DNA of 64,000 nucleotides from the NCBI GenBank assembly GCA_964451305.1, contig CAYVHV010000007.1, positions 20,616-84,615 of the forward strand. The letters are read 5' to 3'. Made by a program: the position numbers and the translations under genes. This stretch comes from an uncultured Acidimicrobiales bacterium. Its GTDB lineage: Bacteria; Actinomycetota; Acidimicrobiia; Acidimicrobiales; SHLQ01. This document shows positions 1-64,000 of the stretch, in pieces (position 1 is the first letter of the stretch; the number at the start of each line of letters is the position of its first letter). The notes beneath the pieces were generated by a model, which saw nothing but the letters and a program-made list of their open reading frames with translations, was not told the origin of the DNA and searched no databases.

Positions 1-1554
1 CTCATCGAACAGCAGCACGTCGCCGGCGGGGCGTACGTCGCCGCCGATTACGTCCCAGGACGTGTACGTCAGCTCATCGCCTTCCCCGGGGCCGCCTTCG
101 AGGTTCGGCGAGCTCGGCAATCCACCGGTCGCAATCACTACGACGTCAGGATCGCCCGACGCAATCTCGCCTGCTTCGGCGAACGTGTCAGTTCGGACTT
201 CTACGCCGAGTCGGGCCAGCTCGGCATCACGCCAATCGATGATTCCCAGCAGATCGCGACGTCGAGGGTTTCGCGCAGCGAGGCGAACCTGGCCACCCGT
301 CCACGGCATTGCTTCGAGCAACAACACCGAATGCCCCCGCTCTGCGGCGACCCGGGCAGCTTCGAGACCACCGGGACCAGCGCCGACGACCACGACACGC
401 TTCGAGCCGGATGTTCGCGAAATCACGTGAGGCATCGTGGCCTCCCGACTCGTCGCAGCGTTGTGCAGGCACAGCGCCTCACCCGCTTCATAGATACGGT
501 CCAAGCAATAGGTCGCGCCGACGCACGGGCGAATCTCTGCCTCGCGTCCCTCGGTGATTTTGCGCACGATGTGTGGGTCGGCGATGTGTGCCCGGGTCAT
601 GCCGACCATGTCGAGCTTGCCCTCGACGATCGCATGTCGAGCCGTCGCAACATCATCGATCTTCGACGCGTGCAACACGGGGAGGTCGGTGGCCTCGCGG
701 ACTCGTCCTGCAAAGTCGAGGTGCGGAGCAGCGGGCATACCGTGGATCGGAATCACCTCGGTCAGGTCGACATCGCTCGCCACATAGCCACGGATCACAT
801 TGACGAAATCGATCAGGCCTTCATCCTCAAGCATCTTGACGATCTGCATGCCAGCTTCGGTGCGAATACCACCTGGCTTGGTTTCGTCGATCGCGATCCG
901 CGTGCCGACGATGAAGTCATCACCGGTGCGTTCACGAACGGCTCTGAAGATGCTCAGCGGAATCTTCATCCGGTTCTCGAGCGAACCGCCGTACTCGTCG
1001 TCTCGAATGTTGGTGATCGGGGACCAGAACTGATCGATGAAGTGGCCATAACACTCGAGCTCGACGCCATCCATGCCACCGGCTTTCATCCGTTCAGCAG
1101 CGTCGGCGTAGTCGGAGATGATCCGTTCGAGGTCCCACTCTTCGGCCTCTTTGGGCATCGCCCGATGTGCTGGTTCGGCGAGGGGAGAGGCGGCAACGAC
1201 CGGTAGCCATTCGGCTTTGCTATACGTCGTCCGGCGGCCGAGGTGAGAGAGCTGAATCATCACCGCGGTGTCGTGCTCGTGGAGCTCATCGGTCATCTCG
1301 CGAATCCACGGAACGATCGCATCGTCAAACGCGTGCAAGTTCCCAAACGCTGGTGGACTGTCGACGCTCACCGTCGCTCCGCCAGCGGTCATCGTCATTG
1401 CGACACCACCCTTGGCCTTCTCCACGTGGTAGAGCCGATAGCGCTCCTTCGGCATACCGAGCTCGCCATACGCTGGCTCGTGACTCGACGAAAAGACTCG
1501 GTTCCGCAGTTGGAGATGGCGAATGCTGAACGGTTGGAGAAGCGGATCGTTCAT
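1..1554 (-). CDS. NADH:flavin oxidoreductase (Old Yellow Enzyme barrel) fused to an FAD/NAD(P)-binding domain, 2,4-dienoyl-CoA reductase-like; 3' end runs off the left edge
   Basis: My own minus-strand translation from ATG at 1554 gives MNDPLLQPFSIRHLQLRNRVFSSSHEP..., then GMTRAHIADPHIVRKI, a Cys-rich segment RPCVGATYCLD...ALCLHN, and the Rossmann motif VVVVGAGPGGLEAA. It is absent from the ORF track because it is open at the window edge. Confidence 0.85.
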   Translation of the reverse strand, partial: MNDPLLQPFSIRHLQLRNRVFSSSHEPAYGELGMPKERYRLYHVEKAKGGVAMTMTAGGATVSVDSPPAFGNLHAFDDAIVPWIREMTDELHEHDTAVMIQLSHLGRRTTYSKAEWLPVVAASPLAEPAHRAMPKEAEEWDLERIISDYADAAERMKAGGMDGVELECYGHFIDQFWSPITNIRDDEYGGSLENRMKIPLSIFRAVRERTGDDFIVGTRIAIDETKPGGIRTEAGMQIVKMLEDEGLIDFVNVIRGYVASDVDLTEVIPIHGMPAAPHLDFAGRVREATDLPVLHASKIDDVATARHAIVEGKLDMVGMTRAHIADPHIVRKITEGREAEIRPCVGATYCLDRIYEAGEALCLHNAATSREATMPHVISRTSGSKRVVVVGAGPGGLEAARVAAERGHSVLLLEAMPWTGGQVRLAARNPRRRDLLGIIDWRDAELARLGVEVRTDTFAEAGEIASGDPDVVVIATGGLPSSPNLEGGPGEGDELTYTSWDVIGGDVRPAGDVLLFDE

Positions 1555-1654
1555 GGGTAGACAGTCAATCAGAGATTTCGCGGGGTCCTGATACTGGAAC
1601 GGCCTAGTCTGCAACCCCGAAACACACCCACGACGACACGCAAAGGACCACGCT

Positions 1655-1957
1655 ATGCATACCGATCATCCCGTTACCGACTACCAGACTGTTGTCATCG
1701 ATGGCGTGCAGTTCATCGACGTCCGCGAACCGGACGAAGTTGCAGCGGGCACACTTCCCGGCACCGTGAACATCCCCCTCGGTACGCTTCCCGACCGACT
1801 GACAGAGTTGGACTCCGAGCGGCGCGTCGTGGTGCTCTGCCGAAGTGGCGGACGCAGCACGCAAGCGGCCGAGTTCCTCACCGCGTCCGGATTCGGCGAT
1901 GTCGTGAACCTCGCAGGCGGCATGTTGGCCTGGGACGACGCCGACCAACATCGGTAA
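1655..1957 (+). CDS. single-domain rhodanese-like sulfurtransferase
   Basis: 100-aa ORF with the active-site loop CRSGGRS (Cys encoded by TGC) and C-terminal NLAGGMLAW. Confidence 0.85.
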   Translation: MHTDHPVTDYQTVVIDGVQFIDVREPDEVAAGTLPGTVNIPLGTLPDRLTELDSERRVVVLCRSGGRSTQAAEFLTASGFGDVVNLAGGMLAWDDADQHR

Positions 1958-2026
1958 GCCTGTCAGGAAGTGTTCTGACTCTGACACTCCGTTGCGCACG
2001 AAGTTGGGCTGGGCAAGACTCAGCGA

Positions 2027-2923
2027 ATGGGATCCCTCTCGAGCATGCGATACGAAAAGCGGCGGGTTGATGTCGGCGGTATTGAAATGGCGACCGTCGA
2101 TGTAGGCGAAGGTGACCCGATCGTGTTCTTGCACGGCAACCCAACGTCGTCATTTCTGTGGCGGAACGTCATTCCACATGTCGAACATCTGGGCAGGTGC
2201 ATCGCCCCTGATCTGATCGGCTTTGGCGACTCGGACAAACTCCCCGATGCCGGCCCAGGTTCGTACCGGTTCGTCGAGAACCGGGTATACCTCGATCGCC
2301 TTCTCGCATCCCTCGACGTGTCTTCCAACGTGACCTTGGTGCTTCATGATTGGGGTTCAGGGCTGGGCTTTGACTGGGCTCGCCGCCATCCCGACGCGAT
2401 CGCCGGAATTGCGTACCTCGAAGCAAACGTGGTTCCTCGGTCGTGGGAACAGCTCACACCGGACGGACGTCAATTCTTCGAACGTCTTCGCACTGACGAA
2501 GGCGAGGAAATGGCGCTCGTCGACAACGTCTTCATCGAACAGGGATTACCCGGGGGAGTGATTCGCGAGCTGACGGTCGAGGAGCACGATGAGTATCGCC
2601 GACCGTTCCGCGAGCCGGGCGAGGGGCGTCGGCCGACGCTCACGTGGCCGCGGGAGATTCCCTTCGACGGCGAACCCGCTGATGTTCACCAGATCGTCTC
2701 TGACTATTCGGCTTGGCTCGCAGCGTCTGACGTTCCGAAGTTGCTCATCAACGTGAGCGATGGCGACACGCTGGTCGGCGAGCTGCTCGACATCGCACGC
2801 GGGTTCCCAAACCAAACGGAGGTTTCGGTCGTGGGTCGACACTTCGCGCAGGAAGACAGTCCAGACGAAATTGGTCGGGCATTGGTCGACTTTCTAGGAA
2901 TCAGGGGAGATGGCTGCTCCTAG
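2027..2923 (+). CDS. haloalkane dehalogenase (HLD-II type alpha/beta hydrolase)
   Basis: Contains FLHGNPTSSFLWRN, the nucleophile elbow LVLHDWGSGLGF and C-terminal GRHFAQEDSPDEIG, all hallmarks of DhaA/LinB-type dehalogenases. Confidence 0.85.
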   Translation: MGSLSSMRYEKRRVDVGGIEMATVDVGEGDPIVFLHGNPTSSFLWRNVIPHVEHLGRCIAPDLIGFGDSDKLPDAGPGSYRFVENRVYLDRLLASLDVSSNVTLVLHDWGSGLGFDWARRHPDAIAGIAYLEANVVPRSWEQLTPDGRQFFERLRTDEGEEMALVDNVFIEQGLPGGVIRELTVEEHDEYRRPFREPGEGRRPTLTWPREIPFDGEPADVHQIVSDYSAWLAASDVPKLLINVSDGDTLVGELLDIARGFPNQTEVSVVGRHFAQEDSPDEIGRALVDFLGIRGDGCS

Positions 2924-2960
2924 CTGCTCGACGGACTCTCGAACCGCTCGTCGAGCCGCG

Positions 2961-3050
2961 CTACGTCGCCTCAACGATCATGGCGATGCCTTGGCCGACA
3001 CCGATACACATCGTCGCCATGCCATTAACGCCACCTACGAGAACTCGCAT
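2961..3050 (-). pseudogene. remnant of the C-terminus of a thiolase (acetyl-CoA acetyltransferase)
   Basis: Minus-strand translation ends ...MRVLVGGVNGMATMCIGVGQGIAMIVEAT*. This matches the conserved thiolase C-terminal signature (G-[LM]-A-T-[ML]-C-I-G-G-G-Q-G). There is no upstream thiolase body, because the Rieske oxygenase gene ends at 3109. Confidence 0.45.
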
Positions 3051-3108
3051 AGAGCAATCCATTCGAGGTCTTCGGTATGCACCGTCGAGACGATCCGCCG
3101 CTCGCCGT

Positions 3109-4350
3109 TCACCGCTGGCTCGTGAGCATTTGCGTTGTGTACCAGTCGACGAATTCGATGACACCTGCCTCATCGATGGGCGCATAGGGCCCTGGCACGA
3201 AGCTCGGCGACTGCACACCCGTCTGCACGGCTTCGATGAACGCTGCATCTTGTGCGTTCGTGATGTTCCAGACTTTGGTCAGGTTCGCCACGTCGTAGTC
3301 GACGCCTTTGACCGCACCTTCGGGCACAAGCCATGTCGTGGTGAGCTGCGTCGTCGTTGGGGAGAGCGGCATGATCCGAGCGGTCACGATGTGGTCCGCC
3401 TGAAAGTGTGACCACGACGTGGGGTAGTGGTAGAGCAACACGTCGCCAAGGTTGACGTCGGGTAGCGACCCGAACCGTTTGCTAACCGCTGGTTCACCCG
3501 TCATCGTCATTGACCGAGTGTCGCCCTTGAACGGCATGCGCATGGCACGGAACTGGTTGTCGGGCGACGCGATGTACGTGCTGGGAAGGCCATACGATTC
3601 GCCGAGCGCCACCAGACGCTCAAGAGACGCCGCATCCTCGCTCGAATGACCACCCGTGTGTAGTGGTTCCTCGGGGAAAGACACCGACAGCTCCGGATGT
3701 CCTCCCCGGCAGTGGTAGCACTCGCGATTGTTCTCCATCACGATCTTCCAATTGCCTGTCTCGACCGTCACCGACACCGCTGCGACCTGGGCCGTCTCCG
3801 GCTCGTACGGAGCCATGTACCCGTCGACCAACTCCTTCATCGGCCCAAAGCTTGGCCCGTCTTCGCCGGCCAACGATACGAACAACATGCCGGCCGTCTC
3901 CTCACACCGTGCTGTAGCGAGCCCATGAGCGTGGGGGTCGAAGTCCTCGCCGGTGGAACGAGCGTTTACGAGTGAACCATCGAGCCGGTACGACCATTGG
4001 TGGTATGGGCAAACCAAACGACGCGAATGTCCTTGGGCTTGCTGGCATATGGTCGACCCGCGATGTCGGCACACGTTGTGGAGGGCTCGCACCTGGCCGT
4101 CCTCGCCTCGCACCAGCACGATTGGGCTGTCGCCAATCGTCGTCGTGATGAAGTCGCCAACATTTGGGATCTCCGCGGCGTGCGCCACGAACAGCCATTC
4201 TCGGTACCAGATGCGCTCAAGCTCCATCCGATAGATGTCTTCGTCGAAGTAGAACCGTCCCGGCAGCATGTGCATCGACGAACGCTGCCGGAGTTCGGTT
4301 TCGACGTCATTGGCGAACGTCACGCCAGCTTCCACCGATGTGTCTTGCAA
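3109..4350 (-). CDS. Rieske [2Fe-2S] non-heme iron oxygenase, alpha subunit (GbcA/Stc2-like family)
   Basis: Rieske motif CRHRGSTIC...CPYHQWSY, followed by NNRECYHCRGGHPEL, which is typical of the glycine-betaine/stachydrine demethylase-type branch. No reductase partner lies adjacent. Confidence 0.85.
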   Translation of the reverse strand: MQDTSVEAGVTFANDVETELRQRSSMHMLPGRFYFDEDIYRMELERIWYREWLFVAHAAEIPNVGDFITTTIGDSPIVLVRGEDGQVRALHNVCRHRGSTICQQAQGHSRRLVCPYHQWSYRLDGSLVNARSTGEDFDPHAHGLATARCEETAGMLFVSLAGEDGPSFGPMKELVDGYMAPYEPETAQVAAVSVTVETGNWKIVMENNRECYHCRGGHPELSVSFPEEPLHTGGHSSEDAASLERLVALGESYGLPSTYIASPDNQFRAMRMPFKGDTRSMTMTGEPAVSKRFGSLPDVNLGDVLLYHYPTSWSHFQADHIVTARIMPLSPTTTQLTTTWLVPEGAVKGVDYDVANLTKVWNITNAQDAAFIEAVQTGVQSPSFVPGPYAPIDEAGVIEFVDWYTTQMLTSQR

Positions 4351-4546
4351 CGTCCATCCCCCCCCGGATATTCAACGGCTGTGTGGATCGTACATTCGCA
4401 AAACTTGCTGGAACAACAGCGGTACGTGGCAGCGATTCGATCGTTGCGAAGATCGCACCCATCTACGTCAAATTAGGTCGCGAACCTTGATCGAAGGCCG
4501 TCTCAGTCGATGGGTCATTCTGCCTAGGGTGAGTGAAACAACGACA

Positions 4547-6259
4547 ATGACGTCCAAGTCAACAATGCATCGCTACGCGTCCTTGTTGTGGGTCGTGGTC
4601 GTCGCGCTCGTGCTGACGTTCTCGTCATCGTTACTGCCAGCACAAGACGGCGAAGGAGAACCAACCCTCGAAGAGCTCCAAGAGGAACGCGAGCTCGCTG
4701 CTCAACAGCTCGCCGATGCTGCCGCATCGATCGACGCGGACACCGCGACCGTGGAAGAACTCGCTGCCGCGCTCGATGGGATTGGATCACTTGCGGGTAT
4801 TCATCAGCTCAGACTCGACGAGGCCATCGAACGATACGACACCGCACTCGACTGGTTGAACCAAGCCGAAGCCTCCCGCGCAGAGGTTCTCGATGAGATC
4901 GAGCTCCTCCGAGATCTCGTAGGCGACCTCGCCTTGGCGGAGTTCACCGGGGAGACCGGTAAGGCCCCGTATGAGATTGCGTTGTCGACAGATCCGGGGC
5001 AATCATCTCGACTCGCTCACCTGCTCGAACTCCAGATCGGTAGTGCTGAAGACGCGGTCGATCGATTGCGGTTGTTGGAACTTCAAGCCGAAGAGCTCAT
5101 CGCTGAGCGAGACGCGGCCGCATCACTCGCCGAACAGAGCCTCACCGACATGCAAAATCGTTCGGGCGCACTGGTTGCCGCGATCGATCAGCAAGAGCAA
5201 CTGCTTCAGTCAGCCGAGTCACGACTCGCGGCGAGTGAATCCGAGGCTCAGGCCGCCGCAGATCTGATCGAGGAAACAGAATCGCTCATCGAAGAAGCCG
5301 AACAGCGTCTCGCCGAGAGGATTCGGGCACTTGGGGCACCGGCGCCCGTCGACCGCGCTGACATCGTGACAATCTCGTTCTTCGATGGCACAGCGACGAA
5401 TCCGTTCTTCCAGATTCAGGTTCACAAGGACATCGAAGAACAAACTCGGGGACTGTACGAACTTGCCTTCTCCCAGGGGATCAATCTCGGTGGCTGGGGT
5501 TACCGGGGCACGGAGCGTCAGATCGAGCTACGACGAGCGCACTGTGGAAGTAGCAACTACGACATCTGGCTGAAGCCATCTGGCCAGTGCTCCCCTCCAA
5601 CGGCTCGGCCCGGCTTCTCAAAGCATGAACAGGGTCGAGCTATCGACTTCCAATGGAATGGCGGCAGCATCGGTCCTCGATCGGGTACACCATTCCGATG
5701 GCTGGCTGCGAACGCGCCCCAGTTCGGATTTGTGAATCTGCCGTCGGAGCCGTGGCACTGGAGCGACGGCACCGCAACCACCTTCGATCCAACCGTGCCG
5801 ATCCCCGATTTCCCAGACGACACCGTTCCTGAGGTCGAACCCGACGCGGAGACCGCCGAGCTTCTCAACGAGTCGCTCGACGACGCCGACATCGACGTCG
5901 GTGAGGAAGTCGCTGTCGACGTTGGATCAGAACCCGAGGAGCTCGGTGAGTCTGAACCCGGTGAAGATGGCGCCAGCGACGATGAGGTTGACGAGGATGG
6001 TGACGAAGTCGAAGGTGACGTTGCAACGCCATCTGAATCTGAGGAGTCTGAATCTGACGAGTCGGGATCCGGCGAGACACGTCCGCCTGAAGCGCTCGCC
6101 TCCGTCGGTGACAGCGGCGGCGACGCACCGGCAGGCACAGAGTCGGCCAACGACACTGGACCCACCGGCGGATCAGCCGAACCGAACGAGACCGGCGCAG
6201 CCGAAGCGGCTAATTCGAACGAGCAGGTCTCAAACCCCGAGGCTTCAGCCGGCGGCTAG
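4547..6259 (+). CDS. secreted or membrane-anchored coiled-coil protein with an M15B (VanY-like) D,D-carboxypeptidase domain and a long acidic tail
   Basis: The N-terminal hydrophobic segment MHRYASLLWVVVVALVLTF is followed by about 270 aa of Glu/Leu/Ala-rich coiled coil. M15 zinc motifs SKHEQGRAIDF and PSEPWHWSDG follow. The C-terminal ~150 aa are Asp/Glu/Ser-rich and low-complexity. I chose the ATG at 4547 over the ORF-track start at 4268. Confidence 0.8.
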   Translation: MTSKSTMHRYASLLWVVVVALVLTFSSSLLPAQDGEGEPTLEELQEERELAAQQLADAAASIDADTATVEELAAALDGIGSLAGIHQLRLDEAIERYDTALDWLNQAEASRAEVLDEIELLRDLVGDLALAEFTGETGKAPYEIALSTDPGQSSRLAHLLELQIGSAEDAVDRLRLLELQAEELIAERDAAASLAEQSLTDMQNRSGALVAAIDQQEQLLQSAESRLAASESEAQAAADLIEETESLIEEAEQRLAERIRALGAPAPVDRADIVTISFFDGTATNPFFQIQVHKDIEEQTRGLYELAFSQGINLGGWGYRGTERQIELRRAHCGSSNYDIWLKPSGQCSPPTARPGFSKHEQGRAIDFQWNGGSIGPRSGTPFRWLAANAPQFGFVNLPSEPWHWSDGTATTFDPTVPIPDFPDDTVPEVEPDAETAELLNESLDDADIDVGEEVAVDVGSEPEELGESEPGEDGASDDEVDEDGDEVEGDVATPSESEESESDESGSGETRPPEALASVGDSGGDAPAGTESANDTGPTGGSAEPNETGAAEAANSNEQVSNPEASAGG

Positions 6260-6266
6260 AGAAGTA

Positions 6267-7490
6267 TCACTCGCCTGGAGGAGGCCCACCTGGACCCCCA
6301 CCCTCGGCACCGCCAGGAGGTGGGCCTGCCTGGCCTCCGCCGTCCGCCTCTCCGAATGAATCGTCGGGGGTGCCTTGGAGGCACTTGATGACCCATGGAA
6401 AGGTATCCGTCACGTAGTAGCCGTACTGGCCATCGACGGTCATGCCGTTGCATTCATCGAGATCGCCGTTGCCGGTGAACTCCCAATCGTCGTTGTATTC
6501 GCCCGTGTACTCGCCGCCAGGGTTCGTGTCGGTGCGTTCACCGCGGCTGCCTTCTTTGAGCTCATAACCAGAGATCGCCTGTCGAACCTCGCCCGTCTCT
6601 GGGTCGAGGAAGTAGCTGCCGTAGACAGGGAAGCCGTCGGCGGCAAAGCCAATGACGGGTGACCCAGTAGGTCCTGGGTTGTCGTCGAACATTGCCTCGG
6701 GACCACCGTGATAGTGGTATAGGCCGCCGGGCTGGGTGTGTCCGTTGTGAAGGTCAGCTCCAAACTTCGACTCGGTCCCGAGCGGATCGAGCAACCAGTC
6801 ATCATCAGAAGCACAACCGATACCCACGTTGCCGTCCTCGCCTGCATCTTCACTAAACGGCCGGTAACAGCCAGCGGAAAGGATGTCAGCTCGCACGCCG
6901 TTCAAGAAGATCGCGTTCTTCAACGTTTGGGTGATGAAGGTTGGCTCATCGGCGAACTCCGGCGTTCGAGACACGATCGAAATGGACTCGGTCTCAGAGA
7001 TCGTAGCGCCTTCGGTTCCGCCGGCGAATGCGGCAGTGTCATCGTTGAACTCGTGATTTGGGACGCTATTCGAGACGATTGTGCACTCGCTCTCATCAGC
7101 GGTGATCGTGACAGTCGACTCGAAGATCAGGTCATTCTGCAGGTCGAGGGACTCCGATGTGTACGTGCCGACGTAGTCAGCGCAATCGGCGCTTCGATTC
7201 GTGAAGATCGCGCCACTGATGTCGATCGCATCGACATCGATGTGGTCGCCATTTTCATCGTGCTCGTGATCATCGGCGTGGTCGTCGGCTTCGGCGGTGT
7301 CGTCTACGTCATCGACCGGAACTGACGTCTCGTCCAACGATGGAGAGTCAGTGGCTACTGCCTCCGGCTCGACCGTCGATGCGGCGTCATTCGTCGTCGA
7401 TCCGCAGGCTGCACCGAGCAGCGCTACCGAAACACAAATCGTGCTTGCATGCCACCAACGGCGCTCTGAAAGGAGAGGTAATTTCAACAT
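6267..7490 (-). CDS. YHYH-domain lipoprotein
   Basis: Lipobox VALLGAACGS, an Asp/His-rich stretch DDHADDHEHDENGDH, the core motif GGLYHYHGGPE...GFAADGFPVYG and a Gly/Pro-rich C-terminus. Confidence 0.8.
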   Translation of the reverse strand: MLKLPLLSERRWWHASTICVSVALLGAACGSTTNDAASTVEPEAVATDSPSLDETSVPVDDVDDTAEADDHADDHEHDENGDHIDVDAIDISGAIFTNRSADCADYVGTYTSESLDLQNDLIFESTVTITADESECTIVSNSVPNHEFNDDTAAFAGGTEGATISETESISIVSRTPEFADEPTFITQTLKNAIFLNGVRADILSAGCYRPFSEDAGEDGNVGIGCASDDDWLLDPLGTESKFGADLHNGHTQPGGLYHYHGGPEAMFDDNPGPTGSPVIGFAADGFPVYGSYFLDPETGEVRQAISGYELKEGSRGERTDTNPGGEYTGEYNDDWEFTGNGDLDECNGMTVDGQYGYYVTDTFPWVIKCLQGTPDDSFGEADGGGQAGPPPGGAEGGGPGGPPPGE

Positions 7491-7606
7491 GGCCTCAACC
7501 TAGAACTCGACCCTGTGAGGAGACTACGAGGACATTGTGAATCGTCTGTGAAGGTCGTCGCACGAGCCGTGTTGCATCGTTGCATGGTCGAATTAAGGTG
7601 TCGACC

Positions 7607-9076
7607 ATGGCTGTTCTTGCAATCGACGCTGGTACTACCGGAGTTCGTTCAATGGCATTTAGTGATGCCGGAACGATTCTTGCATCCTCCTACCAGGAAT
7701 TCCCCCAGTACTTCCCTGAACCGGGTTGGGTCGAGCACGACATCGACGAGATATGGACCGCGGTCCGAAAAACCATGGCCGACGTGGCAGAAGCGCTCGA
7801 CGAACCCATCGCCACGATCGGCATCACCAACCAACGCGAGACCGTGGTTGTCTGGGACAAATCGACGGGTGAGGCGCTTCACCGCGCCCTCGTCTGGCAG
7901 GACAGGCGCACATCGAAACGGATCCACGAACTCGACGAGCAAGGACACCTCGCTCTCGTTCGTGGAACGACGGGCCTCGTCCTCGATCCGTACTTCTCGG
8001 CGAGCAAACTCGAATGGCTCATACGTGGCGGTCACATCACCGTCGATGCAAACACGGCGTTCGGCACGGTCGATAGCTGGCTGTTGTGGAAACTCACCGG
8101 TGGCGATGTCCATCTGACAGACACCACGAACGCGAGCCGGACGCTGCTCTTCGACATCGATGAGATGGCCTGGGCCGATGATTTGCTCGAGCTATTTGGA
8201 GTCCCCGCATCGGTCCTTCCCGAGGTTCGGCCATCGTCGGCACGCTTCGGCGTGACCGCATTGGACCTACCCGTGCCCGCGGGTATCCCGATCTCGGGTG
8301 TTGCGGGCGACCAACAGTCATCGCTTTTCGGTCAGGCATGTTTCGAACCGGGGATGGCCAAAAACACCTATGGAACTGGTTCATTTATCTTGATGAACGT
8401 CGGTTCGGACTTACCCCAGCCCGTCGACGGTCTGCTCTCCACGGTCGGGTGGACACTCGGCGATGGTTCGACGACGTACGCGCTCGAAGGCGCGGTCTTT
8501 GTCGCTGGCGCAGCGATTCAGTGGCTCCGCGACGGGCTCGGGATCATCGATGAGGCATCGGAGGTCGGTCCGCTCGCGGCATCTGTCGACAGTTCCGACG
8601 ATGTCTTCATCGTCCCCGCCTTCGCAGGGTTGGGGAGTCCGTGGTGGGATGCCGATGCTCGGGGAACGATCGTTGGTCTCACTCGCGGAACGACGCGAGC
8701 CCACATCGCCCGAGCAACCGTCGAAGCGATTGCTCTTCAAACCCGCGATGTGATCGACGCGATGGCCGATGCCGGTGGAGTGAACGTGGACAACCTTCGC
8801 GTCGATGGTGGAGCATCCGCGATGGAGCTCCTCCTACAAATTCAAGCCGACCAGCTCGGCGTTTCCGTCCATCGTTCGACGATCGGCGAAACCACGGCAC
8901 TCGGTGCGGCATACCTCGCCGGTCTGGCCGAAGGGGTTTGGGCGAACATGTCGGAAATCGCCGAAGCATGGACCTCGGATCTCTCCGTCACGGCGAGTAC
9001 CGACCGCGGCCCTGTCGATGTGCTGCATGGCCGATGGTTGCAAGCGCTCGATCGCAGTAAGGGTTGGGTTAGCTAG
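7607..9076 (+). CDS. glpK: glycerol kinase
   Basis: MAVLAIDAGTTGVRS..., ITNQRETVVVWDK, and FGGY-family sugar kinase similarity along the full length. An alternative upstream start exists at 7580. Confidence 0.93.
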   Translation: MAVLAIDAGTTGVRSMAFSDAGTILASSYQEFPQYFPEPGWVEHDIDEIWTAVRKTMADVAEALDEPIATIGITNQRETVVVWDKSTGEALHRALVWQDRRTSKRIHELDEQGHLALVRGTTGLVLDPYFSASKLEWLIRGGHITVDANTAFGTVDSWLLWKLTGGDVHLTDTTNASRTLLFDIDEMAWADDLLELFGVPASVLPEVRPSSARFGVTALDLPVPAGIPISGVAGDQQSSLFGQACFEPGMAKNTYGTGSFILMNVGSDLPQPVDGLLSTVGWTLGDGSTTYALEGAVFVAGAAIQWLRDGLGIIDEASEVGPLAASVDSSDDVFIVPAFAGLGSPWWDADARGTIVGLTRGTTRAHIARATVEAIALQTRDVIDAMADAGGVNVDNLRVDGGASAMELLLQIQADQLGVSVHRSTIGETTALGAAYLAGLAEGVWANMSEIAEAWTSDLSVTASTDRGPVDVLHGRWLQALDRSKGWVS

Positions 9077-9096
9077 GCGTCCGTCGGCGGCGACAT

Positions 9097-10803
9097 CTAC
9101 TTCGCCTCCGACCAGCGCGTGATGATCTGGGTATCGGTGACGAATCGAACCTCCGGTTCGGGAGACCAATAGTGCGCGGCTTCATGCACGGCGTTGGTAA
9201 CCATGAGCGCAGCCTCGTCTGCTCGATCCTCTGGCACATGGACGAGCAGCTCGTCGTGTAGGCAGAGCACGACCTCGGCACCGAGCGGTCGAGCGTGACG
9301 TCGGACGGTAATTGCCCACACCTTGAAGAACTCCGCTGCAGCGCCTTGGATCAGCGCATTGCGGGCGTACCGACCTCGTGCAGCCGCGACCGAAACTGCC
9401 CGGTCAAGATTGCCGTCCTGGCCGTGATCAGATGACATGTGAACCCGCCGGCCGCCGCTCGTAAAGATGTCGACGGATCGCCGTCCTGACTCCGCTGCAT
9501 CTTCGAGCAACGACATCGCTGTCGGATAGTTCTTTTGGAGACCGGCGAGGGCGCCTGCAGATTCGCCGGTTGTGGCGCCATACATCGCTCCGAGCACCGC
9601 AAGTTTCGCCAGGTCTCGGGTGATTCCGAGTCGTTGGGCGATGGGGGAGTAGAGGTCATCACCCTGGGTCGCCTCGATCAGCGCCCGATCTCCTGACACC
9701 GCTGCGAGAACCCGTGGTTCGATCTGGCCGAGGTCGGCGCGAACAAAGCGATATCCGTCCTCGGCAGAAACGACCGATCGCATCGTCAGAGGAAGGTTGT
9801 GGAGACCCGCCGACGCAGTCATGCGACCCGCCGCACCATCGGAACTCGACCACGAACCGCGAAGTCGCCCGCCATTGACATGCTCATCCAGCCACCGGTA
9901 CCCGTAGGTGGTGGCGATCCGTTCGGCCTTCCTCCAGGTGAGCAACGCGTCGATGAAGGGCTCGGTCTCACGGAGCTGCTCGAGCCGCCACGCTCTCGTG
10001 TCGGGAAGGTCGAAGCCAACCAGTTCGAGCATGCGCTTGACGTCGGAGGGATTGCGAAGGTTCACCTCGCGTCGCGGTTCGAGGAGGTCGAGCACGACCG
10101 CGTCGCGTCTCGCTCGAATCTCTTGCTCATGGGACCACGATGATGGCCGAGGGCCGGCGGACTCCACAATCAGGTCGTGGGCTGCTGCCTCGTCTATCGG
10201 GAGACCGGCTGAAGAGATCTCAGCGCACAAGAGCGCGGCGGCCGACTCGGAGCGAGCGGTGGCGCGAACACGAGCGGGATTGGGTCGGGCATCGATCAGC
10301 TGGTCCTGTCGTCGAGCAGTGTCGAGCGCGAGCGACGCCCACTCCGCAAGCCGGTCAGTTGATCGTGCGAAACCACCGTCGATCCACTCTGGCCGCAGGT
10401 GTCCATCGGGCATCACCGCCTCGGTCTGGTCGCCCTCCTCAACCGCAGCATCCAACAGCCCGAGCTGGCCCATCTTCGGAAGCGTGTCGAGTGGTAGGCC
10501 GTGCAGCGACGCCCAGGCTTCACCAATGGAGGTTCTCCACCCGCCGGCGAGCAATCGATGGACGGCTAGAATGTCCCAACAGCGATCGATCCCGATGCCC
10601 GCGCTCGCAATGAGTGTGGTGGTTTCTTCGCCCCACCACACCCAGCGGGGTCCGTTCGAGTCGACCAGTTCAGTCAGCTGGTGGAGCGGGTCGTCGGTCT
10701 CGATTGCCCAACGGTGCGAGCCCCGGGCCAATCCCAGCCCAATTCCGGGCGAGATCGCCACGCCGACGAGATCATCTCGGGCTAGATCGATCGGCCGATT
10801 CAC
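9097..10803 (-). CDS. short family-A DNA polymerase (PolA-like; no 5'-3' exonuclease domain)
   Basis: Pol A motifs are present: A (DLGQIEPRVLA), B (RDLAKLAVLGAMYGATTG) and C (CLHDELLVHV). The protein is only 568 aa, and its N-terminal ~250 aa lack clear DEDD exonuclease motifs. Confidence 0.8.
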   Translation of the reverse strand: MNRPIDLARDDLVGVAISPGIGLGLARGSHRWAIETDDPLHQLTELVDSNGPRWVWWGEETTTLIASAGIGIDRCWDILAVHRLLAGGWRTSIGEAWASLHGLPLDTLPKMGQLGLLDAAVEEGDQTEAVMPDGHLRPEWIDGGFARSTDRLAEWASLALDTARRQDQLIDARPNPARVRATARSESAAALLCAEISSAGLPIDEAAAHDLIVESAGPRPSSWSHEQEIRARRDAVVLDLLEPRREVNLRNPSDVKRMLELVGFDLPDTRAWRLEQLRETEPFIDALLTWRKAERIATTYGYRWLDEHVNGGRLRGSWSSSDGAAGRMTASAGLHNLPLTMRSVVSAEDGYRFVRADLGQIEPRVLAAVSGDRALIEATQGDDLYSPIAQRLGITRDLAKLAVLGAMYGATTGESAGALAGLQKNYPTAMSLLEDAAESGRRSVDIFTSGGRRVHMSSDHGQDGNLDRAVSVAAARGRYARNALIQGAAAEFFKVWAITVRRHARPLGAEVVLCLHDELLVHVPEDRADEAALMVTNAVHEAAHYWSPEPEVRFVTDTQIITRWSEAK

Positions 10804-10856
10804 AGAAGGTGTCTACTAGTTCTGATCCGACAGCGCTAGTGGTGCCATACTGGGGC

Positions 10857-11471
10857 ATGGACATTGATTTCTGGGTGGATCCTATTTGACCATGGTGTTG
10901 GGTGACGGCCCGTTGGGTCGTCGAAGAGGTAGCCCCGAAGCGCGATCTGAACATCACGTGGCAGCCGATCAGCCTGCTACTCAAGAACCAGATGGACGAG
11001 AGCGACGAGCCTTATCCTCGCTACCTCAGAACGCACCGAATGCTCCGGGTAATGGAGTCGGTGCGTGCTGCCGAGGGCGATGAGCCGATCGGCGATCTCT
11101 ACTGGGAGTACGGACGGCGAGTTCACCACGACAAGGATCGTGACTTCGATGTTTCCGAAGCACTCGCTGCGGTTGGACTTGATACGTCGCACGCGAGCGC
11201 AGCCGATGACGAGTCATGGGACGCGAAGATCCTCGAACGCCAAGCCGTTGGCATCGAACTCGCGGGCGAGGACATCGGCACACCGATCATTGCATTCGAC
11301 GACAAGAACGGCGATCGAAAGGCGTACTTCGGTCCGGTGATTACTCGAGTACCGCCCGGAGATGAAGCCGTGGAGATGTGGGACGCCCTAATGACGTTGA
11401 TGAACGTCAATGGTTTCTGGGAACTCAAGCGAACCCGAACCGAGCGGCCGGAGTTCGGCGAGCGCCCGTAG
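10857..11471 (+). CDS. DsbA-like mycothiol-type reductase of the Rv2466c family, predicted selenoprotein (UPWC instead of CPWC); TGA at 10887-10889 read as Sec
   Basis: Track ORFs 10614..10889 and 10902..11471 are in the same frame and separated only by one TGA. The joined product is MDIDFWVDPI-U-PWCWVTARWVVEEV...GTPIIAF...FWELKRTRTERPEF. This resembles Rv2466c end to end, as I recall its sequence. Confidence 0.7.
10904..10922 (+). promoter_or_regulatory. candidate SECIS hairpin for the 10887 UGA
   Basis: GACGGCCC-GTT-GGGTCGTC forms an 8-bp stem with one G-U wobble at pair 5. The apical loop is GUU (or CGUUG if the closing pair opens). The stem begins 17 nt after the U of UGA. Confidence 0.55.
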
Positions 11472-11495
11472 TCGGCGACGCCGGCGGGCTCGGAA

Positions 11496-12533
11496 CTACG
11501 CGTCCGAACCGCTCACCGCAAGTTCGACCCGATTCCGACCCAAACGCTTGGCGTCGTAAAGTGCAGCGTCAGAGCGTCGGAACCAGCTTCGGGCTGACTC
11601 TCCATGGCGATACATCGAGACTCCAAACGACATGGTGACCTCGACCTCGCCAGGCTGCGAGATCGCGATTCGGTCCCTGATCGACTCTGTCATGCCTTGG
11701 GCGAGCTCTGGAGATACCCCAACCATGATGAGAGCAAACTCCTCACCACCGATACGAAAGGCGGTGTCATCGCTTCGGAATGCGGCTTCGAGCTCTCGGG
11801 CGACCTCTTGAAGCACGCGGTCGCCGCCATAGTGGCCGCGCTCATCGTTGATCTTCTTGAAATGGTCGATGTCGCCGAGCACTAACGCCGCGGTTGTGTT
11901 GGTCTCGGTCAAGCTCTCTTCGAGCTCGGTGAGCGTGGCCTCGAACAAACGTCGGTTACCCAACCGGGTAAGGCCATCGATACTGGCGGCCTGTCTGTAG
12001 TGAAGGTCAGAGTTCATGAGTTCCACCGACAAGACCCGGATGATGAGGATCAAGCAGAGAAACGTTCCGAAGCGGAAGAACGACTCATAGTCGACCGACT
12101 TCGCTGGGCCCAACGCGGTGAGCGTCGAGGCGGCGATCAAGAACATGAAGCTGTGACGGAGACTGCGCCCGGTGAACAGGACGGGGAAGAGCACGGCGAA
12201 CGACGCGAGGAATGGAAAGAACGGTGAGCTGGCGCCTCCGGTGAAGAAGATCGCAACACCGAACATCGCAACGCTCGTGTACTGGTCGGCGACGTAAATG
12301 AACTCGGCGTCGTGGCCTTTGGAGACAAGTTTTCGGGCCATGGCGGCCTTCAAGGCATCGACGATCGGAGGTAATCCAGCCCACCAGCCGTAGAACGGTA
12401 TCGCTGCGAGCATCAACAGACCCGAAGCGGCGTACAGCGGTACCAATGCCGGATACATACGATCCGACATCTCCACGACGCGACTCGTCGCCCTGTGCCC
12501 AACCTCATTTTCCCGCTCCATATGCTTCACCAT
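11496..12533 (-). CDS. membrane-anchored diguanylate cyclase (GGDEF)
   Basis: The N-terminal half is multi-pass hydrophobic. The C-terminal GGDEF domain carries the active site RIGGEEF and an upstream RxxD I-site (RSDD). Confidence 0.85.
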   Translation of the reverse strand: MVKHMERENEVGHRATSRVVEMSDRMYPALVPLYAASGLLMLAAIPFYGWWAGLPPIVDALKAAMARKLVSKGHDAEFIYVADQYTSVAMFGVAIFFTGGASSPFFPFLASFAVLFPVLFTGRSLRHSFMFLIAASTLTALGPAKSVDYESFFRFGTFLCLILIIRVLSVELMNSDLHYRQAASIDGLTRLGNRRLFEATLTELEESLTETNTTAALVLGDIDHFKKINDERGHYGGDRVLQEVARELEAAFRSDDTAFRIGGEEFALIMVGVSPELAQGMTESIRDRIAISQPGEVEVTMSFGVSMYRHGESARSWFRRSDAALYDAKRLGRNRVELAVSGSDA

Positions 12534-12575
12534 CGGCAGGCGGTACAGAGATCTGAGCGCCGATGTTATGTGCGG

Positions 12576-13820
12576 CTACCTCGCCGCCTCGCGTTCGCTC
12601 CACGTGGTGATAACGCCTGCACGAGACGCGATCACCTTTGGGACTGCACGACTGCAATGGCGGGACCACAAACCAAGCGTGTTGGCCCCGGTTCCAGAAA
12701 TGACGAGCCAGTCACCCTCGGAAAGCTCGGGTAATTCGAGATCTCGTTGAAGGACATCGCCAGCAAAACAGAGCGGACCGACCACGTCATAGGTCTGTGT
12801 CGCCTCACCGGGGTCGTTGGACGTAACGACTCGTCCATCAGGCTTTACGACTGCGAAGCCGTATGTCACGGGGCCCGAGCTGTTGTAGATATCGCGCATG
12901 AAGTAGTCAGCGCCGAGATGCACGAACGCCATTGGCACCGAGCGCGCTTCGATACTCTCGACTCGGGTAGCTGCCCATCCGGCTGCGGAGTGCACCCATT
13001 GACCGAACTCGGTGCGTACGTCGTAGGTGAACAGGTCGCTGTGATCTGACTGCAGCCGTTGGCCGTACTGCGACATCAGGGCATCGCTGTCGGCTTCGGT
13101 ACGCAATCCGCCACCAATGTCGAGCGTGGTTATCCGGCGATCGTCATCACGTTCAGCTCGCGCCGTGTCGACCGCGTCCGCGATGTCGAGGAGGCGACCG
13201 ACCGCTTCGACATGGGCATCACAGGTTGGGACCTGGCTTCCAATGTGCATGTGGAGCGCAGTGACCCCGGCGTCCACGCATGCCGCAATAATGTTGGACC
13301 GATCGCTCACCGGAACGCCAAACTTGCTTCGTTCGGCGCTTACGTCGAACTCGAGTGGTGCGCCGGTGGCGACTTCTGGGTTGATCCGTAGTCCAACCTG
13401 AAACGCTGGGGACTCGGGATAGCGATGTAGTTCTGCGATGGAGTTCGCATTGAGCAGCGCTCCGGGAAGGTTGATCTGGCACCAGGAAATCTCGGCGCGG
13501 GTCTTGACGGGCGAGTCGAAGATCAGGTCCCGCGGAGCGGCCCCTGTCTGCAACGCCAAGCGCACCTCTTCAATCGATGCTGCCTCGAGTCCGAAACCAC
13601 GAGCTGTAAGATGCGCGAGCATCTTTGGGTGCGGCATGGTTTTGATAGCGATCGAATGGCGTACCGAAGACGGAAACGATGCTCGGAGCGACTCGAGCTG
13701 TGCATCGAGCACATCGAGTTCGACACCGATGAGCGCCGTGTCGTCTTCGCCGAGGTCGACAAGAGCGGTAGCGAGCGATGTCGCAGCGAGCCGTGTCAGA
13801 GGCTCACGGCGAGCATTCAT
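12576..13820 (-). CDS. type III PLP-dependent decarboxylase (Orn/DAP/Arg decarboxylase family 2)
   Basis: Alanine-racemase-fold barrel motifs are present (IAIKTMPHPKML with the PLP lysine context, HMHIGSQ, TLDIGGGL), plus a C-terminal beta domain VVGPLCFAGD. Confidence 0.8.
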   Translation of the reverse strand: MNARREPLTRLAATSLATALVDLGEDDTALIGVELDVLDAQLESLRASFPSSVRHSIAIKTMPHPKMLAHLTARGFGLEAASIEEVRLALQTGAAPRDLIFDSPVKTRAEISWCQINLPGALLNANSIAELHRYPESPAFQVGLRINPEVATGAPLEFDVSAERSKFGVPVSDRSNIIAACVDAGVTALHMHIGSQVPTCDAHVEAVGRLLDIADAVDTARAERDDDRRITTLDIGGGLRTEADSDALMSQYGQRLQSDHSDLFTYDVRTEFGQWVHSAAGWAATRVESIEARSVPMAFVHLGADYFMRDIYNSSGPVTYGFAVVKPDGRVVTSNDPGEATQTYDVVGPLCFAGDVLQRDLELPELSEGDWLVISGTGANTLGLWSRHCSRAVPKVIASRAGVITTWSEREAAR

Positions 13821-15265
13821 GCGAGTCGCTCGGCGTATTCGGCGATGATTTCCACGAGTCGTTCGTCGTCATCCATGAACAGGTCACCTCGGCGAAGCAT
13901 CCAGCGAATCGTCGGCGCCCCGATCGCAAAACGAATAAACGAGCGGTCGCCGTAGCGGACGGGTTGGCCAAAGAAGACGCGGCGAGCGCCGTCGCTGAGC
14001 CCGTCGTACTCGGTTGTGATCACGTCACGATAGAGCTGGAGAAGTTCGTCGTGAGAGAGTTCTCGACCGCCGGCGAGCACCTGTGTCGAGATGATCGAGT
14101 CGTTCGTCATGTGTTGGTCCGGCATCAACCGGAAGTTCGGATGTCCATCGATGATGTTCGACAGCTCGGTGTTCCATTTGAGGATCAGCGCATTGGTGAC
14201 ATCGAATGGCCAGCTGGCGTAGCTCTCCATCTCGTCGAGGGCGATCTGCCACCGCAGCCGCAGGCCGCGATTTTCTTCCAAAGGCAGGTGTTGGCGCACG
14301 TTGTCGAGTGCCCAGGGCACATCGTGTGCGCTGAAGATCTGTCCGAACGGAGCGACGGAGTCACCGTTGGTTTCAGCAGCGCGAAGGCGTTCGGTTATCG
14401 TGCGCGGAACGAGCAGTGCTCCACAGAATGGGGGAGTCTGAAAGAACTTGCTTCCTGTAAGCATCACGGTGGCGCCGCGATCGAGCAGGTCGTGCAAGAG
14501 CGCAGGATCTACCCGCATCTGGCAGAGATCAACAACCCACATGACGTGGTCGCCGTAATCGTCGATGACGTCGAGGTCGTCCTTGATACCGGACTTTGAA
14601 CCAAAGACGAGGCTACCGACGATGGCAGCATCAGGGTTGTCCTCGATGAGTTGCACGATCTGGTCGCGTCGGTCGAGAACGTTGCCAGCTTCATCTCGTG
14701 CATCGAGCTCGATAACCGTTGGTTCGGGCATCGTTGGATCTATTGGTGTTCCCTGTCCGATCGCTTGGCCGAATTGGTTTTGTCGACCGAACAATCGCGC
14801 TGCGGCTGCGTCTCGCGATCCGCTGCCGAGCTCTTCGGGGCATGAGATAATCTGGATGATCTCTTTGCCTGGGTGGAGAAGGCGCTGGAACAGTGTCGGG
14901 AAGTAGGCGAGGTCGGTGCCCGATGGGCCGAAGAAGACATCGAGCGGGTCGTTGTGCGCCGAACTCAACAGGTTCTTCAGCCGAAATGTTTGTTCCTCGA
15001 CCAGCGTCGCGTAATTGAGCGTGTCGTAGCGTTCGAGAAACTCGGCTGCGACGTCGCGGGACCGGCCGTTGAGCATGCCCGCGGTGCAGCTTCCACGGTT
15101 GAAGACCTCACGACTGTCGACCGGGTTGAGGTAGTAGCGGTTGAGACCCGTTGTCTCATCGAGTTCAGTGCGTTCATCGCCGCCAGCGGTAAGCGCTTCA
15201 AGCAGTTGCGAATCATCGACGTTGGTCAACGTCTGGATAGTCGATCTCTCGTCTGGGTTGCTCAC
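13817..15265 (-). CDS. hypothetical protein, probably a fold-type I (class V aminotransferase-like) PLP enzyme
   Basis: The 482-aa ORF has coding-like codon usage. The segment VMLTGSKFFQTPPFCGALLVP resembles the S-x-[HS]-K...P-x-G-x-G-x-L PLP-lysine region. Its stop overlaps the decarboxylase start by 4 nt (13817-13820). Confidence 0.5.
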   Translation of the reverse strand: MSNPDERSTIQTLTNVDDSQLLEALTAGGDERTELDETTGLNRYYLNPVDSREVFNRGSCTAGMLNGRSRDVAAEFLERYDTLNYATLVEEQTFRLKNLLSSAHNDPLDVFFGPSGTDLAYFPTLFQRLLHPGKEIIQIISCPEELGSGSRDAAAARLFGRQNQFGQAIGQGTPIDPTMPEPTVIELDARDEAGNVLDRRDQIVQLIEDNPDAAIVGSLVFGSKSGIKDDLDVIDDYGDHVMWVVDLCQMRVDPALLHDLLDRGATVMLTGSKFFQTPPFCGALLVPRTITERLRAAETNGDSVAPFGQIFSAHDVPWALDNVRQHLPLEENRGLRLRWQIALDEMESYASWPFDVTNALILKWNTELSNIIDGHPNFRLMPDQHMTNDSIISTQVLAGGRELSHDELLQLYRDVITTEYDGLSDGARRVFFGQPVRYGDRSFIRFAIGAPTIRWMLRRGDLFMDDDERLVEIIAEYAERLA

Positions 15266-15464
15266 ATGTTCTTTCTGGGGGCAGTGACGCAGTCAACGAC
15301 CCGGTGTCTCGCTGCCCGCAGGACCACGAACTCGCCGTGTTGCGCCAAGACGTAGGTTAGCGCCCCAATCGCTGGTCGAACTTCGCTGAAGCTGTTCGTT
15401 ACCAGTGTCACCCCATCACAAACATGTCGAGCGCAGCTGCCTGCTGCGGAGCTAGCGTCTCTCT

Positions 15465-15917
15465 ATGGAGTACGACGACCTTATGCGCTCAGCGCTCGCC
15501 GAAGCAGAACGTGCAATTCCTCATGGGGATGTGCCCGTTGGGGCCCTCGTCGTGGTCGACGGCGAGGTCATTGCATCGCGCCACAACGAACGAGAGCTCA
15601 CCGGCGACCCAACGGCGCACGCCGAGGTCCTCGCTATGAGAGACGCGTGCGCAAAACTCGGGACGTGGCGGCTCGACAACGCAACGCTCATCAGCACGCT
15701 CGAACCGTGTGCGATGTGCGCAGGTGCGGCGGTTAACGCCAGAGTGCACACGGTCGTCTTTGGAGCACCGGACCTCGAGGCGGGAGCGGTCGGCTCGGTC
15801 TACAACCTCGGCGTTGACTCCCGGCTACGACACACCTTTGAGATAGAGCACAACGTCCTCGGAGACGAATGCACGCAGACGCTCAAGGCGTTCTTCGCCG
15901 GCCTACGGGGGTGGTAA
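15465..15917 (+). CDS. tadA: tRNA adenosine(34) deaminase
   Basis: CDA zinc motifs HAEVLAMRDA and PCAMCAGA; 150 aa. Confidence 0.9.
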   Translation: MEYDDLMRSALAEAERAIPHGDVPVGALVVVDGEVIASRHNERELTGDPTAHAEVLAMRDACAKLGTWRLDNATLISTLEPCAMCAGAAVNARVHTVVFGAPDLEAGAVGSVYNLGVDSRLRHTFEIEHNVLGDECTQTLKAFFAGLRGW

Positions 15918-16014
15918 GTGCAAGTGGCGATCGCTCGTCGTCGAATGAAGCCGGGCGATACAGTCGTGGGCGCACGTCCTCTCAACGCAACGAAGTTAAG
16001 GAGTTGGCCAACCG

Positions 16015-17406
16015 ATGAACGTTCGAATCGAAAGTGACACGATCGGTGACATAGAAGTGCCCGACGAGCGCTACTGGGGAGCACAAACCCAACGCAGTCT
16101 CCAGAACTTCGATATCGGCGGCCAGACCATGCCTATCGAACTCATCCGAGCATTCGCACATCTGAAGAAGGCCGCAGCGCAGGTCAACACCGACCTCACC
16201 GACTTCGACAAAGAGAAAGCCGATGCCATCGCCAAGGTCTGCGATGAGATCTTGGAAGGCACGCACGACGACGAATTTCCGCTCGTGGTGTGGCAGACCG
16301 GTTCGGGCACGCAGAGCAACATGAATGTCAACGAGGTCGTTGCGAACCGCGCTACCGAACTGCTCGGCGGCGACTTCAGGACCGAGAAACTCGTCAAGGC
16401 GAACGACGACGTCAACAAGAGCCAGAGCTCAAACGACACCTTCCCGACGGCGATGCACATCGCCACCTACGAAGCTGTCGTCAACGAGATGTTGCCCAAC
16501 GTTCAGATCCTTCACGACACCCTTGCTGCGAAGTCCGCAGCCTTCTCGAAGATCATCAAGACCGGCCGAACCCATTTGATGGATGCAACGCCCATCACCC
16601 TCGGTCAAGAGTTCAGCGGCTACGCGATGCAGCTGCAGCGCGGCATGGAAGCCGTGAACGACAGCCTCGTTCGTCTTCGTGAGCTCGCGCTCGGCGGGAC
16701 AGCGGTCGGCACCGGCTTGAATACCCCAGATGGCTATGACGAAGCGGTCGCCGCGCGAATTGCCGAGCTGACCGGCCACCCCTTCGTTACCGCCGAGAAC
16801 AAGTTCGAAGCCTTGAGTGCCCACGATGCAATGGTCGAGATGAGCGGCTCGCTCAAGCGACTTGCGGTCAGCCTCATGCACATTGCCAACAATGTCCGCA
16901 TGCTCGCGAGCGGGCCGAGGACATCGATCGGCGAAATCACTATTCCGGCGAACGAACCAGGCAGTTCGATCATGCCCGGAAAGGTCAACCCAACGCAGTG
17001 TGAAGCGCTCAGCATGGTCTGCGTTCAAGTGATCGGCAACGACGCCGCGGTGGCCGTTGCCGGCAGTCAAGGCCACTACCAGTTGAATGTGTTTAAGCCT
17101 GTCATTGCCTACAACGTGCTCCACAGCACTCGCCTGATCGGCGACGCATGTAGGAGCTTCAACGACCACCTTGCGATCGGTATCGAACCCAACCAGGAAC
17201 GGATCGACGAATTGTTGGGCAAGAGCCTCATGCTCGTGACCGCACTCAACGGCACGATTGGGTACTACAAAGCTGCCGAGATCGCACAAGCCGCGCACGC
17301 CAACGGCACGACGCTTCGCGAAGAGGCGCTCGCCCTCGGGTACCTCACCGCCGAGCAGTTCGACGAGATCGTCGTTCCAGCAAAGATGGTCGGCAAGCTC
17401 GACTGA
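16015..17406 (+). CDS. fumC: class II fumarate hydratase
   Basis: Signature [16 protein letters not shown] and full-length similarity ([22 protein letters not shown]). Confidence 0.95.
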
Positions 17407-17446
17407 GACCCAAGCGATGATCAGCAGCGACGTTCGTTCGATCCGG

Positions 17447-18187
17447 CTAGGTCAGGACGTGCTGGGTCGACGAGCCGATCTCGGTACAGGACGCGACGAC
17501 CTCGCCGTCGTCGAGCGCAAGAGCGGAATGGGTGATGGGATCTTCCCCGCCTACCACGCGGCGTTCCGATGCACGGAAAAGCCATTGTGTATCGAGATCG
17601 CGCACCATCGGTGACACCGTCAGTTCAGCAACCCGTGTGTGCGGAAGCGGTGTGGACATATCCACCGGTAGCCCATGGAGTGCCGCATCCACCTGGTCGA
17701 GAACCTGGGGCCCGGCCCATGCATCGAGTGCAGTGAGGGCGCTCCAACTCTTCGCGTCGGGGCGGAGCGAGTGAACCCACGCGTCAGCGCGTCCCTTTTC
17801 GGCGTTGAACAATGGGATGGGGCGAACGCTGTATTGCTGGGCTGCGCCAGGGCTGTTTCCTGCAAAGTCTGGAATGTCGTCGGGCCGGACTGCTGGAATG
17901 GGGCACGAGTTCCGTGGCGGGACTGGCGAAGTCGATGCGGTCAAGGTTGCGTGTCCAGCTTCGCCGTCGAGAGTCGCAGAGATACCTTCGGGCGTGGTCT
18001 CGCACGTGAGTGCATATCGTCCGGCCTTCATCGGCCGTGGAGTCTCGATCCGGAGCTGAAGCGAGTCGGGCGATGCGATGGGTAGCCGGAGGGCTTTGCA
18101 AATCGTTGCGGTGAGAAAGCTCAGTGTTCCGGTCGGAACGGTGCCACCGATGAGCCAGTACTGAGAGATATCGATGAAACCGTCCAC
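17447..18187 (-). CDS. hypothetical protein, possibly a double hot-dog acyl-CoA thioesterase-like protein
   Basis: 246-aa ORF with good coding bias. The assignment rests only on a weak resemblance to the TesB-like 4HBT_3 family. Confidence 0.35.
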   Translation of the reverse strand: MDGFIDISQYWLIGGTVPTGTLSFLTATICKALRLPIASPDSLQLRIETPRPMKAGRYALTCETTPEGISATLDGEAGHATLTASTSPVPPRNSCPIPAVRPDDIPDFAGNSPGAAQQYSVRPIPLFNAEKGRADAWVHSLRPDAKSWSALTALDAWAGPQVLDQVDAALHGLPVDMSTPLPHTRVAELTVSPMVRDLDTQWLFRASERRVVGGEDPITHSALALDDGEVVASCTEIGSSTQHVLT

Positions 18188-18290
18188 AAGTGCGACTATA
18201 CGAGGTAAACATAGACCTACCGGACGTGTCTCCTATCACAGAGCACCTTTCGGCAACGCGAGAACGTACGTAGTGGTCCTTGTGGGGTTG

Positions 18291-19640
18291 CTACAGGTCG
18301 TTGAGGAAGATTCGCAATGGGCCCCGCAGATTCCCAATGACGAGATCGTTGTAGCCGCTTCCGGTCAGGTCGACGGCGAGCGGCTTGTAGCCGAAGTGGT
18401 AGTTCTCGACTCCGCTGGCGTGCTCGGCACGTACGAATACCCCGTCGACTCCTTGCAACAAGAACTTGCCGGCGGTTGGGAATTTCTCATGGAGATGCAT
18501 GGGGTACGCCAAGTAGTTCTCGGTGATGACCATGTCCACACGCCCGTTGTTGGTGAAGTCAGCAAAGATCGATCCCCACGCAAAGGCTTGGGTGACGGTG
18601 CCGGTTTCTTTGGTCGCGTCGGTGAACTGGTAGTTGCCTTCGTTGCGGAAAAGGCGCGATGCCAGGTCGCTCTTTTGGTCCTTGCGCAGGTCGCCACGGG
18701 CCAAGTGTTCGGGAACGGACTTTCCCGAGTTCGCGAGGAAGAAATCGGGGAGGCCGCTCCCGTTGGTGTCGCCCACGGCGAGTCCCATCCAGAATCCGTA
18801 CTCGCCTGGAAGGTGTTTCTCGGTGAACGTGCCGTCGCCGTTGTTGCCCCACATTCGTGGACGATCGGTGTTGAGCGCAACAACAACGTCGGGGTAGCCA
18901 TCTCCGGTGAAGTCGGTGAGCGTGGCGTCAAAGCAATTCTGTCGTAGAGACAAACCAGCGGCCTCGGTCGACTCGACGAACGTGCCATCGCCCTGGTTGA
19001 TGTAGAAGGCGTTGTCGACACTGACCTCGGGGTCGTTATACACGATCGGTGTCATCAACTTTGGCTTGATGAAGGTGCTGACATAGAGGTCGAGGTGTCC
19101 CGACTTCCGAGTATCGGCGAGGTTCATGCTCAGAGCGAGCGAACGTTCGGGGTCGGGGAGCTCGATATCGAGTCTCGTTTCCGTGTAGCTGTGAGACTCG
19201 GGGGAGCGGGAGTACAAGTAGATCCCGCTCTCCATACCGATGAGAATCTCGTCCTCGCCATCGTTATCGATATCGCCGATCGCAATGCCGTAGGCGGCCT
19301 GATCGAGCGGGCCTTCTAGGCCGTACTCGCCCGCGATATCTTTCGCCTTGCCATCCTCGATCGTGATCAGCGCGTTGTGTTGACCGAGCCCGCCTGTGAC
19401 GAGGACGGCGTTCGTTCCGTTCCGGGAGACATCGAGGGCTTTGACATCGAGCGCAGGGAAACTGTCGTGAACGTCTTCGAGAAGGTGCTCGAAATCATTG
19501 GCGAGCTCGGTGAAGGTCGGTACGACGTTGCCCTCCTGAGCGGCGAACTCTTTAATGATCTTCTCACGTCGATGCTTGCCCGGAGTTGGGATCGACGCAG
19601 CGAACGGTGCACCGCTGTCTTTGGGGTCTTCGCTGCTCAT
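18291..19640 (-). CDS. FG-GAP/VCBS repeat protein (CRTAC1/ASPIC-UnbV-like)
   Basis: Repeated calcium-binding-type motifs GDIDNDGEDEILIG, TDFTGDGYPDVVVA, VGDTNGSGLPDFFLAN, FADFTNNGRVDMVI and VDLTGSGYNDLVIGN. I see no recognisable signal peptide. Confidence 0.8.
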   Translation of the reverse strand: MSSEDPKDSGAPFAASIPTPGKHRREKIIKEFAAQEGNVVPTFTELANDFEHLLEDVHDSFPALDVKALDVSRNGTNAVLVTGGLGQHNALITIEDGKAKDIAGEYGLEGPLDQAAYGIAIGDIDNDGEDEILIGMESGIYLYSRSPESHSYTETRLDIELPDPERSLALSMNLADTRKSGHLDLYVSTFIKPKLMTPIVYNDPEVSVDNAFYINQGDGTFVESTEAAGLSLRQNCFDATLTDFTGDGYPDVVVALNTDRPRMWGNNGDGTFTEKHLPGEYGFWMGLAVGDTNGSGLPDFFLANSGKSVPEHLARGDLRKDQKSDLASRLFRNEGNYQFTDATKETGTVTQAFAWGSIFADFTNNGRVDMVITENYLAYPMHLHEKFPTAGKFLLQGVDGVFVRAEHASGVENYHFGYKPLAVDLTGSGYNDLVIGNLRGPLRIFLNDL

Positions 19641-19756
19641 CGCATACTCCTCGGTTGTGTTCCGCGGTCATCGTGGCCGAGGTCGTTCATAAAGACCCGC
19701 ACCGGGCCGTTCAAATTCCCTATGACGAGATCGTTGACCCAACAGTGCTCTGCAAA
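19640..19756 (-). pseudogene. relic 3' end of a paralogous FG-GAP gene
   Basis: The minus-strand frame reads (stop)FAEHCWVNDLVIGNLNGPVRVFMNDLGHDDRGTQPRSMR(stop). VNDLVIGNLNGPVRVFMNDL mirrors the C-terminus YNDLVIGNLRGPLRIFLNDL of the intact gene. Its TGA overlaps the ATG of the intact gene (ATGA). Confidence 0.45.
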
Positions 19757-19949
19757 CTAGTGGACGCATCTTTGGCCACGCCAGCGTGATGTGAGAGCGC
19801 CCGCAATTCGTAACACTCACGCAGCGATGCACTGGCTACAGTCAGTGGGGTCGATGGGCGCCATGGGAGCCGTACTCTCATCAGGCTCACGGCGGGCAGT
19901 ATCGGACGACCACGATGCGTTCGAGGTTGGGTAGCGAAAGGTCAGCGCG

Positions 19950-21137
19950 TTGTCAGAACATGAAATTCTTGTCGGACTCGGCATCGTCATTGTCTTTGGC
20001 GTCGCCGCACAAGTCGTCGCTAACCTTCTAAAACTACCCGCAGTCCTATTGCTGCTCGTTGCGGGCTTCGTCGCCGGCCCAGCCACCGGGCTGCTCGACC
20101 CAGACGAGCTCTTTGGCGACCTGCTCTTTCCCGGTGTGGCTCTCGCTGTTGGCATGCTGCTCTTCGACGGCGGTTTACAACTCCGTTTCCGTGAGATCCA
20201 GATGTTTGATGGAGTGGTCTTTCGCCTCGTCACTGTGGGAGTGGTCATCACGTGGCTCGTCGGTGCGGTCACGGTCGGACTCGTGACCGATCTCGACCTG
20301 CGAACGTCACTGCTCGCCGGAGCCATCCTGATCGTGTCGGGCCCGACGGTGGTCATCCCAATCCTCCGCAGAATCATGCCGGACCCGCCCTCGGGGCAGA
20401 TACTCGAGTGGGAGGGCATTCTCATCGACCCGATCGGTGCGACCATCGGCGTTGTGATGCTCGGCGTCGTCCTCGACGGCAACTCTGCGGGAGCCGCAGC
20501 GCTCACGATTTTGATCACGTTGGCTGCAGGGGTCGGCGTTGGGTTCGTCGCCGTCCTATTCGCCACAGCGATCCTGCACAAAGGAGGGCTTCCCGAGCTC
20601 TTGCGGGCCCCAATCGCCGTGGCATTCGCCATCGCTGCGTTCGTCCTGGCGAACCTGATCTCGCCAGAATCTGGCTTGTTCGCGACGACAGTTTTCGGAC
20701 TCGGACTCGCCAACCAAAGCCTGACCCCAGTTGACGACATCTCGGCGTTCGAAGAAGGGGTCGGGGTCTTGGCTGTCGGCGGCCTATTCGTCGTGCTCGG
20801 GGCGCGAATGCCGCTTCAGCCGGTGATCGACAACCTCGTACCTGGAATCCTGCTGCTCGTTGCGCTCATCGTCGTCGCTCGCCCGCTCGCGGTCATCGCA
20901 TCGGTGGCAAACGCAGACATTTCGAGGAAAGACTCACTATTTATGATGGCGCTGGCGCCACGCGGCATCGTCGCTGCCGCTTCGGCGTCGGTTTTTGCCC
21001 TCGAGCTCGAAGACCACGGCATAGAAGGCGGAGACACGCTGATTTCTCTCACCTTCATCGTCATCATCGGCGCAGGGTTGTTCTACGGACTCGGCGCCGG
21101 CCCGATAGGCAAACGTCTCGGCGTCGTCTCAAGCTAG
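19950..21137 (+). CDS. cation:proton antiporter (Na+/H+ exchanger family)
   Basis: Polytopic membrane protein of 395 aa. The N-terminus GIVIVFGVAAQVVANLLKLPAVLLLLVAGFVAGP...LLFDGGLQL is typical of the CPA1 family. It has a TTG start. Confidence 0.8.
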   Translation: MSEHEILVGLGIVIVFGVAAQVVANLLKLPAVLLLLVAGFVAGPATGLLDPDELFGDLLFPGVALAVGMLLFDGGLQLRFREIQMFDGVVFRLVTVGVVITWLVGAVTVGLVTDLDLRTSLLAGAILIVSGPTVVIPILRRIMPDPPSGQILEWEGILIDPIGATIGVVMLGVVLDGNSAGAAALTILITLAAGVGVGFVAVLFATAILHKGGLPELLRAPIAVAFAIAAFVLANLISPESGLFATTVFGLGLANQSLTPVDDISAFEEGVGVLAVGGLFVVLGARMPLQPVIDNLVPGILLLVALIVVARPLAVIASVANADISRKDSLFMMALAPRGIVAAASASVFALELEDHGIEGGDTLISLTFIVIIGAGLFYGLGAGPIGKRLGVVSS

Positions 21138-22004
21138 GAGCGTTTCGACCGCCGGCACGACGTACCAGCCGCTCCCCGTGCAGGTCGAAAAATCCGTGAC
21201 GTGATCGGTGACGCCATCCTCGAGACCAATCATGTTCTCGAGCATCTGCAACGTCCGATCGTGATCCGGGGCGAAGCCGACGAACATCAAGCCGTGTTCT
21301 TCCAAGTTCCCGAAGGGGGTCGAGCGCCGAAACATCTCCAACTCCTCGCCGTCGTCGTCTTCGATGACGACTCGCGAGATGTGGGATCGGTCGACCAGCT
21401 GGGGAGGTTCGAGTTCTTCGGACTCCACCAAGGTCCGGCCGATCACCGCTTCGAGCTCGTGCGAGCTGAGGTGTTCGAGTGTGCTCAAGTCATGAACCCA
21501 ACGTTGTACGAGAACGACCGGCGCCAGCATCGAATCGTCCGAGGAGAAGAGGTCGATCGCTTCGTGAATTGGTGGGTTCTCTGTGCCGTCTTCGAAGCCG
21601 CTCATGTCGCGGCTGTCGAGGTACGTGAACGCAGGTTGTTCGCTCGCGAGAGACGCATGGGGCGCAAGTTCAGAGACGAGCGCGCGGCTCGCATCGAAGA
21701 GCCCATCGATGCTCGACCCGTGCATCCATACCCACAGGTCGTACTGCTCAGCGGGCAGGGACACGCCATTTGCGTTCATCGCCTCGAAATCGCCTAGACC
21801 GGAAGACACGATCTCCGGGTCGAGCCGACGCGCAAGGTCGGGACGCAACCCAACGACGACGTTCACGCCCCGCACGCTCGTCACAGACCCAAACATCGAC
21901 GTGAGCGCCTCGCGAATGCCACCCTCGTCGGTCACGGTGAAGTACAGGTGTTGATGCGAGCGAGACCCGAGAGCGAAAATCCCTGGTTGCTGTGTCATGT
22001 CCAA
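21129..22004 (-). CDS. Dyp-type (dye-decolorizing) heme peroxidase
   Basis: QPGIFALGSRSHQHLYF at the N-terminus and MFRRSTPFG...LMFVGFAPD at the C-terminus are typical of the DyP/YfeX family. Confidence 0.8.
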   Translation of the reverse strand: MDMTQQPGIFALGSRSHQHLYFTVTDEGGIREALTSMFGSVTSVRGVNVVVGLRPDLARRLDPEIVSSGLGDFEAMNANGVSLPAEQYDLWVWMHGSSIDGLFDASRALVSELAPHASLASEQPAFTYLDSRDMSGFEDGTENPPIHEAIDLFSSDDSMLAPVVLVQRWVHDLSTLEHLSSHELEAVIGRTLVESEELEPPQLVDRSHISRVVIEDDDGEELEMFRRSTPFGNLEEHGLMFVGFAPDHDRTLQMLENMIGLEDGVTDHVTDFSTCTGSGWYVVPAVETLLA

Positions 22005-22042
22005 GCGTCTCCAGTTCTCACCTCAGACCAGGTGGTATCGGG

Positions 22043-22798
22043 CTAGCGGTATTCGGGGTTCGGGAAGTCGAGCGAGCAGCCAGCGTCCCAGTCGCCAGGC
22101 CGATTGCCATAGGCAGGGAATCCGCCCGCGTCCTTGAGCATCCGGGCGGTATGGAGCAAGTTCCATGTCATGAACGTCGTGTTGCGGTTCGTGAAGTCGT
22201 TCTCGGGGCCGCCAGATCCCTCGTCGAGGTATGAGGGTCCAGGGCCTACCTCGCCGAGCCATGCCGCATCGGACTGTGGCGGAATCATGAAACCGAGGTG
22301 CTGCATTGACCACAACAGGTTCATCGAGGCGTGCTTCGCCCCATCTTCATTACCGGTGATCAACGAACCCGCGGTGAGCCCGTAATACGGCAACTGGCCC
22401 TTGTCGTTGACCACACCGTGCTGGGAATAGAGACGCTCAACGAACTGGGTTGCCACCGACGACTTCTCGCCAAGCCAAATCGACGCTCCGACGACCAAGA
22501 TGTCGGCGGCGATGATCTTGCTGTATAGCTGAGGCCAATCATCGACCTCCCAACCGTGTTCGGTCATATCGGGCATAACACCGACGGCGATCTGGTAATC
22601 GATGGGCCGAATAATCTCCGTCGCGACACCATTGGCTTCCATAATCGCTTGCGACATCTTGATGAGGCCCTCCGTGTGCGAGAGCTCCGGCGAACGTTTC
22701 AACGTGCAGTTCACAAAGACGGCGCTCAGGTCGGAGTAGTCGACGGGGCTGTCTTCACACAGCTGCTTCTGGTGTTCGTTCAATGTCATCGTTTGCAA
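22043..22798 (-). CDS. flavodoxin-like NAD(P)H-dependent FMN oxidoreductase
   Basis: FVNCTLKRSPELSHTEGL, ADILVVGASIWLGEKSS and ITGNEDGAKH are motifs of the flavodoxin_2/FMN reductase fold. Confidence 0.7.
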   Translation of the reverse strand: MQTMTLNEHQKQLCEDSPVDYSDLSAVFVNCTLKRSPELSHTEGLIKMSQAIMEANGVATEIIRPIDYQIAVGVMPDMTEHGWEVDDWPQLYSKIIAADILVVGASIWLGEKSSVATQFVERLYSQHGVVNDKGQLPYYGLTAGSLITGNEDGAKHASMNLLWSMQHLGFMIPPQSDAAWLGEVGPGPSYLDEGSGGPENDFTNRNTTFMTWNLLHTARMLKDAGGFPAYGNRPGDWDAGCSLDFPNPEYR

Positions 22799-22848
22799 AT
22801 TTCCTTCATTGCGTTCGTCGCCCTGAAATGGGCGTGAGTCTTAGCGCG

Positions 22849-24117
22849 CTAGCTAAACGGCTTTTTGTTCAGCCGCCACCGAATTGGGCTCTCCGCCATG
22901 TCGCCAAGTTCGGCCATTTCTGGGCGCCCGTGCTTAGAAAACCATACCGAGTACGCCTTGGCACCCGGCGCGGCCGTGATGCCGTGCAGCACGACCGAGC
23001 AGAAGATGGTGATCGTGATAATCGTGAACAACGGGCTTTCGCCCGAGCCTTCCTCGGACACGATCAGCAACCCGAACAGCAGCGAGGCGAGGCCCCTCGG
23101 GCCGAACCAGCCGAAGAAGACCACCGTCCAGCTTTTTACTCCGGTTCCGATCAAGGAAAGAGCGACAGGCAACATACGCCCGACCGTGAGCGTCAGAATC
23201 ACAAAGATGATGATCGGCAGGGTGAGCTCGCCCAGGGCGGGCCAGACCAACTTGGCGCCGAAGACAATAAAGGTGACCTCGGCGCCGACCTGGCCGATGT
23301 TTTCGGCGAGCTCTACGTGGTCGGCCGTCGAACGTCCAATGAGGGCTCGAACCGTCAGGCCACACACAAACGCTGCGATAAAGCCGTTACCTCCAAGAGC
23401 GGTCGACGCGGTGAACGCAACGATGGCGGCGGAGAAGGCCACGAGTTGTGCTCCACCTTCGTCGGTCCACTTCTTTGCGTGCACCCAGGGGTTCACACGG
23501 CTCAAGAGGGCGCCGAGCACCCCGCCGACGGCGATACCGATACCGATCTCTGCGGCTGCTTCACCGAGGATTGCACCTCGGCTTTCCAGAACGCCACCTG
23601 CGGCAAGTGCTGCAAACACCGCTACGACCGGAACGACGAGCCCGTCGTTGAGTCCTGACTCGACGTTGAGGGTTTGTCGGACGCGCACCGGCACGCTTTT
23701 GTTCGCCACCACCGCCTGCCCGAGTGCGGCATCGGTTGGGGCGAGTACCGCTGCTACCAACGCCGCCTCGGCCCAGCTCAATTCGTCGAGTAACAACAGC
23801 GCAAAGACGGTTCCGAGGCCGATCGTCAGCGGGAGTCCGATAGAGAGAAGGCGAGCTGGCATGCTGAACGACGACCGCAGGGTTGCGCTATCGATCCGGG
23901 CAGCGTCAGAAAACAAGAGCAAGCCGAGCGTGAGTTCAGCGATGAGAACGACGCCTTCTTCCTCGAGGCCAACGTCGAAAAGGTTCAGCACGTCGGGGCT
24001 GAGCAGCATCCCGGCGCCGACGAAGATCATCGGCGCGGTGAAGGGCAGTTTCGTGATTCGAATTCGGACCACCGAGACGAGGGCGAGAACCGCTGCGAGG
24101 ATTGCGATGCTAGTCAC
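22849..24117 (-). CDS. cation:proton antiporter (Na+/H+ exchanger family)
   Basis: Polytopic 422-aa protein. TAPMIFVGAGMLLSP...LGLLLFSDAARID and ESGLNDGLVVP are typical of the family. Confidence 0.85.
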   Translation of the reverse strand: MTSIAILAAVLALVSVVRIRITKLPFTAPMIFVGAGMLLSPDVLNLFDVGLEEEGVVLIAELTLGLLLFSDAARIDSATLRSSFSMPARLLSIGLPLTIGLGTVFALLLLDELSWAEAALVAAVLAPTDAALGQAVVANKSVPVRVRQTLNVESGLNDGLVVPVVAVFAALAAGGVLESRGAILGEAAAEIGIGIAVGGVLGALLSRVNPWVHAKKWTDEGGAQLVAFSAAIVAFTASTALGGNGFIAAFVCGLTVRALIGRSTADHVELAENIGQVGAEVTFIVFGAKLVWPALGELTLPIIIFVILTLTVGRMLPVALSLIGTGVKSWTVVFFGWFGPRGLASLLFGLLIVSEEGSGESPLFTIITITIFCSVVLHGITAAPGAKAYSVWFSKHGRPEMAELGDMAESPIRWRLNKKPFS

Positions 24118-25195
24118 CGGGCATTACTACCATGTCATCGTCTGAACCCCAATAGGAGGGGAGGTCGCCGACGAGCGCCCGTAGGCCGACGATCGAACGG
24201 TCATAATTCATGCGCCAGCCAATGAAGGTCTCCCATGCAGCATCTCGCCCGTCGGGAACCGGTACCCCGGCCGACGCAATGGCGTCGACCAACATGTCGA
24301 AGTCGTCGCGGGTTATCGAGAGCGAGTCAACGCCGGTGCCAAGCCGGCTCATTTCTGGTTCGACCCGGTAAAAATCGGCAATACTGCGCAACGCAAGAGC
24401 ACCGGACCGAAGCATTAACTCAGCAGAGCCCGGCCGAGCTTCGAAGCCTAGACAGTTGACGAGCGCCGCGGTGTCGAGCGCAGTCTCTGCAGCGGTCAAC
24501 CACGATCGGTCGGGGCTTGCCGAACGGAAGTAGATGAGGGCGGGGAAGCTCGTATGGGTTTCTCCTAACTCGACGAACCAGCCCTCCCATTCGGCCCAAC
24601 CTTCTTCGATGGGATGAGCCCGGCCAATCGCATTGAGCCGGGTGAGCAAGGTGACCGGGTTTGGCGGCTCACCCGCTCGGGTCGTGAGCTTGCCAACCGC
24701 TATTTCGCGTCGGGAGAACGTTCCGTAGAGGGTCGGTAGAAAGCTGATCATCAGCGCAACGATGCCGAGGCCGAGCAGTGCTTCGATAACGGCGAGCGCT
24801 TGGGCCGCACCATTGGGCGGTGGAATGAAGCCGAGCGTCGTGATCGACGACCCGGAAAACCCGAAGCTCTCGGACCACGACCCGACGCCGACAGCCCAGT
24901 ACATGCATGCGAACGAGGCGATCAGCCCAGCCGACCAGATCAGCGGCAAGCTCAGAAGGACAGAGGGGGCGAACGCTCCAAGAATTTTGTGGCGCATCCA
25001 CGAGGGCACCTTTGCACCCAACCAATGGGCAATTCGGCGGCTGACGTTGAAGAGCGTGACGGTGAGCCAGACGCGTTCGGGTCGGGGAATGACGACGGAC
25101 CGGACGATCGAGACCAAGACCCAGACCGTGCCTATAACGCCGGCTGCGAAGACCAGCGAACGTATGAACATCTCTTTCCCCACACTTGTGGCCAA
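24110..25195 (-). CDS. membrane protein with a two-TM ion-channel-like pore region and a soluble C-terminal domain
   Basis: Pore-helix/filter-like segment SGSSITTLGFIPPPNG lies between two hydrophobic helices. The gene overlaps the downstream antiporter gene by 8 nt. Confidence 0.5.
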   Translation of the reverse strand: MATSVGKEMFIRSLVFAAGVIGTVWVLVSIVRSVVIPRPERVWLTVTLFNVSRRIAHWLGAKVPSWMRHKILGAFAPSVLLSLPLIWSAGLIASFACMYWAVGVGSWSESFGFSGSSITTLGFIPPPNGAAQALAVIEALLGLGIVALMISFLPTLYGTFSRREIAVGKLTTRAGEPPNPVTLLTRLNAIGRAHPIEEGWAEWEGWFVELGETHTSFPALIYFRSASPDRSWLTAAETALDTAALVNCLGFEARPGSAELMLRSGALALRSIADFYRVEPEMSRLGTGVDSLSITRDDFDMLVDAIASAGVPVPDGRDAAWETFIGWRMNYDRSIVGLRALVGDLPSYWGSDDDMVVMPGD

Positions 25196-25368
25196 CCTGC
25201 GCCGATGACGCTAGCAGCGTCGTTGCGAGGCAGCGTCATCGCCATGAAGTGTTCACGAGTTCAGCGACAAGGGTCTTTGCTATGGTCTGTGAACGTGCCC
25301 TCTTGGGCATGTTTCAGTTTCAAATTGCGAGCATCGGCTCGAACCAGGAACGAAGGAATTATCGCACT

Positions 25369-26082
25369 ATGGCAACGCAGTACCCCATCTTTTCCACCGA
25401 CGACCTCGGGTGGTTGACCGCTCCGCAGATGCTCGAAGTCGACCGGATCATGATGGAAGATCTTCAGATCGAACTGATCCAGATGATGGAGAACGCTGGG
25501 CGGAACCTCGCGCAGCTGATCCTCGATCGTTACCAGCCAGCATCGGTGACCGTGCTCGCAGGCTCAGGCGGCAACGGCGGGGGTGGGTTGGTGGCGGCAC
25601 GAAACCTGGCGAACCGCGGCGTCGACGTGAGTGTCACGTTGGGTCAGCCCGCCGAGAACTTGGGGCCGGTACCTGCGCACCAGCTCGACATTTTGAACCG
25701 AATGAGTGTTCCGATCGAAGACGAGCCGCGCACTTCCGACGTCGTCATCGACGCACTCATTGGATACAGCCTGAAGGGGGAGCCTCGGGGACGAATTGCC
25801 GAACTTATTGAGGCAACGGCGTCGATGGACTCGCCGATCGTGTCGCTCGACAACCCATCGGGGCTCAACGTCACCGACGGAACGGTGCCCGGCGTCGTCG
25901 TCCAGGCTGACGCGACGATGACGCTCGCTCTGCCAAAGATCGGCCTTCGCGACTCGAGCGAAGTCGGCGCGCTATTCCTCGCCGACATTTCGGTACCACC
26001 GTTCGTCTACGACTCCGTTGGGGTTACCCCGGCACCGGATTTCACGACGAGCACGCTTATCGAAGTAACGATGGGGGACTAG
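25369..26082 (+). CDS. NAD(P)H-hydrate epimerase (YjeF N-terminal domain protein)
   Basis: VTVLAGSGGNGGGGLVAARNLANRG...DALIGYSL. I chose the ATG at 25369 over the ORF-track start at 25186. Confidence 0.75.
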   Translation: MATQYPIFSTDDLGWLTAPQMLEVDRIMMEDLQIELIQMMENAGRNLAQLILDRYQPASVTVLAGSGGNGGGGLVAARNLANRGVDVSVTLGQPAENLGPVPAHQLDILNRMSVPIEDEPRTSDVVIDALIGYSLKGEPRGRIAELIEATASMDSPIVSLDNPSGLNVTDGTVPGVVVQADATMTLALPKIGLRDSSEVGALFLADISVPPFVYDSVGVTPAPDFTTSTLIEVTMGD

Positions 26083-26085
26083 CAA

Positions 26086-26877
26086 ATGATCCACGACGTC
26101 GTCCTCAGTCCATTCGGAGCCACGATGCCTGAGCTCCTCGACGCGGCCCGCTGCGCTGAAGACAGTGGCTTCGGCGGTATTTGGACCTATGACCACCTCA
26201 CCGGGGTGATGCTCGACCGTGGGGCGTCGCTCGACGCGTTCGTGTTCCTCGGAGCGGTCGCTGCGGTTACGAGCAGCGTTCGGGTCGGGCCGTTGGTCGC
26301 GAACATGATGAACCGCCACCCAGCTCGGCTGGCGTTGGCGATGTCTTCGCTGCAATCGCTCAGTTCTGGGCGCGCCGTGTTGGGGCTCGGTAGCGGCTCA
26401 GCACCCGGGTCTCGTTTCGCTGGCGAACAAGAGACCGTCGGAATTCACTTGCTCGACGGCGAAGGTCGCTCCCGTCGTCTCGAAGAGACGATTCGGCTCG
26501 TCCGCGCAACGTGGGCCGGAGCAAACGAGTTCCATGGCGAGTTCTTCGATGTGTTCGACCCGGGCCTCGGGCTGGTCGAGCCGGACCCTCCTCCTATCAT
26601 CGTCGGAGCGAGCGGACCGCGTACCATCGAAATGGCGATGGTCCACGCCGATGGGGTCAACATCACCGCAGGCAAGAAGCTCGCCGGTCTCATCGAACTG
26701 GTTCAGGGGCGCGAAGCCACCACGCCATTCGAGACATCGGTGCACATCCCCGTCGACCTCGAACACGAGATGGGCGGCTCGCTGCCAGATGGACAGCTCG
26801 CTCGACGGGTACTCGCTTGGAATGCCCCGTTCGATCTCGACGCGATGACGAAGATCGGAAACGCGCTACATCGATAG
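26086..26877 (+). CDS. LLM-class (luciferase-like) flavin/F420-dependent oxidoreductase
   Basis: GFGGIWTYDHL...RVGPLVANMMNRHPARLALAMSSLQSLSSGRAVLGLGSG. Confidence 0.75.
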   Translation: MIHDVVLSPFGATMPELLDAARCAEDSGFGGIWTYDHLTGVMLDRGASLDAFVFLGAVAAVTSSVRVGPLVANMMNRHPARLALAMSSLQSLSSGRAVLGLGSGSAPGSRFAGEQETVGIHLLDGEGRSRRLEETIRLVRATWAGANEFHGEFFDVFDPGLGLVEPDPPPIIVGASGPRTIEMAMVHADGVNITAGKKLAGLIELVQGREATTPFETSVHIPVDLEHEMGGSLPDGQLARRVLAWNAPFDLDAMTKIGNALHR

Positions 26878-26935
26878 ACTCGAATCGCATAACGTACGAG
26901 AAATCCGCAAAACGCTGGAAATTTTGGGGGGAACC

Positions 26936-27931
26936 ATGACCGACGGGCAACTTTTTGCGCCGACCGCGCAACATCTGGCGATGCCAGAGGAGACACGAGT
27001 AGTCCTTGCACACCAATGGGAACAACTCGCTCAGGCCGGTACCTGGTGGAGCGGAGAACAACGAGTAGATATCGCCAGCGTTGGACGAGCGGCGAGCCGA
27101 GGTCTTCCAGAACCTGATGCATCGTCCATTAGCGACGTCGCTCGCCGAGCAGCCACGGCGGTCGCTACCGCTGCCGGCAGCATCACCAAGGAAACTGTCG
27201 AGGGCTATGTCGCCGACGGTTTGAGCCCGCTTCACTACGTCGAGCTCGTGAGCATCATCGCTCGCACGACAGCGATCGATACGGCGACCGTCGGCCTCGG
27301 GAACGGACTCGAACCATACCTTCCGCCAGTCCCAGGAGCGCCGAGCAACGCAGAGGTGCCGGGCGCCAAACGACGGTCAGCGTGGGTGCCGATGGTTGGA
27401 GCCGCGGGAGCAACGTCGGCTCTGTCGGCGGTCACCGCCGAAGACCGGGCACAAGAACAACTCCATGGAGCGCTGTACCTGAGTTACTTCGAGATGGGGA
27501 ATTTCGGCATCGAGAAGGGGCTCAACCGACCCCAGATGGAGCTCCTGGCAGCCAGAACATCTCTGGTAAACGATTGCTATTTTTGACTGTTTGCACACTC
27601 CGGCATGCTCCGTGCGAGCGCCCATATGTCTCACCAAGACATCAACCTGAAAGCCGTCGGCGATAGCACGCTCGACCCGAACCTACCGGCAGGTCCACAG
27701 CTGCTGGCCTTTGCTGACGCACTCCTCGGAAGCGACGACGATGCGCTCGACAGTGCTCGCTCGGCGCTCACCGATGTCGCTGGCTCGGACTCGACGGCGC
27801 GGGCCGCCCTCGTCGTCGGCAACTTTGAAATGATGAATCGACTGCTCGACGCAACCGGGGTGCCGGTGCCGATCAGCATGGGATCGATTACCTCCGAGCT
27901 CGGACTCCCAGCCTTCACCGGGCGTCACTGA
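26936..27931 (+). CDS. AhpD/carboxymuconolactone-decarboxylase (CMD)-family protein, predicted selenoprotein (CYFU instead of CxxC); TGA at 27584-27586 read as Sec
   Basis: Track ORFs 26924..27586 and 27605..27931 share one frame. Read-through gives ...ELLAARTSLVNDCYF-U-LFAHSGMLRAS..., which matches the AhpD-core motif N-x-C-x-[YF]-C-x-x-x-H with the second Cys replaced by UGA. The ATG at 26936 is preceded by GGGGGGA. Confidence 0.65.
27602..27622 (+). promoter_or_regulatory. candidate SECIS hairpin for the 27584 UGA
   Basis: GGC-(AU bulge)-GCTC-CGTGC-GAGC-GCC gives 7 bp in total with a 2-nt bulge and the apical loop CGUGC. The stem starts 18 nt after the U of UGA. Confidence 0.45.
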
Positions 27932-27977
27932 CCCTGCACAAACGAATGCTCTTGAATTGCAATGAAAGGAACGGCAT

Positions 27978-28541
27978 ATGTCCCAAGAACCAACAGTAAA
28001 CATCCTCGCGCTCGCGGGAAGCTACCGATCGGGCTCGTTTAACCAAGCGCTGCTTCGTGCAGCGCGAGAAGTCGCACCCGATGGCGTCGAAATTTCCGAC
28101 TTCGACCTCCGGACGGTGCCGCACTTTGATGAAGACTTGGAGTCGAGCGGCCCGCCGCAGCCGGTCGTCGACCTCAAGGCTGCTGTCGTGGCTGCTGACG
28201 CGTTGCTCTTCGTGTCGCCCGAATACAACCACGGCATACCGGGCGTGCTTAAGAACGGACTCGACTGGTCATCGCGCATCTACCCAGATGCGCCACTCGG
28301 AGGCAAGCTCGCAGCGGTTATCGGCGCAACACCAGGACGCAGTGGAACCTCGTTCGCCCAAGCAAACCTGCGTGAGTCCCTGGGTGTGGCAGGCGCTGAG
28401 CTCGTCGAAGGGGAGCTGATGCTCGCGCGCGCCGGCGATGCGATCGAAGACGGTGTTGTCACCTCTGAAGACGTCAAGGCCCAGCTGCGTGCAGTGCTCG
28501 ATGCGATCGTTGCTGCCGTTGCTACCCAGGGGGCCGAATGA
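27978..28541 (+). CDS. NADPH-dependent FMN reductase
   Basis: ILALAGSYRSGSFNQALL and FVSPEYNHGIPGVLKNGLDW. Confidence 0.85.
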   Translation: MSQEPTVNILALAGSYRSGSFNQALLRAAREVAPDGVEISDFDLRTVPHFDEDLESSGPPQPVVDLKAAVVAADALLFVSPEYNHGIPGVLKNGLDWSSRIYPDAPLGGKLAAVIGATPGRSGTSFAQANLRESLGVAGAELVEGELMLARAGDAIEDGVVTSEDVKAQLRAVLDAIVAAVATQGAE

Positions 28542-28638
28542 GGCGTCCTCACATGCAGAATCGCAGTCGCGCTCGCACCGCGACGCCCATCGGCGCGAAG
28601 TTGCTTGCGACTAGCTCCCAGCTGCAATACTCGCCGTT

Positions 28639-29280
28639 GTGACACACGATCGACTCCATGTTCTAAACACCATTGCTCAGGAACAGATCATGCATTTGTT
28701 CCATCACCCCGATCCGACGGTCGCGACCCAGATCATCGACGCGATCGCAGCCGGTGGTGGAGTGGTGGTCGAGTTCCCCAATCGGGTCAAGTTCGCTCCC
28801 GCGGCATTCGAGGCTTTGAGGCGACACGTCGACGCGAACCACCCAGAGATGGTGCTCGGTGTCGGCTCGGTAGAAGACGCCGCGACCGCTGCACTGTTCA
28901 TATCGCTCGGAGCCGAATTCATCGTCTCGCCAATCTTTCTCGCAGAGACCGCCGAGCTGTGCAACCGGCACAAGGTTCCGTACCTGCCGGGCGCGATGAC
29001 CATCACCGAAATTGCTGAGGCCGAGCGTTATGGAGTCGAGTTCGTGAAGCTCTACCCAGCGATGAACCCGATGTTCATCCAGGCGGTACAGATGCCACGC
29101 CCGTGGAGCCGGCTCATCGCCAACGGTCCGATCGGTCCCGACGACGTTCGGACATGGCTCGATGCGGGTGCAACCGCGATCGGCACGATGGCATCGGTTC
29201 CGCCCGGAGCTGTCGAGTCAGGAAATTTCGACGAGATAACGGCTGCGGTTTCAGCACTGTCCGCAGCGAGAGGAAAGTAA
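28639..29280 (+). CDS. eda: KDPG/KHG-type class I aldolase
   Basis: VVVEFPNR, GVGSVEDA, FIVSP, PYLPGAMTITEI and VKLYPA match the Eda family along the full length. Confidence 0.75.
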   Translation: MTHDRLHVLNTIAQEQIMHLFHHPDPTVATQIIDAIAAGGGVVVEFPNRVKFAPAAFEALRRHVDANHPEMVLGVGSVEDAATAALFISLGAEFIVSPIFLAETAELCNRHKVPYLPGAMTITEIAEAERYGVEFVKLYPAMNPMFIQAVQMPRPWSRLIANGPIGPDDVRTWLDAGATAIGTMASVPPGAVESGNFDEITAAVSALSAARGK

Positions 29281-29283
29281 CTC

Positions 29284-29958
29284 ATGGCTGCTGATGTTCT
29301 CCTGTTCGACGTCAACGAAACGTTGCTCGATGTTAAAGCGTTAGGTTCGGCGTTCTCGGCAACCTTTGGCGACAGCGAGCTGTTACCGGAGTGGTTCGGT
29401 CTCCTATTGCGCTATTCGCTCGAAGTGAGCGTCACCGGCGACTACCGATCCTTCGATGAACTCGCCGTGGCTGCGCTCATGACCGCCGCGAACCGGGCCG
29501 AGAAACCGATCGATCACGACGAGGCCGCGGGCCTTGTGGATGCAATGTCACAGTTACCAGCGCACCCCGATGTTGCCGATGGGCTCGCTGCACTCTCCGC
29601 ATACGGATTTCGGCTCGCCACGCTGACCAATTCGCGACTCGAGGTTGCACACCAACAGCTCGAATCGGCTGGACTCACCTCACACTTCGACAAGGTGATG
29701 TCGGTCGAGAGCGTGAAGCGCTTCAAGCCTCACGCCGACACCTATCGGTACGCCGCCGAACAGCTCGATGTTCCCATCGGAGCGATCACGATGGTCGCTG
29801 CGCACGACTGGGATGTAAACGGAGCGCTGCTCGCCGGAGCAAACGCGGCGTTTATCGAACGGCCCGGCGCAGCTCGCGCCGCACACGACCGTATTCCCGA
29901 ACTCGTCGCACCCGATATTGGGGCGCTCGCAACGCTGCTTACCCAAGGAACCGAATAG
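29284..29958 (+). CDS. haloacid dehalogenase type II (HAD superfamily)
   Basis: N-terminal nucleophile motif LLFDVNETLLD, LATLTNS, KRFKPHADTY and AAHDWDVNGA. Confidence 0.8.
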   Translation: MAADVLLFDVNETLLDVKALGSAFSATFGDSELLPEWFGLLLRYSLEVSVTGDYRSFDELAVAALMTAANRAEKPIDHDEAAGLVDAMSQLPAHPDVADGLAALSAYGFRLATLTNSRLEVAHQQLESAGLTSHFDKVMSVESVKRFKPHADTYRYAAEQLDVPIGAITMVAAHDWDVNGALLAGANAAFIERPGAARAAHDRIPELVAPDIGALATLLTQGTE

Positions 29959-29960
29959 CA

Positions 29961-32033
29961 ATGGACGTTTCCCACGCTGAAGACCTCGACGCGCTCGCGA
30001 TCACGACGCTTCGAACCCTCGCCATCGATGCCGTTGAAGAGGCAGGCTCTGGGTATCCGGGCACCGCAATGGCGTTGGCGCCGGTGGTCTACACGATCTA
30101 CTCCGAACATCTTCGCTACGACCCTGACGATCCAACGTGGGAGAACCGCGATCGGTTCGTTCTTTCGGTCGGGCATGCGAGTAACCTGTTGTACGGCATG
30201 TTGCATCTCTCGGGTGTGAAGTCGGTGGATCCATCGACCGGTCCGGTCGGTGAGCCTGCGATGACCGTGGACGACATTCGCGGTTATCGATCGGGTACAA
30301 CACGGGCGACTGGACACCCCGAATACGGCGTGGTCGCCGGCGTTGAAACATCGACCGGCCCGCTTGGGCAAGGACTCGCAAACTCCGTCGGTATGGCGAT
30401 AGCGCAGCGCTTCAAAGCTGCAACCTTCGATGTCGATGGCCAAGGGTTGTTCGATCACGAGGTGATCGCCGTCGGGGGAGACGGCGATGTCATGCAGGGC
30501 ATTGCCTACGAGGCAGCGTCCTATGCGGGCCATCAGCGTCTGTCGAACCTGTGCTGGATCTACGACAACAACAACATCACGATCGAAGGCTCGACCGAGC
30601 TTGCGTTCACCGAAGATGTCGCTGGTCGTTTCACGGCGCTTGGCTGGTCGGTGATCGAAGTCGCAGATGCGAACGACCGAGACGCGATCCGCGCCGCGCT
30701 GGCAGCGTTTCGCGCCGAACAGCACCAACCGACCATGATCATCGTGACCAGCGAGATCGGCTGGGGCTCGCCGAACTTCCAGGGCCAGCAGCGAATGCAC
30801 GGGATTCCACTTGGTCCCGAAGAAACCAAGCTCACCAAAGCTGCATACGGCTGGCCAGAAGACAGCAACTTCTTGGTGCCAGACGAAGTTCTCGAACATG
30901 TCCAGGCAACGTTCTGCGCCCGAGGACGAGCCGCCCGAGATGCATGGAACGAGCAATGGGCGACCTTTGCCGATGCTCACCCAGAGGCGGCTCGGAGCAT
31001 CGAACAGATGCGAAACAACGAACTCCCAGACGGCTGGGATGCCGATATGCCTCGCTGGGATGACCCAACGGAGATGGTGGCGGTACGAGAGGCCTCCTTC
31101 GCATCGATCAACGCGTTCGCCCCGAATATCCCGTGGCTCGTCGGCGGGGCATCGGACACCGCGATGAAGTCGATGACGCTGATGTGGTTTCCTGAGGCCG
31201 GAGGTGCACAACCCGGTAGTCCGGCAGGGCGGAACATGCACTACGGCACTCGCGAACACGGTATGGCCGGAATCGCGAACGGACTCGCGCTGTCGGGTGT
31301 CCGTAACTACGACTCTGCCTACCTCGTGTTTAGCGAATACGCCCGCGGCGCGATTCGTCTCTCGGCGCTCATGGGAGTGCCGGTGATTCACGTCCTCACG
31401 AACGACTCGTTCCAAGTCGGCCCCGACGGGCCTACCCATCAGCCGATCGGGCATCTTGCGACGTATCGGGCAATGCCGAACATCACGATCATTCGCCCAG
31501 CCGACGCGAACGAAACCGCGGTCGCGTGGCGAACGGCCTTGGCTCGGACCGATGGCCCGACGATCCTGTCGATCGCTCACCAGAAGGTTCCCGTTATCGA
31601 TCGCTCGGTCTTCGGGTCGGCCGATGGTGTGGCGCGAGGCGGCTATGTGCTCGCCGATCCACCCGACGGCGCCGAGATCGATGCGATCATCATCGCCACG
31701 GGCGCAGAGGTTCACCTCGCGATCGAGACCCGAGCGCTACTGGCCGAAGACGGCGTAAATGTCCGAATCGTGAACCTCGCATCGTGGGAGATATTCGAAG
31801 CACAATCCAGCGACTACCGCGAATCGGTCTTGCCCGCAGCGATCCGTGCTCGTGTCACTGTGGAGGAAGCAGCGACCATTGGATGGCACCGTTACGCGGG
31901 CGATGCGGGAGAGGTGCTCGGAATCGATACCTTTGGGCTATCGGCTCCTGCGCCAGTGCTCCAGCAGCGATTCGGATTCACTCCAGACGATGTTGCCGCA
32001 GCGACCAAACGCGTTATCGCGAACGCCAGCTGA
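29961..32033 (+). CDS. tkt: transketolase
   Basis: GHPE...TGPLGQGLANSVGMA, GDGDVMQGIAYEA, the GPTHQPI motif (GPDGPTHQPIGHL) and RPADANE; 690 aa. Confidence 0.93.
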   Translation: MDVSHAEDLDALAITTLRTLAIDAVEEAGSGYPGTAMALAPVVYTIYSEHLRYDPDDPTWENRDRFVLSVGHASNLLYGMLHLSGVKSVDPSTGPVGEPAMTVDDIRGYRSGTTRATGHPEYGVVAGVETSTGPLGQGLANSVGMAIAQRFKAATFDVDGQGLFDHEVIAVGGDGDVMQGIAYEAASYAGHQRLSNLCWIYDNNNITIEGSTELAFTEDVAGRFTALGWSVIEVADANDRDAIRAALAAFRAEQHQPTMIIVTSEIGWGSPNFQGQQRMHGIPLGPEETKLTKAAYGWPEDSNFLVPDEVLEHVQATFCARGRAARDAWNEQWATFADAHPEAARSIEQMRNNELPDGWDADMPRWDDPTEMVAVREASFASINAFAPNIPWLVGGASDTAMKSMTLMWFPEAGGAQPGSPAGRNMHYGTREHGMAGIANGLALSGVRNYDSAYLVFSEYARGAIRLSALMGVPVIHVLTNDSFQVGPDGPTHQPIGHLATYRAMPNITIIRPADANETAVAWRTALARTDGPTILSIAHQKVPVIDRSVFGSADGVARGGYVLADPPDGAEIDAIIIATGAEVHLAIETRALLAEDGVNVRIVNLASWEIFEAQSSDYRESVLPAAIRARVTVEEAATIGWHRYAGDAGEVLGIDTFGLSAPAPVLQQRFGFTPDDVAAATKRVIANAS

Positions 32034-32105
32034 CGAGCAAACGAAGAACCCACGTATGACAAACGCCGCACGCTCGCTCGAGTGGGCGTGCCTAGGAGAA
32101 CCTCC

Positions 32106-32774
32106 ATGCCCGACATTCCAGATCGTTCGCTCATCGACGGGCTCGCAACCGCCGACATCGTCGATGCCCTCGCGAAGAGTTTCAAACACCGCACCCACAT
32201 CATCGATGTCGTCTCACCAGATCCGTCCAAGGTGTTATTTGGGCCGGCGGTAACGGTCGGCTTTGTTCCGGTCCGCGAAGACCTGATGGATGTACACAAA
32301 CACAGTCTCGGCCCAGCCATTTATCGTGCCTTGGGAGATCGCGAGAAGGAGGGGCGCGTCCTCGTCATGTCGTCTGGCGGCAACCCCGATATCTCGCTCG
32401 GTGGGTCCACGAAACTCTCACGGGTTACCAACCACGGCCTTGCCGGTGTGCTGTGCGACGGACGGCTACGAGACTTCGATGAGCTCAAAGACTTCCCGGG
32501 AGCGTTCTACTGCTCGGGTGAAGCAGTACGCGGAGGGGGCAACCTCATTCAGCCGTACCTCGCCGACACCGCAATACAGGTCGGTGAAGTCACCGTCGTG
32601 CCTGGTGACATCATCTTTGCTGACTCCACGGGGGCGGCGGTTATTCCCGCAGCACACGCAGAGAACGTCCTCGAAACCGCTCAGATGATCAAACAGATGG
32701 CTGGCGACATGGCCGGCAAAATTAAGGGCGAGGACCCCGAAGACGTTCTCGAGAACGGCAGCATGGAGGCGTGA
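32106..32774 (+). CDS. RraA-family protein (4-hydroxy-4-methyl-2-oxoglutarate/oxaloacetate-decarboxylating aldolase-like)
   Basis: GLAGVLCDGRLRDFDEL...VVPGDIIFADSTGAAVIP. AGGAGA lies upstream of the ATG at 32106. Confidence 0.75.
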   Translation: MPDIPDRSLIDGLATADIVDALAKSFKHRTHIIDVVSPDPSKVLFGPAVTVGFVPVREDLMDVHKHSLGPAIYRALGDREKEGRVLVMSSGGNPDISLGGSTKLSRVTNHGLAGVLCDGRLRDFDELKDFPGAFYCSGEAVRGGGNLIQPYLADTAIQVGEVTVVPGDIIFADSTGAAVIPAAHAENVLETAQMIKQMAGDMAGKIKGEDPEDVLENGSMEA

Positions 32775-32779
32775 AAACG

Positions 32780-34441
32780 ATGAATGCAGCAGAACAATTG
32801 GTGGACGCCCTCGTGGCCGAGGGAGTTTCGCTCGTCTTTGGGATTCCTGGAGACGAGAACCTCCCGTTTGTTGAAGCGGTATCGGCCTCAGATGACATCA
32901 CCTTCGTCCTCACCCGACACGAGGCCGCGGCGGGCTTCATGGCCGCCGCACATGGACACCTCACCGGACGGTTAGCCGTTGCGATGTCGACGCTCGGCGC
33001 GGGGGCGACGAACTTGATGACGTCGGTCGCCCACGCATGGCTCGCGGAGTCACCAATGATCGTCCTTACGGGGCAAAAGCCCGTGTTGGACAACACGCAA
33101 GGGCGGTACCAACTCTTGGACGTCGTCGAGTTGATGACGCCGATCACCAAGTCGGCAACGTCGGTGCCGTCCGCGGCCGCTCTACCGGGCATCATTGCCG
33201 AGGCCATCCATGTCGCACTCGAATATCCGCAAGGCCCCGTCCATATCGAACTACCGCTCGATGTCGCATCCGAACCCATTGGACCACATCCTCTTCTCCC
33301 GATCGGCCGAGCCGAGCAGCCGGTCGCGTCCAACGCTGCGATCGAGAACGCTGCCACGGTCCTATCGAACGCCGACCGTCCGCTGATCCTCCTCGGAGGC
33401 AGCGCCAATGCTCGAGACGGTGTGCCCGACGCGGTTCGCAATCTGATCGCCACGACCGGGATTCCGTTTATCTGCACGATGATGGGCAAGGGCGTGGGCG
33501 ACGAAACGAGCGACCAGTTCTTGGGCTCTGCTGGCATGCCCGGCATGGGATTCCCGCACTGCGCCGTGCAGCACAGCGATGTCGTTCTCGCCGTTGGCCA
33601 CAACGTCATGGAGAAGGCGCCGTTCATTATGGACCCAGCCGATGAGCGAACGGTGATCCACCTCCACGACTCCGAAGCCACAGCCGACACGATCTGGTTC
33701 CCGCAGCACCAAGTCGTTGGAGACATGGCACACACCCTCACCGAGTTGTCCGCCCGTCTGGCGAACGCTTCGTGGCACCTCGACGGATTCGAGAAGTTGC
33801 GCGGGGCTGCAGTGGCGGCGCTGATGGCAGAACCCTCCGACCCAATCGAGGGCGTTCTCAAGCCGCAGCATGTCGCGAGGACCGTGCGTGGTTTCATGGC
33901 CCCCGAAGACATCATCAGCCTCGACAATGGCATCCACAAACTCTGGATGACCCGGAACTACCCGGCGCTGGCGCCTCGAACAATCCTCGTGGACTCTGCC
34001 CTCGGTTCGATGGGCACGGGCGTGCCGGCCGCGATCGCTGCAAAGCTCGTCTACCCCGAACGCAAGGTCGTTGCCGTGATCGGCGACGGTGGGTTCTTGA
34101 TGAGCGGTCAGGAGATCGAGACAGCGGTACGTCTTGGGCTCGACCTCACGGTCGTGATCTTCAACGATGGAGGCCTCGGCATGATCCGCCTGAAACAACA
34201 GATGCTCGGCAACGCCGTTCACGGCGTCGAGTTCGGCTCGGTCGAAGTGTCGTCCTACGCCGCAGGGTTTGGCGCGAGCGGAGTGTCGGTTGCGAGCCCT
34301 GACGAACTGGCCGACGCCCTCTCGAACGCAGCGACGAGCGGCGGTGTCCACGTCATCGACGTTCCGGTCGATTACGGCGAGAACGCAAAGCTGATGGCGT
34401 CGATGAAGATGCTCGACTGCGCTGCGATTGTGAGCGCATAG
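32780..34441 (+). CDS. thiamine-diphosphate-dependent enzyme of the acetolactate synthase large-subunit family
   Basis: AAEQLVDALVAEGVSLVFGIPGDENL at the N-terminus and the TPP-binding motif GDGGFLMSGQEIETAVR...VVIFNDGG. GGAGG lies 10 nt upstream of the ATG at 32780, and an alternative GTG exists at 32771. Confidence 0.85.
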   Translation: MNAAEQLVDALVAEGVSLVFGIPGDENLPFVEAVSASDDITFVLTRHEAAAGFMAAAHGHLTGRLAVAMSTLGAGATNLMTSVAHAWLAESPMIVLTGQKPVLDNTQGRYQLLDVVELMTPITKSATSVPSAAALPGIIAEAIHVALEYPQGPVHIELPLDVASEPIGPHPLLPIGRAEQPVASNAAIENAATVLSNADRPLILLGGSANARDGVPDAVRNLIATTGIPFICTMMGKGVGDETSDQFLGSAGMPGMGFPHCAVQHSDVVLAVGHNVMEKAPFIMDPADERTVIHLHDSEATADTIWFPQHQVVGDMAHTLTELSARLANASWHLDGFEKLRGAAVAALMAEPSDPIEGVLKPQHVARTVRGFMAPEDIISLDNGIHKLWMTRNYPALAPRTILVDSALGSMGTGVPAAIAAKLVYPERKVVAVIGDGGFLMSGQEIETAVRLGLDLTVVIFNDGGLGMIRLKQQMLGNAVHGVEFGSVEVSSYAAGFGASGVSVASPDELADALSNAATSGGVHVIDVPVDYGENAKLMASMKMLDCAAIVSA

Positions 34442-35797
34442 ATGAGCCACTACCACCGCCAAGCACTATCTGCGCTCGACTCGGACGTATCTGGAGTCCT
34501 GCACACCTCTGATGAACTCCGTGTTGTCTTGGGTGAGCGCAGCCTCATCGAGCGATACCTCGAAGTCGAGTCGGCACTAGCAATGGTGCAGGCAGAAGCC
34601 GAGATGATCCCGGTCGAGGCCGCAGTGGCCATCGGAAAGATACGAGTCGACGATCTCGACTTCGCCGTTCTGGCTGAAAAGATGGCGCTCGTCGGGTATC
34701 CGGTCGTCGGCCTTGTCGAACAAATCGTTTCGATCGTTCCGAACGGCCTTGGCCAATACGCCCATTGGGGAGCAACGACCCAAGACATCATGGACACCGC
34801 GCTGATCCTCCAAATTCGGGCTGCGTTCGATGAGATCATGCTCGACCTTGCAATGCTCGTTCGGGTGTTGAGCGAGTTGGCCGACAAGCATCGGCACACT
34901 CCCGTCGCCGGCCGAAGCCAAATGCAGCAGGCGGTCCCGATCACCTTTGGGTATCGCGTTGCGGGCTGGCTATCGCCGATCTTGCGCCATATCGAACGAC
35001 TCGTGCAGCTGCGGCCGAGAGTCGAAGTCGTGCAGTTCGGCGGAGCCGTCGGAACGCTGGCGTCCATTGCCCCCGATGGGATGAAGATCAGGGCACGTCT
35101 AGCCGAAGTGCTCGGCCTTGGAGACCCCGACGTCAGCTGGCACTCCGGCCGAGACCGGATCGTCGAGGTTGTCTCGTGGACCGCCCAGTTGTCCTCATCT
35201 ATCTCAAAGATCGGGCACGATATTGCGTTGAGTGCTCAGACCGAACTTGGCGAGCTCGCGGAAGGCACTGCGGTCGGCGGGGGTACGTCGAGCACGATGC
35301 CCCAAAAACGCAACCCGATCCTGTCTCAACAGCTCATGAGATCCGGTCGGCTCACCCGTTCCTACCTGGATCTTGCGCTCGATGGAGCGATGGCCGATCA
35401 CGATCGTGCCACCGCAGCGTGGGCGCTCGAGTGGAATTCGGTCGCTCCGTCGATCGCTGTTGCTGGGGGAGCAGTGGATGCAGCGCGTCGACTGATCGCC
35501 GACCTCGAAGTTAATTCGGCTGCAATGACGAGGAACTTGGGCGAAACCGGTGGAGCGATCATGGCCGAAGCGGTCATGATGACGCTCGCCAACGAGCGCG
35601 GCCGTCAAGCGGCCCATGACGAGGTGGCCGAAATGGTTCGTGAGGCCTCCGCGTCGAGAAAGACCTTTGCCGAGGTGGTCGAGGTGCGTGCGCCCGAGGC
35701 CGTGAGCGCTCTCGATCCGCTGAACTACCTCGGTCATGCCGATGATCAGATCAATGCGGTCCTTTTGGAAGCCGACCGCGTGCTCGCAAGCTTGTGA
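34442..35797 (+). CDS. fumarate-lyase superfamily enzyme (3-carboxy-cis,cis-muconate cycloisomerase/adenylosuccinate lyase-like)
   Basis: Signature GGTSSTMPQKRNPILSQ, and HWGATTQDIMDT. Confidence 0.8.
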   Translation: MSHYHRQALSALDSDVSGVLHTSDELRVVLGERSLIERYLEVESALAMVQAEAEMIPVEAAVAIGKIRVDDLDFAVLAEKMALVGYPVVGLVEQIVSIVPNGLGQYAHWGATTQDIMDTALILQIRAAFDEIMLDLAMLVRVLSELADKHRHTPVAGRSQMQQAVPITFGYRVAGWLSPILRHIERLVQLRPRVEVVQFGGAVGTLASIAPDGMKIRARLAEVLGLGDPDVSWHSGRDRIVEVVSWTAQLSSSISKIGHDIALSAQTELGELAEGTAVGGGTSSTMPQKRNPILSQQLMRSGRLTRSYLDLALDGAMADHDRATAAWALEWNSVAPSIAVAGGAVDAARRLIADLEVNSAAMTRNLGETGGAIMAEAVMMTLANERGRQAAHDEVAEMVREASASRKTFAEVVEVRAPEAVSALDPLNYLGHADDQINAVLLEADRVLASL

Positions 35798-35909
35798 GGC
35801 TGCCAGCCGCTGCGTTCTAGCGAGTTCTTTTGGCGCGGACGCGAGTCGCCGGCAGTAGGTTAGAAATGAGCGGAAGTGCCGCCTTCAGTACCTAGTGAAA
35901 GAACATTAA

Positions 35910-36197
35910 ATGTCAGACACTTTGACCGTCGATACGCTCGCCGAACTTCTGAACACCGCAGCGCACAAACACCACGAGGTGTTCATGGAGGCAGATGGCA
36001 TCGATCCAGATTGGGCCATGTGGTACGCGGGATTCCTGCAAGCTCATTTGTTCGATCACGTCGAGAAGATTCCCGCTCGCAGCTCGTTAATCCACATGCT
36101 TATCCAAGCAGATATGGATCACCCAGCAATGGGCGGACCTGCCGAATGGACTCCCGTGTATGCAGCCGACATGCTGCCGAAAATCCTCGGGGCATAA
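35910..36197 (+). CDS. hypothetical small protein (95 aa)
   Basis: The ORF has coding-like third-position GC, but I recognise no family. Confidence 0.4.
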   Translation: MSDTLTVDTLAELLNTAAHKHHEVFMEADGIDPDWAMWYAGFLQAHLFDHVEKIPARSSLIHMLIQADMDHPAMGGPAEWTPVYAADMLPKILGA

Positions 36198-36260
36198 GGT
36201 TTCGAGCGAACCCCGGCTCGCCTCGCGTACTTCGGAGCGTTCTCTACTATTCTGCGCAGA

Positions 36261-36770
36261 ATGGTTGAGAGTCAATGGAACGCAACGATCGACGAACTAC
36301 GTGAGGCGCTGGTCGCTGGAACAGCTCCGGGTGATGTGGAGCTCACCGGCGAAACCACCGCACAGTTCGGTGCTGCCGAGCTGGTCACGGTGGTTGAAGC
36401 ATCGGGGGGAGACGTCGAGACACAAACAGCGGCGTATGCGGACCTCTGTGCGGTTCTCGATGCACGTTTGAAGGTCGGAGCGAGCCAAGTCCTCGGGTGT
36501 CTGGTGATCGAAGGATCGCCAGACCCCGATGCCTTTCTCACCGGACTTGATCACATGCTGCGAGCCGACGGCACATTCACGCCGGTGCTGCCACTGTCGA
36601 TCGACCAAGCAGCACAAATCGTGAACTCGGGGAGCACGCTGCTCGACGTCGTCGACCCTGCCACCGCGCTGATCGAGGTTGCAGCCTCTCGGAAACCGCC
36701 GACCCACGATGCGGCAACGACCGCGCTCGAGGAGATCGAAGAACTCATCTCACGCGAAACGGAGGCGTAA
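36261..36770 (+). CDS. hypothetical protein (169 aa)
   Basis: Coding-like composition, and its stop overlaps the next start (ATGA at 36767-36770). I recognise no family. Confidence 0.5.
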   Translation: MVESQWNATIDELREALVAGTAPGDVELTGETTAQFGAAELVTVVEASGGDVETQTAAYADLCAVLDARLKVGASQVLGCLVIEGSPDPDAFLTGLDHMLRADGTFTPVLPLSIDQAAQIVNSGSTLLDVVDPATALIEVAASRKPPTHDAATTALEEIEELISRETEA

Positions 36771-37408
36771 TGATATCGGACGCGCTCGAACTCGTCGACT
36801 ATCGACGCCGAGTTGCCACGCTGTATAGCGATATCCAACGCAGCGGCGTCGGGCCCGACAGCTGGCTGGTATGGCGCCGCGCCCGTACCGAGCTGCTGCT
36901 GACACACCCGCAGAGCCCGATCGTCAATCGCAACGAGTTCTCAGAGGAATCGCTCTCATACTTCGAGTACGACCCATCATGGAACGTCATCGGTACGGTC
37001 GAACCGCTCGCTGATGACGAAGAGCCAGCAAAGGTTGCTGGCGGACCGTCGACGTTCACACAGATTGGCTCGGTGCTCTTCGAGCGCAACGGTGAGAGCC
37101 ATTCACTTGCGCTCTTTTGGCTCGATGCCTACGGCGGTGGCTTGCTCGTCCCGTTTCGCGACAAGACCAATGGCACCTCGACCTACGGAGCGGGTCGGTA
37201 CATCCTCGACGGGGCGAAGTCGGCCGATCTCGGTGCGGCTGGCCAAAATGAACTCGTCCTCGACTTCAACTTCTCGTATCACCCGTCATGCATGTGGGAC
37301 CCACAGTGGCCGTGTCCACTCGCCCCGCCAACAAGCCATCTTGCCGTTGAAGTCGCTGCGGGCGAGAAAATGCCCGAGCAACTCATGGCACCGGTGGAGT
37401 CCTCGTAG
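36770..37408 (+). CDS. DUF1684 domain protein
   Basis: [33 protein letters not shown]...[21 protein letters not shown]. Confidence 0.8.
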
Positions 37409-39396
37409 TGGTCAACCGCTTGGCCACCGAGTCGAGCCCGTATCTTCAACAACACGCGGAGAACCCGGTCAACTGGTACCCGTGGGGACAAGGGGCGCTC
37501 GACCTCGCGGCTGAACAGGACAAGCCAATCTTGTTATCGGTTGGATACTCGGCGTGCCACTGGTGTCACGTAATGGCTCACGAATCCTTCGAGGACGAGC
37601 GAACCGCAGCGATCATGAACAGATCGTTCGTCAACGTCAAAGTCGATCGAGAAGAACGCCCCGATATCGATGCGTTGTACATGGAAGCCGTACAAGCGTT
37701 GTCTGGCCAGGGCGGATGGCCAATGACGGTGGTCATGACCCCGTCGGGAGAGCCCTTCTTCGCTGGTACCTACTTTCCACCGACGCCACGACACGGCCTT
37801 CCAGCCTTTGGCGACATGCTGGACGCCATTTCGTATGCATGGGAACACGAAAAGGAAGGGCTGGTCGAGCGAGCAACCCAGGTCACCAGCGCGCTGCGAG
37901 AGTGGGCACAGGTCACCCCGGGTCATGAGGCGCTCGATCGGGACCTGGTGTCTACCGCCGTCGAGGAGTTGCTCCGCAGCTTCGACCCGGTGAACGGCGG
38001 CTTCGGCTCCGCACCGAAGTTTCCATCGGCGGTCATCATCGATGTGTTGTTCCGCCATCACATCGCTACTGGCGACACGGCGTCGCTCGACGCTGCGGTA
38101 TCGACGCTCGACCACATGGCCGCTGGCGGGATCTTCGACCACCTCGGCGGTGGTTTTGCGCGGTACTCCACCGACGACAGGTGGTTGGTCCCGCACTTCG
38201 AGAAGATGCTCTATGACAACGCACAGTTGATCACGGCCTATGTGCACGGCTGGCAGCTGACCGGCTCGCGCTCGCATCTCCGCGTCGTCGACGAGACGGT
38301 CACCTACGTTCTCCGTGACCTGCGGCTCGATGGGGGAGGTTTTGCCTCGGCCGAAGACGCCGACACCGAAGGCGAAGAAGGCCGCTTCTATGTTTGGACC
38401 GAAGACGAACTCGCTGACGTTCTCACTCCGGATGAACTGGACGCTGCCAGGGGTTGGTATGGCGTCACCGATGGCGGAAATTTCGGGAATCGCTCGAATG
38501 TGTTGTTCCGACCTGACGTTGCCGTGTGGGAGCGCCCGAAGGCTATAGAGGCAATTCGCGAGAAGCTGTTCAACGCTCGGCTGGGGCGCGAACGGCCCGG
38601 AGTAGACGACAAAGTTCTGACCGAATGGAACGCGTTGATGATTGCAGCGCTCGCCGAGGCGGGAGCGGCCGCAGGGCGAACGGATTGGGTCGACGCTGCG
38701 GTCGAGGCGATGGAGTTTCTTGAAGCCCACCTGCTCGACGATGATCGGTGGTATCGAAGCTGGCAGCAGGCCAGCGGGCGTAAACACCGCTCCTACTCGG
38801 CGGACTATGCAGCGCTCATCGACGCATACACGCGCCTCGGCGAAGCGACCGGTCAGAAACGCTGGCACCTCGCTGCGTTGCGGACGTCAGAACAGATGCT
38901 GGACCTGTTTTGGGACACCGATCACAGCGGATTGTTCACCACTGGTCGAGACGGCGAGGAGCTGCTCGTCCAACGCAAGGAATTCTTCGATAGCCCGGTG
39001 CCCTCGTCGAACGCGAACGCTGCGGTCGTGCTTCAACGTGTCGGCATTATTCATGGGCGAGATGACATCGCCGGACGGGGGCGCGAACTCATGACGCTTC
39101 TGACGAGCGCTTCGTGGGAAAATCCGGCTGCCCACGCTCGGATGCTGGCGGCTGTCGACCTCGCGTTCGGCCCGACGAGCGAGATCGTCGTCGCGGGCGA
39201 TTCGCCGGACCTTCTCGCCACCGTTCGCCAGACGTATCTGCCGAACTCGGTGATCCTTCATGGCGAACGCTTTGAAAGCCCGCTGTGGAACGGTCGAGAG
39301 GACGGTCGGGCATATGTGTGCAAGAACTACACATGCACGCTACCGGCGGCCGATGTCGACGAACTCGGCGTGCAGCTCGCACGCCTCGCAGGGTAA
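37408..39396 (+). CDS. thioredoxin-domain protein (DUF255/YyaL family, thioredoxin fold plus six-hairpin glycosidase-like domain)
   Basis: [18 protein letters not shown]...[22 protein letters not shown]...[14 protein letters not shown] start at 37408. Confidence 0.88.
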
Positions 39397-39434
39397 GTTC
39401 ATGCCCGCAATGTCTCTTCGAGGAGTTCAGCACA

Positions 39435-41765
39435 ATGGATGAGCTCACGGGGCTGACGAAAAGCGAGGTTGCTGACCGCGTCAGCGCTGGCCAGACGAAC
39501 GTGTCCAGTGAGCCAGAAGGTCGCTCGTTAGCTCACATCATCGAGGCGAACGTCCTCACGCCGGTGAACGCGATCATGATCGTTCTTTTCATCCTTGTGG
39601 TGATCTCGGGCAACATCGGCGACGGCTTGTTCGTCGGTGTCGTCTTTTCGAACAGTGTCCTCGGCATTGCCCAAGAGGTGAAGGCCCGGCGCGAGCTCGC
39701 TCGGCTCCAAGTGCTGACCGAACCTGAAGCGATCGTCATTCGAGATGGGAGCCGTGAAACCGTCGACGTTGACGAGATCGTCCTCGATGACCTGATCGTG
39801 CTCAACTCCGGTTCACAACTGCCGGTCGACGGGACGGTGGTTGCGGTGACCGGGTTGCGCCTCGACGAGTCACAACTGACCGGCGAGTCGTTGCCGGTTC
39901 GCAAAGAGCTCGGCGATGACGCGCTCTCGGGCAGCTTCGTTGTTGCTGGCAGCGGCGTCATGCGGGCAACCGCGGTCGGGCTCGATAGCTTTGCCGCTGG
40001 ACTCACCAACGAAGCAAAGACATTCCGGGCCGCAGAGTCCGAGCTCCGCCGAGCGGTCAACGTGATCCTGCGATGGCTGACGGTGATCATCCCGATCAGT
40101 TCCATCCTGCTGCTCGTCGTCTTGCTCGATATCGAGGATCGTTGGCAGGACGCGCTACAAGGCACTGTCGCCGCAGCGGTTGCGATGGTGCCCGACGGTC
40201 TGGTGCTCTTGACGAGCCTCGCCTTCGTCGCAGGGTTGCTCGAACTTACCCGTCGAAACGCATTGGCATCGGAGCTGTCGACCGTCGAAGTGCTCGCCCG
40301 CGTCGACACGCTGTTCCTCGATAAGACCGGCACGATCACGACCGGCGAGATCACCTATGGAGCGACCCATGTGTCGTCGGACTGGTCAGAAGCCGACGTT
40401 CATCGCGTGTTAGCGGCGATGATCGCGAGCGACGACGATCCCAATGCCACTGCCTTGGCCCTCGCCGCCGCGGTCGGAGCGGATCCGGGATGGACGACGC
40501 GGTCGATCGAGCCCTTCTCGAGCGCCCGGAAGTGGTCGGCGATCGAATTCGCGGAACGTGGATGGTTCTATTTCGGGGCGCCTGACGTGCTGTTGTCAGA
40601 GGACGATCCAGCCAAGTCGATCGTGCGTGAGCGAAGCGCTGCAGGGAAGCGGTTGATCGCCCTCACCTCGGCTACGGCCGGGCCGAGCGGAGATGCTGCA
40701 CCCTCGGACCTGAGTACCCTGGCGATCATCGAGCTCGAAGACGAGATTCGACCCGACGCGCTAGACACGCTCCAGTACTTCGCCGACCAGGACGTGGCCA
40801 TCAAGGTGATCTCTGGCGATAACCCCGACACGGTGGCTGCGATTGCCGAGCGTGCAGGAGTGACGTTGCTCGGGCCATCGACCGATGCTCGGACCTTGAG
40901 CGACACGCGCAGCCTGATCGGAGAGTCGCTCGAAGCGGGAACCGTCTTTGGGCGGGTAGCACCACGACAAAAACAAGAGATGGTCAAGGCCATGCAAGAG
41001 CGTGGTCACGTGGTGGCGATGACCGGGGACGGAGTGAACGACGTGCTTGCCCTCAAGGACGCCGACCTTGGTATCGCAATGGGATCGGGAAGCGCTGCAA
41101 GTCGAACCGCTGCTGACCTCGTGCTCACCGACAACGCGTTCTCCACCTTGCCCGTCGTGGTGAGCGAAGGCCGAAAGGTCATCAACAACGTCGAGCGAGT
41201 GGCGAATCTGTTCGTGACAAAGGCGGTGTACGCCGTGCTGTTGACCGTGCTCGTCGGTGTTGCGGGTACGCCGTTTCCGTTCCTCCCACGCCAACTCACC
41301 CTGATCGGAACGTTCAGCATCGGGCTCCCCGGATTCTTCCTCGCGCTCGCGCCTGAGGTCGAACGAGTTCGAGCAGGATTCCTCTACCGAGTTCTGCAAT
41401 TCTCGATACCGGCCGGAATTACTGCGGGTGCGGCATCGTTTTCGGCCTACCAGTTCGCGCAGCGTGTTATGAACGTCGACCTTGGACAGGAACGCACCTT
41501 GGCCACCGTGACGCTTCTCGGGATTGGACTCGTAATTCTCCTCGTCGCCAGCCGACCGCTTCGAGTCTGGAAACTCGGACTCGTCGCCGCAATGGCCGGC
41601 GGGTATGTAGTGGTGTTTCTGGTCGCACCACTTCGAGAGTTCTTCCAGCTCGAATCGTTGAGCGCCGAACTATGGTCGATCGCAGCGATCGCCAGTACGA
41701 CGGCGAGCATCGTCATCGCGATGATCGCGTTTGTCTGCAACAAAATTGGCTCGCGTCGTAGCTAG
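39435..41765 (+). CDS. cation-translocating P-type ATPase (HAD-IC, P2/CtpE-like)
   Basis: Phosphorylation motif DKTGTITTGE, hinge TGDGVNDVLALKDADLGIAMG, and TM4 motif VPDGL. I chose the ATG at 39435 because the track start at 39285 overlaps the previous gene. Confidence 0.88.
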   Translation: MDELTGLTKSEVADRVSAGQTNVSSEPEGRSLAHIIEANVLTPVNAIMIVLFILVVISGNIGDGLFVGVVFSNSVLGIAQEVKARRELARLQVLTEPEAIVIRDGSRETVDVDEIVLDDLIVLNSGSQLPVDGTVVAVTGLRLDESQLTGESLPVRKELGDDALSGSFVVAGSGVMRATAVGLDSFAAGLTNEAKTFRAAESELRRAVNVILRWLTVIIPISSILLLVVLLDIEDRWQDALQGTVAAAVAMVPDGLVLLTSLAFVAGLLELTRRNALASELSTVEVLARVDTLFLDKTGTITTGEITYGATHVSSDWSEADVHRVLAAMIASDDDPNATALALAAAVGADPGWTTRSIEPFSSARKWSAIEFAERGWFYFGAPDVLLSEDDPAKSIVRERSAAGKRLIALTSATAGPSGDAAPSDLSTLAIIELEDEIRPDALDTLQYFADQDVAIKVISGDNPDTVAAIAERAGVTLLGPSTDARTLSDTRSLIGESLEAGTVFGRVAPRQKQEMVKAMQERGHVVAMTGDGVNDVLALKDADLGIAMGSGSAASRTAADLVLTDNAFSTLPVVVSEGRKVINNVERVANLFVTKAVYAVLLTVLVGVAGTPFPFLPRQLTLIGTFSIGLPGFFLALAPEVERVRAGFLYRVLQFSIPAGITAGAASFSAYQFAQRVMNVDLGQERTLATVTLLGIGLVILLVASRPLRVWKLGLVAAMAGGYVVVFLVAPLREFFQLESLSAELWSIAAIASTTASIVIAMIAFVCNKIGSRRS

Positions 41766-41796
41766 TTCACCGCCGCGGTTCAGATACTGCCTCGGC

Positions 41797-43308
41797 TCAC
41801 GTTCCACAGAACGTCTGGTAGCGGTTCGTGAACCCTGCTGGCGCCGGCTCGGCGTAGAGCTCCATATCGTCGCGTTCTGTGAAGGGCGACGTGGTCACGT
41901 CCAACAGGAGATGGAACGGTTCGAGGTTTCCTGACCTCGCGGCCGCAAGCGCTTCTTCGACGAGGTGATTGCGAGGAATATAGATCGGATTTACCAGGTC
42001 CATCGCCGCAGCGACCTCGTCACGGTCAGCGGTGCCGAGAACATCGAGCCATTGTTGATACCAGACATCCCAGGCCTGATCTGAGGCGAGCGAGTAGTCG
42101 GTCGCGTCTTGGCTCCGGAGCACCGAAGAGAGCGCGCGGAACGCCACCGTGTGATCCGCTCCGACCCGAGCGAGCATCTCGACGAAGCCGTCGGTGAGCG
42201 CCGCTACTTCAGCGTCGTTTGATCGCTCCGCCAGCCCGATCTTGGCCGCCATGTGTGCAACCCAATGACCTCTGAACTGCTCGGGAAACGCTTCGAGAAC
42301 CTCCGTTGCTTGCGCAACGGCCTCTTCGGGTTGCTCAGAGAACAATGGGAGAAGTGTTTCGGCGAGTCGGGCAAGATTCCACTGTCCAAGCTTGGCTTGG
42401 TTGCCAAACGCGTACCGGCCCTGACGGTCGATCGAACTAAACACCGTCGATGGATCGTACGTCTCGAGGAAGGCACATGGCCCGTAGTCGATCGTCTCTC
42501 CGGAGATGAGGACGTTGTCGGTGTTCATCACACCGTGAATGAACCCGTTGACCATCCATCGGGCGATGAGGAACGCCTGAGCGTTCGTGACCGCCTTCAG
42601 CAGCTCAAGTGCGGGAACTTCTGCATCACGTAGCTCGGGGTAGTGACGTTCGATCGAGTAGTCGACGAGCTCGCGTACAAGATCAGGGTCCTTTCGTGCG
42701 GCGTACTCGAAGGTCCCGACGCGAAGATGGCTCGCCGCAACGCGGCCGAGGACCGCTCCCGGCTCCATCTGTTCTCGGCGGACGCTCGCACCGGTCGTGA
42801 CGACTCCGAGCGCCCGAGACGTCGGTACGTCGAGAGCGTGCATCGCTTCGGCCATCAGGTACTCGCGGAGCATCGCTGACAACGTGGCGAAGCCATCGCC
42901 TCCTCGTGAATACGGTGTGCGTCCCGAACCCTTGAGGTGGAGGTCGGCCAACGTCCCGTCGCTCGATGTCAGTTCGCCGAGGAGGAGTGCCCGACCGTCG
43001 CCGAGCAGAGGGGAGTAGCCACCGAACTGATGACCGGCGTAGGCCATAGCGATCGGCTTGGCCCCGTCGGGCACGTTGGTGCCGGCGAGGAAGGCTGTGC
43101 CATCCTCGCCGTGCAACCATCCAACATCGACACCGAGGTCTTCAGCGAGCTCGTCGTTGATCACGACGGCCTCTGGAGACGGAGCATCATCTGCTTTCCA
43201 CTCGGTACCGAGCGCAGGGAAACGCGTGGCGAAGAGCGAGGAAAGCTCCGGTGCGCCGTCAGGATTCGCCGAAGCGTTCTCCTCGGCATCGATGGTGTTG
43301 GAACTCAT
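41797..43308 (-). CDS. selO: protein adenylyltransferase SelO (YdiU/UPF0061)
   Basis: YAGHQFGGYSPLLGDGRALLLGE, HLKGSGRTPYSRGGDG and GFIHGVMNTDNVLISGETIDYGP. The C-terminus ...YQTFCGT carries a Cys, and the TGA after it is a genuine stop. Confidence 0.92.
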   Translation of the reverse strand: MSSNTIDAEENASANPDGAPELSSLFATRFPALGTEWKADDAPSPEAVVINDELAEDLGVDVGWLHGEDGTAFLAGTNVPDGAKPIAMAYAGHQFGGYSPLLGDGRALLLGELTSSDGTLADLHLKGSGRTPYSRGGDGFATLSAMLREYLMAEAMHALDVPTSRALGVVTTGASVRREQMEPGAVLGRVAASHLRVGTFEYAARKDPDLVRELVDYSIERHYPELRDAEVPALELLKAVTNAQAFLIARWMVNGFIHGVMNTDNVLISGETIDYGPCAFLETYDPSTVFSSIDRQGRYAFGNQAKLGQWNLARLAETLLPLFSEQPEEAVAQATEVLEAFPEQFRGHWVAHMAAKIGLAERSNDAEVAALTDGFVEMLARVGADHTVAFRALSSVLRSQDATDYSLASDQAWDVWYQQWLDVLGTADRDEVAAAMDLVNPIYIPRNHLVEEALAAARSGNLEPFHLLLDVTTSPFTERDDMELYAEPAPAGFTNRYQTFCGT

Positions 43309-43310
43309 TG

Positions 43311-43853
43311 TTATGCGTCTGCTTTCTCGGCTGGAGCTGTCGTGGAATCGTTCGTTGTGTCACCGGTGATCTCATCGATGATCTCGATGACCTTGGTCGG
43401 ATCAGCCTGGAAACCCTGGCCGATGATCTCACGATCTGGCCCGATAAGGACGGTCCACGGGGTACCGCCGGTGCGGTAGTCGGCCATGGTCTTTGGCGGG
43501 TGGCCGCTGTCGTGCCCGAGTGCAATGTCCTCGAGACCGTGCTCCTTAACCGACTTCAGCGCAGCTTCGGCGGTGTTGGTTTCGTGTCCCTCAAAGACGG
43601 TCTGGATCGCAATGAACTCGACCAGATCTGCCTTGCCGGCCTTCTCGTAGTGCTCCTTGACCGCTGCCAATGTCGGGAAACCGTGGGAGTGACAGCCCGG
43701 GCACCACGACTGGAAGGCGTAGAGGTAGATGATCGGTGCATCGATGTCGGCGATGCGCCGCGGCAGGTCATTTCCGTCGAGCCATTCGTCGACGCGAAGC
43801 TCTGGTGCGGGTCCGCCCGTAAGTCCGTAATTCTCTGCCATGTCGTTCTCCAT
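43311..43853 (-). CDS. TlpA/AhpC-TSA-like thioredoxin-fold redoxin (CPGC)
   Basis: YLYAFQSWCPGCHSHGFP...GGTPWTVLIGPD. It ends 2 nt before the selO start. Confidence 0.8.
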   Translation of the reverse strand: MENDMAENYGLTGGPAPELRVDEWLDGNDLPRRIADIDAPIIYLYAFQSWCPGCHSHGFPTLAAVKEHYEKAGKADLVEFIAIQTVFEGHETNTAEAALKSVKEHGLEDIALGHDSGHPPKTMADYRTGGTPWTVLIGPDREIIGQGFQADPTKVIEIIDEITGDTTNDSTTAPAEKADA

Positions 43854-43910
43854 TCCGTGCCAGCGGTACCCGATTTGGTTTTGCCGCTATGTGATAGACA
43901 AGCGAGATAC

Positions 43911-44567
43911 ATGATTGTTACACCGAAGTCGGAAAAAAATTTGCCGAGCGCGGATTCCGGGATATTGGACGCAATTCGAGCGGGGGATACCGAGGCTTTT
44001 GAGGCGCTCGTGACCGAACTGACCCCAGGGCTTCGAGGACTTGCTCGAACGTATGTGAGTAACGCTCTTGCAGAAGAGGTGGTTCAAGAAACTTGGGCGG
44101 CGGTGGTTCGCTCACTCGATTCGTTCGAAGGTCGGTCCTCGTTGAGGACGTGGATCTATCGAATCTTGCTAAACAAGGTCCGTACGCTCGCCGGCCGAGA
44201 GGCTCGAATCGTGCCATTCGCTTCGCTGGGCCTCGGCGAAGATGGTGTGTCACCGTCGGTTGAGCCGGAGCGTTTCGGCGACCGGCTCCTCCAGGACGGT
44301 GATTGGGTGGTGCCGCCAACCGAGTGGAGTGATGCCCCCGCCGAAGAGCTCGAGAATGACGAGGTGCTCGACCTTGTTCGCCATGCCATCGATGAGCTGC
44401 CTGAATCCCAGCGCGAGGTCATGCAGCTGCGAGATGTCGAGCAATGGCGCGCCGATGATGTTTGCGAAGCGCTCGGTATTTCGTCGGTGAACCAACGGGT
44501 CTTGTTGCACCGGGGTCGAGCCGCTGTTCGATCAAAGTTGGAGGACTACTATGCCGTCGCCGCATGA
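43911..44567 (+). CDS. ECF-type RNA polymerase sigma-70 factor
   Basis: Region 2 reads EEVVQETWAAVVRSLDSFEGRSSLRTWIYRILLNK and region 4 reads LPESQREVMQLRDVEQWRADDVCEALGISSVNQRVLLHRGR. I chose the ATG at 43911 because the track ORF start at 43251 lies antisense to the redoxin gene. Confidence 0.88.
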   Translation: MIVTPKSEKNLPSADSGILDAIRAGDTEAFEALVTELTPGLRGLARTYVSNALAEEVVQETWAAVVRSLDSFEGRSSLRTWIYRILLNKVRTLAGREARIVPFASLGLGEDGVSPSVEPERFGDRLLQDGDWVVPPTEWSDAPAEELENDEVLDLVRHAIDELPESQREVMQLRDVEQWRADDVCEALGISSVNQRVLLHRGRAAVRSKLEDYYAVAA

Positions 44568-44859
44568 GGAACGCTCCCGTGACGCCGACTTCGTAACGAA
44601 CCCGTTGGTGCTTCGCTGCGTCGAAGTTGTTGAGCTCATCACCTTCTACCTCGATGATGCATTGGACGTCAACGATCGTCGGGCCGTCGACACCCACCTC
44701 CGTGGCTGCGAAAACTGCACCGTGTTCGTCACCCAGATCCGCCAGACGATTCAGCTAGCGGCCGCGGTCGGACAGCGCGAAGCCGTCGAGCCGCCAGCGA
44801 ATTTCGCCGAGTTGTCGGCGCTCGTGGCGCAACGAAACGACCCGTCGACGCAGACATAA
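44551..44859 (+). CDS. soluble zinc-binding (ZAS, zf-HC2) anti-sigma factor, RsrA/RshA-like
   Basis: 102 aa with no TM segment. The ligand pattern is C23-x25-H49-x3-C53-x2-C56 (...THLRGCENC...). It overlaps the end of the sigma gene by 17 nt. Confidence 0.8.
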   Translation: MPSPHEERSRDADFVTNPLVLRCVEVVELITFYLDDALDVNDRRAVDTHLRGCENCTVFVTQIRQTIQLAAAVGQREAVEPPANFAELSALVAQRNDPSTQT

Positions 44860-44887
44860 CCCGGTCCATGACCGAATCGGTCGTGCC

Positions 44888-44913
44888 GGAATTTCTCTCT
44901 CGGACCTATGGTT
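44888..44913 (+). promoter_or_regulatory. candidate SigR/SigH-type ECF promoter (GGAAT-N18-GTT)
   Basis: GGAAT at 44888-44892, exactly 18 nt of spacer, then GTT at 44911-44913. The element lies 44 nt upstream of the ATG at 44957. Confidence 0.55.
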
Positions 44914-44956
44914 ACTGAGGTAGCAGCGAGGACTTTCTTCGCGAATGGGAGTGCAA

Positions 44957-45589
44957 ATGAGACCGGTAAAGATCACTGTCTATTCGGACTTTATTTGACC
45001 ATGGTGTTGGGTCGGGACCGTGCGTCTCGACAGGTTGAAGGAAAAGTACGGCGATCGCGTCGACATCGAGTGGAAAGCATTCTTGCTTCGCACTGGACCT
45101 CGTGATTGGCAGCGCGCAGACTTCTTGCACTACACCCGTTCGTGGATGCGTCCAAAGGAAGCCGAACCCGAGCTGGACTTCACCATCTGGGCGACCGATG
45201 ACCCCCAGCCGCATTCCAGCATCGAGGCTCAGGTCGCCTTCAAAGTGCTTGAAGAACTGGCGCCGGAAAATGCGAAGGCGTATCACGACCGGATCATGAA
45301 GGCGTACTTCGTGGAGAACCGCGACATCAGCAACGCAGACATCCTCACCGGCCTCGCCGTCGACGTAGGCGTCGATGCAGCGGCGTTCCAAGCAGCGATT
45401 GAAACTCGTAGCGAAGTGATGGTCGAGCGGGTATTCGAGGAATACAACAGCGCAATTTCACAGAACGTCACGGGCATCCCAACCGTGGTGTTCGAAGACC
45501 AGTTTCCAGTCGTCGGTGCTCAGCCGCTCGAAACCTATGAAGACATCGTCGAGCAGATCGAGAAGCAGCTCGAGTCGATGGCCGATTGA
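44957..45589 (+). CDS. DsbA-family (FrnE-like) thiol:disulfide oxidoreductase, predicted selenoprotein (UPWC); TGA at 44996-44998 read as Sec
   Basis: The ATG at 44957 (GGGAG 7 nt upstream) gives MRPVKITVYSDFI-U-PWCWVGTVRLDRLKEKYGDR... in frame with track ORF 45020..45589. The N-terminal beta-strand plus [CU]PWC is the canonical DsbA/FrnE start, and GIPTVVF is the cis-Pro loop. Confidence 0.7.
45011..45031 (+). promoter_or_regulatory. candidate SECIS hairpin for the 44996 UGA
   Basis: GTCGGGAC-CGTGC-GTCTCGAC forms an 8-bp stem with a G-U wobble at pair 5 and the apical loop CGUGC. The stem starts 15 nt after the U of UGA. Confidence 0.55.
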
Positions 45590-45591
45590 CC

Positions 45592-46248
45592 ATGACAACG
45601 CCGATCGAACTCAACCCAGACTTTCTCGTCAGTAGCGAAGAAGCCCTCAGCCAGATGTTTCATCCGGCCAACGACTTCGTGACCGACAAGTGTTTGGACT
45701 ACGTCCACGAACATGCGCGGGTCTTTATCGAACGCTCGCCGTTCATGCTGATCGGCTCGCAGTCAGCCGATGGGCACGCCGATGTTACGCCGCGCGGTGA
45801 CCCACCCGGGTTCGTCAAAGTGCTCGATGATGACAAGACACTCCTGATTCCCGACCGTCCTGGGAACAACCGAATCGACACGTTGCGGAACCTCGTGTCG
45901 AACCCTCGTATCGGGCTCATCTTCCTGATCCCAGGTTTCGAAGAGACCATGCGCGTCAACGGTGCAGCTCAGCTCACCCGAGATCCAGAGCTTCTCGAGA
46001 CGATGGCCGTAAAGGGCCGCGTCCCGAAGATCGCAATCGCGGTGCGCGTCGATGAGGTCTACATCCACTGCGCCAAGGCCATTCGGCGGGCAAATCTGTG
46101 GGATGAAAGCGAGCATCAGGATCGGAGCGAGTACCCGACCATGGCCAAGGTGATGCTCGATCACACCTACGGTGCTCCCGATGATCCCGAGGTGATGAAA
46201 GAGATCGACGACAACATGGATAACTTCTATCGCACGTCGTTGTACTAG
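45592..46248 (+). CDS. pyridoxamine 5'-phosphate oxidase-family FMN-binding protein
   Basis: ADVTPRGDPPGFVKVLDDKTLLIPDRPGNNRIDTLRNL...RIGLIFLIPG..ETMRVNG. An alternative TTG start at 45586 overlaps the previous stop. Confidence 0.75.
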   Translation: MTTPIELNPDFLVSSEEALSQMFHPANDFVTDKCLDYVHEHARVFIERSPFMLIGSQSADGHADVTPRGDPPGFVKVLDDDKTLLIPDRPGNNRIDTLRNLVSNPRIGLIFLIPGFEETMRVNGAAQLTRDPELLETMAVKGRVPKIAIAVRVDEVYIHCAKAIRRANLWDESEHQDRSEYPTMAKVMLDHTYGAPDDPEVMKEIDDNMDNFYRTSLY

Positions 46249-46254
46249 TTGCTG

Positions 46255-47271
46255 ATGGCCAGTTCGAATGGTGTAGACGCCGATGTTCTCGACGGCGTCC
46301 GCCGTGCTGTCGGCGATCGCACGATTTCTGCCATCGAGATCGTGCAAGCACTCTGGGGCGGTTACGGACAGATCGTTCGCTGCGCCCTCGATGGTGGGGG
46401 ACCGCCGAGTGTGCCATCGAGTGTGCCATCGAGTGTGATTGTGAAACATGTTCGCGCTCCTGACGAGCGCGACCACCCGTACGGCTGGACCTCTGATCGG
46501 TCACACGAACGAAAGCTGAAGTCCTATCAGGTCGAGACGGCGTGGTACGAGCACTTTGCTTCCTTGAGCGATGAGCAATGGCGGGTCCCTCGGTGTCTTG
46601 CCTTGGAAACCCGACCCGATGGTGTGGTTCTCGTCCTGGAGGACCTCGACGCCGCAGGCTTCGACAAGAGACATCACAGGCTCGATGCAGCGGGACTCGA
46701 CGCCTGCCTGTCTTGGTTAGCGAACTTCCACGCGACCTTCATGGGGCGATCACCAGAGAGGTTGTGGGAGACGGGTACGTACTGGCACCTCGAAACCAGG
46801 CCCGATGAACTGGATGCACTCGACGATGGTCCGCTCAAGGCTGCCGCACACCTGATCGACCGACAGCTATCGGACAGCCCGTTCCAGACCTTCGTGCACG
46901 GCGACGCCAAACTAGCCAACTTCTGCTTCAACGCGGAGGGTGATCAGGTCGCAGCGGTCGACTTCCAATATGTGGGTGGTGGCTGCGGTATGAAAGATGT
47001 GGCGTACTTCATCAGTAGTTGCTTTGACGAGGATGAGAGCGAAATCCACGCTCCAGCGCTGCTCGACCGGTATTTCCAGTTGCTCGGTGAGGCCCTGTCA
47101 CGTCGTCGTAGTGGTGTTGACATCGTGGCACTCGAGGCCGATTGGCGGGCGTTGTATCCGGTGGCGTGGACCGACTTCATCCGCTTCTTGAAGGGGTGGA
47201 GCCCCGGCCATTGGAAGCTCCACGGTTACAGCGAGCGGCTCGCTCGCGACGTGCTCGACGCGCTGAGCTGA
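46255..47271 (+). CDS. protein-kinase-like phosphotransferase (APH/choline-kinase/EcKL-type)
   Basis: Catalytic loop [13 protein letters not shown] and [18 protein letters not shown]. Confidence 0.7.
46407..46437 (+). repeat. perfect 12-nt tandem repeat (2.6 copies of GAGTGTGCCATC) inside the phosphotransferase gene
   Basis: Read directly from the sequence as gagtgtgccatc gagtgtgccatc gagtgtg. It encodes [11 protein letters not shown]. Confidence 0.9.
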
Positions 47272-47279
47272 GCTCGCGG

Positions 47280-49412
47280 TTACGCGCCGGAGGAGCGACT
47301 GTCGGCAGGTTCGGCGGTGCTTTCTCGAAGGTCGAGAGCCTCGGTGCCAGCAATACGAACCGGCGTGTACTTGAACCCGGGGATTTTCGAGGCCGGATCG
47401 AGGTTCGCAGCGACGAGTGTGTTGCATTCCTCCCAGTGGTAGGGCATGAACAACGTATCGTGTCGCAATCCCTTCTGCGGACGCCACGGAACCCACACCG
47501 AACCCTGTCTCGACGTCACGAGGACCTTTGCGTCTCGCTCGATCTGATACGCGGCGGCGGTCGACGGATGGATCTCGACGTAGGGGCCGGGGGCGAGTCG
47601 TTGCTGACGTTCGATTCGACCCGTTTGGTTTCCAGAGAGGAACTGCGCGAGCAGACGCCCTGTCGTGAGTACGAGAGGGAATTCAGCATTGGTTTCATGG
47701 GGTAGCTGGCGGGGGACGACCGGGTGGAAGCGGGCGTTGCCATCGGGATGAGCAAAGCGTTCGGTGTAAAGCTGGGGTGTGCCCGGGTGGTCCGTCGATG
47801 GACATGGCCAGAACACACCGTCCTCATCGCGAATCCGGTCGTAAGTGATGCCGGAATAGTCGATCGGCCCTCCTTTTGAGACAGCCCGCATCTCTTCGAA
47901 AATGTCCTCTTCAGACTCGAATCGAAAACTCACAGGGCTCTCGAGGCCCTCCGCCAGGTCTGCGAGAATGTCCAGATCGTTGCGGCCCGCAATCGGCTCG
48001 ATCGCTTGGTCGATTCGAACGACCCGGCCTTCGATCGTCGTGATGGTTCCCGATTCCTCAGCGAAGGACGAACCCGGGAGGATCACGTTGGCGAAACGAG
48101 CCGATTCGCTCATGAACGGATCGATGACGACGTGGTGCTCGAGCGCCCCGAGCTGGCGACGCACCGAGGTCAGATCGGGAGATGACACGGCCATGTTCGT
48201 GCATATGGTCAGCAAGCCTCGGGTCTCGCCCGAATCGACGCCGTCGAGTATCTCGACGTACGAGGAGCCCGCTGACGGCAGTAACGCCTCATCGATTCCC
48301 CAGCGGTCAGCGACCAACGAACGATCGTCGGGCGAAAGGATAGAGCGGCCGGCAGGGAGTTGATCGCAACGCTGGCCCCATTCCCGTCCACCTTGCCCGT
48401 TTCGCTGTCCGGTCAACATATTGATTCCCGCCCCGGGGCGGCCAACGTGGCCGCACGCGAGACCGACATTGATGATCGACTGCACGTTTTGGGTTCCGTC
48501 GGTCTGCTGTTCTGGCCCGCGTCCATGCAGGAACATGCATTTCGTTGTCCCGCCGATCAACGAGGCGACCTTCTCTAGCAACCGTCGTGGAACGTCGGCG
48601 ACCAACTCCACGAACTCGGGGTCGTACTCCATCGCTGCACTGAGCGCATCGGAGAAACCAACGGTGCGGTTCTCGAGGAAGTCTCGGTCGACGAGACCTT
48701 GACGAACGATCTCGCGAAGCAGACCGTTGAACAGGACGGCGTCCGAGCCGGGCTCGAGGGCCACATGGATGTCTCCGTCTTTCACGAACCTTCCCGCCCG
48801 TGGATCGATCACGATGACGGTCCCGCCCCGTTTGCGAACATGATTGAGGAGGGTTGGAAGCGCAACGGGGAAGGCGGCCGATATGTGTGCTCCGATGACC
48901 ACGACCACCTCGGCAACTCTGAGCTCATCGAGCGGGGTCATCATCCGGTCGGCGCCGAAGGCCAACATGTTGGCCTTTCCAGCGGCTGCCATGCAGAACC
49001 GGCCGTTGTAGTCGACGTTGGGTGTCCCGAGCGCGAGCCTCGCAAACTTACCGAGCAGGTACACCTTCTCGTTCGTCAACGACCCACCGGACAAGAGCGC
49101 GTTCGCCGGCGCCCCGTGCTCGGACCGGATCTTGGCGAACCCGTCGATCGCAGCATCGAGGCCTTCGTTCCAGGACACTTCGTGAAACTCGGTTCCTCGA
49201 CGGATGAGCGGAGCCGTCAGCCGGTCTTTGTGGTGAATCTGCTCAAACGCTGAGGCGCCTTTTGAACACAAGGACCCCGTTGTGAGGGGCGAGCCTTTCC
49301 AACGGGACAGCCCGACGACCGTCCCATCGGCGACGTTCAAATCCATCCCACAGTTCAGTGAGCAATATGGGCAGTGGGTTCTCGCCGTCGAGTTCGAGCG
49401 TCCGGTGCTCAT
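47280..49412 (-). CDS. nasA: assimilatory nitrate reductase, molybdopterin catalytic subunit
   Basis: N-terminal 4Fe-4S motif HCPYCSLNCG...C and full-length MopB family similarity. It is the last gene of the nitrate/nitrite operon. Confidence 0.88.
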   Translation of the reverse strand: MSTGRSNSTARTHCPYCSLNCGMDLNVADGTVVGLSRWKGSPLTTGSLCSKGASAFEQIHHKDRLTAPLIRRGTEFHEVSWNEGLDAAIDGFAKIRSEHGAPANALLSGGSLTNEKVYLLGKFARLALGTPNVDYNGRFCMAAAGKANMLAFGADRMMTPLDELRVAEVVVVIGAHISAAFPVALPTLLNHVRKRGGTVIVIDPRAGRFVKDGDIHVALEPGSDAVLFNGLLREIVRQGLVDRDFLENRTVGFSDALSAAMEYDPEFVELVADVPRRLLEKVASLIGGTTKCMFLHGRGPEQQTDGTQNVQSIINVGLACGHVGRPGAGINMLTGQRNGQGGREWGQRCDQLPAGRSILSPDDRSLVADRWGIDEALLPSAGSSYVEILDGVDSGETRGLLTICTNMAVSSPDLTSVRRQLGALEHHVVIDPFMSESARFANVILPGSSFAEESGTITTIEGRVVRIDQAIEPIAGRNDLDILADLAEGLESPVSFRFESEEDIFEEMRAVSKGGPIDYSGITYDRIRDEDGVFWPCPSTDHPGTPQLYTERFAHPDGNARFHPVVPRQLPHETNAEFPLVLTTGRLLAQFLSGNQTGRIERQQRLAPGPYVEIHPSTAAAYQIERDAKVLVTSRQGSVWVPWRPQKGLRHDTLFMPYHWEECNTLVAANLDPASKIPGFKYTPVRIAGTEALDLRESTAEPADSRSSGA

Positions 49413-50536
49413 GTGGCACTCAGTCGATAGCCGCGACGTTTGACGGTCTGTATGCCCTTGCCAGCAACGCCGAGCCGCTTTCTGAGTCGGCCGACGGTGA
49501 CCTCGACGACGTGTTCGTCGGTCGAATTCCCCTGCCAGACCTCCGAGAGCAGGTTCTTCTTTGAGAAGACGACGCCAGGGCGGCTGGACAGAATCGAGAG
49601 CAAGCGTTTCTCACGCCGACTCAGTATCTGGGGGTCTTGTGAGCCGACCCGTAGCTCACTTCCACGTAGCACCACCCGGTGACCAGCGAGGTCGACTTCT
49701 GTCGCCGACTGGTAAAGCTGTTCGGTCAGGTGCCGGACCATCGTCCCGAGTTGGGGACGGTCCGGGAAGGTCGGTCGGCCCAAGCCGGATTCGGTGACAA
49801 CGGATGCGGTTCGTTCGCCGACGCACACGACGAGTGTCGTCCATCTCGTCGCTTCGCAGATCGCCGGGAAAACACCTTGTTCTCGAGCGCATCGCACGAA
49901 GTTCTCGACCGCTGGACGCGCGGTGAACGTGAGTGCGTCGACCTCGTGTTGTGCTACAGCGGTGACGAGGCGGACCAACGCTGTGCTATCGACTGGGGGA
50001 GTCCAGCGATAGACGGGCACCGGGATGACCGTCGCTCCGAGCGACTCTATGCGTTCGATGACGGTGCATTCGGGGTCGCCGTCGAGTTGGATCGCCACCG
50101 TCGTCCCCTGAAGGCAACGTTCGCCAAGCGCCGACACGATGTCGTCGAAGGTGTCCACTGTGGCTGATGAAATATCAAGACCAGCGGTTATGGCCGCGCC
50201 TCGTGCCTTGGCTCCTCGGGCGATGACCTCCGACCGGTCGATCGCGTCTCGTAGCCGGTCTCCTTCGAGACGCGTGTCCGCCGACGAGAACCATCCCCGT
50301 ACGCCGATGCCCGTGGTGAGCACCGTGATATCCGGCGGGGTCGCGATCAGCTGACCGGTTGCCTCGGCAGTTTCGGCTTCTGGCAGCAGGGGCAGCGTCT
50401 GGAGTGCAGGACCGTGGAGGCATGTTGCACCTCGTCCCGCGAGCATCTTGATTTGCTCGTCGCTGCGTCGATCCGCAGTGACTCCGATTGTGAAACCATC
50501 GAGGTCGCCATGCACACCTTCAGTTTGGGAGGTCAA
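49409..50536 (-). CDS. nnaR: uroporphyrinogen-III synthase (HemD)-like domain fused to an OmpR-type winged-helix DNA-binding domain (NnaR/Rv0260c-type regulator)
   Basis: The N-terminal ~250 aa are HemD-like. The C-terminus LSRREKRLLSILSSRPGVVFSKKNLLSEVW...VEVTVGRLRKRL...IQTVKRRGYRL is a trans_reg_C wHTH. It overlaps nasA by 4 nt. Confidence 0.8.
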   Translation of the reverse strand: MTSQTEGVHGDLDGFTIGVTADRRSDEQIKMLAGRGATCLHGPALQTLPLLPEAETAEATGQLIATPPDITVLTTGIGVRGWFSSADTRLEGDRLRDAIDRSEVIARGAKARGAAITAGLDISSATVDTFDDIVSALGERCLQGTTVAIQLDGDPECTVIERIESLGATVIPVPVYRWTPPVDSTALVRLVTAVAQHEVDALTFTARPAVENFVRCAREQGVFPAICEATRWTTLVVCVGERTASVVTESGLGRPTFPDRPQLGTMVRHLTEQLYQSATEVDLAGHRVVLRGSELRVGSQDPQILSRREKRLLSILSSRPGVVFSKKNLLSEVWQGNSTDEHVVEVTVGRLRKRLGVAGKGIQTVKRRGYRLSAT

Positions 50537-50540
50537 TGTT

Positions 50541-50954
50541 TCAGACGTGTTTCTCGCCCGTGACGTTCCGTCGCAACGAGACCACTTCGCCGACGGTGCG
50601 GGCCTCGAAAATTTCGAGCGAGAGGTCGTCGTTGGTGAGGCAACGACCGGTGATCAGGCTGAAACGGTCTTTTAGCAAAGGGGAGATCACGATGGGTTCG
50701 TCCGCGGTCGATCCGATGAGACCTCGTGCGATCGTGGGCGTTCCTGTGCGCGGGTCGATATGTCCTACGGCGTGCAACGACTCGGTGTCGCCGACGCTGA
50801 AGCGAAAGAGGGCGACGGGCCGCCCTTCGACCAGCACGGCGATACCGCGCCCGTGTTCGAGCTGGTCAACGTTGCACACCTCATGCCACCGTCGGTCGCC
50901 GTCCGGCTCGAGGTCGATTTGTACGGTTTCGGAAATGACAGCCTTTGGGTTCAT
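50541..50954 (-). CDS. nirD: nitrite reductase [NAD(P)H] small subunit
   Basis: Rieske-like fold without the cluster ligands (RPVALFR...HAVGHIDP...ISPLLKDRFSL). It overlaps nirB by 4 nt. Confidence 0.85.
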   Translation of the reverse strand: MNPKAVISETVQIDLEPDGDRRWHEVCNVDQLEHGRGIAVLVEGRPVALFRFSVGDTESLHAVGHIDPRTGTPTIARGLIGSTADEPIVISPLLKDRFSLITGRCLTNDDLSLEIFEARTVGEVVSLRRNVTGEKHV

Positions 50955-53443
50955 GATGCGGGCACCCGCTGTCCACGTTCACGAATCCAGACCGGCGATG
51001 AGTTTGCGTCCGGCGCATTTACGAACTCGACAAAGTGCTCGAGCTTGTCCGGGTTGTTGAGCGTTGCGGTCCACTCGCACTCATAGGTTTCGACGTGGGT
51101 GGCCATCGCGGCCTCCAACTCCTCACAAATACCGAGAGTGTCATCGACGATGACTGATCGCAGATAGTCGACACCACCTTCGAGCCGCTCGAACCACGTC
51201 GAGGTTCGTTCGAGCTTGTCCGCCGTACGGATGTAGAACATCAAGAATCGATCGATCAGTGTGATCAGCTCGTCATCGCTGAGATCGATAGCGAAGAGAT
51301 CGCCGTGGCGGGGGACACGACCACCGTTGCCGCACAGGTACAGATTCCAACCGGTCTCTGTCGCGACGATCCCAAAGTCTTTACTTTGGGCTTCCGCGCA
51401 TTCTCGCGTGCATCCAGACACACCCGATTTGAGCTTGTGCGGTGCGCGCAAGCCTCGATATCTCCGTTCGATTTGAATGGCCATACCCACCGCGTCTTGG
51501 ACGCCGTAGCGACACCACGTTGAGCCAACGCAAGACTTCACGGTGCGAAGCGCCTTCCCATAGGCTTGGCCAGATTCGAGACCAGCGTCGATGACCCGCT
51601 GCCAGATGTCTGGGAGTTCGTGCAGCTGCGCTCCGAAGAGATCGATGCGTTGTGCGCCAGTGATCTTTGCGTAGAGGTCATAGTCTCGGCCGACCTCGCC
51701 GAGAGCGATGAGCTGTTGCGGCGTGATCTCTCCGCCCGGTACCCGTGGGACGACCGAGTAGGTGCCGTTCTTTTGCATGTTTGCAAGGGAACGATCGTTG
51801 GTGTCCTGGAGCGGGGCCTGATCCTGGCTCAGAACGTACCCGTTGCTCTGCGACGCCAGAATCGATGCGACGGTCGGACGGCAGATCTCACACCCCAGTC
51901 CAGAGCCGTACGTCGATACGATCTCGGACCACGTGGTCAAACCATCGAGGCGGACCAGATCGAACAGTTCTTGTCGGCTGTACGCGAAGTGTTCACAGAG
52001 CGATGTGTCGATGCTGACGCCGATGTCGACGAGCGTCTCGTTCATCAGCGATGTCATCCCCGGGATGCAGCCACCGCAACCGGTTCCGCAGTTCGTCGAC
52101 TCCTTCAGGCGTGCAATGCTGTGGTCGCCATCTTGGACCGCGTCCTTGAGCTCGCCACGGGTCACGTTGTTGCAGCTGCACAAGATTGCCGAGTCTGGCA
52201 GTGCGAGGGAGGGCTGTTCTGTAGAGGATCCCGGAGCGATGAGCGAGCCGAGCGCCGAGGTCTCCATCGCCCCGGTCGACATGGCGTGGAAGAGGTCGTA
52301 GTTGGAGGCGTCTCCTACCAGCACGCCGCCGGTTACGACGCCGTTGTCGACCGACACGCTCCGGTAGATCTTCTCCGAAGGGTCGGAGAAGGTCACTGCG
52401 TTCGTTCCCGTGTGATGTCCAAAGCTTGCGACCTCGACACCGAAGAGCTTCAGCTTCGTCGAGAGGTCTGCACCGGTGAACGTTCTATCTCCACCAGTGA
52501 GCTGAGATGCGAGTGCGGATGCCATTGCGTAGCCAGGTCCCACCAACCCATATGTCATGTCGCCGTGAGCGGCGACCTCGCCGATGGCGAAGATGTGTGG
52601 ATCTGAGGTCTGCAGCATGTCATCGACGACGACACCGCCGCGCGTACCGATCGTCAGGCCTGCGTTGCGGGCAAGCTCGTCTCGAGGTCGGATGCCAGCG
52701 GAAAAGACGACGATGTCGGTATCGACGACACCACCCGAACCGAGCAGACTGGAAACATCATCTTCGCCGTTGCCCGAGCCTGCGATCTCCGAGGTCTGGT
52801 AGCCGAGGTGGCAGGTGATGTCGAGATCGTCGACCCAGCGTTTCAGGGTCGCGGATCCGGCTTCGTCGAGTTGTTGTGGCATCAACCGGTCGGACATCTC
52901 GACCACATGCGTGTCCAGCCCGAGGTTCTTGAGTGCGTTCGCTGCTTCGAGGCCGAGGAGTCCTCCACCGATCACCACGCCCGTCGTCTTTCCTTCGGCC
53001 CAATTTTGGATTTGCTCGAGATCTTCCAGCGTGCGGTAGACGAAGCACCCCGGGCGATCGTGGCCAGGAATTGGAGGCACGAAGGGGAAGGAACCGGTTG
53101 CGAGCACGAGCGTGTCGTACGCCAGAACATCGCCGTTCTCGAGCGAGATGGCCTGTTCCACGGTGTCGATGTTCGAGACCAGCGAGCCAAATCGAAACGT
53201 GACGCCGGCTGCGCTCTGAGCGTCGACGTCACCGAGCAAGAGGTCGCTCGTCGACGCTCCATCGAACCAGCTCGAAAGGGCCACACGGTCATATGCCGGC
53301 GTTGGTTCGTCACCAATGACGGTCACGCTGTATGTGTCGAGTCCTCCGTTCGCAATGAGGTCGTCGACAAATCGTTGACCGACCATGCCGTTGCCGACAA
53401 CGATGAGACGCTGCTTGCCGGGTGAATTTGTGAGAGTGCTCAT
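50951..53443 (-). CDS. nirB: nitrite reductase [NAD(P)H] large subunit (siroheme/4Fe-4S)
   Basis: N-terminal FAD motif LIVVGNGMVG, BFD-like [2Fe-2S] motif CSCNNVT...CGTGCGGC and siroheme-binding region VSGCTRECAEAQ.KDFG; 830 aa. Confidence 0.93.
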   Translation of the reverse strand: MSTLTNSPGKQRLIVVGNGMVGQRFVDDLIANGGLDTYSVTVIGDEPTPAYDRVALSSWFDGASTSDLLLGDVDAQSAAGVTFRFGSLVSNIDTVEQAISLENGDVLAYDTLVLATGSFPFVPPIPGHDRPGCFVYRTLEDLEQIQNWAEGKTTGVVIGGGLLGLEAANALKNLGLDTHVVEMSDRLMPQQLDEAGSATLKRWVDDLDITCHLGYQTSEIAGSGNGEDDVSSLLGSGGVVDTDIVVFSAGIRPRDELARNAGLTIGTRGGVVVDDMLQTSDPHIFAIGEVAAHGDMTYGLVGPGYAMASALASQLTGGDRTFTGADLSTKLKLFGVEVASFGHHTGTNAVTFSDPSEKIYRSVSVDNGVVTGGVLVGDASNYDLFHAMSTGAMETSALGSLIAPGSSTEQPSLALPDSAILCSCNNVTRGELKDAVQDGDHSIARLKESTNCGTGCGGCIPGMTSLMNETLVDIGVSIDTSLCEHFAYSRQELFDLVRLDGLTTWSEIVSTYGSGLGCEICRPTVASILASQSNGYVLSQDQAPLQDTNDRSLANMQKNGTYSVVPRVPGGEITPQQLIALGEVGRDYDLYAKITGAQRIDLFGAQLHELPDIWQRVIDAGLESGQAYGKALRTVKSCVGSTWCRYGVQDAVGMAIQIERRYRGLRAPHKLKSGVSGCTRECAEAQSKDFGIVATETGWNLYLCGNGGRVPRHGDLFAIDLSDDELITLIDRFLMFYIRTADKLERTSTWFERLEGGVDYLRSVIVDDTLGICEELEAAMATHVETYECEWTATLNNPDKLEHFVEFVNAPDANSSPVWIRERGQRVPAS

Positions 53444-55137
53444 GCTGGTTGGTGTGCTCCGTGTTCGTAATCGGCGAGAAACTGAAGGACTTCCTGGCGA
53501 TAGGCGTAGAACTTTGGGTCATCGAGCAGCACGTGCCGATCCCGTGGTCGTGGGAGGTCGACCTCGAGGATCTTGCCGATCCGAGCGTCGGGGCCGTTCG
53601 TCATCATGACGACACGATCGGCGAGCAGGATTGCCTCGTCGACGTCGTGAGTCACCATGATCGTGGTCACCGCACTGCGATTCCAAACCTCGAGGAGAAC
53701 GTCTTGTAGATCCCATCGAGTCAGGCTGTCCAACATCCCGAATGGCTCGTCGAGCAGCAACAGCTTGGGGCTGAGTGCGAAGGCTCGAGCGAGTCCCACC
53801 CGCTGTTTCATGCCATTGGACAGGCTGTTCGCGCGCTTGTCGAGCGCTCCACCGAGCCCGACGCGCTCCAAGTAGTAGTCGACGATTTCGCGTCGTTCCT
53901 TCGCTGTCGCGTGGGGGTACACGCGATCCACGCCCAGTTCCACGTTCTCACGCGCGGTCAGCCAGGGGAGCAGCGATGGGGCTTGGAAGACGACGGCCTT
54001 GTCGGGGCCCGCCTCGCGGACCTCCTTGCCATCGAGCATGATCTTGCCGCCGGTGATCTCGTTGAGGCCCGCCGCCATCGTGAGCGCGGTCGACTTGCCG
54101 CAACCGGAATGGCCGATCAACGAAACGAAGTCACCCTTGTCGAGAACCAAGTTGATGTCGTCGATGACGGTGAGCGGTCCATCGGCGGTCGGATAGACCT
54201 TCTTGGCTTTGTAGAACTCGAGGTATCGACTTGTCCGGTTCGAGACCGACGCCTCGACAACCGCGCTCGGTAGACCCGAGATGTCCTTGGGTTCGACCTC
54301 GGGAAGAGACGTTGCGGCGTTGGCCGACGTGAGCGATTCGTCCGTCATGTTCATCGAATCGAGCTGCGAGACAATCTCGTGACGCAATGCCATGTACGCC
54401 TCGTCATTGTTCACCTCGGTGCGATCTCGTGGACGTTCGATCGTCACGTCATAGATAGTGGAGATTTTCGCAGCAGGGCCGACGTCGAGAATCGCAACGC
54501 GGTCGGCGAGCAGCAGCGCTTCGTCGACATCGTTGGTGATCAGGACGATGGTGCGCTTCTCTTGGCGACGAATTCGTTCGATCTCGTCTTGCAACTTTGC
54601 TCGGGTGAGCGCATCGAGTGCGGAGAGCGGCTCGTCCAGCAGGAGGATTTCGGGTCGTCCCGAGAGCGCTCGAGCGACGGCCACACGTTGTTTCATGCCG
54701 CCCGAAAGTGCCGCGATCTTTCGATCACTTGCATGGCTCAAGCCGACCAGTTCGATGGTGTCGTCGATGATCTTGCGTCGCTCTGCCTTGGACTTGTCCT
54801 CGTGGACTGCGTCGACGGCGAGGGCCACGTTGCCCTCGACCGTCAACCAGGGCAACAACGAGTACGACTGGAAGACGACCCCTCGGTCTCGGCCGGGACC
54901 GACCGAGGTCTCACCATGAACTCGAACGTCGCCAGCGTCGAGATCGATGAGTCCGGCGATAGCCGAGATGAGGGTCGTCTTCCCCGAGCCCGAGAAGCCA
55001 AGGATGGCCACGAACTCGCCGTCGTAAACATCGAGGTCGAGTTGGGAGAGGACCTCGGTTGTGCCACCTGCGCCGTCGTCATAGGACTTTGTGACGTTCC
55101 GGAGTGAGAGAATAGGTTGGGTTGTCATGTTGCTCAC
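53440..55137 (-). CDS. nitrate/nitrite ABC transporter ATP-binding protein, two fused ATPase cassettes (NrtC-NrtD-like)
   Basis: Two complete cassettes are present. The first has GFSGSGKTT...LSGGMKQRVAVARAL...LLLDEPLSALD. The second has GHSGCGKST...LSNGMKQRVGLARAF...LLLDEPFGMLD. Confidence 0.88.
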   Translation of the reverse strand: MSNMTTQPILSLRNVTKSYDDGAGGTTEVLSQLDLDVYDGEFVAILGFSGSGKTTLISAIAGLIDLDAGDVRVHGETSVGPGRDRGVVFQSYSLLPWLTVEGNVALAVDAVHEDKSKAERRKIIDDTIELVGLSHASDRKIAALSGGMKQRVAVARALSGRPEILLLDEPLSALDALTRAKLQDEIERIRRQEKRTIVLITNDVDEALLLADRVAILDVGPAAKISTIYDVTIERPRDRTEVNNDEAYMALRHEIVSQLDSMNMTDESLTSANAATSLPEVEPKDISGLPSAVVEASVSNRTSRYLEFYKAKKVYPTADGPLTVIDDINLVLDKGDFVSLIGHSGCGKSTALTMAAGLNEITGGKIMLDGKEVREAGPDKAVVFQAPSLLPWLTARENVELGVDRVYPHATAKERREIVDYYLERVGLGGALDKRANSLSNGMKQRVGLARAFALSPKLLLLDEPFGMLDSLTRWDLQDVLLEVWNRSAVTTIMVTHDVDEAILLADRVVMMTNGPDARIGKILEVDLPRPRDRHVLLDDPKFYAYRQEVLQFLADYEHGAHQPA

Positions 55138-56177
55138 GCGTGGTTCCGGCTGACGAACGACTCGGCCATGCTCATCAAACGATCGAGCAAGAAGCCAATG
55201 AAGCCAATGACAAAGACGGCGAACATGATGCGAGCGAGCGATTGGGAGCTCCCGTTCTGGAACTCATCCCAGACGAACTTTCCAAGCCCAGGGTTCTGGG
55301 CGAGCATCTCCGCTGCGATCAACACCATCCAGCCCACGCCGAGGGAGAGGCGGAGTCCGGTGAATATGTACGGAAGCGCCGACGGAAGCACCAGTTTGCG
55401 CAGGCGAGCAAACCACCCGAGCTTCAGCACCTTGCCCACGTTCAGTAGGTCTTCGTCGACCGATGATGCGCCGACGGCGGTGTTGATGAGCGTTGGCCAT
55501 AGCGAGTTGAGCGTCACGACGAGCGCCGAGATCACAAACGCTGGTGCAAAGTACGAGTCGGGGTCGAGAGCGGTCGCGGCGATCACGATCTGGACGATCG
55601 GCAACCACGCCAACGGGCTAACTGGCTTAAAGATCGACACCAACGGGTTAATAGCTTTCATAAACGACGGCGACAGTCCGCTCAAAAGCCCGACCGGGAT
55701 CGCCACGACGGAGCCGATGAGGAAGCCGAGCGCCACGGTTTGCAGCGACGTCCAAATCTGCTGCGGGAAACTCGGTGGCCCATTGAACTCGAAGTTCTGC
55801 ACGAGTTCTGGAGTGCCCGCAGCGACCGCCGCAGCGTTGTTGGCATCCTGATTCGCAAAGAACTCCGCTCGTGCTTCCCGGGTAGCCATCCACTCATCGA
55901 ACAGATCGCGCCCGGCATCAAAGACCTCAACAGGGCCCGGCAGGGATCCCACTCGAGTGTTGATGCGAGGCGCAATGATGGCCCAGACCAACAAGAAACC
56001 AGCGATGCCCAACAGTGGGAGTATCAGGTTGCCGAGGCGCTTTTTCGCAGCGGCGAACGACCGCTGGTGCGATTCGCCCGAGGGAGTCTCCTCGGGAGCC
56101 AACAGGTCATTTGCTAGCGGTTCTGTTGGTTCCAGGATTTGGATCTCATCGACGATGAGTCCGGAGTCGGGTGACAT
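55134..56177 (-). CDS. nrtB: nitrate/nitrite ABC transporter permease
   Basis: Polytopic BPD-transporter fold with the EAA-like loop region ...DEDLLNVGKVLKLGWF.RLRKLVLP.ALPYIFTGLR. It overlaps the ATPase gene by 4 nt. Confidence 0.85.
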   Translation of the reverse strand: MSPDSGLIVDEIQILEPTEPLANDLLAPEETPSGESHQRSFAAAKKRLGNLILPLLGIAGFLLVWAIIAPRINTRVGSLPGPVEVFDAGRDLFDEWMATREARAEFFANQDANNAAAVAAGTPELVQNFEFNGPPSFPQQIWTSLQTVALGFLIGSVVAIPVGLLSGLSPSFMKAINPLVSIFKPVSPLAWLPIVQIVIAATALDPDSYFAPAFVISALVVTLNSLWPTLINTAVGASSVDEDLLNVGKVLKLGWFARLRKLVLPSALPYIFTGLRLSLGVGWMVLIAAEMLAQNPGLGKFVWDEFQNGSSQSLARIMFAVFVIGFIGFLLDRLMSMAESFVSRNHA

Positions 56178-56239
56178 GGGTATTGTCCTCTCGGTTCAGG
56201 TACGTAGTAGGTGTGTTGGAAAGGTGGGTCGGGGACGGG

Positions 56240-57694
56240 CTATCCGTCGATGCCCGCGCTGGTTACGGTCTGTCCGGCTTTGAGACCGATGTCGAGTGAC
56301 TCGAGGTAGGCGTTCGGCGTCGTGCCATCGAATGGGATTGCGTCGATGAAGTCGTCTTCGACACCACGGAAACCATCGGTCTCAGGAACGTCGGATGCTT
56401 CAATATCGCCGGAGTCGACGAGGTCGGTTGCGGCCTCGAGGTAGAGGTCGGGGCGATACACGGCCTCGGCCTGCTCGACGAACCAGTCATCGCTTTGTGC
56501 AGTGTCGATCTGGCCCCAGCGACGCATCTGAGAGAGGTACCAGACCGCGTCGGAGTAGTACGGGTAACCCGCAAAGTTACGGAAGAAGATGTTGAAGTCG
56601 GGAGCGGGCCGGGTATCTCCCTGCTCGAAGGTGAACAGGCCGGTCATCGACGCAGCGATGACCTCTCGGTCGGCGCCGACGTACTGAGACTGCGACAAGA
56701 TGTCGACAGCTTCCTCGCGGTTGGCGTTGTCGTTCTCGTCGAGCCACTTCTGCGCCTTGATGATCGCCCGCAACATAGCGCGTGTGGTGTTCGGATTCGT
56801 GGAAGCAAAGTCGTCGCGGAGGCCAAAGACCTTCTCCGGGTTCGACGTCTTGATGTGCTGATCGGTCGCGATGGGCACGCCGATGTTCTGAAATACCGCA
56901 GCTTGGTTCCACGGTTCGCCGACGCAGTACCCGTCGATCGTTCCCGCCTCCATCGTCGCTGGCATTTGGGGAGGTGGCGTGACCGACAGCGGCACATCGG
57001 CCGCAACGGTTCCGACCGCATCGCCGGGGGTGTAGAAGCCCGGTCCGATCCCGCCAGCGGCGAGCCAGTAGCGGAGTTCGTAGTTGTGGGTGGAGACAGG
57101 AAAGACCATTCCCATGTTGAATTGTTTGCCTTCGCCAGCGAACTGATCGATCGCTGCCTGCAAGTAGGAGGCGGAGATGGGGTGCTCTGGATTGCCGTCG
57201 GCGTTCTCTGGCAGGTTCGGCCGGACGATGTCCCAGACCTCGTTGGACACCGTGATGCCATTGCCGTTCAAATCGAGACTGAGCGGAGCGATCAGATTGG
57301 CAGCGGTGCCGTAACCAATCGTTGCAGCAAGGGGCTGGCCAGCGAGCATGTGCGCACCATCGAGCGCCCCGCCGATGACGCCGTCGAGGAGCACCCGCCA
57401 GTTCGCCTGCGCCTCGAGCGAGACGTTCAATCCTTCTTCGCTGAAGTATCCGTTCTCCAATGCGATCGCAAGTGGAGCCATATCGGTCAGCTTGATGAAA
57501 CCGAGGGTGAGGTTCGGCTTCTCGATCGACCCACTGGATGCTGAGGCAGCGACGGCTGTCGTCTCGGTCGCTCCCTCTACCTGTGTTGTTGTCGTGCTGG
57601 TGGAACCACCGCATGCGGCCAAAACTGCGGCGCTCGCGGTCATCGATCCTGCTCCGATGACGAAACGTCGGCGTGAGAATTGCTTGTCGGTCAC
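56240..57694 (-). CDS. nrtA: nitrate/nitrite ABC transporter substrate-binding lipoprotein (NrtA/NMT1-like) with Tat signal
   Basis: Twin-arginine plus lipobox signal FSRRRFVIGAGSMTASAAVLAACGG, and an NMT1/THI5-like body. Confidence 0.82.
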   Translation of the reverse strand: MTDKQFSRRRFVIGAGSMTASAAVLAACGGSTSTTTTQVEGATETTAVAASASSGSIEKPNLTLGFIKLTDMAPLAIALENGYFSEEGLNVSLEAQANWRVLLDGVIGGALDGAHMLAGQPLAATIGYGTAANLIAPLSLDLNGNGITVSNEVWDIVRPNLPENADGNPEHPISASYLQAAIDQFAGEGKQFNMGMVFPVSTHNYELRYWLAAGGIGPGFYTPGDAVGTVAADVPLSVTPPPQMPATMEAGTIDGYCVGEPWNQAAVFQNIGVPIATDQHIKTSNPEKVFGLRDDFASTNPNTTRAMLRAIIKAQKWLDENDNANREEAVDILSQSQYVGADREVIAASMTGLFTFEQGDTRPAPDFNIFFRNFAGYPYYSDAVWYLSQMRRWGQIDTAQSDDWFVEQAEAVYRPDLYLEAATDLVDSGDIEASDVPETDGFRGVEDDFIDAIPFDGTTPNAYLESLDIGLKAGQTVTSAGIDG

Positions 57695-57731
57695 TAGAAG
57701 TCCTCGCTTGGTAGGGGGATGGACTTCAGCT

Positions 57732-57758
57732 AATCAGGACGAAGTTTCAGTCCTGATT
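57732..57758. promoter_or_regulatory. perfect 9-bp inverted repeat AATCAGGAC-N9-GTCCTGATT upstream of nrtA (candidate operator)
   Basis: Read directly from the sequence. It lies 38-64 nt upstream of the nrtA start codon (57694), in the 137-nt gap between hemD and nrtA. Confidence 0.4.
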
Positions 57759-57809
57759 CGTGCGCGTGAGCGGTCGGTGACGCCTACCCGTGATCGCGAA
57801 GTCGTTCTG

Positions 57810-57825
57810 GTGACGCGGGCGAAAC
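57810..57825 (+). promoter_or_regulatory. candidate GlnR box (GTGAC-N6-GAAAC)
   Basis: GTGAC at 57810-14, GCGGGC as spacer and GAAAC at 57821-25 match the actinobacterial GlnR a-site/b-site consensus gTnAc-n6-GaAAc. The site is ~120 nt upstream of nrtA. Confidence 0.3.
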
Positions 57826-57831
57826 AGTCCG

Positions 57832-58737
57832 TTAACGCGTTGGTCCGCGTGTGCTGCTCGGCGCTCCCAGGGCTGCAGTGAGCGCGTCGAGCATCGGGAT
57901 CAATCGGGCAACGTCGGGTTCGATGATCCCGGTCCATCCAGCGTCGACTGCCGTTGCGGCACAAACCGGTCCCACGACGACCGGGACGCATGCGGACCGG
58001 AGGGCATTGTCCAAATCGCCGATCAGTCCAGCACGGGAGGCGATCTCTCGAAGGTGGCTGATCGCCGGCGAGGCGGTAAAGGTGATCGCATCGATGTCAC
58101 CAGTGATCGTTGCGTCGATCAGCTCCAGCGCTGCGCTCGTGTCCGCCGGGATTCGATATCGATAGATGCGCATGTATTCGATATCTGCGTCCACCGCCTC
58201 GAGGGCATCGACGATGACATCGTGAACGGTTCCGACGAGCTGAACAGCGACACGGGTACCAGGCGTGAGCGACCGGCAACGCTCCGCAACCTCTCGGGCC
58301 GTCTCGTCCGGGGCCTGCCAGGACACGTCGAGGCCGAGGGACCGGCACCGGCTCGTCGACTTCGCGCCACGACTCCATACCGTGGAGGTACATAGCGAGG
58401 TCGTCAACCGGTCTTGCTGGTCTTGAGTGAGACGTTCCATCCACCAGGAGATTCCCTGGCCCGTCTGGACGATGAAGATCTCGGGAGGTCGATCGATGAG
58501 TCGTTCGCTGACCGCGCCGACATCGGTACAACCGGTGTCGTCGACGGTTTCCATCAACGGAGCCATCAGGACGGTCGCCCCACGAGCATCGAGGTAGCGC
58601 TTCTGATGGCCAGCTCGCCGTTCCGCCGTGACCCAAATGCGGCGCCCGGTCAAGATATCTGCGTTGTTCACCCGTTGATCCTGCATGGTTCTTTTGCGGT
58701 TCACGAGCGCAGGGCGGTCGCGTGAGTTGTTGTTCAC
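57832..58737 (-). CDS. hemD: uroporphyrinogen-III synthase
   Basis: HemD fold similarity (LTGRRIWVTAER...GATVLMAPLMETV...). An alternative ATG at 58686 would leave a 107-nt divergent promoter region with cysG. Confidence 0.75.
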   Translation of the reverse strand: MNNNSRDRPALVNRKRTMQDQRVNNADILTGRRIWVTAERRAGHQKRYLDARGATVLMAPLMETVDDTGCTDVGAVSERLIDRPPEIFIVQTGQGISWWMERLTQDQQDRLTTSLCTSTVWSRGAKSTSRCRSLGLDVSWQAPDETAREVAERCRSLTPGTRVAVQLVGTVHDVIVDALEAVDADIEYMRIYRYRIPADTSAALELIDATITGDIDAITFTASPAISHLREIASRAGLIGDLDNALRSACVPVVVGPVCAATAVDAGWTGIIEPDVARLIPMLDALTAALGAPSSTRGPTR

Positions 58738-58793
58738 GACAACGAAACAGTTGGTTCATCGAGCCGAATTATCGTCCCGGTACGGTCTGCTGC

Positions 58794-60236
58794 ATGAAGA
58801 TTTCGCGGTTTCGGCGCACGAGAGTTCCAGCTCAGAACAACGCCAGGCCGTACATGGTTGCCTGGCGGCTTGCGAAGAAGAAGGTCGTCGTCGTCGGCGC
58901 TGGCTCGATCGGCGAAGCGAAGATCGAGACGTTGTTGCCAGCCGAGCCTGCGCTCCTCGCCATCGACCCGTCGCCCTCTCCACGAGTTCTCGAACTCGAA
59001 GCCGAGGGACGTCTCGAGCTGCTCCAGCGTCGAGTGTGCCCGCTCGATCTGCGCGGCGCCGAGCTCGTCGTGATCGCCACTGGCGATCACGAGGCCAACA
59101 TCAGAATTGCTCGATGGGCGCGGCTCGCCGGAGCGACCGTCAACGCCGTCGATGACCCCGACCTGTGCGATGTAACGATTCCGGCGGTGATCGAACGTGG
59201 CCCTGCGACGATTGCGGTAACCACCAATGGTGCCACTCCGGCCGGAGCTCGCTTCTTGCGAGAGAAACTCAGCGAGCTTCTCGATGCCGATATTGCGGTG
59301 ATGTTCGAACATGGACGACTTGCGAGGAACGAGCTTCGTTCCTCCGGACGTTATCGCTATGACTATCACGCGTGGCGAGACCGCTTCTTCTCACCTGCGT
59401 GGGACGCTGTCGAGAGCGGCTCAGCGAGTGAGATTTCGCGCATACGGACGACGTTCGTCGACGGGTTCACCAACCAGATCCCGGGTGCCGCCGGTCGAAT
59501 CTCGCTCGTCGGCGCTGGACCTGGGGGAGTGGATCTCATAACCGTGCGAGGAGCGAGAGCACTCGCCGCCGCGGATGTTGTTTTGTACGACCGTCTCGCC
59601 GACCCTGCCTTGCCGGATCTCGCGCCTCGGGCAGCTCTACGCATACCGGTGGGTAAGGGAAAGGGCTTTGGGTATGCCCAATCTTCGATCGAACAGCAAC
59701 TGATTTCGCATGCGTCGAATGGCGCACATGTTGTTCGACTGAAGGGCGGCGACCCGTTTGTCTTTGGTCGGGGGTGTGAAGAGGTCGACGCAGCACATGC
59801 TCATGGCATTCCAGTCGAGGTGATTCCGGGTCTGAGCTCAGCCTTGAGCGCACCCGCACTCGCTGGATTGTCGATCACCGATCGGCGTCTGTCGTCTGGC
59901 TTTGTCGTTATCAGCGGTCATCGAGCGGGTGCTGAAAGCTACGACTGGGACGCGCTGGCGCGCTTGGAACTGACGGTCGTCGCATTGATGGCCGCCGCCA
60001 CCGCAAGTCAGGTGGCGAGACGCTTGATCGATGCGGGTGCCGATGGGCGGACCGGCGTTGCGTTCATCCACGCTGCAGGTACCGCTGAAGAAACCCAGGT
60101 TCGGCGGTCACTCAACGAAGTGGCACTCGAGGGATGCCCCTTGGGGTCTCCAACGGTCATGGTGATCGGAGCGGTCGTCGATGGAAGAGCCGTCGAAGTC
60201 GCCGCCGAACCGAGGAGCGTTAGCGCCGTCTCGTAA
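58794..60236 (+). CDS. cysG: siroheme synthase (precorrin-2 dehydrogenase/ferrochelatase plus uroporphyrinogen-III C-methyltransferase)
   Basis: N-terminal Rossmann motif KKVVVVGAGSIGEAK and SUMT motifs ISLVGAGPGGVDLITVRG...VVLYDRL and VVRLKGGDPFVFGRG. I chose the ATG at 58794. Confidence 0.88.
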   Translation: MKISRFRRTRVPAQNNARPYMVAWRLAKKKVVVVGAGSIGEAKIETLLPAEPALLAIDPSPSPRVLELEAEGRLELLQRRVCPLDLRGAELVVIATGDHEANIRIARWARLAGATVNAVDDPDLCDVTIPAVIERGPATIAVTTNGATPAGARFLREKLSELLDADIAVMFEHGRLARNELRSSGRYRYDYHAWRDRFFSPAWDAVESGSASEISRIRTTFVDGFTNQIPGAAGRISLVGAGPGGVDLITVRGARALAAADVVLYDRLADPALPDLAPRAALRIPVGKGKGFGYAQSSIEQQLISHASNGAHVVRLKGGDPFVFGRGCEEVDAAHAHGIPVEVIPGLSSALSAPALAGLSITDRRLSSGFVVISGHRAGAESYDWDALARLELTVVALMAAATASQVARRLIDAGADGRTGVAFIHAAGTAEETQVRRSLNEVALEGCPLGSPTVMVIGAVVDGRAVEVAAEPRSVSAVS

Positions 60237-60286
60237 ACTCGACTCGTGATCAAGGGCTGCGAGCGAACCGAAATTCGAGCGTTGTC

Positions 60287-61156
60287 GTGAAGCTCTCAGC
60301 GACGGACCTGGGCGAACTCGCCGCACTCGCCATCGACGTCGCGGCCGAGGCGGGCGAGATGGTCGGCGCATCGCGCCCCGTTGAGATCGAGAGAAAAAAT
60401 GGTGGCGAGAGTCTTGCGTCGCAAGTTGTCACCGAGATCGACCGGCGCGCCGAAGAGATCATCATCGAGGGACTCGCCTCGACTCGGAGTTCTTTTGCTC
60501 TTGGCCTTTTGTCCGAAGAAGTCGGTGATGACGGCAGCCGTCTGACGGCCGAACACTTCTGGTGCATCGACCCGCTCGACGGAACGTTGCCCTTCATCGA
60601 GGGCGTGCCCGGCTACGCGGTTTCCGTTGCCCTGGTTCGCAGCGACGGAACGCCGTTGATCGGCGTTATCTACGACCCAATCGATAGATCCGTGCTCCAC
60701 GCGATTCGCGGGGCTGGAGCATTTCGTGACGGCCAGCCGTGGCTCCCGAGCCACACCTCTTCGGCCGAAACCCTTTCCGTATTCGCAGATCGAAGTTTTC
60801 TCAGCGCCCCCGAATATGACCGTGTCGTCGATGGACTCGACCGGATCGCCCTCGACCGCGATCTCCAAGGAGTCCATATACGCGCAACCGCAGGCGCGGT
60901 AATGAACGCATCTGGGGTCCTGGGCAACGACCCCGCTTGTTACTTCAAGACGCCGAATCCGAGCGGGGGTGGAAGTCTGTGGGACTTTGCTGCGACGGCC
61001 TGTCTGTTCAACGAGGCGGGAGCCGTCGCTACCGATATGTACGGCGATTCGCTCGACCTCAATCGGGCCGACTCGACGAGTATGGGGCACCGCGGGGTGC
61101 TGTATGCGAGTGATGCTGATCTCGCCGCGCAGATTCGCCGGTTGTGGGGCGGGTAG
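60287..61156 (+). CDS. inositol monophosphatase/CysQ-family phosphatase
   Basis: Metal-binding motifs LLSEE, WCIDPLDGTLPFIEG and WDFAATA. Confidence 0.8.
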   Translation: MKLSATDLGELAALAIDVAAEAGEMVGASRPVEIERKNGGESLASQVVTEIDRRAEEIIIEGLASTRSSFALGLLSEEVGDDGSRLTAEHFWCIDPLDGTLPFIEGVPGYAVSVALVRSDGTPLIGVIYDPIDRSVLHAIRGAGAFRDGQPWLPSHTSSAETLSVFADRSFLSAPEYDRVVDGLDRIALDRDLQGVHIRATAGAVMNASGVLGNDPACYFKTPNPSGGGSLWDFAATACLFNEAGAVATDMYGDSLDLNRADSTSMGHRGVLYASDADLAAQIRRLWGG

Positions 61157-61883
61157 TCCCGTCGAACAGGGTCTTGACCGCCGGGTCTTGCAGCGCCGTC
61201 TCGGTTGGAGCGCAACACACACACGTGAGATCGAGAGCCACGACGGTGTCGGCGTGGTTGACATCGTTCATGTGGTGAGTGGAAAACAAGACGGTTCGTC
61301 CGGTATCTGCCTCGGTCCGCATGACCTCGAGGATGCGTTGCTGCGAAGCGACATCGAGGCCGGCCGACGGCTCGTCGAGCAGCAACACCGGTGCTTCCTG
61401 GGCGAGTCCTTGGGCGACGAGAGCCCGTTGGCGTTGTCCTCCCGATAGTTCGTTGATGGGTGTGGAACGCAGGCGAAGAAGGTCCACTCGGTCGAGCGCT
61501 TCGTCGCACGCTCGGTGGTCGGATCGACGCATTGCGCCGAAGAGGCCACGGGAGGGGTAGCGGCCCATCCGGACGACGTCGTTGACCGTGAGCCGTAGTT
61601 GCGGATCGATGCTCGTTGCTTGCAGCACGTCGGCGACTCGTCCTGAGATTGAGACCGTGCCGGTCGACGGGTGCAATCGGCCGCTGATGAGGGCGAACAT
61701 GGTGGACTTGCCAGCACCGTTTGGGCCGATGACGGCGGTTACCGATCCGCTGTCGATCGACAAGCTCACTTCGGATAGGGCCAGCGTGGCGGTGTTGTGG
61801 GCGTCGACATTGCGAAACTCGACCGCAGATGTTCTGGCGTGGTCCCGACGCGTTACGGTCGATTGTGGATGCATGCTTCGCAT
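61059..61883 (-). CDS. ABC transporter ATP-binding protein (metal-uptake ZnuC/MntA-like), without adjacent permease or binding protein
   Basis: Walker A GPNGAGKST, signature LSGGQRQRALVAQGL and Walker B VLLLDEPSAGLD. Confidence 0.8.
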   Translation of the reverse strand: MRSMHPQSTVTRRDHARTSAVEFRNVDAHNTATLALSEVSLSIDSGSVTAVIGPNGAGKSTMFALISGRLHPSTGTVSISGRVADVLQATSIDPQLRLTVNDVVRMGRYPSRGLFGAMRRSDHRACDEALDRVDLLRLRSTPINELSGGQRQRALVAQGLAQEAPVLLLDEPSAGLDVASQQRILEVMRTEADTGRTVLFSTHHMNDVNHADTVVALDLTCVCCAPTETALQDPAVKTLFDGTTRPTTGESARRDQHHSHTAPRGAPYSSSRPD

Positions 61884-62041
61884 GGGCGCAAGAGTATCAG
61901 AATGAGAACCAGTCTCAACTAAGGCTGAGATTGGATGTCAAAAGTCGGGCGCTGAGGTTCATTGTCCTGGGGGAGCGCCATCGCCCCCGTGGTCCGCTGG
62001 TTAGGATTGGCGCATGGAGAGGGTCAAGGCAGCCGATCGCC

Positions 62042-62941
62042 GTGTTTGACCCAGAGCAGTACCAACTTCTTGACTTTGGTGCGGGCCGCAAGCTTGAACG
62101 CTTCGGGCATGAAATCCTGGACCGTCCCAGCCCGGCGGCGGAGGGCGCGGCCGTTGCCGACCCTGCGGCGTGGCGTTACGCGACCGCTCGCTTCGATCTC
62201 GTATCTGGCGGCACGGGGGAATGGGACGACGCTGCGCTGTCGTTGCCGGATGGAGAACAGGAGCCATGGTCTGTCCGTCACGCGGACAGTCGCCTCGTGA
62301 TGCAGCTCAACACTGCGGGTAACGTCGGACTCTTCCCGGAGCAGGCCAGCAACTGGGATTGGATTGCTGAGCAGGTGGAGCTGTCCCGTCAAGACGTGAC
62401 CACTCGCGCGCCCCGAGTATTGAATTTGTTCGCATATACCGGTGGAGCGAGCCTCGCTGCAGCTGCTGCAGGCGCCGAGGTTACCCACGTCGATGCCTCG
62501 GGGCCGACGGTCTCGGCGGCGAAGCGTAACGCCGAGGTTTCCGGCCTTGCGGACGCGCCGATCCGGTGGCTCATCGACGACGCCATCAAGTTTGTTGCTC
62601 GAGAGTGTCGGCGGGCCAAGCGCTACGACGGCGTTATTCTCGACCCTCCGACATACGGCAAAGGGCCGAAGGGTAAACCGTTCAAGTTCGCGCAGCACCT
62701 CACCGAGTTGATGGAGCACTGTGGTGAGTTGCTCGAAGATGATGCGGATAGCAACAGGTTCTTGCTCTTTAGCTGTCATGCTCCCGGGTTCGGTATCGAC
62801 GACGCACGGGTAACGGTGGAGAGCGTGCTGCCTCGGGGGAGCAGCGAGGGGGTAGTGAGTCGACCGCTGTCGCTCGAATCCACTGACGGTCGGACGCTGA
62901 AGGCTGGCGTGTCCGCACACTGGAGTTCGACGGCGAGCTAG
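62042..62941 (+). CDS. class I SAM-dependent methyltransferase (RlmI/RlmK-like)
   Basis: YQLLDFGAGRKLERFG at the N-terminus, VLNLFAYTGGASLAAA (motif I) and GVILDPPTYG (motif IV). The start is uncertain: I took the GTG at 62042, and the track start at 61829 overlaps the ABC gene. Confidence 0.7.
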   Translation: MFDPEQYQLLDFGAGRKLERFGHEILDRPSPAAEGAAVADPAAWRYATARFDLVSGGTGEWDDAALSLPDGEQEPWSVRHADSRLVMQLNTAGNVGLFPEQASNWDWIAEQVELSRQDVTTRAPRVLNLFAYTGGASLAAAAAGAEVTHVDASGPTVSAAKRNAEVSGLADAPIRWLIDDAIKFVARECRRAKRYDGVILDPPTYGKGPKGKPFKFAQHLTELMEHCGELLEDDADSNRFLLFSCHAPGFGIDDARVTVESVLPRGSSEGVVSRPLSLESTDGRTLKAGVSAHWSSTAS

Positions 62942-63001
62942 GTCCTACATTGAGTCTCGGTTCTTCGGCCTCGGCTGGCCGGGCTGATCTACGATCCGTA
63001 C

Positions 63002-64000
63002 ATGGACGAGGGCAAGAAGAGCCCCGAGATCGGTGTTGGCTCAGCAGCGTCGATCGGTATTGGGGGAATGGTTGGGGCGGGAATCTTTGCGATTCTCGGA
63101 CTGGCAGCGACGACGACCCAAGGTGCAGTCCCGATCGCCTTTGTCATCGGCGGTGTCATCGCCCTCGTGACGGCGCATTGCTACGGCAAGCTATCGGTTG
63201 CCTACCCCGATAAGGGCGGCACGGTTGCCTACCTCGACCGAGCGTATGGGGCGACGGCGTTCACGGGCATTCTCAACGTCCTGCTCGTCCTCAGCTACGT
63301 CGTGATGATCGGATTCTACGCGTCGGCCTTCGGACGGTTTGGGGCCACATTCTTCAACGACTCGGAGCTGTCACGGCATGTCTTGATCACCGGCGTGGTC
63401 TTCGCTCTAGCGTTCGTCAACGTGGTCGGAACCGGGCTCGTCGTCAAGTACGGCAATTTCGCGAACGCCGTCAAGCTCTTGCTGCTCGCAGGATTTGTCG
63501 TGATTGGCCTCGTTGGTGGCGACGTGGATTTTGGCCGCTTTGCGGTGAGCGAATGGGTGGGCCCGGTCCCGTTGATCGCCGGCGCCATGGTCATCTTCTT
63601 GAACTACGAGGGCTTCGAGATGATCGCCAACGTGTCGAGCGATGTGCCGGAAGAGAAGCGGGCGAAGGTCATGCCCCAAGCGTTCTATGGCTCGGTTCTG
63701 ATCGTGATCGCTCTGTACGTGTTGATCTCGATCGTGGCGGTGGGTTCCCTGTCGACCGCGGCGATCGAGAGCGCTGGCGAATTCGCGCTGGCCGAGGCCG
63801 CCGAATCGATGATCGGGAGCGCAGGCTTCACGATCATCGTCGTCGCAGCGCTCCTCGCTACGTCATCGGCGATTAATGCAACCCTGTTCTCGTCGGCTCG
63901 TATCACGTTCGCTCTCGCGAGCGAACGTGAGATGCCAAAAGAGCTCGGCACGCTCGTGCGCGAGCAGCCACTTCCGGCGCTCGCCTTTGTGTGCGTAACC
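63002..64000 (+). CDS. APC-family amino acid permease; 3' end runs off the right edge
   Basis: My own translation from the ATG at 63002 gives MDEGKKSPEIGVGSAASIGIGGMVGAGIFAILG...FLNYEGFEMIAN...ATSSAINATLFS. It is not in the ORF track because it is open at the edge. Confidence 0.8.
   Translation, partial: MDEGKKSPEIGVGSAASIGIGGMVGAGIFAILGLAATTTQGAVPIAFVIGGVIALVTAHCYGKLSVAYPDKGGTVAYLDRAYGATAFTGILNVLLVLSYVVMIGFYASAFGRFGATFFNDSELSRHVLITGVVFALAFVNVVGTGLVVKYGNFANAVKLLLLAGFVVIGLVGGDVDFGRFAVSEWVGPVPLIAGAMVIFLNYEGFEMIANVSSDVPEEKRAKVMPQAFYGSVLIVIALYVLISIVAVGSLSTAAIESAGEFALAEAAESMIGSAGFTIIVVAALLATSSAINATLFSSARITFALASEREMPKELGTLVREQPLPALAFVCVT

What the first reader, a model, noticed from the sequence alone, without database searches (positions are those of the whole stretch)
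10857..11471. In-frame UGA replaces the nucleophilic Cys of an Rv2466c-type CPWC reductase (predicted selenoprotein)
- **Split ORFs:** the ORF track breaks this gene in two. ORF 10614..10889 ends ...MDIDFWVDPI followed by TGA (10887-10889). ORF 10902..11471 continues in the same frame.
- **Read-through product:** MDIDFWVDPI-U-PWCWVTARWVVEEV...FWELKRTRTERPEF. As I recall, Rv2466c reads ...DFWFDPLCPWCWITSRW......FFELKRTRTEPPQF, so the match covers both ends and the UGA sits exactly on the first Cys of CPWC.
- **Without recoding:** the downstream ORF has only a GTG start, no catalytic motif and no N-terminal beta-strand.
- **Hairpin:** an 8-bp hairpin (10904-10922) lies 17 nt after the UGA.

A Sec version of this mycothiol-dependent reductase family would be mis-annotated by standard pipelines.
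Basis: partly seen in the sequence, partly recalled or inferred. Interest (0 to 1): 0.82.

Follow-up and report, generated by a model that had tools for sequence, protein, structure and literature searches.

The report
Selenocysteine-coding Rv2466c-type DsbA-like reductase gene
This is very probably a real selenoprotein gene: a thiol-reductase of the mycobacterial Rv2466c type in which a conserved UGA, followed by a conserved RNA hairpin, replaces the catalytic cysteine, and which public annotations cut short; it belongs to a kind of selenoprotein already known.

Summary
ATG 10857, in-frame TGA 10887-10889 and the same frame running to TAG 11471 give MDIDFWVDPI-U-PWCW..., a full-length Rv2466c-like protein (Pfam PF22234, 3.4e-42; PDB Rv2466c, about 1e-41). 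The UGA sits on the first Cys of CPWC.

- **Not an error or a pseudogene.** The same TGA occurs in four independent assemblies. It is in 26 of 31 related species genomes and in at least 120 Acidimicrobiia genomes found by a DNA pattern.
- **The hairpin behaves like a bacterial SECIS.** Hairpin 10904-10922 meets all four consensus criteria. Its synonymous sites are nearly frozen, and the changes that do occur are compensatory.
- **The machinery is present in relatives.** Eight genomes that carry the TGA form, five of them on the same chromosome record, also encode adjacent selA-selB. Related loci hold selD and tRNA-Sec.
- **The window has a second such gene.** A second DsbA-like gene with UGA-PWC lies at 44996.

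The source genome's own sel genes could not be checked, and selenium insertion is inferred. "DsbA-like UxxC" selenoproteins have been known since 2005, and Acidimicrobiales are known Sec users. This is therefore a new, widely truncated-in-annotation member of a known kind, and I score interest at 0.35.

The parts
10857..11471 (+). Complete selenoprotein coding sequence: 204 codons plus stop, with U at codon 11. It is an Rv2466c-like / DsbA-like thiol-disulfide reductase.
   Evidence: Translation. Pfam PF22234 at 3.4e-42 and PF01323 at 30 bits against a cut-off of 25.6. PDB 4zil, 4nxi and 5xur at about 1e-41 over the full length.
10857..10859 (+). Start codon (ATG).
   Evidence: A start codon at this position is conserved in orthologues: ATG in most, GTG in L014, L016 and L021. 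The sequence upstream of it is not conserved, and L003 and L010 have stop codons there.
10887..10889 (+). Sec-UGA codon, replacing the nucleophilic Cys (Cys19 of Rv2466c).
   Evidence: It aligns to the first Cys of CPWC. TGA is present in 26 of 31 species loci and in at least 120 further genomes. It is identical in 4 independent assemblies.
10896..10898 (+). TGT codon for the retained second (resolving) Cys of the U-P-W-C motif.
   Evidence: Sequence. Invariant in the alignment of homologues.
10904..10922 (+). Putative bacterial SECIS hairpin: stem 10904-10911, loop GUU 10912-10914, stem 10915-10922. It lies inside the codons for V-T-A-R-W-V-V.
   Evidence: - **Pairing.** 99.5% of cells are paired. 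Pair 33-45 occurs as GC, AU, UA and UG, and 0 of 500 shuffles reach the observed covariation score.
- **Wider sample.** 131 unique sequences keep the pairing, with GC, GU, AU, UA, UG and CG variants.
- **Synonymous sites.** Entropy at 4-fold sites is 0.30 in the hairpin against 1.39 in the rest of the gene, p = 4e-5.
- **Consensus.** It meets the bSECIS criteria of PMC13188914. MFE is -13.9 kcal/mol.
10902..10904 (+). The GTG that gene callers use as a false start; it is the Val codon of W-V-T.
   Evidence: ORF list. The 189-aa database entries start MTARW.
44945..45589 (+). Second, unrelated DsbA-family gene in the same window with an in-frame UGA in the same U-P-W-C position. TGA is at 44996-44998. 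The hairpin GUCGGGAC-CGUGC-GUCUCGAC is at 45011-45031. The start is ATG 44945 or 44957.
   Evidence: Scan and translation. Pfam PF01323 at 2e-26. A homologue in L080 has a stop at the same site. The nearest 38 homologue clusters are all N-terminally truncated.

Best explanation
**What it is.** The locus is one intact gene, 10857-11471, for a cytoplasmic DsbA-fold thiol-disulfide reductase of the Rv2466c (mycoredoxin-2, 'DsbA-Mrx1') type. Its nucleophilic active-site residue is selenocysteine.

**How the UGA is decoded (inferred).** Translation starts at ATG 10857. At UGA 10887 the ribosome does not terminate. The hairpin 10904-10922, 22 nt downstream and within the coding sequence, is bound by the Sec-specific elongation factor SelB. 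SelB delivers Sec-tRNA(Sec), which is made by SelA from selenophosphate supplied by SelD. The product carries a U-P-W-C redox centre.

**How the enzyme would work (inferred).**
- The selenolate attacks mixed disulfides or other oxidised substrates.
- The retained Cys, three residues on, resolves the selenenylsulfide.
- The enzyme is re-reduced by a low-molecular-weight thiol system, by analogy mycothiol / mycothione reductase / NADPH.

**What is shown.** Gene integrity, homology, the position of the UGA, its conservation across more than 120 genomes, the conserved and covarying hairpin, and selA-selB in carrier genomes.

**What is inferred.** Actual selenium insertion, SelB binding to this hairpin, and the substrate and reductant of the enzyme.
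For: **Homology**
- The protein matches Rv2466c over its full length, with the UGA on the first Cys of CPWC. Cys19 is the nucleophile and Cys22 the resolving residue in Rv2466c (PMC8280269, citing Rosado 2017).

**The TGA is conserved**
- It is the same TGA, never another stop codon, in 26 of 31 species-level loci at 57-94% amino-acid identity.
- The 10 codons upstream vary only at synonymous sites: GTG/GTA/GTT/GTC, GAT/GAC, CCT/CCC/CCG, ATT/ATA/ATC.
- At least 120 further Acidimicrobiia genomes match a pattern that left third positions free.
- Cys-form homologues at 56-67% identity exist, giving Sec/Cys pairs.

**Not a base-call error**
- The sequence is identical in assemblies from 4 samples.

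**The hairpin meets all four bSECIS criteria**
- 3-nt loop and 8-bp stem.
- G then U in the first loop positions.
- 22 nt from UGA to the loop.
- MFE of -13.9 kcal/mol.

**The hairpin is under selection**
- The two pairs made of two third-codon positions covary: G-C becomes A-U, U-A, U-G or C-G at one, and G-C becomes A-U or G-U at the other.
- 4-fold sites in the hairpin are nearly frozen: entropy 0.30 against 1.39, Mann-Whitney p = 4e-5.
- All three free pairs are intact in 128 of 129 Sec forms but in only 2 of 7 Cys forms, Fisher p = 3e-7.

**Machinery**
- Acidimicrobiales selA-selB operons were identified.
- Five chromosome records carry both the TGA gene and selA-selB: OY730440.1, OZ244195.1, OZ241331.1, NZ_OZ242364.1 and OZ241903.1. 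So do three MAGs: JBCCFL01, CAWAEN01 and JAJDZO01.
- selD lies within 10 kb of selA in 13 related loci, and tRNA-Sec in 9.
- The literature lists Ilumatobacter and Ca. Microthrix as SelD+ SelA+ SelB+ with 7-15 selenoproteins.

**Same genome**
- A second U-P-W-C DsbA-family gene with its own hairpin lies at 44996.
- TGA is an ordinary stop in 8 of 22 confident ORFs of the window, so the recoding is site-specific.
Against: - No sel gene or tRNA-Sec lies in the 64-kb window. The rest of the source genome could not be searched.
- The folding energy of the region is not better than that of shuffles.
- Five of the eight stem pairs are fixed by the amino-acid sequence V-T-A-R-W-V-V. Only three pairs can give independent evidence.
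- Two close Cys-form (TGT) homologues also keep the hairpin. The hairpin alone therefore does not discriminate perfectly.
- No Rfam model exists for such elements.
- There is no experimental evidence of selenium in any member of this clade.
- Mycothiol use in this organism was not tested.
Confidence: 0.9

Rival explanations
1. UGA 10887 is a true stop. The functional product is the 189-aa protein started at GTG 10902, as annotated in the databases, and the 10 upstream codons form a short leader ORF or are untranslated.
For: This is what gene callers and NCBI annotate. TGA is a normal stop elsewhere in the window.
Against: - The truncated product would lack the first beta-strand and the whole redox motif.
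- The strand (D-F-W-x-D-P) and the P-W-C-W lying between the TGA and the GTG are conserved at the amino-acid level, with synonymous variation, across more than 120 genomes.
- The stop is always TGA, never TAA or TAG.
- In Cys-form relatives the same GTG is an internal Val codon of a full-length protein.
Confidence: 0.03
2. The locus is a pseudogene or an assembly or sequencing error: a TGC/TGT codon turned into TGA by a nonsense change.
For: A single base separates TGA from TGT or TGC, and close Cys-form relatives carry TGT.
Against: - The TGA is identical in four independent assemblies and in at least 120 species-level genomes.
- There are no frameshifts or other stops.
- The downstream part is conserved at 57-94% identity.
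- Synonymous-site constraint sits exactly on the hairpin.
Confidence: 0.01
3. The UGA is read through or recoded, but not as selenocysteine. Possibilities are near-cognate Trp or Cys insertion, or Cys-tRNA(Sec) delivered by SelB when selenium is scarce. The hairpin would act as a read-through stimulator.
For: No experiment shows selenium in this protein. The window's own sel genes were not seen. Misacylated tRNA(Sec) can insert Cys in other bacteria (established knowledge, not tested here).
Against: - The UGA sits on a redox-active Cys that has Cys-containing homologues.
- The hairpin fits the SECIS consensus.
- Carrier genomes hold selA-selB.
- The lineage is a documented Sec user with large selenoproteomes.
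- Trp at the nucleophile position would inactivate the enzyme.
Confidence: 0.06

Closest known systems
'DsbA-like protein' selenoprotein family. It has a UxxC motif and is filed under PF01323 / COG2761. It was first found in the Sargasso Sea metagenome (Zhang et al. 2005, PMC1088965), counted in 41 organisms by Peng et al. 2016 (PMC5029168), and listed as 'DsbA-like protein form 1' in the 2026 review PMC13188914.
   Same: - Thioredoxin/DsbA-fold protein.
- Sec replaces the first Cys of CxxC, giving UxxC.
- The bSECIS lies directly downstream in the coding region.
- Cys homologues are widespread.
- The window protein also passes the PF01323 threshold.
   Different: - The window protein's best family is the separate Pfam model PF22234 (Rv2466c-like). 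It shares only about 16 residues of local similarity with the classical PF01323 DsbA-like gene in the same window.
- Whether the published representatives (NIP15863.1, AACY01178397) belong to this clade could not be checked.
- No paper in the searchable library mentions Rv2466c together with selenocysteine.
Mycobacterium tuberculosis Rv2466c (mycoredoxin-2, Mrx-2) and Corynebacterium NCgl2339 / NCgl2478, the 'DsbA-Mrx1 cluster'.
   Same: - Full-length homology at E about 1e-41 to PDB 4zil, 4nxi and 5xur.
- The x-P-W-C active-site motif.
- The C-terminal ELKRTRTE motif.
- No signal peptide is apparent in the short N-terminus, which suggests a cytoplasmic reductase rather than a periplasmic oxidase.
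   Different: - The nucleophilic Cys19 is replaced by UGA/Sec.
- The host is an Acidimicrobiales bacterium, not a member of the Mycobacteriales.
- Dependence on mycothiol and nitroreductase or prodrug activation were not tested. Acidimicrobiia are reported to carry mycothiol-related genes (PMC4337565, PMC5962788).
Bacterial SECIS elements: the E. coli fdhF type and the bSECISearch consensus.
   Same: A stem-loop lies immediately 3' of UGA inside the ORF. It has a small apical loop starting G-U and a spacing of 22 nt (the allowed range is 16-37). MFE is below -7.5 kcal/mol.
   Different: There is no sequence similarity to the E. coli elements and no Rfam model. Much of the stem is hard-wired by an invariant peptide, V-T-A-R-W-V-V.

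Membership tests
Bacterial selenoprotein gene | In-frame UGA aligned with a conserved, redox-active Cys in homologues (a Sec/Cys pair). | tested here: met
   The UGA falls on the first Cys of CPWC in Rv2466c structures. It also falls there in 35 full-length Cys-form homologues at 56-67% identity.
Bacterial selenoprotein gene | The UGA is conserved in orthologues, with coding conservation on both sides. | tested here: met
   26 of 31 species loci carry it, as do at least 120 further genomes. Upstream codons vary only synonymously.
Bacterial selenoprotein gene | A bSECIS stem-loop downstream that meets the consensus: loop 3-9 nt, stem 4-16 bp, G in the first two loop positions, 16-37 nt from the UGA, MFE at or below -7.5 kcal/mol. 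| tested here: met
   Loop GUU, 8-9 bp stem, 22 nt spacing, -13.9 kcal/mol, judged against the criteria quoted. Covariation and synonymous constraint support it.
Bacterial selenoprotein gene | The Sec-decoding machinery (selA, selB, selC, selD) is in the same genome. | tested here: inconclusive
- **Other carriers.** selA-selB are on the same chromosome record in 5 cases and in the same MAG in 3.
- **Related loci.** selD and tRNA-Sec were seen next to selA in other Acidimicrobiia loci.
- **Indirect support.** A second UGA-PWC gene lies in the window.
Bacterial selenoprotein gene | Selenium is actually incorporated at the UGA. | not testable with these tools
   This needs 75Se labelling or mass spectrometry.
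Rv2466c-like / DsbA-Mrx1 cluster (mycoredoxin-2) | Sequence membership in Pfam PF22234 and full-length similarity to the solved Rv2466c structures. | tested here: met
   145 bits against a cut-off of 27, covering profile positions 1-180 of 180. PDB E values are 1e-41 to 1e-38.
Rv2466c-like / DsbA-Mrx1 cluster (mycoredoxin-2) | The C-P-W/F-C active-site motif. | tested here: met
   The motif is U-P-W-C: Sec stands in for the first Cys, and Pro, Trp and the second Cys are retained. The motif definition is taken from PMC8280269.
Rv2466c-like / DsbA-Mrx1 cluster (mycoredoxin-2) | DsbA-like three-dimensional fold. | not tested
   This is inferred only from sequence alignment to solved structures.
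Rv2466c-like / DsbA-Mrx1 cluster (mycoredoxin-2) | Reductase activity that depends on mycothiol / mycothione reductase / NADPH. | not testable with these tools
   Only literature hints exist that Acidimicrobiia carry mycothiol-related genes.
Published 'DsbA-like protein form 1' selenoprotein family | PF01323 domain with a UxxC motif. | tested here: met
   PF01323 scores 30.0 bits against a cut-off of 25.6, and the motif is U-P-W-C.
Published 'DsbA-like protein form 1' selenoprotein family | Orthology with the published representatives (NIP15863.1, Sargasso contig AACY01178397). | not testable with these tools
   Those sequences are not retrievable here. The second gene at 44996, a plain PF01323 protein, may be the closer match.

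The most novel reading that the evidence does not exclude
The Rv2466c / mycoredoxin-2 subfamily has a natural selenocysteine form that is the dominant, probably ancestral state across the order Acidimicrobiales.

- **A first for this redox system.** It would be the first selenoenzyme tied to the actinobacterial mycothiol-type redox system.
- **RNA constrains the protein.** The SECIS is embedded so tightly in the helix after the active site that it freezes the peptide V-T-A-R-W-V-V.
- **Repeated reversion.** Sec has reverted to Cys more than once (TGA to TGT), leaving fossil hairpins.
- **Missed by annotation.** None of this is recognised in annotation pipelines, which truncate the protein in most public records.
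Probability: 0.4. Interest if true: 0.5.

Novelty: new member of a known kind. Interest (0 to 1): 0.35.

Why it matters
- **Annotation.** At least 120 species-level genomes, and most database clusters of this protein, carry a 189-aa truncation that lacks the catalytic centre. No NCBIfam model exists that would let PGAP call the Sec codon. One added model would fix a systematic error across Acidimicrobiia, including abundant marine, freshwater, sponge-associated and activated-sludge lineages.
- **Biochemistry.** Close natural Sec/Cys pairs (U-P-W-C against C-P-W-C at 60-67% identity) of an enzyme with solved structures and established assays would make a clean system for measuring what selenium buys a DsbA-fold reductase.
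- **Evolution.** The locus shows an RNA element and a protein helix constraining each other.

It does not change what is known about how selenoproteins work.

Tried and rejected
- **Rfam.** Gathering thresholds over the whole window and E up to 10 around the site gave no hits. This was expected, because Rfam has no bacterial SECIS model of this type.
- **tRNAs.** ARAGORN on the window and on 30 related loci found no tRNA-Sec.
- **sel genes in held sequence.** Nothing was found.
- **Route that did find the machinery.** A GC-biased DNA pattern for the SelA pyridoxal-phosphate motif, followed by a SelA alignment search.
- **Other recoded genes.** A GC3-based screen of the window was uninformative. 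A screen for UGA plus a hairpin then found the second gene. Its hit at 2331 ('PT*PWCF') was rejected as chance, because that frame does not read like a protein.
- **Thermodynamics.** Hairpin significance from folding energy was rejected as evidence (z = 0.75).
- **Literature.** I found no per-organism list showing this exact gene already catalogued, and no paper linking Rv2466c with selenocysteine.
- **Genome-wide UGA reassignment.** Rejected, because TGA ends 8 of 22 confident ORFs in the window.

Full report
**1. Observation**

ATG is at 10857 and TGA at 10887-10889, and the same frame stays open to TAG 11469-11471. The ORF tool splits the gene into 10614..10889 and a GTG-started 189-aa ORF at 10902..11471.

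Read through, the product is MDIDFWVDPI-U-PWCWVTARW...ELKRTRTERPEFGERP. With Cys in place of the stop it matches Pfam PF22234 (Rv2466c-like) over the whole profile at 3.4e-42, and PF01323 (DSBA) just above threshold. It aligns end to end with the solved Rv2466c structures 4zil, 4nxi and 5xur at about 1e-41. In those alignments the stop falls on the first Cys of D-P-L-C-P-W-C-W. That residue is Cys19, the nucleophile, and Cys22 is the resolving Cys (PMC8280269, citing Rosado 2017).

The hairpin GACGGCCC-GUU-GGGUCGUC lies at 10904-10922.

**2. Not an error, not decay**

- The identical 189-aa downstream ORF is on record in 36 blocks of public assemblies. Four loci from four different samples all show the same ATG...TGA...hairpin sequence.
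- A search of one genome per species returned 31 loci, nearly all Acidimicrobiales. They include the cultured Salinilacustrithrix flava and a closed chromosome.
- Twenty-six of the 31 have TGA, never TAA or TAG, at exactly this codon. Protein identity ranges from 57 to 94%. Five have TGC, in CPFC or CPWA contexts.
- Upstream of the TGA the codons for (D/E)-F-W-(V/I)-D-P-(I/V/A) vary at third positions only, so the ten upstream codons are translated. A start codon sits at a conserved distance. Further upstream nothing is conserved, and some loci have stops there.
All that carry a class-level label are Acidimicrobiia: Ca. Microthrix, Ilumatobacter, Ca. Poriferisodalis, Ca. Aldehydirespirator and Ferrithrix.
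- Among the 120 best protein clusters, 85 are truncated at or near the same GTG. The other 35 are full-length C-P-W/F-C forms at 56-67% identity.

**3. The hairpin**

Five of the eight pairs are dictated by first and second codon positions of V-T-A-R-W-V-V. Only three pairs are free to vary: 10904-10922, 10907-10919 and 10910-10916.

- *First set of 26 sequences.* 99.5% of cells are paired. Pair 10907-10919, two third positions, occurs as G-C (21), A-U, U-A and U-G. No shuffle of 500 reaches the observed covariation, and slid registers collapse to 14-59% pairing.
- *Wider set of 131 unique sequences.* The same pair also occurs as C-G and G-U. The outer pair occurs as G-C, G-U and A-U, and the inner free pair as C-G or U-G. 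The closing pair is C-G, or A.G when Arg is coded AGG. The loop is always G-U-U or G-G-U.
- *Synonymous constraint.* Four-fold degenerate sites inside the hairpin have mean entropy 0.30 bits, against 1.39 for 55 such sites in the rest of the gene (p = 4e-5).
- *Consensus.* The element meets every criterion of the published bacterial SECIS model: loop of 3 nt, stem of 8-9 bp, G then U at the start of the loop, 22 nt between UGA and loop, and -13.9 kcal/mol.

There are three limits to this evidence:

- The 81-nt region does not fold better than shuffles.
- Rfam has no model for such elements.
- Two close TGT (Cys) homologues keep an intact hairpin, whereas five more distant Cys forms have mismatches at the free pairs. 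Intact free pairs occur in 128 of 129 Sec forms against 2 of 7 Cys forms (Fisher p = 3e-7). I read the two TGT cases as recent Sec-to-Cys reversions with a fossil SECIS.

**4. Machinery**

The window has no tRNA and no sel gene, and neither do about 1.2 Mb of carrier loci.

A GC-biased pattern for the SelA pyridoxal-phosphate motif recovered four Acidimicrobiia loci. In L266 and L195 a complete SelA (PF03841, about 1e-91) is followed directly by SelB, which matches GTP_EFTU, the SelB beta-barrel and the SelB winged helix. An alignment of these SelA proteins retrieved 80 Acidimicrobiia loci.

Eight of them belong to genomes that also carry the TGA gene:

| Record | TGA gene locus | selA locus |
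|---|---|---|
| OY730440.1 (chromosome) | L128 | L281 |
| OZ244195.1 (chromosome) | L081 | L311 |
| OZ241331.1 (chromosome) | L133 | L327 |
| NZ_OZ242364.1 (chromosome) | L123 | L333 |
| OZ241903.1 (chromosome) | L140 | L342 |
| JBCCFL01 (MAG) | L038 | L315 |
| CAWAEN01 (MAG) | L132 | L303 |
| JAJDZO01 (MAG) | L059 | L340 |

SelB lies next to SelA in 77 of the 80 loci. SelD lies within 10 kb in 13, and ARAGORN finds tRNA-Sec (anticodon tca) in 9.

Published surveys agree. Ilumatobacter coccineus, I. nonamiensis and Ca. Microthrix parvicella are SelD+ SelA+ SelB+ with 15, 10 and 7 selenoproteins (Peng 2016, Tables S1 and S2). All 84 complete Actinomarina genomes have selA, selB, selC and selD (bioRxiv 10.64898/2026.04.03.716425).

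The source genome itself could not be searched. This is the main open point.

**5. Corroboration inside the window**

A screen for UGA plus a hairpin found a second gene on the + strand. Its start is ATG 44945 or 44957, TGA is at 44996-44998 and its stop is at 45587-45589.

- It reads MRPVKITVYSDFI-U-PWCWVGTV...
- An 8-bp hairpin with loop CGUGC lies 20 nt after the UGA.
- It is a plain PF01323 DsbA-family protein (2e-26) and is unrelated to the first gene beyond the motif.
- A 37%-identical homologue in L080 has a stop at the same site.
- Its 38 nearest database clusters are all N-terminally truncated, and full-length Cys forms appear only at 42% identity or less.

Two independent U-P-W-C genes in 64 kb argue that this organism decodes UGA as Sec. 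TGA also ends 8 of 22 confident ORFs in the window, so the recoding is site-specific.

**6. Mechanism**

- *Shown.* An intact gene, a conserved UGA on the nucleophile position, a conserved and covarying downstream hairpin, and Sec machinery in carrier genomes.
- *Inferred from established knowledge of bacterial Sec insertion.* SelB bound to Sec-tRNA(Sec) recognises the hairpin while the ribosome is at the UGA and inserts Sec.
- *Inferred from homology.* The product is a cytoplasmic DsbA-fold reductase with a selenolate nucleophile and a resolving Cys. It reduces mixed disulfides and is recycled by a low-molecular-weight thiol system. Rv2466c uses mycothiol / Mtr / NADPH, and Acidimicrobiia are reported to carry mycothiol-linked genes. 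That link is not tested here.

**7. Comparison and novelty**

'DsbA-like protein' with UxxC is an established predicted selenoprotein family. It had nine Sargasso Sea sequences in 2005, filed under COG2761, and 41 organisms in 2016. The 2026 review lists it as 'form 1, PF01323'. The window protein satisfies that operational definition.

What I could not find in the literature is any link between the Rv2466c / mycoredoxin-2 subfamily and selenocysteine. No NCBIfam model hits the protein. NCBI records name the truncated product 'disulfide bond formation protein DsbA' or 'hypothetical protein'.

I therefore rate it a new member of a known kind: real, well supported, useful for annotation and enzymology, but not surprising to a selenoprotein specialist.

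**8. Verdict**

- Observation: confirmed.
- Confidence that this is a genuine Sec-coding gene: about 0.9.
- Interest: 0.35.

Noticed in passing
window 44945-45589 (+); TGA 44996-44998; hairpin 45011-45031: A second in-frame-UGA gene lies in the window. It is a PF01323 DsbA-family protein, MRPVKITVYSDFI-U-PWCWVGTV..., with its own SECIS-like hairpin, and the ORF track annotates it as a 189-aa GTG ORF (45020..45589). A homologue in L080 (5969..5358, minus strand) has a stop at the same site. The 38 nearest database clusters are all truncated.
   Followed up: partly
L356 and L358 (Cys-form homologues P0013 and P0015), codon aligned to window 10887: These close C-P-W-C homologues use TGT and still carry the full hairpin in its AGG/GGU-loop variant. 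More distant Cys forms (L357, L359, L022, L027, L028) have lost the free pairs. This looks like recent Sec-to-Cys reversion that left a fossil SECIS.
   Followed up: partly
L057 and L087 (MAG CAXXMY01); L003 and L089 (MAG CALHBU01): Two separate contigs of the same MAG each carry a TGA-form copy. Some genomes may therefore hold two Sec-form paralogues, unless the bins are mixed.
   Followed up: no
L338 and L344 (CAYRUT010000022.1, CAZENK010000026.1): These MAGs are labelled 'uncultured Bifidobacterium sp.', yet they carry an Acidimicrobiia-like selD-selA-selB-tRNA-Sec cluster (55% identity to Acidimicrobiales SelA). The taxonomic label is probably wrong.
   Followed up: no
L316, L320, L321, L326, L336, L343, L347 (around positions 9000-14400): In a subset of Acidimicrobiia, selD, selA, selB and tRNA-Sec lie together within about 5 kb. 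In the chromosomes that carry the TGA gene, only selA-selB are adjacent, and selD and selC lie elsewhere.
   Followed up: partly
window 10879-10882 with 10900-10903: RNAalifold adds a 4-bp helix (ACCC/GGGU) that would enclose the UGA in a loop directly below the SECIS stem. It is invariant apart from one C-to-U change that keeps a wobble pair, so there is no evidence for or against it.
   Followed up: no
window 10904-10924 (peptide V-T-A-R-W-V-V): This heptapeptide is invariant in every Sec form examined, whereas Cys forms vary there (WATARWAV, WLTARWFV, WLSSRWIL). The RNA element appears to constrain the protein sequence of the helix that follows the active site.
   Followed up: partly

Follow-up and report, generated by a model that had tools for sequence, protein, structure and literature searches.

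Three genes in the 64-kb stretch of Acidimicrobiales DNA analysed here (the window, 64,000 nucleotides) are very probably genuine selenoprotein genes, in each of which, on the evidence of the sequence and its relatives, a UGA codon would stand for one cysteine of a CxxC motif and a hairpin 15–36 nt downstream would act as a bacterial SECIS element. All three cases are settled by comparative data: conservation of the UGA, constraint at synonymous sites and, for gene 1, covariation in the stem. The bacterial decoding mechanism is already known, and the families of genes 2 and 3 have been recognized as selenoproteins since 2005. The positions of the genes, codons and hairpins in the window are as follows.

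10857..11471, + strand: gene 1, Rv2466c-like (DsbA-fold) thiol reductase, 204 aa, predicted active site U11-P-W-C14
10887..10889, + strand: putative Sec-UGA of gene 1, at the first Cys position of CPWC
10903..10923, + strand: putative SECIS hairpin of gene 1, 9 bp, loop GUU (or pentaloop CGUUG)
26936..27931, + strand: gene 2, AhpD-related (seleno)protein, 331 aa, predicted motif C-Y-F-U217
27584..27586, + strand: putative Sec-UGA of gene 2, at the second Cys position of CxxC
27602..27622, + strand: putative SECIS hairpin of gene 2, core (U)GCUC-CGUGC-GAGC(G) at 27606-27620, with a lower stem of 3 bp beneath an AU bulge
44957..45589, + strand: gene 3, FrnE-like DsbA, 210 aa, predicted active site U14-P-W-C17
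44996..44998, + strand: putative Sec-UGA of gene 3, at the first Cys position of CPWC
45011..45031, + strand: putative SECIS hairpin of gene 3, 8 bp, loop CGUGC

The sequence-only reading of this DNA had placed three in-frame UGAs on CxxC cysteines, and they are present at 10887, 27584 and 44996, each aligned with the active-site cysteine of a solved homologue. For the UGAs of genes 1 and 3 this is the first Cys of CPWC, in Rv2466c (PDB 4zil/4nxi, E = 1e-41) and FrnE (PDB 5cp1, E = 7e-17) respectively; for that of gene 2 it is the second Cys of CxxC, in AhpD (PDB 6k40). All three genes combine a UGA aligned with cysteine and homology on both sides of it, as expected of a bacterial selenoprotein gene. 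The same reading considered a global reassignment of UGA unlikely, and this is borne out: TGA ends 20 of the 56 called genes, fumC and selO included, and the three redox Cys positions are the only ones with an in-frame UGA among some 19,600 codons of called genes.

These two observations also bear on the idea that, in this lineage or at these sites, read-through or reassignment places a standard amino acid (Cys, Trp or Gly) at UGA, with no selenocysteine involved, which we regard as extremely unlikely. It could appeal to the lack of any Sec machinery located in the DNA searched, and to the nucleotide following the UGA, which is C in all three genes and in only 4 of the 20 genuine TGA stops. 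UGA followed by C is a leaky termination context in E. coli. In two of the three genes, however, this C is forced by the Pro codon of CPxC; moreover, gene 2 belongs to a curated selenoprotein family, and the downstream hairpins fit the SECIS consensus.

Under the selenocysteine interpretation, the accompanying genes were sought as well. None of selA, selB, selC or selD was found in the window, its reachable flanks or 58 fetched loci; the Sec trait of the organism, and with it the presence of selABCD in this genome, is inferred. The Actinomarinales, a sister order, are reported to have Sec machinery universally (bioRxiv 10.64898/2026.04.03.716425). No fourth selenoprotein candidate was found in the 64-kb window, and none in some 310 kb of DNA from related Acidimicrobiales. 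The Sec-rich thiol-redox proteome that the sequence-only reading deduced from the three genes goes further than this evidence.

Gene 1 belongs to Pfam family PF22234 (145 bits, with a gathering cutoff of 27) and contains its xPWC site. It aligns over 199 residues with Rv2466c of M. tuberculosis (PF22234; PDB 4nxi, 4zil, 5xur), a mycothiol-dependent reductase, with which it shares a DsbA-like fold family and the xPWC site, but its codon for the first Cys of CPWC is UGA, with the putative SECIS hairpin after it. The codon is TGA in 25 of 31 Acidimicrobiales species genomes, the cultured Salinilacustrithrix flava among them, and TGC in the other six, where the motif is CPFC or CPWA; complete genomes with UGA forms are those of S. 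flava (NZ_CP133888.1) and a MAG chromosome (OZ220491.1). The residues preceding the UGA are conserved as DI(D/E)FWxDPx, and the ATG has GGGG upstream of it, but gene callers place the start at the GTG at 10902, past the UGA. The best 120 clusters of relatives include 86 that are N-truncated exactly after the UGA, and RefSeq protein WP_432430058.1 from the cultured strain (192 aa, first residues MTARWVV) is likewise a truncated form of what would be a Sec-containing Rv2466c. By both counts, genomes and best clusters, the predicted Sec form is the majority among close Acidimicrobiales relatives, in contrast to Rv2466c itself. No link between Rv2466c and selenocysteine was found in the searchable literature or in selenoprotein catalogues, and the Sec form is absent from the selenoprotein table of a 2026 review as far as the accessible part of that source extends (PMC13188914).

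Gene 2 has a single match to NCBIfam NF041238, AhpD_rel_CFYUT, at 227.8 bits (curated cutoff 175), covering residues 22–321 and spanning the UGA; with a score above the cutoff and a CxxU motif, CYFU, it is a member of this family. One of its relatives, L046, has exactly CFYUT. In the Sargasso Sea selenoproteome of Zhang, Fomenko and Gladyshev (2005, PMC1088965) the family is 'hypothetical protein 1', and PMC13188914 lists it too. In its full-length match and its motif gene 2 shows no essential difference from other NF041238 selenoproteins, and is a further member of the family from an Acidimicrobiales genome. The codon is TGA in all eight metagenomic relatives (34–68% identity), in which the 200 residues N-terminal of the UGA are conserved; gene callers nevertheless cut the gene in two, as products of 216 and 108 aa.

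Gene 3 matches Pfam DSBA (PF01323) with 93.4 bits and has GGGAG 6 nt upstream of its ATG. With the DSBA/FrnE fold, Sec predicted at the first position of UxxC, and a G in the SECIS apical loop, it has the features of DsbA-like selenoprotein form 1 (PF01323, COG2761/FrnE type, UxxC), which was described in 2005 from the Sargasso Sea. The differences are that no dedicated NCBIfam model matches gene 3, and that its close relatives are without exception truncated in the databases: the 38 matches with at least 50% identity all begin past the UGA. In the five distinct sequenced orthologues (56–77% identity) the codon is always TGA, within UPWC or, once, UEWC.

In another reading the UGAs are real stops, and the genes are either pseudogenes or encode truncated or split proteins translated from just past the UGA. 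Public annotation has such proteins, as in the 192-aa RefSeq protein and the two halves of gene 2, and an in-frame GTG or ATG does lie shortly past each UGA. We consider this very unlikely. The resulting DsbA-fold proteins would lack the entire CxxC active site, while the 10 codons of gene 1 and 216 codons of gene 2 that precede the UGA are open and conserved among relatives with 34–94% identity, and good Shine-Dalgarno and ATG signals lie upstream of the UGA. The interrupting codon at the catalytic Cys position is invariably TGA and never TAA or TAG, and real stops would leave the conserved hairpins without an explanation.

The hairpins are built much as the sequence-only reading described them. 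The loops begin after 22, 24 and 20 nt at sites 1, 2 and 3, within the claimed 20–24 nt, a G occupies the first or second loop position in each (GUU/CGUUG, CGUGC and CGUGC), and two of the stems, at sites 1 and 3, have 8 bp with a G-U wobble at the fifth pair. Counted from the UGA, offsets 16/17–24 pair with 28–35/36 in hairpin 1 (8 bp, or 9 with a terminal U-G; -13.9 kcal/mol, z = -3.1) and offsets 15–22 pair with 28–35 in hairpin 3 (-12.0 kcal/mol, z = -1.9); hairpin 2 has 4–5 contiguous bp and three more below an AU bulge (-8.3 kcal/mol, z = -0.8). The bSECIS constraints published in PMC13188914 are a loop of 3–9 nt, a stem of 4–16 bp, a G as the first or second loop nucleotide, a spacing of 16–37 nt, and a minimum free energy of -7.5 kcal/mol or lower. 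The three hairpins, with stems of 9, 4–5 (+3) and 8 bp, agree with all of these, in keeping with the bacterial layout that had been proposed for them.

The three hairpins resemble the bSECISearch consensus, whose archetype is E. coli fdhF, in lying directly 3' of the UGA and having a small loop with an early G followed by U, and differ from the generic element in a narrower loop motif, C-CGU(G/U)(G/C)-G, in which G-U are the second and third loop positions. The loop G-U of fdhF is the SelB contact. The motif C-CGUKS-G with a stem of at least 4 bp occurs six times in 128 kb, and three of these are the sites described here. The common architecture that had been proposed consists of the generic consensus and this apical motif, and nothing beyond them. 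When a covariance model was trained on the hairpins of families 2 and 3, it recovered hairpin 1 at no more than 11.2 bits (E about 1, 14th in rank within the window), and it became specific only when a UGA at the right distance and an ORF were required as well.

How often such hairpins arise by chance was estimated at all 128,000 positions of the window, counting ungapped stems at the matching distance whose first or second loop nucleotide is G. Stems of at least 9, 8 and 5 bp are found at 0.8%, 2.0% and 25% of these, which makes sites 1 and 3 unusual; site 2, equalled by a quarter of random positions, is not unusual on its own. The joint chance probability of all three is about 4e-5. Taken as whole 60-nt segments, the three regions do not exceed shuffled sequences in stability (z = -1.2, -0.65 and -0.24), and the minimum-energy fold of the site-2 segment is another structure. 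No Rfam SECIS family matches at gathering score anywhere in the window, which does not argue against function because the SECIS elements modelled there are eukaryotic or belong to a few other bacterial types.

The unexceptional 60-nt folds are among the observations that would suit hairpins arising as by-products of conserved protein sequence and high G+C content, with no RNA function; the hairpins also lie within conserved peptides (VTARWVV, MLRAS and VGTVRLD), and hairpins of at least 5 bp are common in DNA of 61% G+C. Constraint at the RNA level nonetheless makes this exceedingly improbable, with synonymous sites near-invariant in the hairpins while equally conserved residues elsewhere vary freely. 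Codon entropy is 0.34 in hairpin 1 and 1.16 in the rest of the gene (p = 3e-4), 0 in the codons CTC CGT GCG AGC of hairpin 2 and 1.15 elsewhere (p = 8e-4), and 0.19 in hairpin 3 and 0.98 in the rest of the gene (p = 2e-4). Among 23 distinct orthologues, 99.5% of the cells of the hairpin 1 alignment are paired, and pair 21–33 shows three compensatory changes, from G-C to A-U, U-A and U-G, with a covariation score reached by none of 500 shuffles; three times, a change in the third codon position of Thr is matched in the paired third position of Val. The consensus 5-bp form of hairpin 2 is kept in all nine sequences, and hairpin 3 is also found in gene 3 orthologues.

The Cys-form orthologues of gene 1 provide a further comparison, as five of the six are without the hairpin (-1.7 to -7.8 kcal/mol, with a Sec-form mean of -13.9). 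The remaining one, L029, retains a strong hairpin (-14.0 kcal/mol), as a by-product of the protein sequence might, and the hairpin alone is therefore no proof of recoding. In the three genes UGA and hairpin are conserved together, under constraint at the RNA level.

For these as selenoprotein genes, the expected mechanism is that SelB, with GTP and Sec-tRNA(Sec), would bind the apical loop, with its G-U at positions two and three, and that binding while the UGA occupies the ribosomal A site would deliver selenocysteine in place of termination. In the predicted products a selenol would replace the first (N-terminal) Cys of CPWC in the Rv2466c-like reductase and in the FrnE-like DsbA, and would occupy the second position of CxxC in the AhpD-related protein. 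All three would presumably be faster in thiol-disulfide exchange or peroxide-linked redox chemistry.

A broader suggestion, which we put forward tentatively and with some doubt, is that the Acidimicrobiales have a sizeable and systematically mis-annotated thiol-redox selenoproteome, in which the Sec form of Rv2466c is the most widespread, the majority and probably the ancestral form, and C-CGU(G/U)(G/C)-G is a lineage-typical apex. Hundreds of Acidimicrobiales entries in two DsbA-fold families, among them the RefSeq protein from a cultured strain, are truncated and lack the active site, and recognition of the UGA as Sec would restore them. If this is correct, Sec-Rv2466c is an uncatalogued selenoprotein family, and S. 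flava is available as a cultured host for tests. The finding points to selenium-dependent thiol-redox chemistry in abundant environmental Actinomycetota. One of the enzymes concerned would be the Sec counterpart of a family whose best-known role, in M. tuberculosis, is that of a Cys-based prodrug activator.

A six-frame scan of the window for TGA codons lying within redox motifs, with the frame open on both sides, returned three sites (10887, 27584 and 44996), and reading through them yields three genes:

10857-11471, plus strand: gene 1, MDIDFWVDPI-U-PWCW..., Rv2466c-like (PF22234, 145 bits)
26936-27931, plus strand: gene 2, ...LVNDCYF-U-LFAH..., match to NCBIfam NF041238
44957-45589, plus strand: gene 3, MRPVKITVYSDFI-U-PWCW..., DSBA domain (93 bits)

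The sequence-only reading had placed in-frame UGAs at three CxxC redox cysteines, and this is borne out: each U aligns with an active-site cysteine of a homologue of solved structure, namely the first Cys of CPWC in Rv2466c (gene 1) and FrnE (gene 3), and the second Cys of CxxCxxxH in AhpD (gene 2). Gene 2 matches NF041238 ('AhpD_rel_CFYUT alkylhydroperoxidase-related (seleno)protein') with 227.8 bits (cutoff 175) in a single stretch across the UGA. An ATG and a Shine-Dalgarno-like G-run lie upstream of the UGA in all three genes, and automatic gene calls either split these genes or place their starts 3' of the UGA. We regard the interpretation of the three genes as encoding selenocysteine (Sec), each with a SECIS hairpin just 3' of the UGA, as very probably right. 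A further UPWC at 2331 lies in a different frame from the hydrolase gene located there and is a chance match.

UGA is not globally reassigned, as had also been proposed from the sequence alone; TGA is the stop of 20 of the 56 called window genes, including fumC and selO, with TAG used by 24 and TAA by 12. For DNA with the window's G+C content of 61% it is unusual that TAG is used most often; the sample of 56 genes is small. The selO gene (minus strand, ending at window 41797-41799) closes with ...TFCGT and then TGA, which would give CxxU if decoded and is followed by nine further open codons to a second TGA; a SECIS-like hairpin is absent 3' of this TGA, which is therefore a true stop, and C-G-T-TGA was ruled out as a Sec site. 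Sequencing error as the source of the three TGAs is excluded, because the same TGAs recur across dozens of independent assemblies and 25 species.

The population represented by the window has been recovered repeatedly, with 99.8–99.95% identity across many independent metagenome assemblies, including several scaffolds of about 85 kb (e.g. ENA ERZ23487673 scaffold_228); a single window protein has entries in 52 blocks of the indexed sequence collection, on contigs of up to 0.2–1 Mb. The near-identical scaffolds among the comparison loci (L001-L007, 99.8–99.9% identity to the window) are uninformative for covariation and were left out of it. Orthologues of window genes are found in Acidimicrobiales genomes (Actinomycetota, class Acidimicrobiia), including the cultured Salinilacustrithrix flava EGI L10123.

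The hairpins claimed after each UGA are present as described. Hairpin 1 has 9 bp, a GUU loop and a folding energy of -13.9 kcal/mol; hairpin 2 has 4–5 bp with a CGUGC loop and 3 bp beneath a bulge (-8.3 kcal/mol); and hairpin 3 has 8 bp, also with a CGUGC loop (-12.0 kcal/mol). All three fall within the bacterial SECIS limits quoted in a 2026 review (PMC13188914): a loop of 3–9 nt on a stem of 4–16 bp, with G at loop position 1 or 2, 16–37 nt spacing, and a minimum free energy of at most -7.5 kcal/mol. When every window position on both strands was tested for such a stem at that distance, stems of at least 9 bp occurred at 0.8% of positions, at least 8 bp at 2.0%, and at least 5 bp at 25%, so hairpins 1 and 3 are unlikely to arise by chance, which cannot be said of hairpin 2 taken alone. 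The 60-nt segments at the three sites showed no significant excess stability over shuffled sequences; the case thus cannot be made from thermodynamics alone, and this test was superseded by the positional background rates and by comparative tests. At window 30217-30260, a TGA with an 8-bp hairpin (loop GGUCC) 23 nt further on is a chance match, lying out of frame within the transketolase gene (29961-32033), and demonstrates that a generic SECIS pattern by itself yields false positives.

For gene 1, a search in which each GTDB species was represented by a single genome gave 31 orthologous loci (41–94% identity), in 25 of which the same codon is TGA; the other six have Cys (CPFC or CPWA). Complete genomes with the UGA form include S. 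flava (NZ_CP133888.1) and a MAG chromosome (OZ220491.1), and the UGA form is also carried by the MAG that holds contig CAZSYL010000009.1, whereas L029, L034 and L035 represent genomes with Cys forms alone. Among 26 Sec forms, 99.5% of hairpin 1 stem cells are paired, and the pair formed by a Thr third codon position and a Val third position is A-U, U-A and U-G instead of G-C in three species; the covariation score was reached by none of 500 shuffles. Codon entropy at residues conserved in at least 80% of sequences is 0.34 in the hairpin versus 1.16 elsewhere (p = 3e-4). The Sec forms fold with -10.5 to -16.1 kcal/mol, whereas five of the six Cys forms reach only -1.7 to -7.8 kcal/mol. The sixth, a CPFC form in an Ilumatobacteraceae MAG (L029, 3031-3071), nevertheless folds strongly where the SECIS would be (-14.0 kcal/mol; 21.8 bits with R1, a covariance model of all three hairpin families), and this hairpin may be left over from a recent change of Sec to Cys.

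For gene 2, a metagenome scan gave nine relatives, eight of which span the site, and all eight have TGA in CxxU at 34–68% identity. The hairpin core GCUC-CGUGC-GAGC is conserved among them, and the codons CTC CGT GCG AGC have zero codon entropy, compared with 1.15 at the remaining conserved residues (p = 8e-4), which rescues a hairpin that looks weak in isolation. Compensatory changes in the core were not seen among these relatives, and the register of the lower stem differs between them as read from the alignment.

All 38 protein matches to gene 3 with at least 50% identity are 175–192 aa long and start just 3' of the UGA, and among the matches no full-length Cys form exceeds 42% identity. 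The DNA of five distinct truncated matches contains the TGA (UPWC, and UEWC once) and the same hairpin, and codon entropy drops from 0.98 elsewhere to 0.19 within the hairpin (p = 2e-4). In the UEWC orthologue (L048:9977-9988) Glu replaces Pro and the hairpin is intact, being 1 bp shorter. A PNPOx_N-family gene adjoins the FrnE-like selenoprotein gene in three lineages, starting 2 nt past the gene 3 stop in the window (45587-46248), overlapping by 4 nt in L056 (3576-4232), and lying upstream in L048 (9210-9887); this adjacency suggests that the two form a functional pair.

In a loop-anchored alignment the three families have a common apex, C-C-G-U-(G/U)-(G/C)-G, and an 8-pair helix formed in 90% of cells, with pair types differing by family. 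The apical motif with a stem of at least 4 bp occurs six times in 128 kb, three of these being the sites, although the motif was chosen post hoc, which makes the count partly circular. With model R1 the sites reach 35, 31 and 28 bits, and no other window position exceeds 14 bits. A second model, R2, trained only on families 2 and 3, barely finds the omitted hairpin 1 (11.2 bits, E about 1, rank 14 in the window); when a TGA is required 11–15 nt before the match, hairpin 1 and one intergenic match remain. The common architecture proposed earlier is thus real but amounts to the generic, low-information bSECIS layout, diagnostic solely in combination with the UGA and ORF context.

The Sec-rich thiol-redox proteome put forward from the sequence alone is an extrapolation from these three genes; an older criterion for 'selenoprotein-rich' stands at roughly six or more (PMC1794560). 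No fourth candidate was found in the window or in the roughly 310 kb of related DNA, which is from other species. A coding-potential scan around every TGA gave antisense or out-of-frame artefacts only, and a redox motif with a hairpin of at least 6 bp, sought over 374 kb, recovered only the genes already known plus a few matches that look non-coding, this filter being one that would itself miss site 2. Related loci gave no new match with a UGA at the right distance. These filters are blind to weak hairpins and to non-CxxC motifs.

No gene for tRNA-Sec, selA, selB or selD turned up in the window, in the readable part of its scaffold, or in the loci retrieved for comparison. An Rfam scan of the window matched no families, a search for tRNAs across the window and 48 loci gave no tRNA-Sec, and SelA, SelB and SelD were absent from the Pfam labels of called genes on the scaffold and neighbouring loci; tblastn of E. 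coli SelD and SelA against 548 kb gave no match, which is a weak test. All 84 genomes of Actinomarina, of the same class, are reported to have complete Sec machinery (preprint, bioRxiv 10.64898/2026.04.03.716425), and by this analogy the Sec trait is plausible here rather than proven. An assimilatory nitrate/nitrite cluster on the minus strand (window 47280-58000) includes a molybdopterin oxidoreductase, nirB- and nirD-like genes, an NMT1-type ABC transporter, and HEM4 and TP_methylase (siroheme) genes; the reading frame of the molybdoenzyme is free of internal TGA codons.

Genes 2 and 3 each add a member to a family already catalogued. Selenoproteins reported in 2005 from the Sargasso Sea include an AhpD-like protein (CxxU), 'hypothetical protein 1' (CxxU) and a DsbA-like protein (UxxC, COG2761), with a G within the small apical loop of the SECIS (PMC1088965). 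Gene 3 resembles the last of these in its UxxC motif, and gene 2 belongs with the CxxU family of 'hypothetical protein 1', which is equated with NF041238 in the 2026 review (PMC13188914). For gene 1, we found no literature linking Rv2466c with selenocysteine, and no NCBIfam model matches it. The S. flava orthologue (L023:3001-3606, NZ_CP133888.1) is annotated as a 192-aa 'Rv2466c family protein' (RefSeq WP_432430058.1, GenBank MCO8128895.1) whose start, MTARWVV, falls after the UGA, giving a protein without the UPWC active site; 86 of the best 120 protein clusters are likewise N-truncated, and none carries a selenoprotein name. The Sec form of this Rv2466c-like subfamily therefore appears to have gone unrecognised so far, although it is only one more member of the DsbA-fold UxxC class. 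What is new here is limited to this one Sec subfamily and an annotation correction.

What the first reader, a model, noticed from the sequence alone, without database searches (positions are those of the whole stretch)
26936..27931. AhpD/CMD-family protein with a C-x-x-U active site split into two ORFs by UGA
ORFs 26924..27586 and 27605..27931 share one frame and are separated by TGA 27584-27586 plus six sense codons. Joined, the active-site region reads SLVNDCYF-U-LFAHSGMLRA. This is the AhpD-core motif N-x-C-x-x-C-x-x-x-H with the resolving or peroxidatic second Cys replaced by UGA. A bulged hairpin with the same CGUGC apical loop as the 45011 hairpin begins 18 nt after the UGA (27602-27622). 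The 108-aa downstream ORF alone would be a fragment of a CMD domain.
Basis: partly seen in the sequence, partly recalled or inferred. Interest (0 to 1): 0.8.

Follow-up and report, generated by a model that had tools for sequence, protein, structure and literature searches.

The report
Known AhpD-related selenoprotein gene, split by gene callers
The two adjacent ORFs are one gene for a redox protein whose in-frame UGA very probably encodes selenocysteine; the protein belongs to a selenoprotein family first reported in 2005 and now curated by NCBI, so the finding is correct but ordinary.

Summary
ORFs 26936..27586 and 27605..27931 share one frame and are interrupted by a single TGA at 27584-27586. 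Joined, they read E202-x11-C214-Y-F-U217-L-F-A-H221.

The joined 331-residue protein scores 227.8 bits (cut-off 175) against NCBIfam NF041238, 'alkylhydroperoxidase-related (seleno)protein'. A 2026 review equates this family with 'hypothetical protein 1' (CxxU) of the 2005 Sargasso Sea selenoproteome.

- **The TGA is real.** It is present in dozens of independent assemblies of this strain.
- **The TGA is conserved.** All 16 related loci that could be read (29-78% identity) have it at the same column. About 90% of the top 150 family representatives stop there. The few full-length relatives mostly have Cys at that position.
- **A SECIS-like hairpin follows.** GCUC-(5-nt loop, G at position 2)-GAGC sits at a fixed distance after the UGA. 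Its Leu, Arg and Ser codons are the only frozen codons among 74 conserved degenerate columns.
- **UGA is not reassigned.** TGA is a normal stop elsewhere in this genome.

Selenocysteine machinery is not in the window and could not be checked. The biochemical function of the family is unknown. Verdict: interpretation supported, already known, low interest.

The parts
26936..27931 (+). Complete coding sequence of the AhpD-related selenoprotein: 331 residues including Sec217, with the true stop at TGA 27929-27931
   Evidence: Single frame. NF041238 scores 227.8 bits against a cut-off of 175, over residues 22-321. tblastn matches in 14 genomes span the UGA.
26926..26933 (+). Purine-rich run GGGGGGAA, 3-10 nt upstream of ATG 26936; a likely ribosome-binding site (inference)
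   Evidence: Read from the sequence. Gene callers in public assemblies also start at this ATG, giving a 216-aa product.
27539..27541 (+). Codon for Glu202, the E of the E-x11-C-x-x-U-x3-H motif (AhpD-type proton relay position)
   Evidence: Present in all 38 N-terminal fragments and at least 90% conserved in the full-length alignment.
27575..27577 (+). Codon for Cys214, the first residue of the C-x-x-U redox motif
   Evidence: Invariant in 38 homologues. Aligns with the first Cys of CxxC in PDB AhpD-like chains.
27584..27586 (+). In-frame UGA, the inferred selenocysteine codon (residue 217)
   Evidence: TGA at this column in 16 of 16 loci. Cys at this column in full-length homologues P0053, P0060, P0113, P0161, P0185 and P0156. 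TGA present in at least 24 independent contigs.
27596..27598 (+). Codon for His221 (U+4), the conserved His of the AhpD-type motif
   Evidence: At least 90% conserved in alignment A3.
27602..27622 (+). SECIS-like hairpin. Lower stem GGC/GCC with an AU bulge; invariant upper stem GCUC (27607-27610) paired with GAGC (27616-27619); apical loop CGUGC (27611-27615) with G at loop position 2
   Evidence: Local MFE fold. ATGCTC, loop G and GAGC are invariant in 15 loci. The same register holds in distant L022 and L023; L023 has an 8-bp stem and a GGUCU loop. Codons +8 (CTC, 16 of 16), +9 (CGT, 12 of 13) and +11 (AGC, 16 of 16) are the only frozen codons among 74 conserved degenerate columns.

Best explanation
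Positions 26936-27931 are one gene for a 331-residue, two-part, all-helical protein of the NCBIfam family NF041238. This family is called 'alkylhydroperoxidase-related (seleno)protein' and corresponds to 'hypothetical protein 1' of the Sargasso Sea selenoproteome.

**Recoding (inferred).** The UGA at 27584-27586 is not a stop. It is decoded as selenocysteine by SelB carrying Sec-tRNA(Sec). SelB would be recruited by the small hairpin whose apical loop begins 24 nt after the UGA. The hairpin's core, GCUC-(N-G-N-N-N)-GAGC, is written inside the conserved peptide M-L-R-A-S.

**Protein (shown by homology).** The product has a family-specific N-terminal helical region of about 110 residues and a long linker. 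These are followed by an AhpD-like or 'peroxidase-related' domain (about residues 165-310) that carries E202-x11-C214-x-x-U217-x3-H221.

**Chemistry (by analogy).** Sec217 occupies the position of the second Cys of the AhpD CxxC. Comparison with AhpD-type CxxC proteins suggests it acts as the nucleophile and cycles with Cys214 through a selenenylsulfide. That would make the protein a thiol/selenol oxidoreductase, probably used in peroxide or disulfide reduction.

**What is shown:** gene continuity, family membership, the Cys/Sec column, hairpin conservation and suppression of synonymous change in the hairpin.

**What is inferred:** actual Sec insertion, SelB binding, the redox cycle and the substrate.
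For: **Family membership**
- NF041238 scores 227.8 bits against a cut-off of 175 for the joined protein. The two halves alone score only 127.5 and 75.6.
[quoted passage not shown] It cites Zhang, Fomenko and Gladyshev 2005.

**Conservation of the UGA**
- All 44 homologues found in the 5.8-billion-protein search are fragments of 197-242 aa that cover only the N-terminal 36-65% of the query. The 38 that were aligned all end at C-x-[FY].
- In 14 Acidimicrobiia or Actinomycetota genomes, tblastn matches run across the stop, and the stop is TGA in every one. Two members at 29-33% identity (L022, L023) also have the TGA.
- The profile search of 1.84 billion representatives gave 1360 hits. Of the top 150, all but about 11 end at profile position 213.
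- Of the 11 full-length hits, six have CxxC, two have CxxS, and three have other substitutions.

**Fold**
- A PDB profile search aligns residues 165-305 with AhpD-like structures 6k40, 2oyo and 2pfx (E = 8e-16 to 2e-12). U aligns with the second Cys.
- The AlphaFold model of the Cys homologue P0060 has pLDDT 97. Its best structural matches are the same AhpD-like entries.

**Hairpin**
- The core is invariant, and synonymous sites are frozen only at codons +8, +9 and +11.

**The TGA is not an error and UGA is not reassigned**
- Four near-identical assemblies from different samples, and at least 24 contigs overall, carry the TGA.
- TGA ends 21 of 55 called genes in this genome, so UGA is not globally reassigned.

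**Sec use in this organism and its relatives**
- A second gene in the window (44957-45589) has TGA in place of the first Cys of a DsbA-type C-P-W-C motif. It is followed by an 8-bp hairpin with the same CGUGC loop.
- Complete Sec machinery has been reported in another marine Acidimicrobiia order, in a preprint.
Against: - No selA, selB, selD or tRNA-Sec is in the 64-kb window or in the fetched flanks. The Sec trait of this genome is therefore unverified.
- No Rfam family matches. Bacterial SECIS elements are poorly represented in Rfam.
- The hairpin is short. Its folding energy is no better than that of shuffles (z about -0.3 to -0.4), and in a 67-nt context the MFE fold is a different structure.
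- The four core pairs never vary, so there is no covariation support. The lower stem differs between members.
- No member of the family has been studied biochemically, so the redox mechanism rests on analogy.
- No conserved AhpC/Prx partner or operon was found.
Confidence: 0.92

Rival explanations
1. The TGA is a nonsense mutation or an assembly error, so the locus is a pseudogene.
For: Public gene callers split the locus into two unnamed ORFs of 216 and 108 aa.
Against: - The TGA is at the same column in 16 of 16 loci at 29-78% identity.
- It is also present in at least 24 independent contigs of this strain.
- The downstream 108 codons stay open and conserved.
- The stop is always TGA, never TAA or TAG.
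Confidence: 0.01
2. There are two separate polypeptides: translation stops at the UGA and restarts at ATG 27605, giving a 216-aa and a 108-aa protein that assemble non-covalently.
For: An in-frame ATG lies 18 nt after the stop, and Met at +7 is invariant.
Against: - The break would fall inside the active-site helix, between Cys214 and His221.
- Cys-type homologues are single chains of 315-402 aa.
- No ribosome-binding site precedes ATG 27605.
- The invariance of ATG is explained by its place in the hairpin and by the conserved peptide.
- Restart does not explain an exclusive use of TGA, nor Cys at that column in homologues.
Confidence: 0.03
3. The UGA is read through or reassigned to a standard amino acid (Trp, Cys or Gly) without selenocysteine.
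For: Sec machinery could not be shown for this genome.
Against: - TGA is a frequent genuine stop here (21 of 55 genes), including this gene's own terminator.
- Homologues have Cys, not Trp or Gly, at the column in most full-length forms.
- A position-fixed hairpin with a conserved loop G and frozen synonymous sites is what SelB-dependent recoding predicts.
- The family is curated as a selenoprotein.
Confidence: 0.04

Closest known systems
NCBIfam NF041238 'AhpD_rel_CFYUT', alkylhydroperoxidase-related (seleno)protein; equals 'hypothetical protein 1' of Zhang, Fomenko & Gladyshev 2005 (Genome Biol 6:R37)
   Same: The full-length match is above the curated cut-off. The C-x-x-U motif, the Sec/Cys column and a SECIS-like hairpin with a loop G immediately downstream are all present. 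The marine metagenomic origin also agrees.
   Different: Nothing of substance. The local tetrapeptide is C-Y-F-U rather than the C-F-Y-U suggested by the model's name. Both variants occur among relatives.
AhpD-like 1 selenoproteins / 'peroxidase-related enzyme' (COG2128, TIGR01926), with PDB examples 6k40, 2oyo, 2pfx, 2prr and 3c1l
   Same: The C-terminal half (about residues 165-310) has the same fold, and the CxxC/CxxU and His are in the same place. These are also known as CxxU selenoproteins in marine metagenomes.
   Different: - Those proteins are single-domain, about 180-200 aa. This one has an extra family-specific N-terminal region of about 160 residues.
- The TIGR01926 score is 32.7, far below its cut-off of 81.8.
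Mycobacterium tuberculosis AhpD (PDB 1knc, 1gu9)
   Same: The active-site pattern E-x11-C-x-x-C/U-x3-H is the same. The motif region aligns at residues 188-225 against 110-147. The assignment of Glu118, Cys130, Cys133 and His137 in M. tuberculosis AhpD is from my own knowledge of the literature.
   Different: - Similarity is weak outside the motif: E = 4e-4 by sequence and TM-score (normalised to the target) of about 0.4-0.46 by structure.
- The TIGR00778 AhpD-core domain scores 21.8, below its cut-off of 27.8.
- No ahpC neighbour was found.

Membership tests
NF041238 alkylhydroperoxidase-related (seleno)protein | Whole-protein HMM score at or above the curated cut-off (175 bits) | tested here: met
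   227.8 bits, E = 2e-67. Residues 22-321 match profile positions 7-345 of 357, with U replaced by C for scoring.
NF041238 alkylhydroperoxidase-related (seleno)protein | C-x-x-U (or C-x-x-C) motif at the conserved column, in one chain running across the UGA | tested here: met
   C214-Y-F-U217. There is TGA in 16 of 16 related loci and Cys in six full-length homologues.
Bacterial selenoprotein gene (general) | SECIS-like stem-loop just downstream of the UGA, with a small apical loop that contains a G | tested here: met
   The hairpin is at 27602-27622 and its loop CGUGC starts 24 nt after the UGA. The core and the loop G are invariant, and synonymous sites are frozen. Folding energy is not significant and there is no covariation in the core.
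Bacterial selenoprotein gene (general) | The genome encodes selA, selB, selC (tRNA-Sec) and selD | not testable with these tools
   None of these is in the 64-kb window or the fetched flanks. Indirect support comes from a second UGA/hairpin gene in the window and from Sec machinery reported in another Acidimicrobiia order.
Bacterial selenoprotein gene (general) | Selenium is actually incorporated at the UGA | not testable with these tools
   This needs 75Se labelling or mass spectrometry.
TIGR01926 peroxidase-related enzyme (COG2128, 'AhpD-like 1') | HMM score at or above the cut-off (81.8 bits) | tested here: not met
   32.7 bits over residues 193-310. The protein is related in fold but is not a member.
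Pfam CMD (PF02627) / TIGR00778 AhpD core domain | Domain score at or above the gathering or curated cut-off | tested here: not met
   CMD scores 22.5 against 23. ahpD_dom scores 21.8 against 27.8. Both are marginally below threshold. Fold-level similarity is confirmed by the PDB profile search and by Foldseek.
Canonical AhpD (AhpC-reducing, M. tuberculosis type) | Genetic linkage to ahpC or a peroxiredoxin | tested here: not met
   No AhpC/Prx domain appears among the called genes of the window. Neighbours are conserved only in close relatives.

The most novel reading that the evidence does not exclude
The family may not be an AhpC-recycling AhpD at all. It could be a selenoenzyme with its own, still unknown substrate, specified by the family-specific N-terminal region. 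It would be used almost obligatorily in the Sec form (about 90% of representatives) by marine and other Acidimicrobiia. Its SECIS core would be hard-wired into the conserved peptide M-L-R-A-S, a case of dual coding that constrains both RNA and protein.
Probability: 0.25. Interest if true: 0.4.

Novelty: already known. Interest (0 to 1): 0.12.

Why it matters
The practical value is for annotation. Standard gene callers split this gene into two unnamed 'hypothetical' ORFs in every public assembly examined. Merging them gives a correctly named selenoprotein. Together with the DsbA-like UGA gene at 44957-45589, it flags the organism, a 61% G+C relative of uncultured Acidimicrobiales, as a selenocysteine user.

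Scientifically it adds nothing new in kind. CxxU AhpD-type selenoproteins have been known from marine metagenomes since 2005, and this exact family has a curated NCBI model. The open question is the substrate and physiological role of the family, and this window does not make that more tractable, because no conserved partner gene was found.

Tried and rejected
**Searches that gave nothing**
- **Rfam, gathering threshold, whole window:** no hit.
- **ARAGORN on the window and 19 loci:** no tRNA and no tRNA-Sec.
- **Folding energies of the hairpin:** not distinguishable from shuffles, and likewise for the 45011 hairpin. I did not use thermodynamics as evidence.
- **Covariation count on 15 sequences:** the four core pairs never vary. 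Only U-G/U-A variation and a partial A-U pair occur below them, so there is no covariation support. An intended second count for the bulged lower stem failed on a string-length error and was not repeated.
- **Sec machinery:** Pfam lists for all called genes across the window show no SelA, SelB or SelD. SelO at 41797-43308 is not part of the machinery.
- **Walking beyond the window ends:** this failed or gave only a 3.7-kb contig.
- **Conserved operon partners:** neighbours (LLM oxidoreductase, FMN reductase, aldolase, HAD, transketolase) are shared only with the two closest relatives. More distant loci share only scattered genes: YjeF_N, a 353-aa hypothetical and a Na/H exchanger.
- **Window-wide scan for further in-frame TGA candidates using GC3:** too noisy to use.

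- I therefore searched with a profile of the N-terminal fragments and modelled a full-length Cys homologue, P0060, instead of the window protein.

**Rejected explanations**
- Pseudogene or sequencing error.
- Two-polypeptide restart.
- Global UGA reassignment. TGA ends 21 of 55 genes.

Full report
**1. Observation**

- An ATG at 26936 follows a run GGGGGGAA at 26926-26933. It opens a frame that runs to TGA 27584-27586, continues open for six codons to ATG 27605, and ends at TGA 27929-27931.
- Read through, the frame has 331 codons and reads ...M-E202-LLAARTSLVND-C214-Y-F-[UGA217]-L-F-A-H221-SGMLRAS...
- The hairpin at 27602-27622 is GGC-AU-GCUC-[CGUGC]-GAGC-GCC. It is the MFE fold of the local 36-nt segment.
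- Neither hairpin folds better than shuffled sequence (z about -0.3 to -0.5). In a 67-nt context the MFE fold at 27584-27650 is a different structure. Thermodynamics alone says nothing here.

**2. What the gene is**

With U replaced by C for scoring, the joined protein matches one NCBIfam equivalog model over almost its whole length. The model is NF041238.1, 'AhpD_rel_CFYUT, alkylhydroperoxidase-related (seleno)protein'. The score is 227.8 bits against a curated cut-off of 175, and the two halves alone score 127.5 and 75.6.

Generic models are only marginal:

| Model | Score (bits) | Cut-off (bits) |
|---|---|---|
| Pfam CMD | 22.5 | 23 |
| TIGR00778 AhpD core | 21.8 | 27.8 |
| TIGR01926 | 32.7 | 81.8 |

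[quoted passage not shown] It cites Zhang, Fomenko and Gladyshev 2005. That paper describes 'hypothetical protein 1' as a new selenoprotein family with a conserved CXXU motif, Cys homologues, and a SECIS-like stem-loop with a G in a small apical loop. The family is therefore already described and curated.

**3. Is the UGA real and conserved?**

- *Independent assemblies.* Four assemblies from different samples differ from the window at 8-18 of 6651 positions, and all carry TGA at codon 217. The identical 216-aa N-terminal product is on at least 24 contigs.
- *Protein searches.* A search of 5.8 billion proteins returned 44 homologues at 33-100% identity. Every one is a fragment of 197-242 aa covering only the N-terminal 36-65% of the query. 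The 38 that I aligned all end at C-x-[F/Y].
- *Genome loci.* In 14 genome loci from Acidimicrobiia or Actinomycetota MAGs (39-78% identity), tblastn matches run across the stop. The stop is TGA in all of them. Two members at 29-33% identity (L022, L023) also have it.
- *Family-wide search.* A profile of the N-terminal fragments, searched against 1.84 billion cluster representatives, found 1360 relatives (349 at E ≤ 1e-30). Of the top 150, all but about 11 end at the last profile position, which is the UGA.
- *Full-length relatives.* The 11 full-length ones are 315-402 aa:
  - C-x-x-C in P0053, P0060, P0113, P0161, P0185 and P0156.
  - C-x-x-S in P0105 and P0180.
  - Other substitutions in P0094, P0142 and P0181.

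A TGA/Cys pair at an otherwise invariant redox motif is the standard signature of a Sec codon. TGA is also an ordinary terminator in this genome. It ends 21 of 55 called genes, including this gene's own end, so UGA is not reassigned.

**4. The hairpin**

In 15 aligned loci, the bases ATGCTC, the G at loop position 2, and GAGC are invariant. The flanks vary.
- The loop is CGUGC, CGUUG, AGGUG, AGUUG or AGUUC in these loci. In the distant L023 it is GGUCU on an 8-bp stem, in the same register.
- Because the four core pairs never vary, pair counting gives no covariation.
- The stronger argument comes from codon usage. Among 74 alignment columns with a conserved four- or six-fold degenerate residue, the commonest codon accounts for 33-88% of sequences everywhere, with three exceptions. 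These are Leu +8 (CTC, 16 of 16), Arg +9 (CGT, 12 of 13) and Ser +11 (AGC, 16 of 16), which are exactly the hairpin codons.
- This shows selection on the RNA itself, at a fixed distance from the UGA: the loop starts 24 nt after it. A SelB-binding bacterial SECIS predicts that arrangement. From my own recollection, the accepted spacing range is about 16-37 nt (Zhang and Gladyshev's bacterial SECIS model).

**5. Protein anatomy**

- A profile of full-length sequences aligns residues 165-305 to solved AhpD-like or 'peroxidase-related' proteins: 6k40, 2oyo, 2pfx, 3c1l and 2prr (E = 8e-16 to 1e-9). CfYc aligns to CVYC, so Sec217 aligns with the second Cys. M. tuberculosis AhpD matches only around the motif.
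- The pattern E202-x11-C214-x2-U217-x3-H221 equals the AhpD Glu-Cys-Cys-His arrangement. The residue roles in M. tuberculosis AhpD are from my own knowledge.
- AlphaFold2 on the Cys homologue P0060 (44% identical, 52-row alignment) gave pLDDT 97 and pTM 0.94. The model is all-helical:
  - five N-terminal helices (residues 10-110);
  - a long non-helical stretch (111-156);
  - a C-terminal helical domain.
- Foldseek against the PDB returns the same AhpD-like entries and the CMD-family debrominase Bmp8. These cover about half of the model, with TM-score normalised to the target of 0.55-0.63. The N-terminal half has no separate match.

**6. Context**

- The neighbours are an LLM-class (F420/FMN-type) oxidoreductase upstream and an NADPH-dependent FMN reductase downstream. 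Next come a KDPG-type aldolase, a HAD hydrolase and transketolase.
- This order is kept only in the two closest relatives, so no functional partner can be inferred.
- No AhpC/Prx gene is in the window, and no selA, selB, selD or tRNA-Sec either.
- Indirect support for Sec decoding in this organism comes from a second gene, 44957-45589. It is DsbA-like and reads Y-S-D-F-I-[UGA]-P-W-C-W, and its hairpin loop starts 20 nt after the UGA. DsbA-like UxxC selenoproteins are also a known family.
- A 2026 preprint reports complete Sec machinery in all 84 complete genomes of Actinomarina, another marine Acidimicrobiia lineage.

**7. Mechanism**

*Shown:*
- one continuous gene;
- membership of NF041238;
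- the Sec/Cys column;
- an RNA element under selection just after the UGA.

*Inferred:*
- SelB with Sec-tRNA(Sec) binds the hairpin and inserts Sec at codon 217.
- Sec217 and Cys214 cycle between the selenol/thiol state and a selenenylsulfide, as in CxxC AhpD-type proteins.
- The protein acts as a reductase in peroxide or disulfide metabolism.

The substrate is unknown. No family member has been characterised.

**8. Rivals**

- Pseudogene or sequencing error is excluded by conservation.
- Stop-and-restart into two polypeptides would cut the active-site helix. It does not explain the exclusive use of TGA or Cys in the single-chain homologues.
- Read-through as a standard amino acid cannot be formally excluded without the Sec machinery, but it does not predict the conserved hairpin.

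**9. Verdict**

The finding is a routine instance of a selenoprotein family that has been known since 2005 and now has a curated NCBI model. Its value is as an annotation fix, because public gene calls split it into two unnamed ORFs. Interest is low.

Noticed in passing
window 44957-45589 (+); TGA at 44996-44998; hairpin 45011-45031: A second likely selenoprotein gene. It is DsbA-family (FrnE-like) and reads MRPVKITVYSDFI-[UGA]-PWCW, which is a U-x-x-C motif. An 8-bp hairpin GUCGGGAC-[CGUGC]-GUCUCGAC follows, and its loop starts 20 nt after the UGA. Public gene calls give only a 189-aa DSBA-domain ORF that starts after the UGA. DsbA-like UxxC selenoproteins are a known family.
   Followed up: partly
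window 41797-43308 (-): A SelO (PF02696) homologue of 503 aa lies close to the DsbA-like gene. Despite its name it is not part of the selenocysteine machinery. I did not examine whether it carries Cys or Sec at its C-terminus.
   Followed up: no
window about 17400-29000 and 37400-39400: The region is unusually rich in redox genes. It holds a DyP-type peroxidase (C-terminal domain only in the call), two FMN-reductase-like genes, an LLM-class oxidoreductase and a 662-aa Thioredox_DsbH protein. An Rv2466c-like DsbA-type protein and a 100-aa rhodanese are encoded further upstream, nearer the window start. Rhodanese and DsbA-type proteins have known Sec forms. These genes were not checked for in-frame UGA.
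   Followed up: no
window about 46250-57700: An assimilatory nitrate/nitrite cluster. It contains a molybdopterin nitrate reductase (688 aa), NirB-like (830 aa) and NirD-like Rieske proteins, an NMT1-type ABC transporter, and sirohaem or uroporphyrinogen genes (HEM4, TP_methylase).
   Followed up: no
family-wide: In NF041238 the Sec form greatly outnumbers the Cys form. About 139 of the top 150 cluster representatives at 50% identity end at the UGA. Some full-length relatives have lost the redox pair altogether: CxxS, SxxC, SxxV and CxxG.
   Followed up: partly
L023 positions 41-1096 and L022 positions 848-1684: Distant family members (29-33% identity) keep the hairpin in the same register but with different sequence. 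L023 has an uninterrupted 8-bp stem and a GGUCU loop. In L022 the lower stem reads GCC/GGC instead of GGC/GCC, which looks like a compensatory swap. There are too few sequences to test this statistically.
   Followed up: partly
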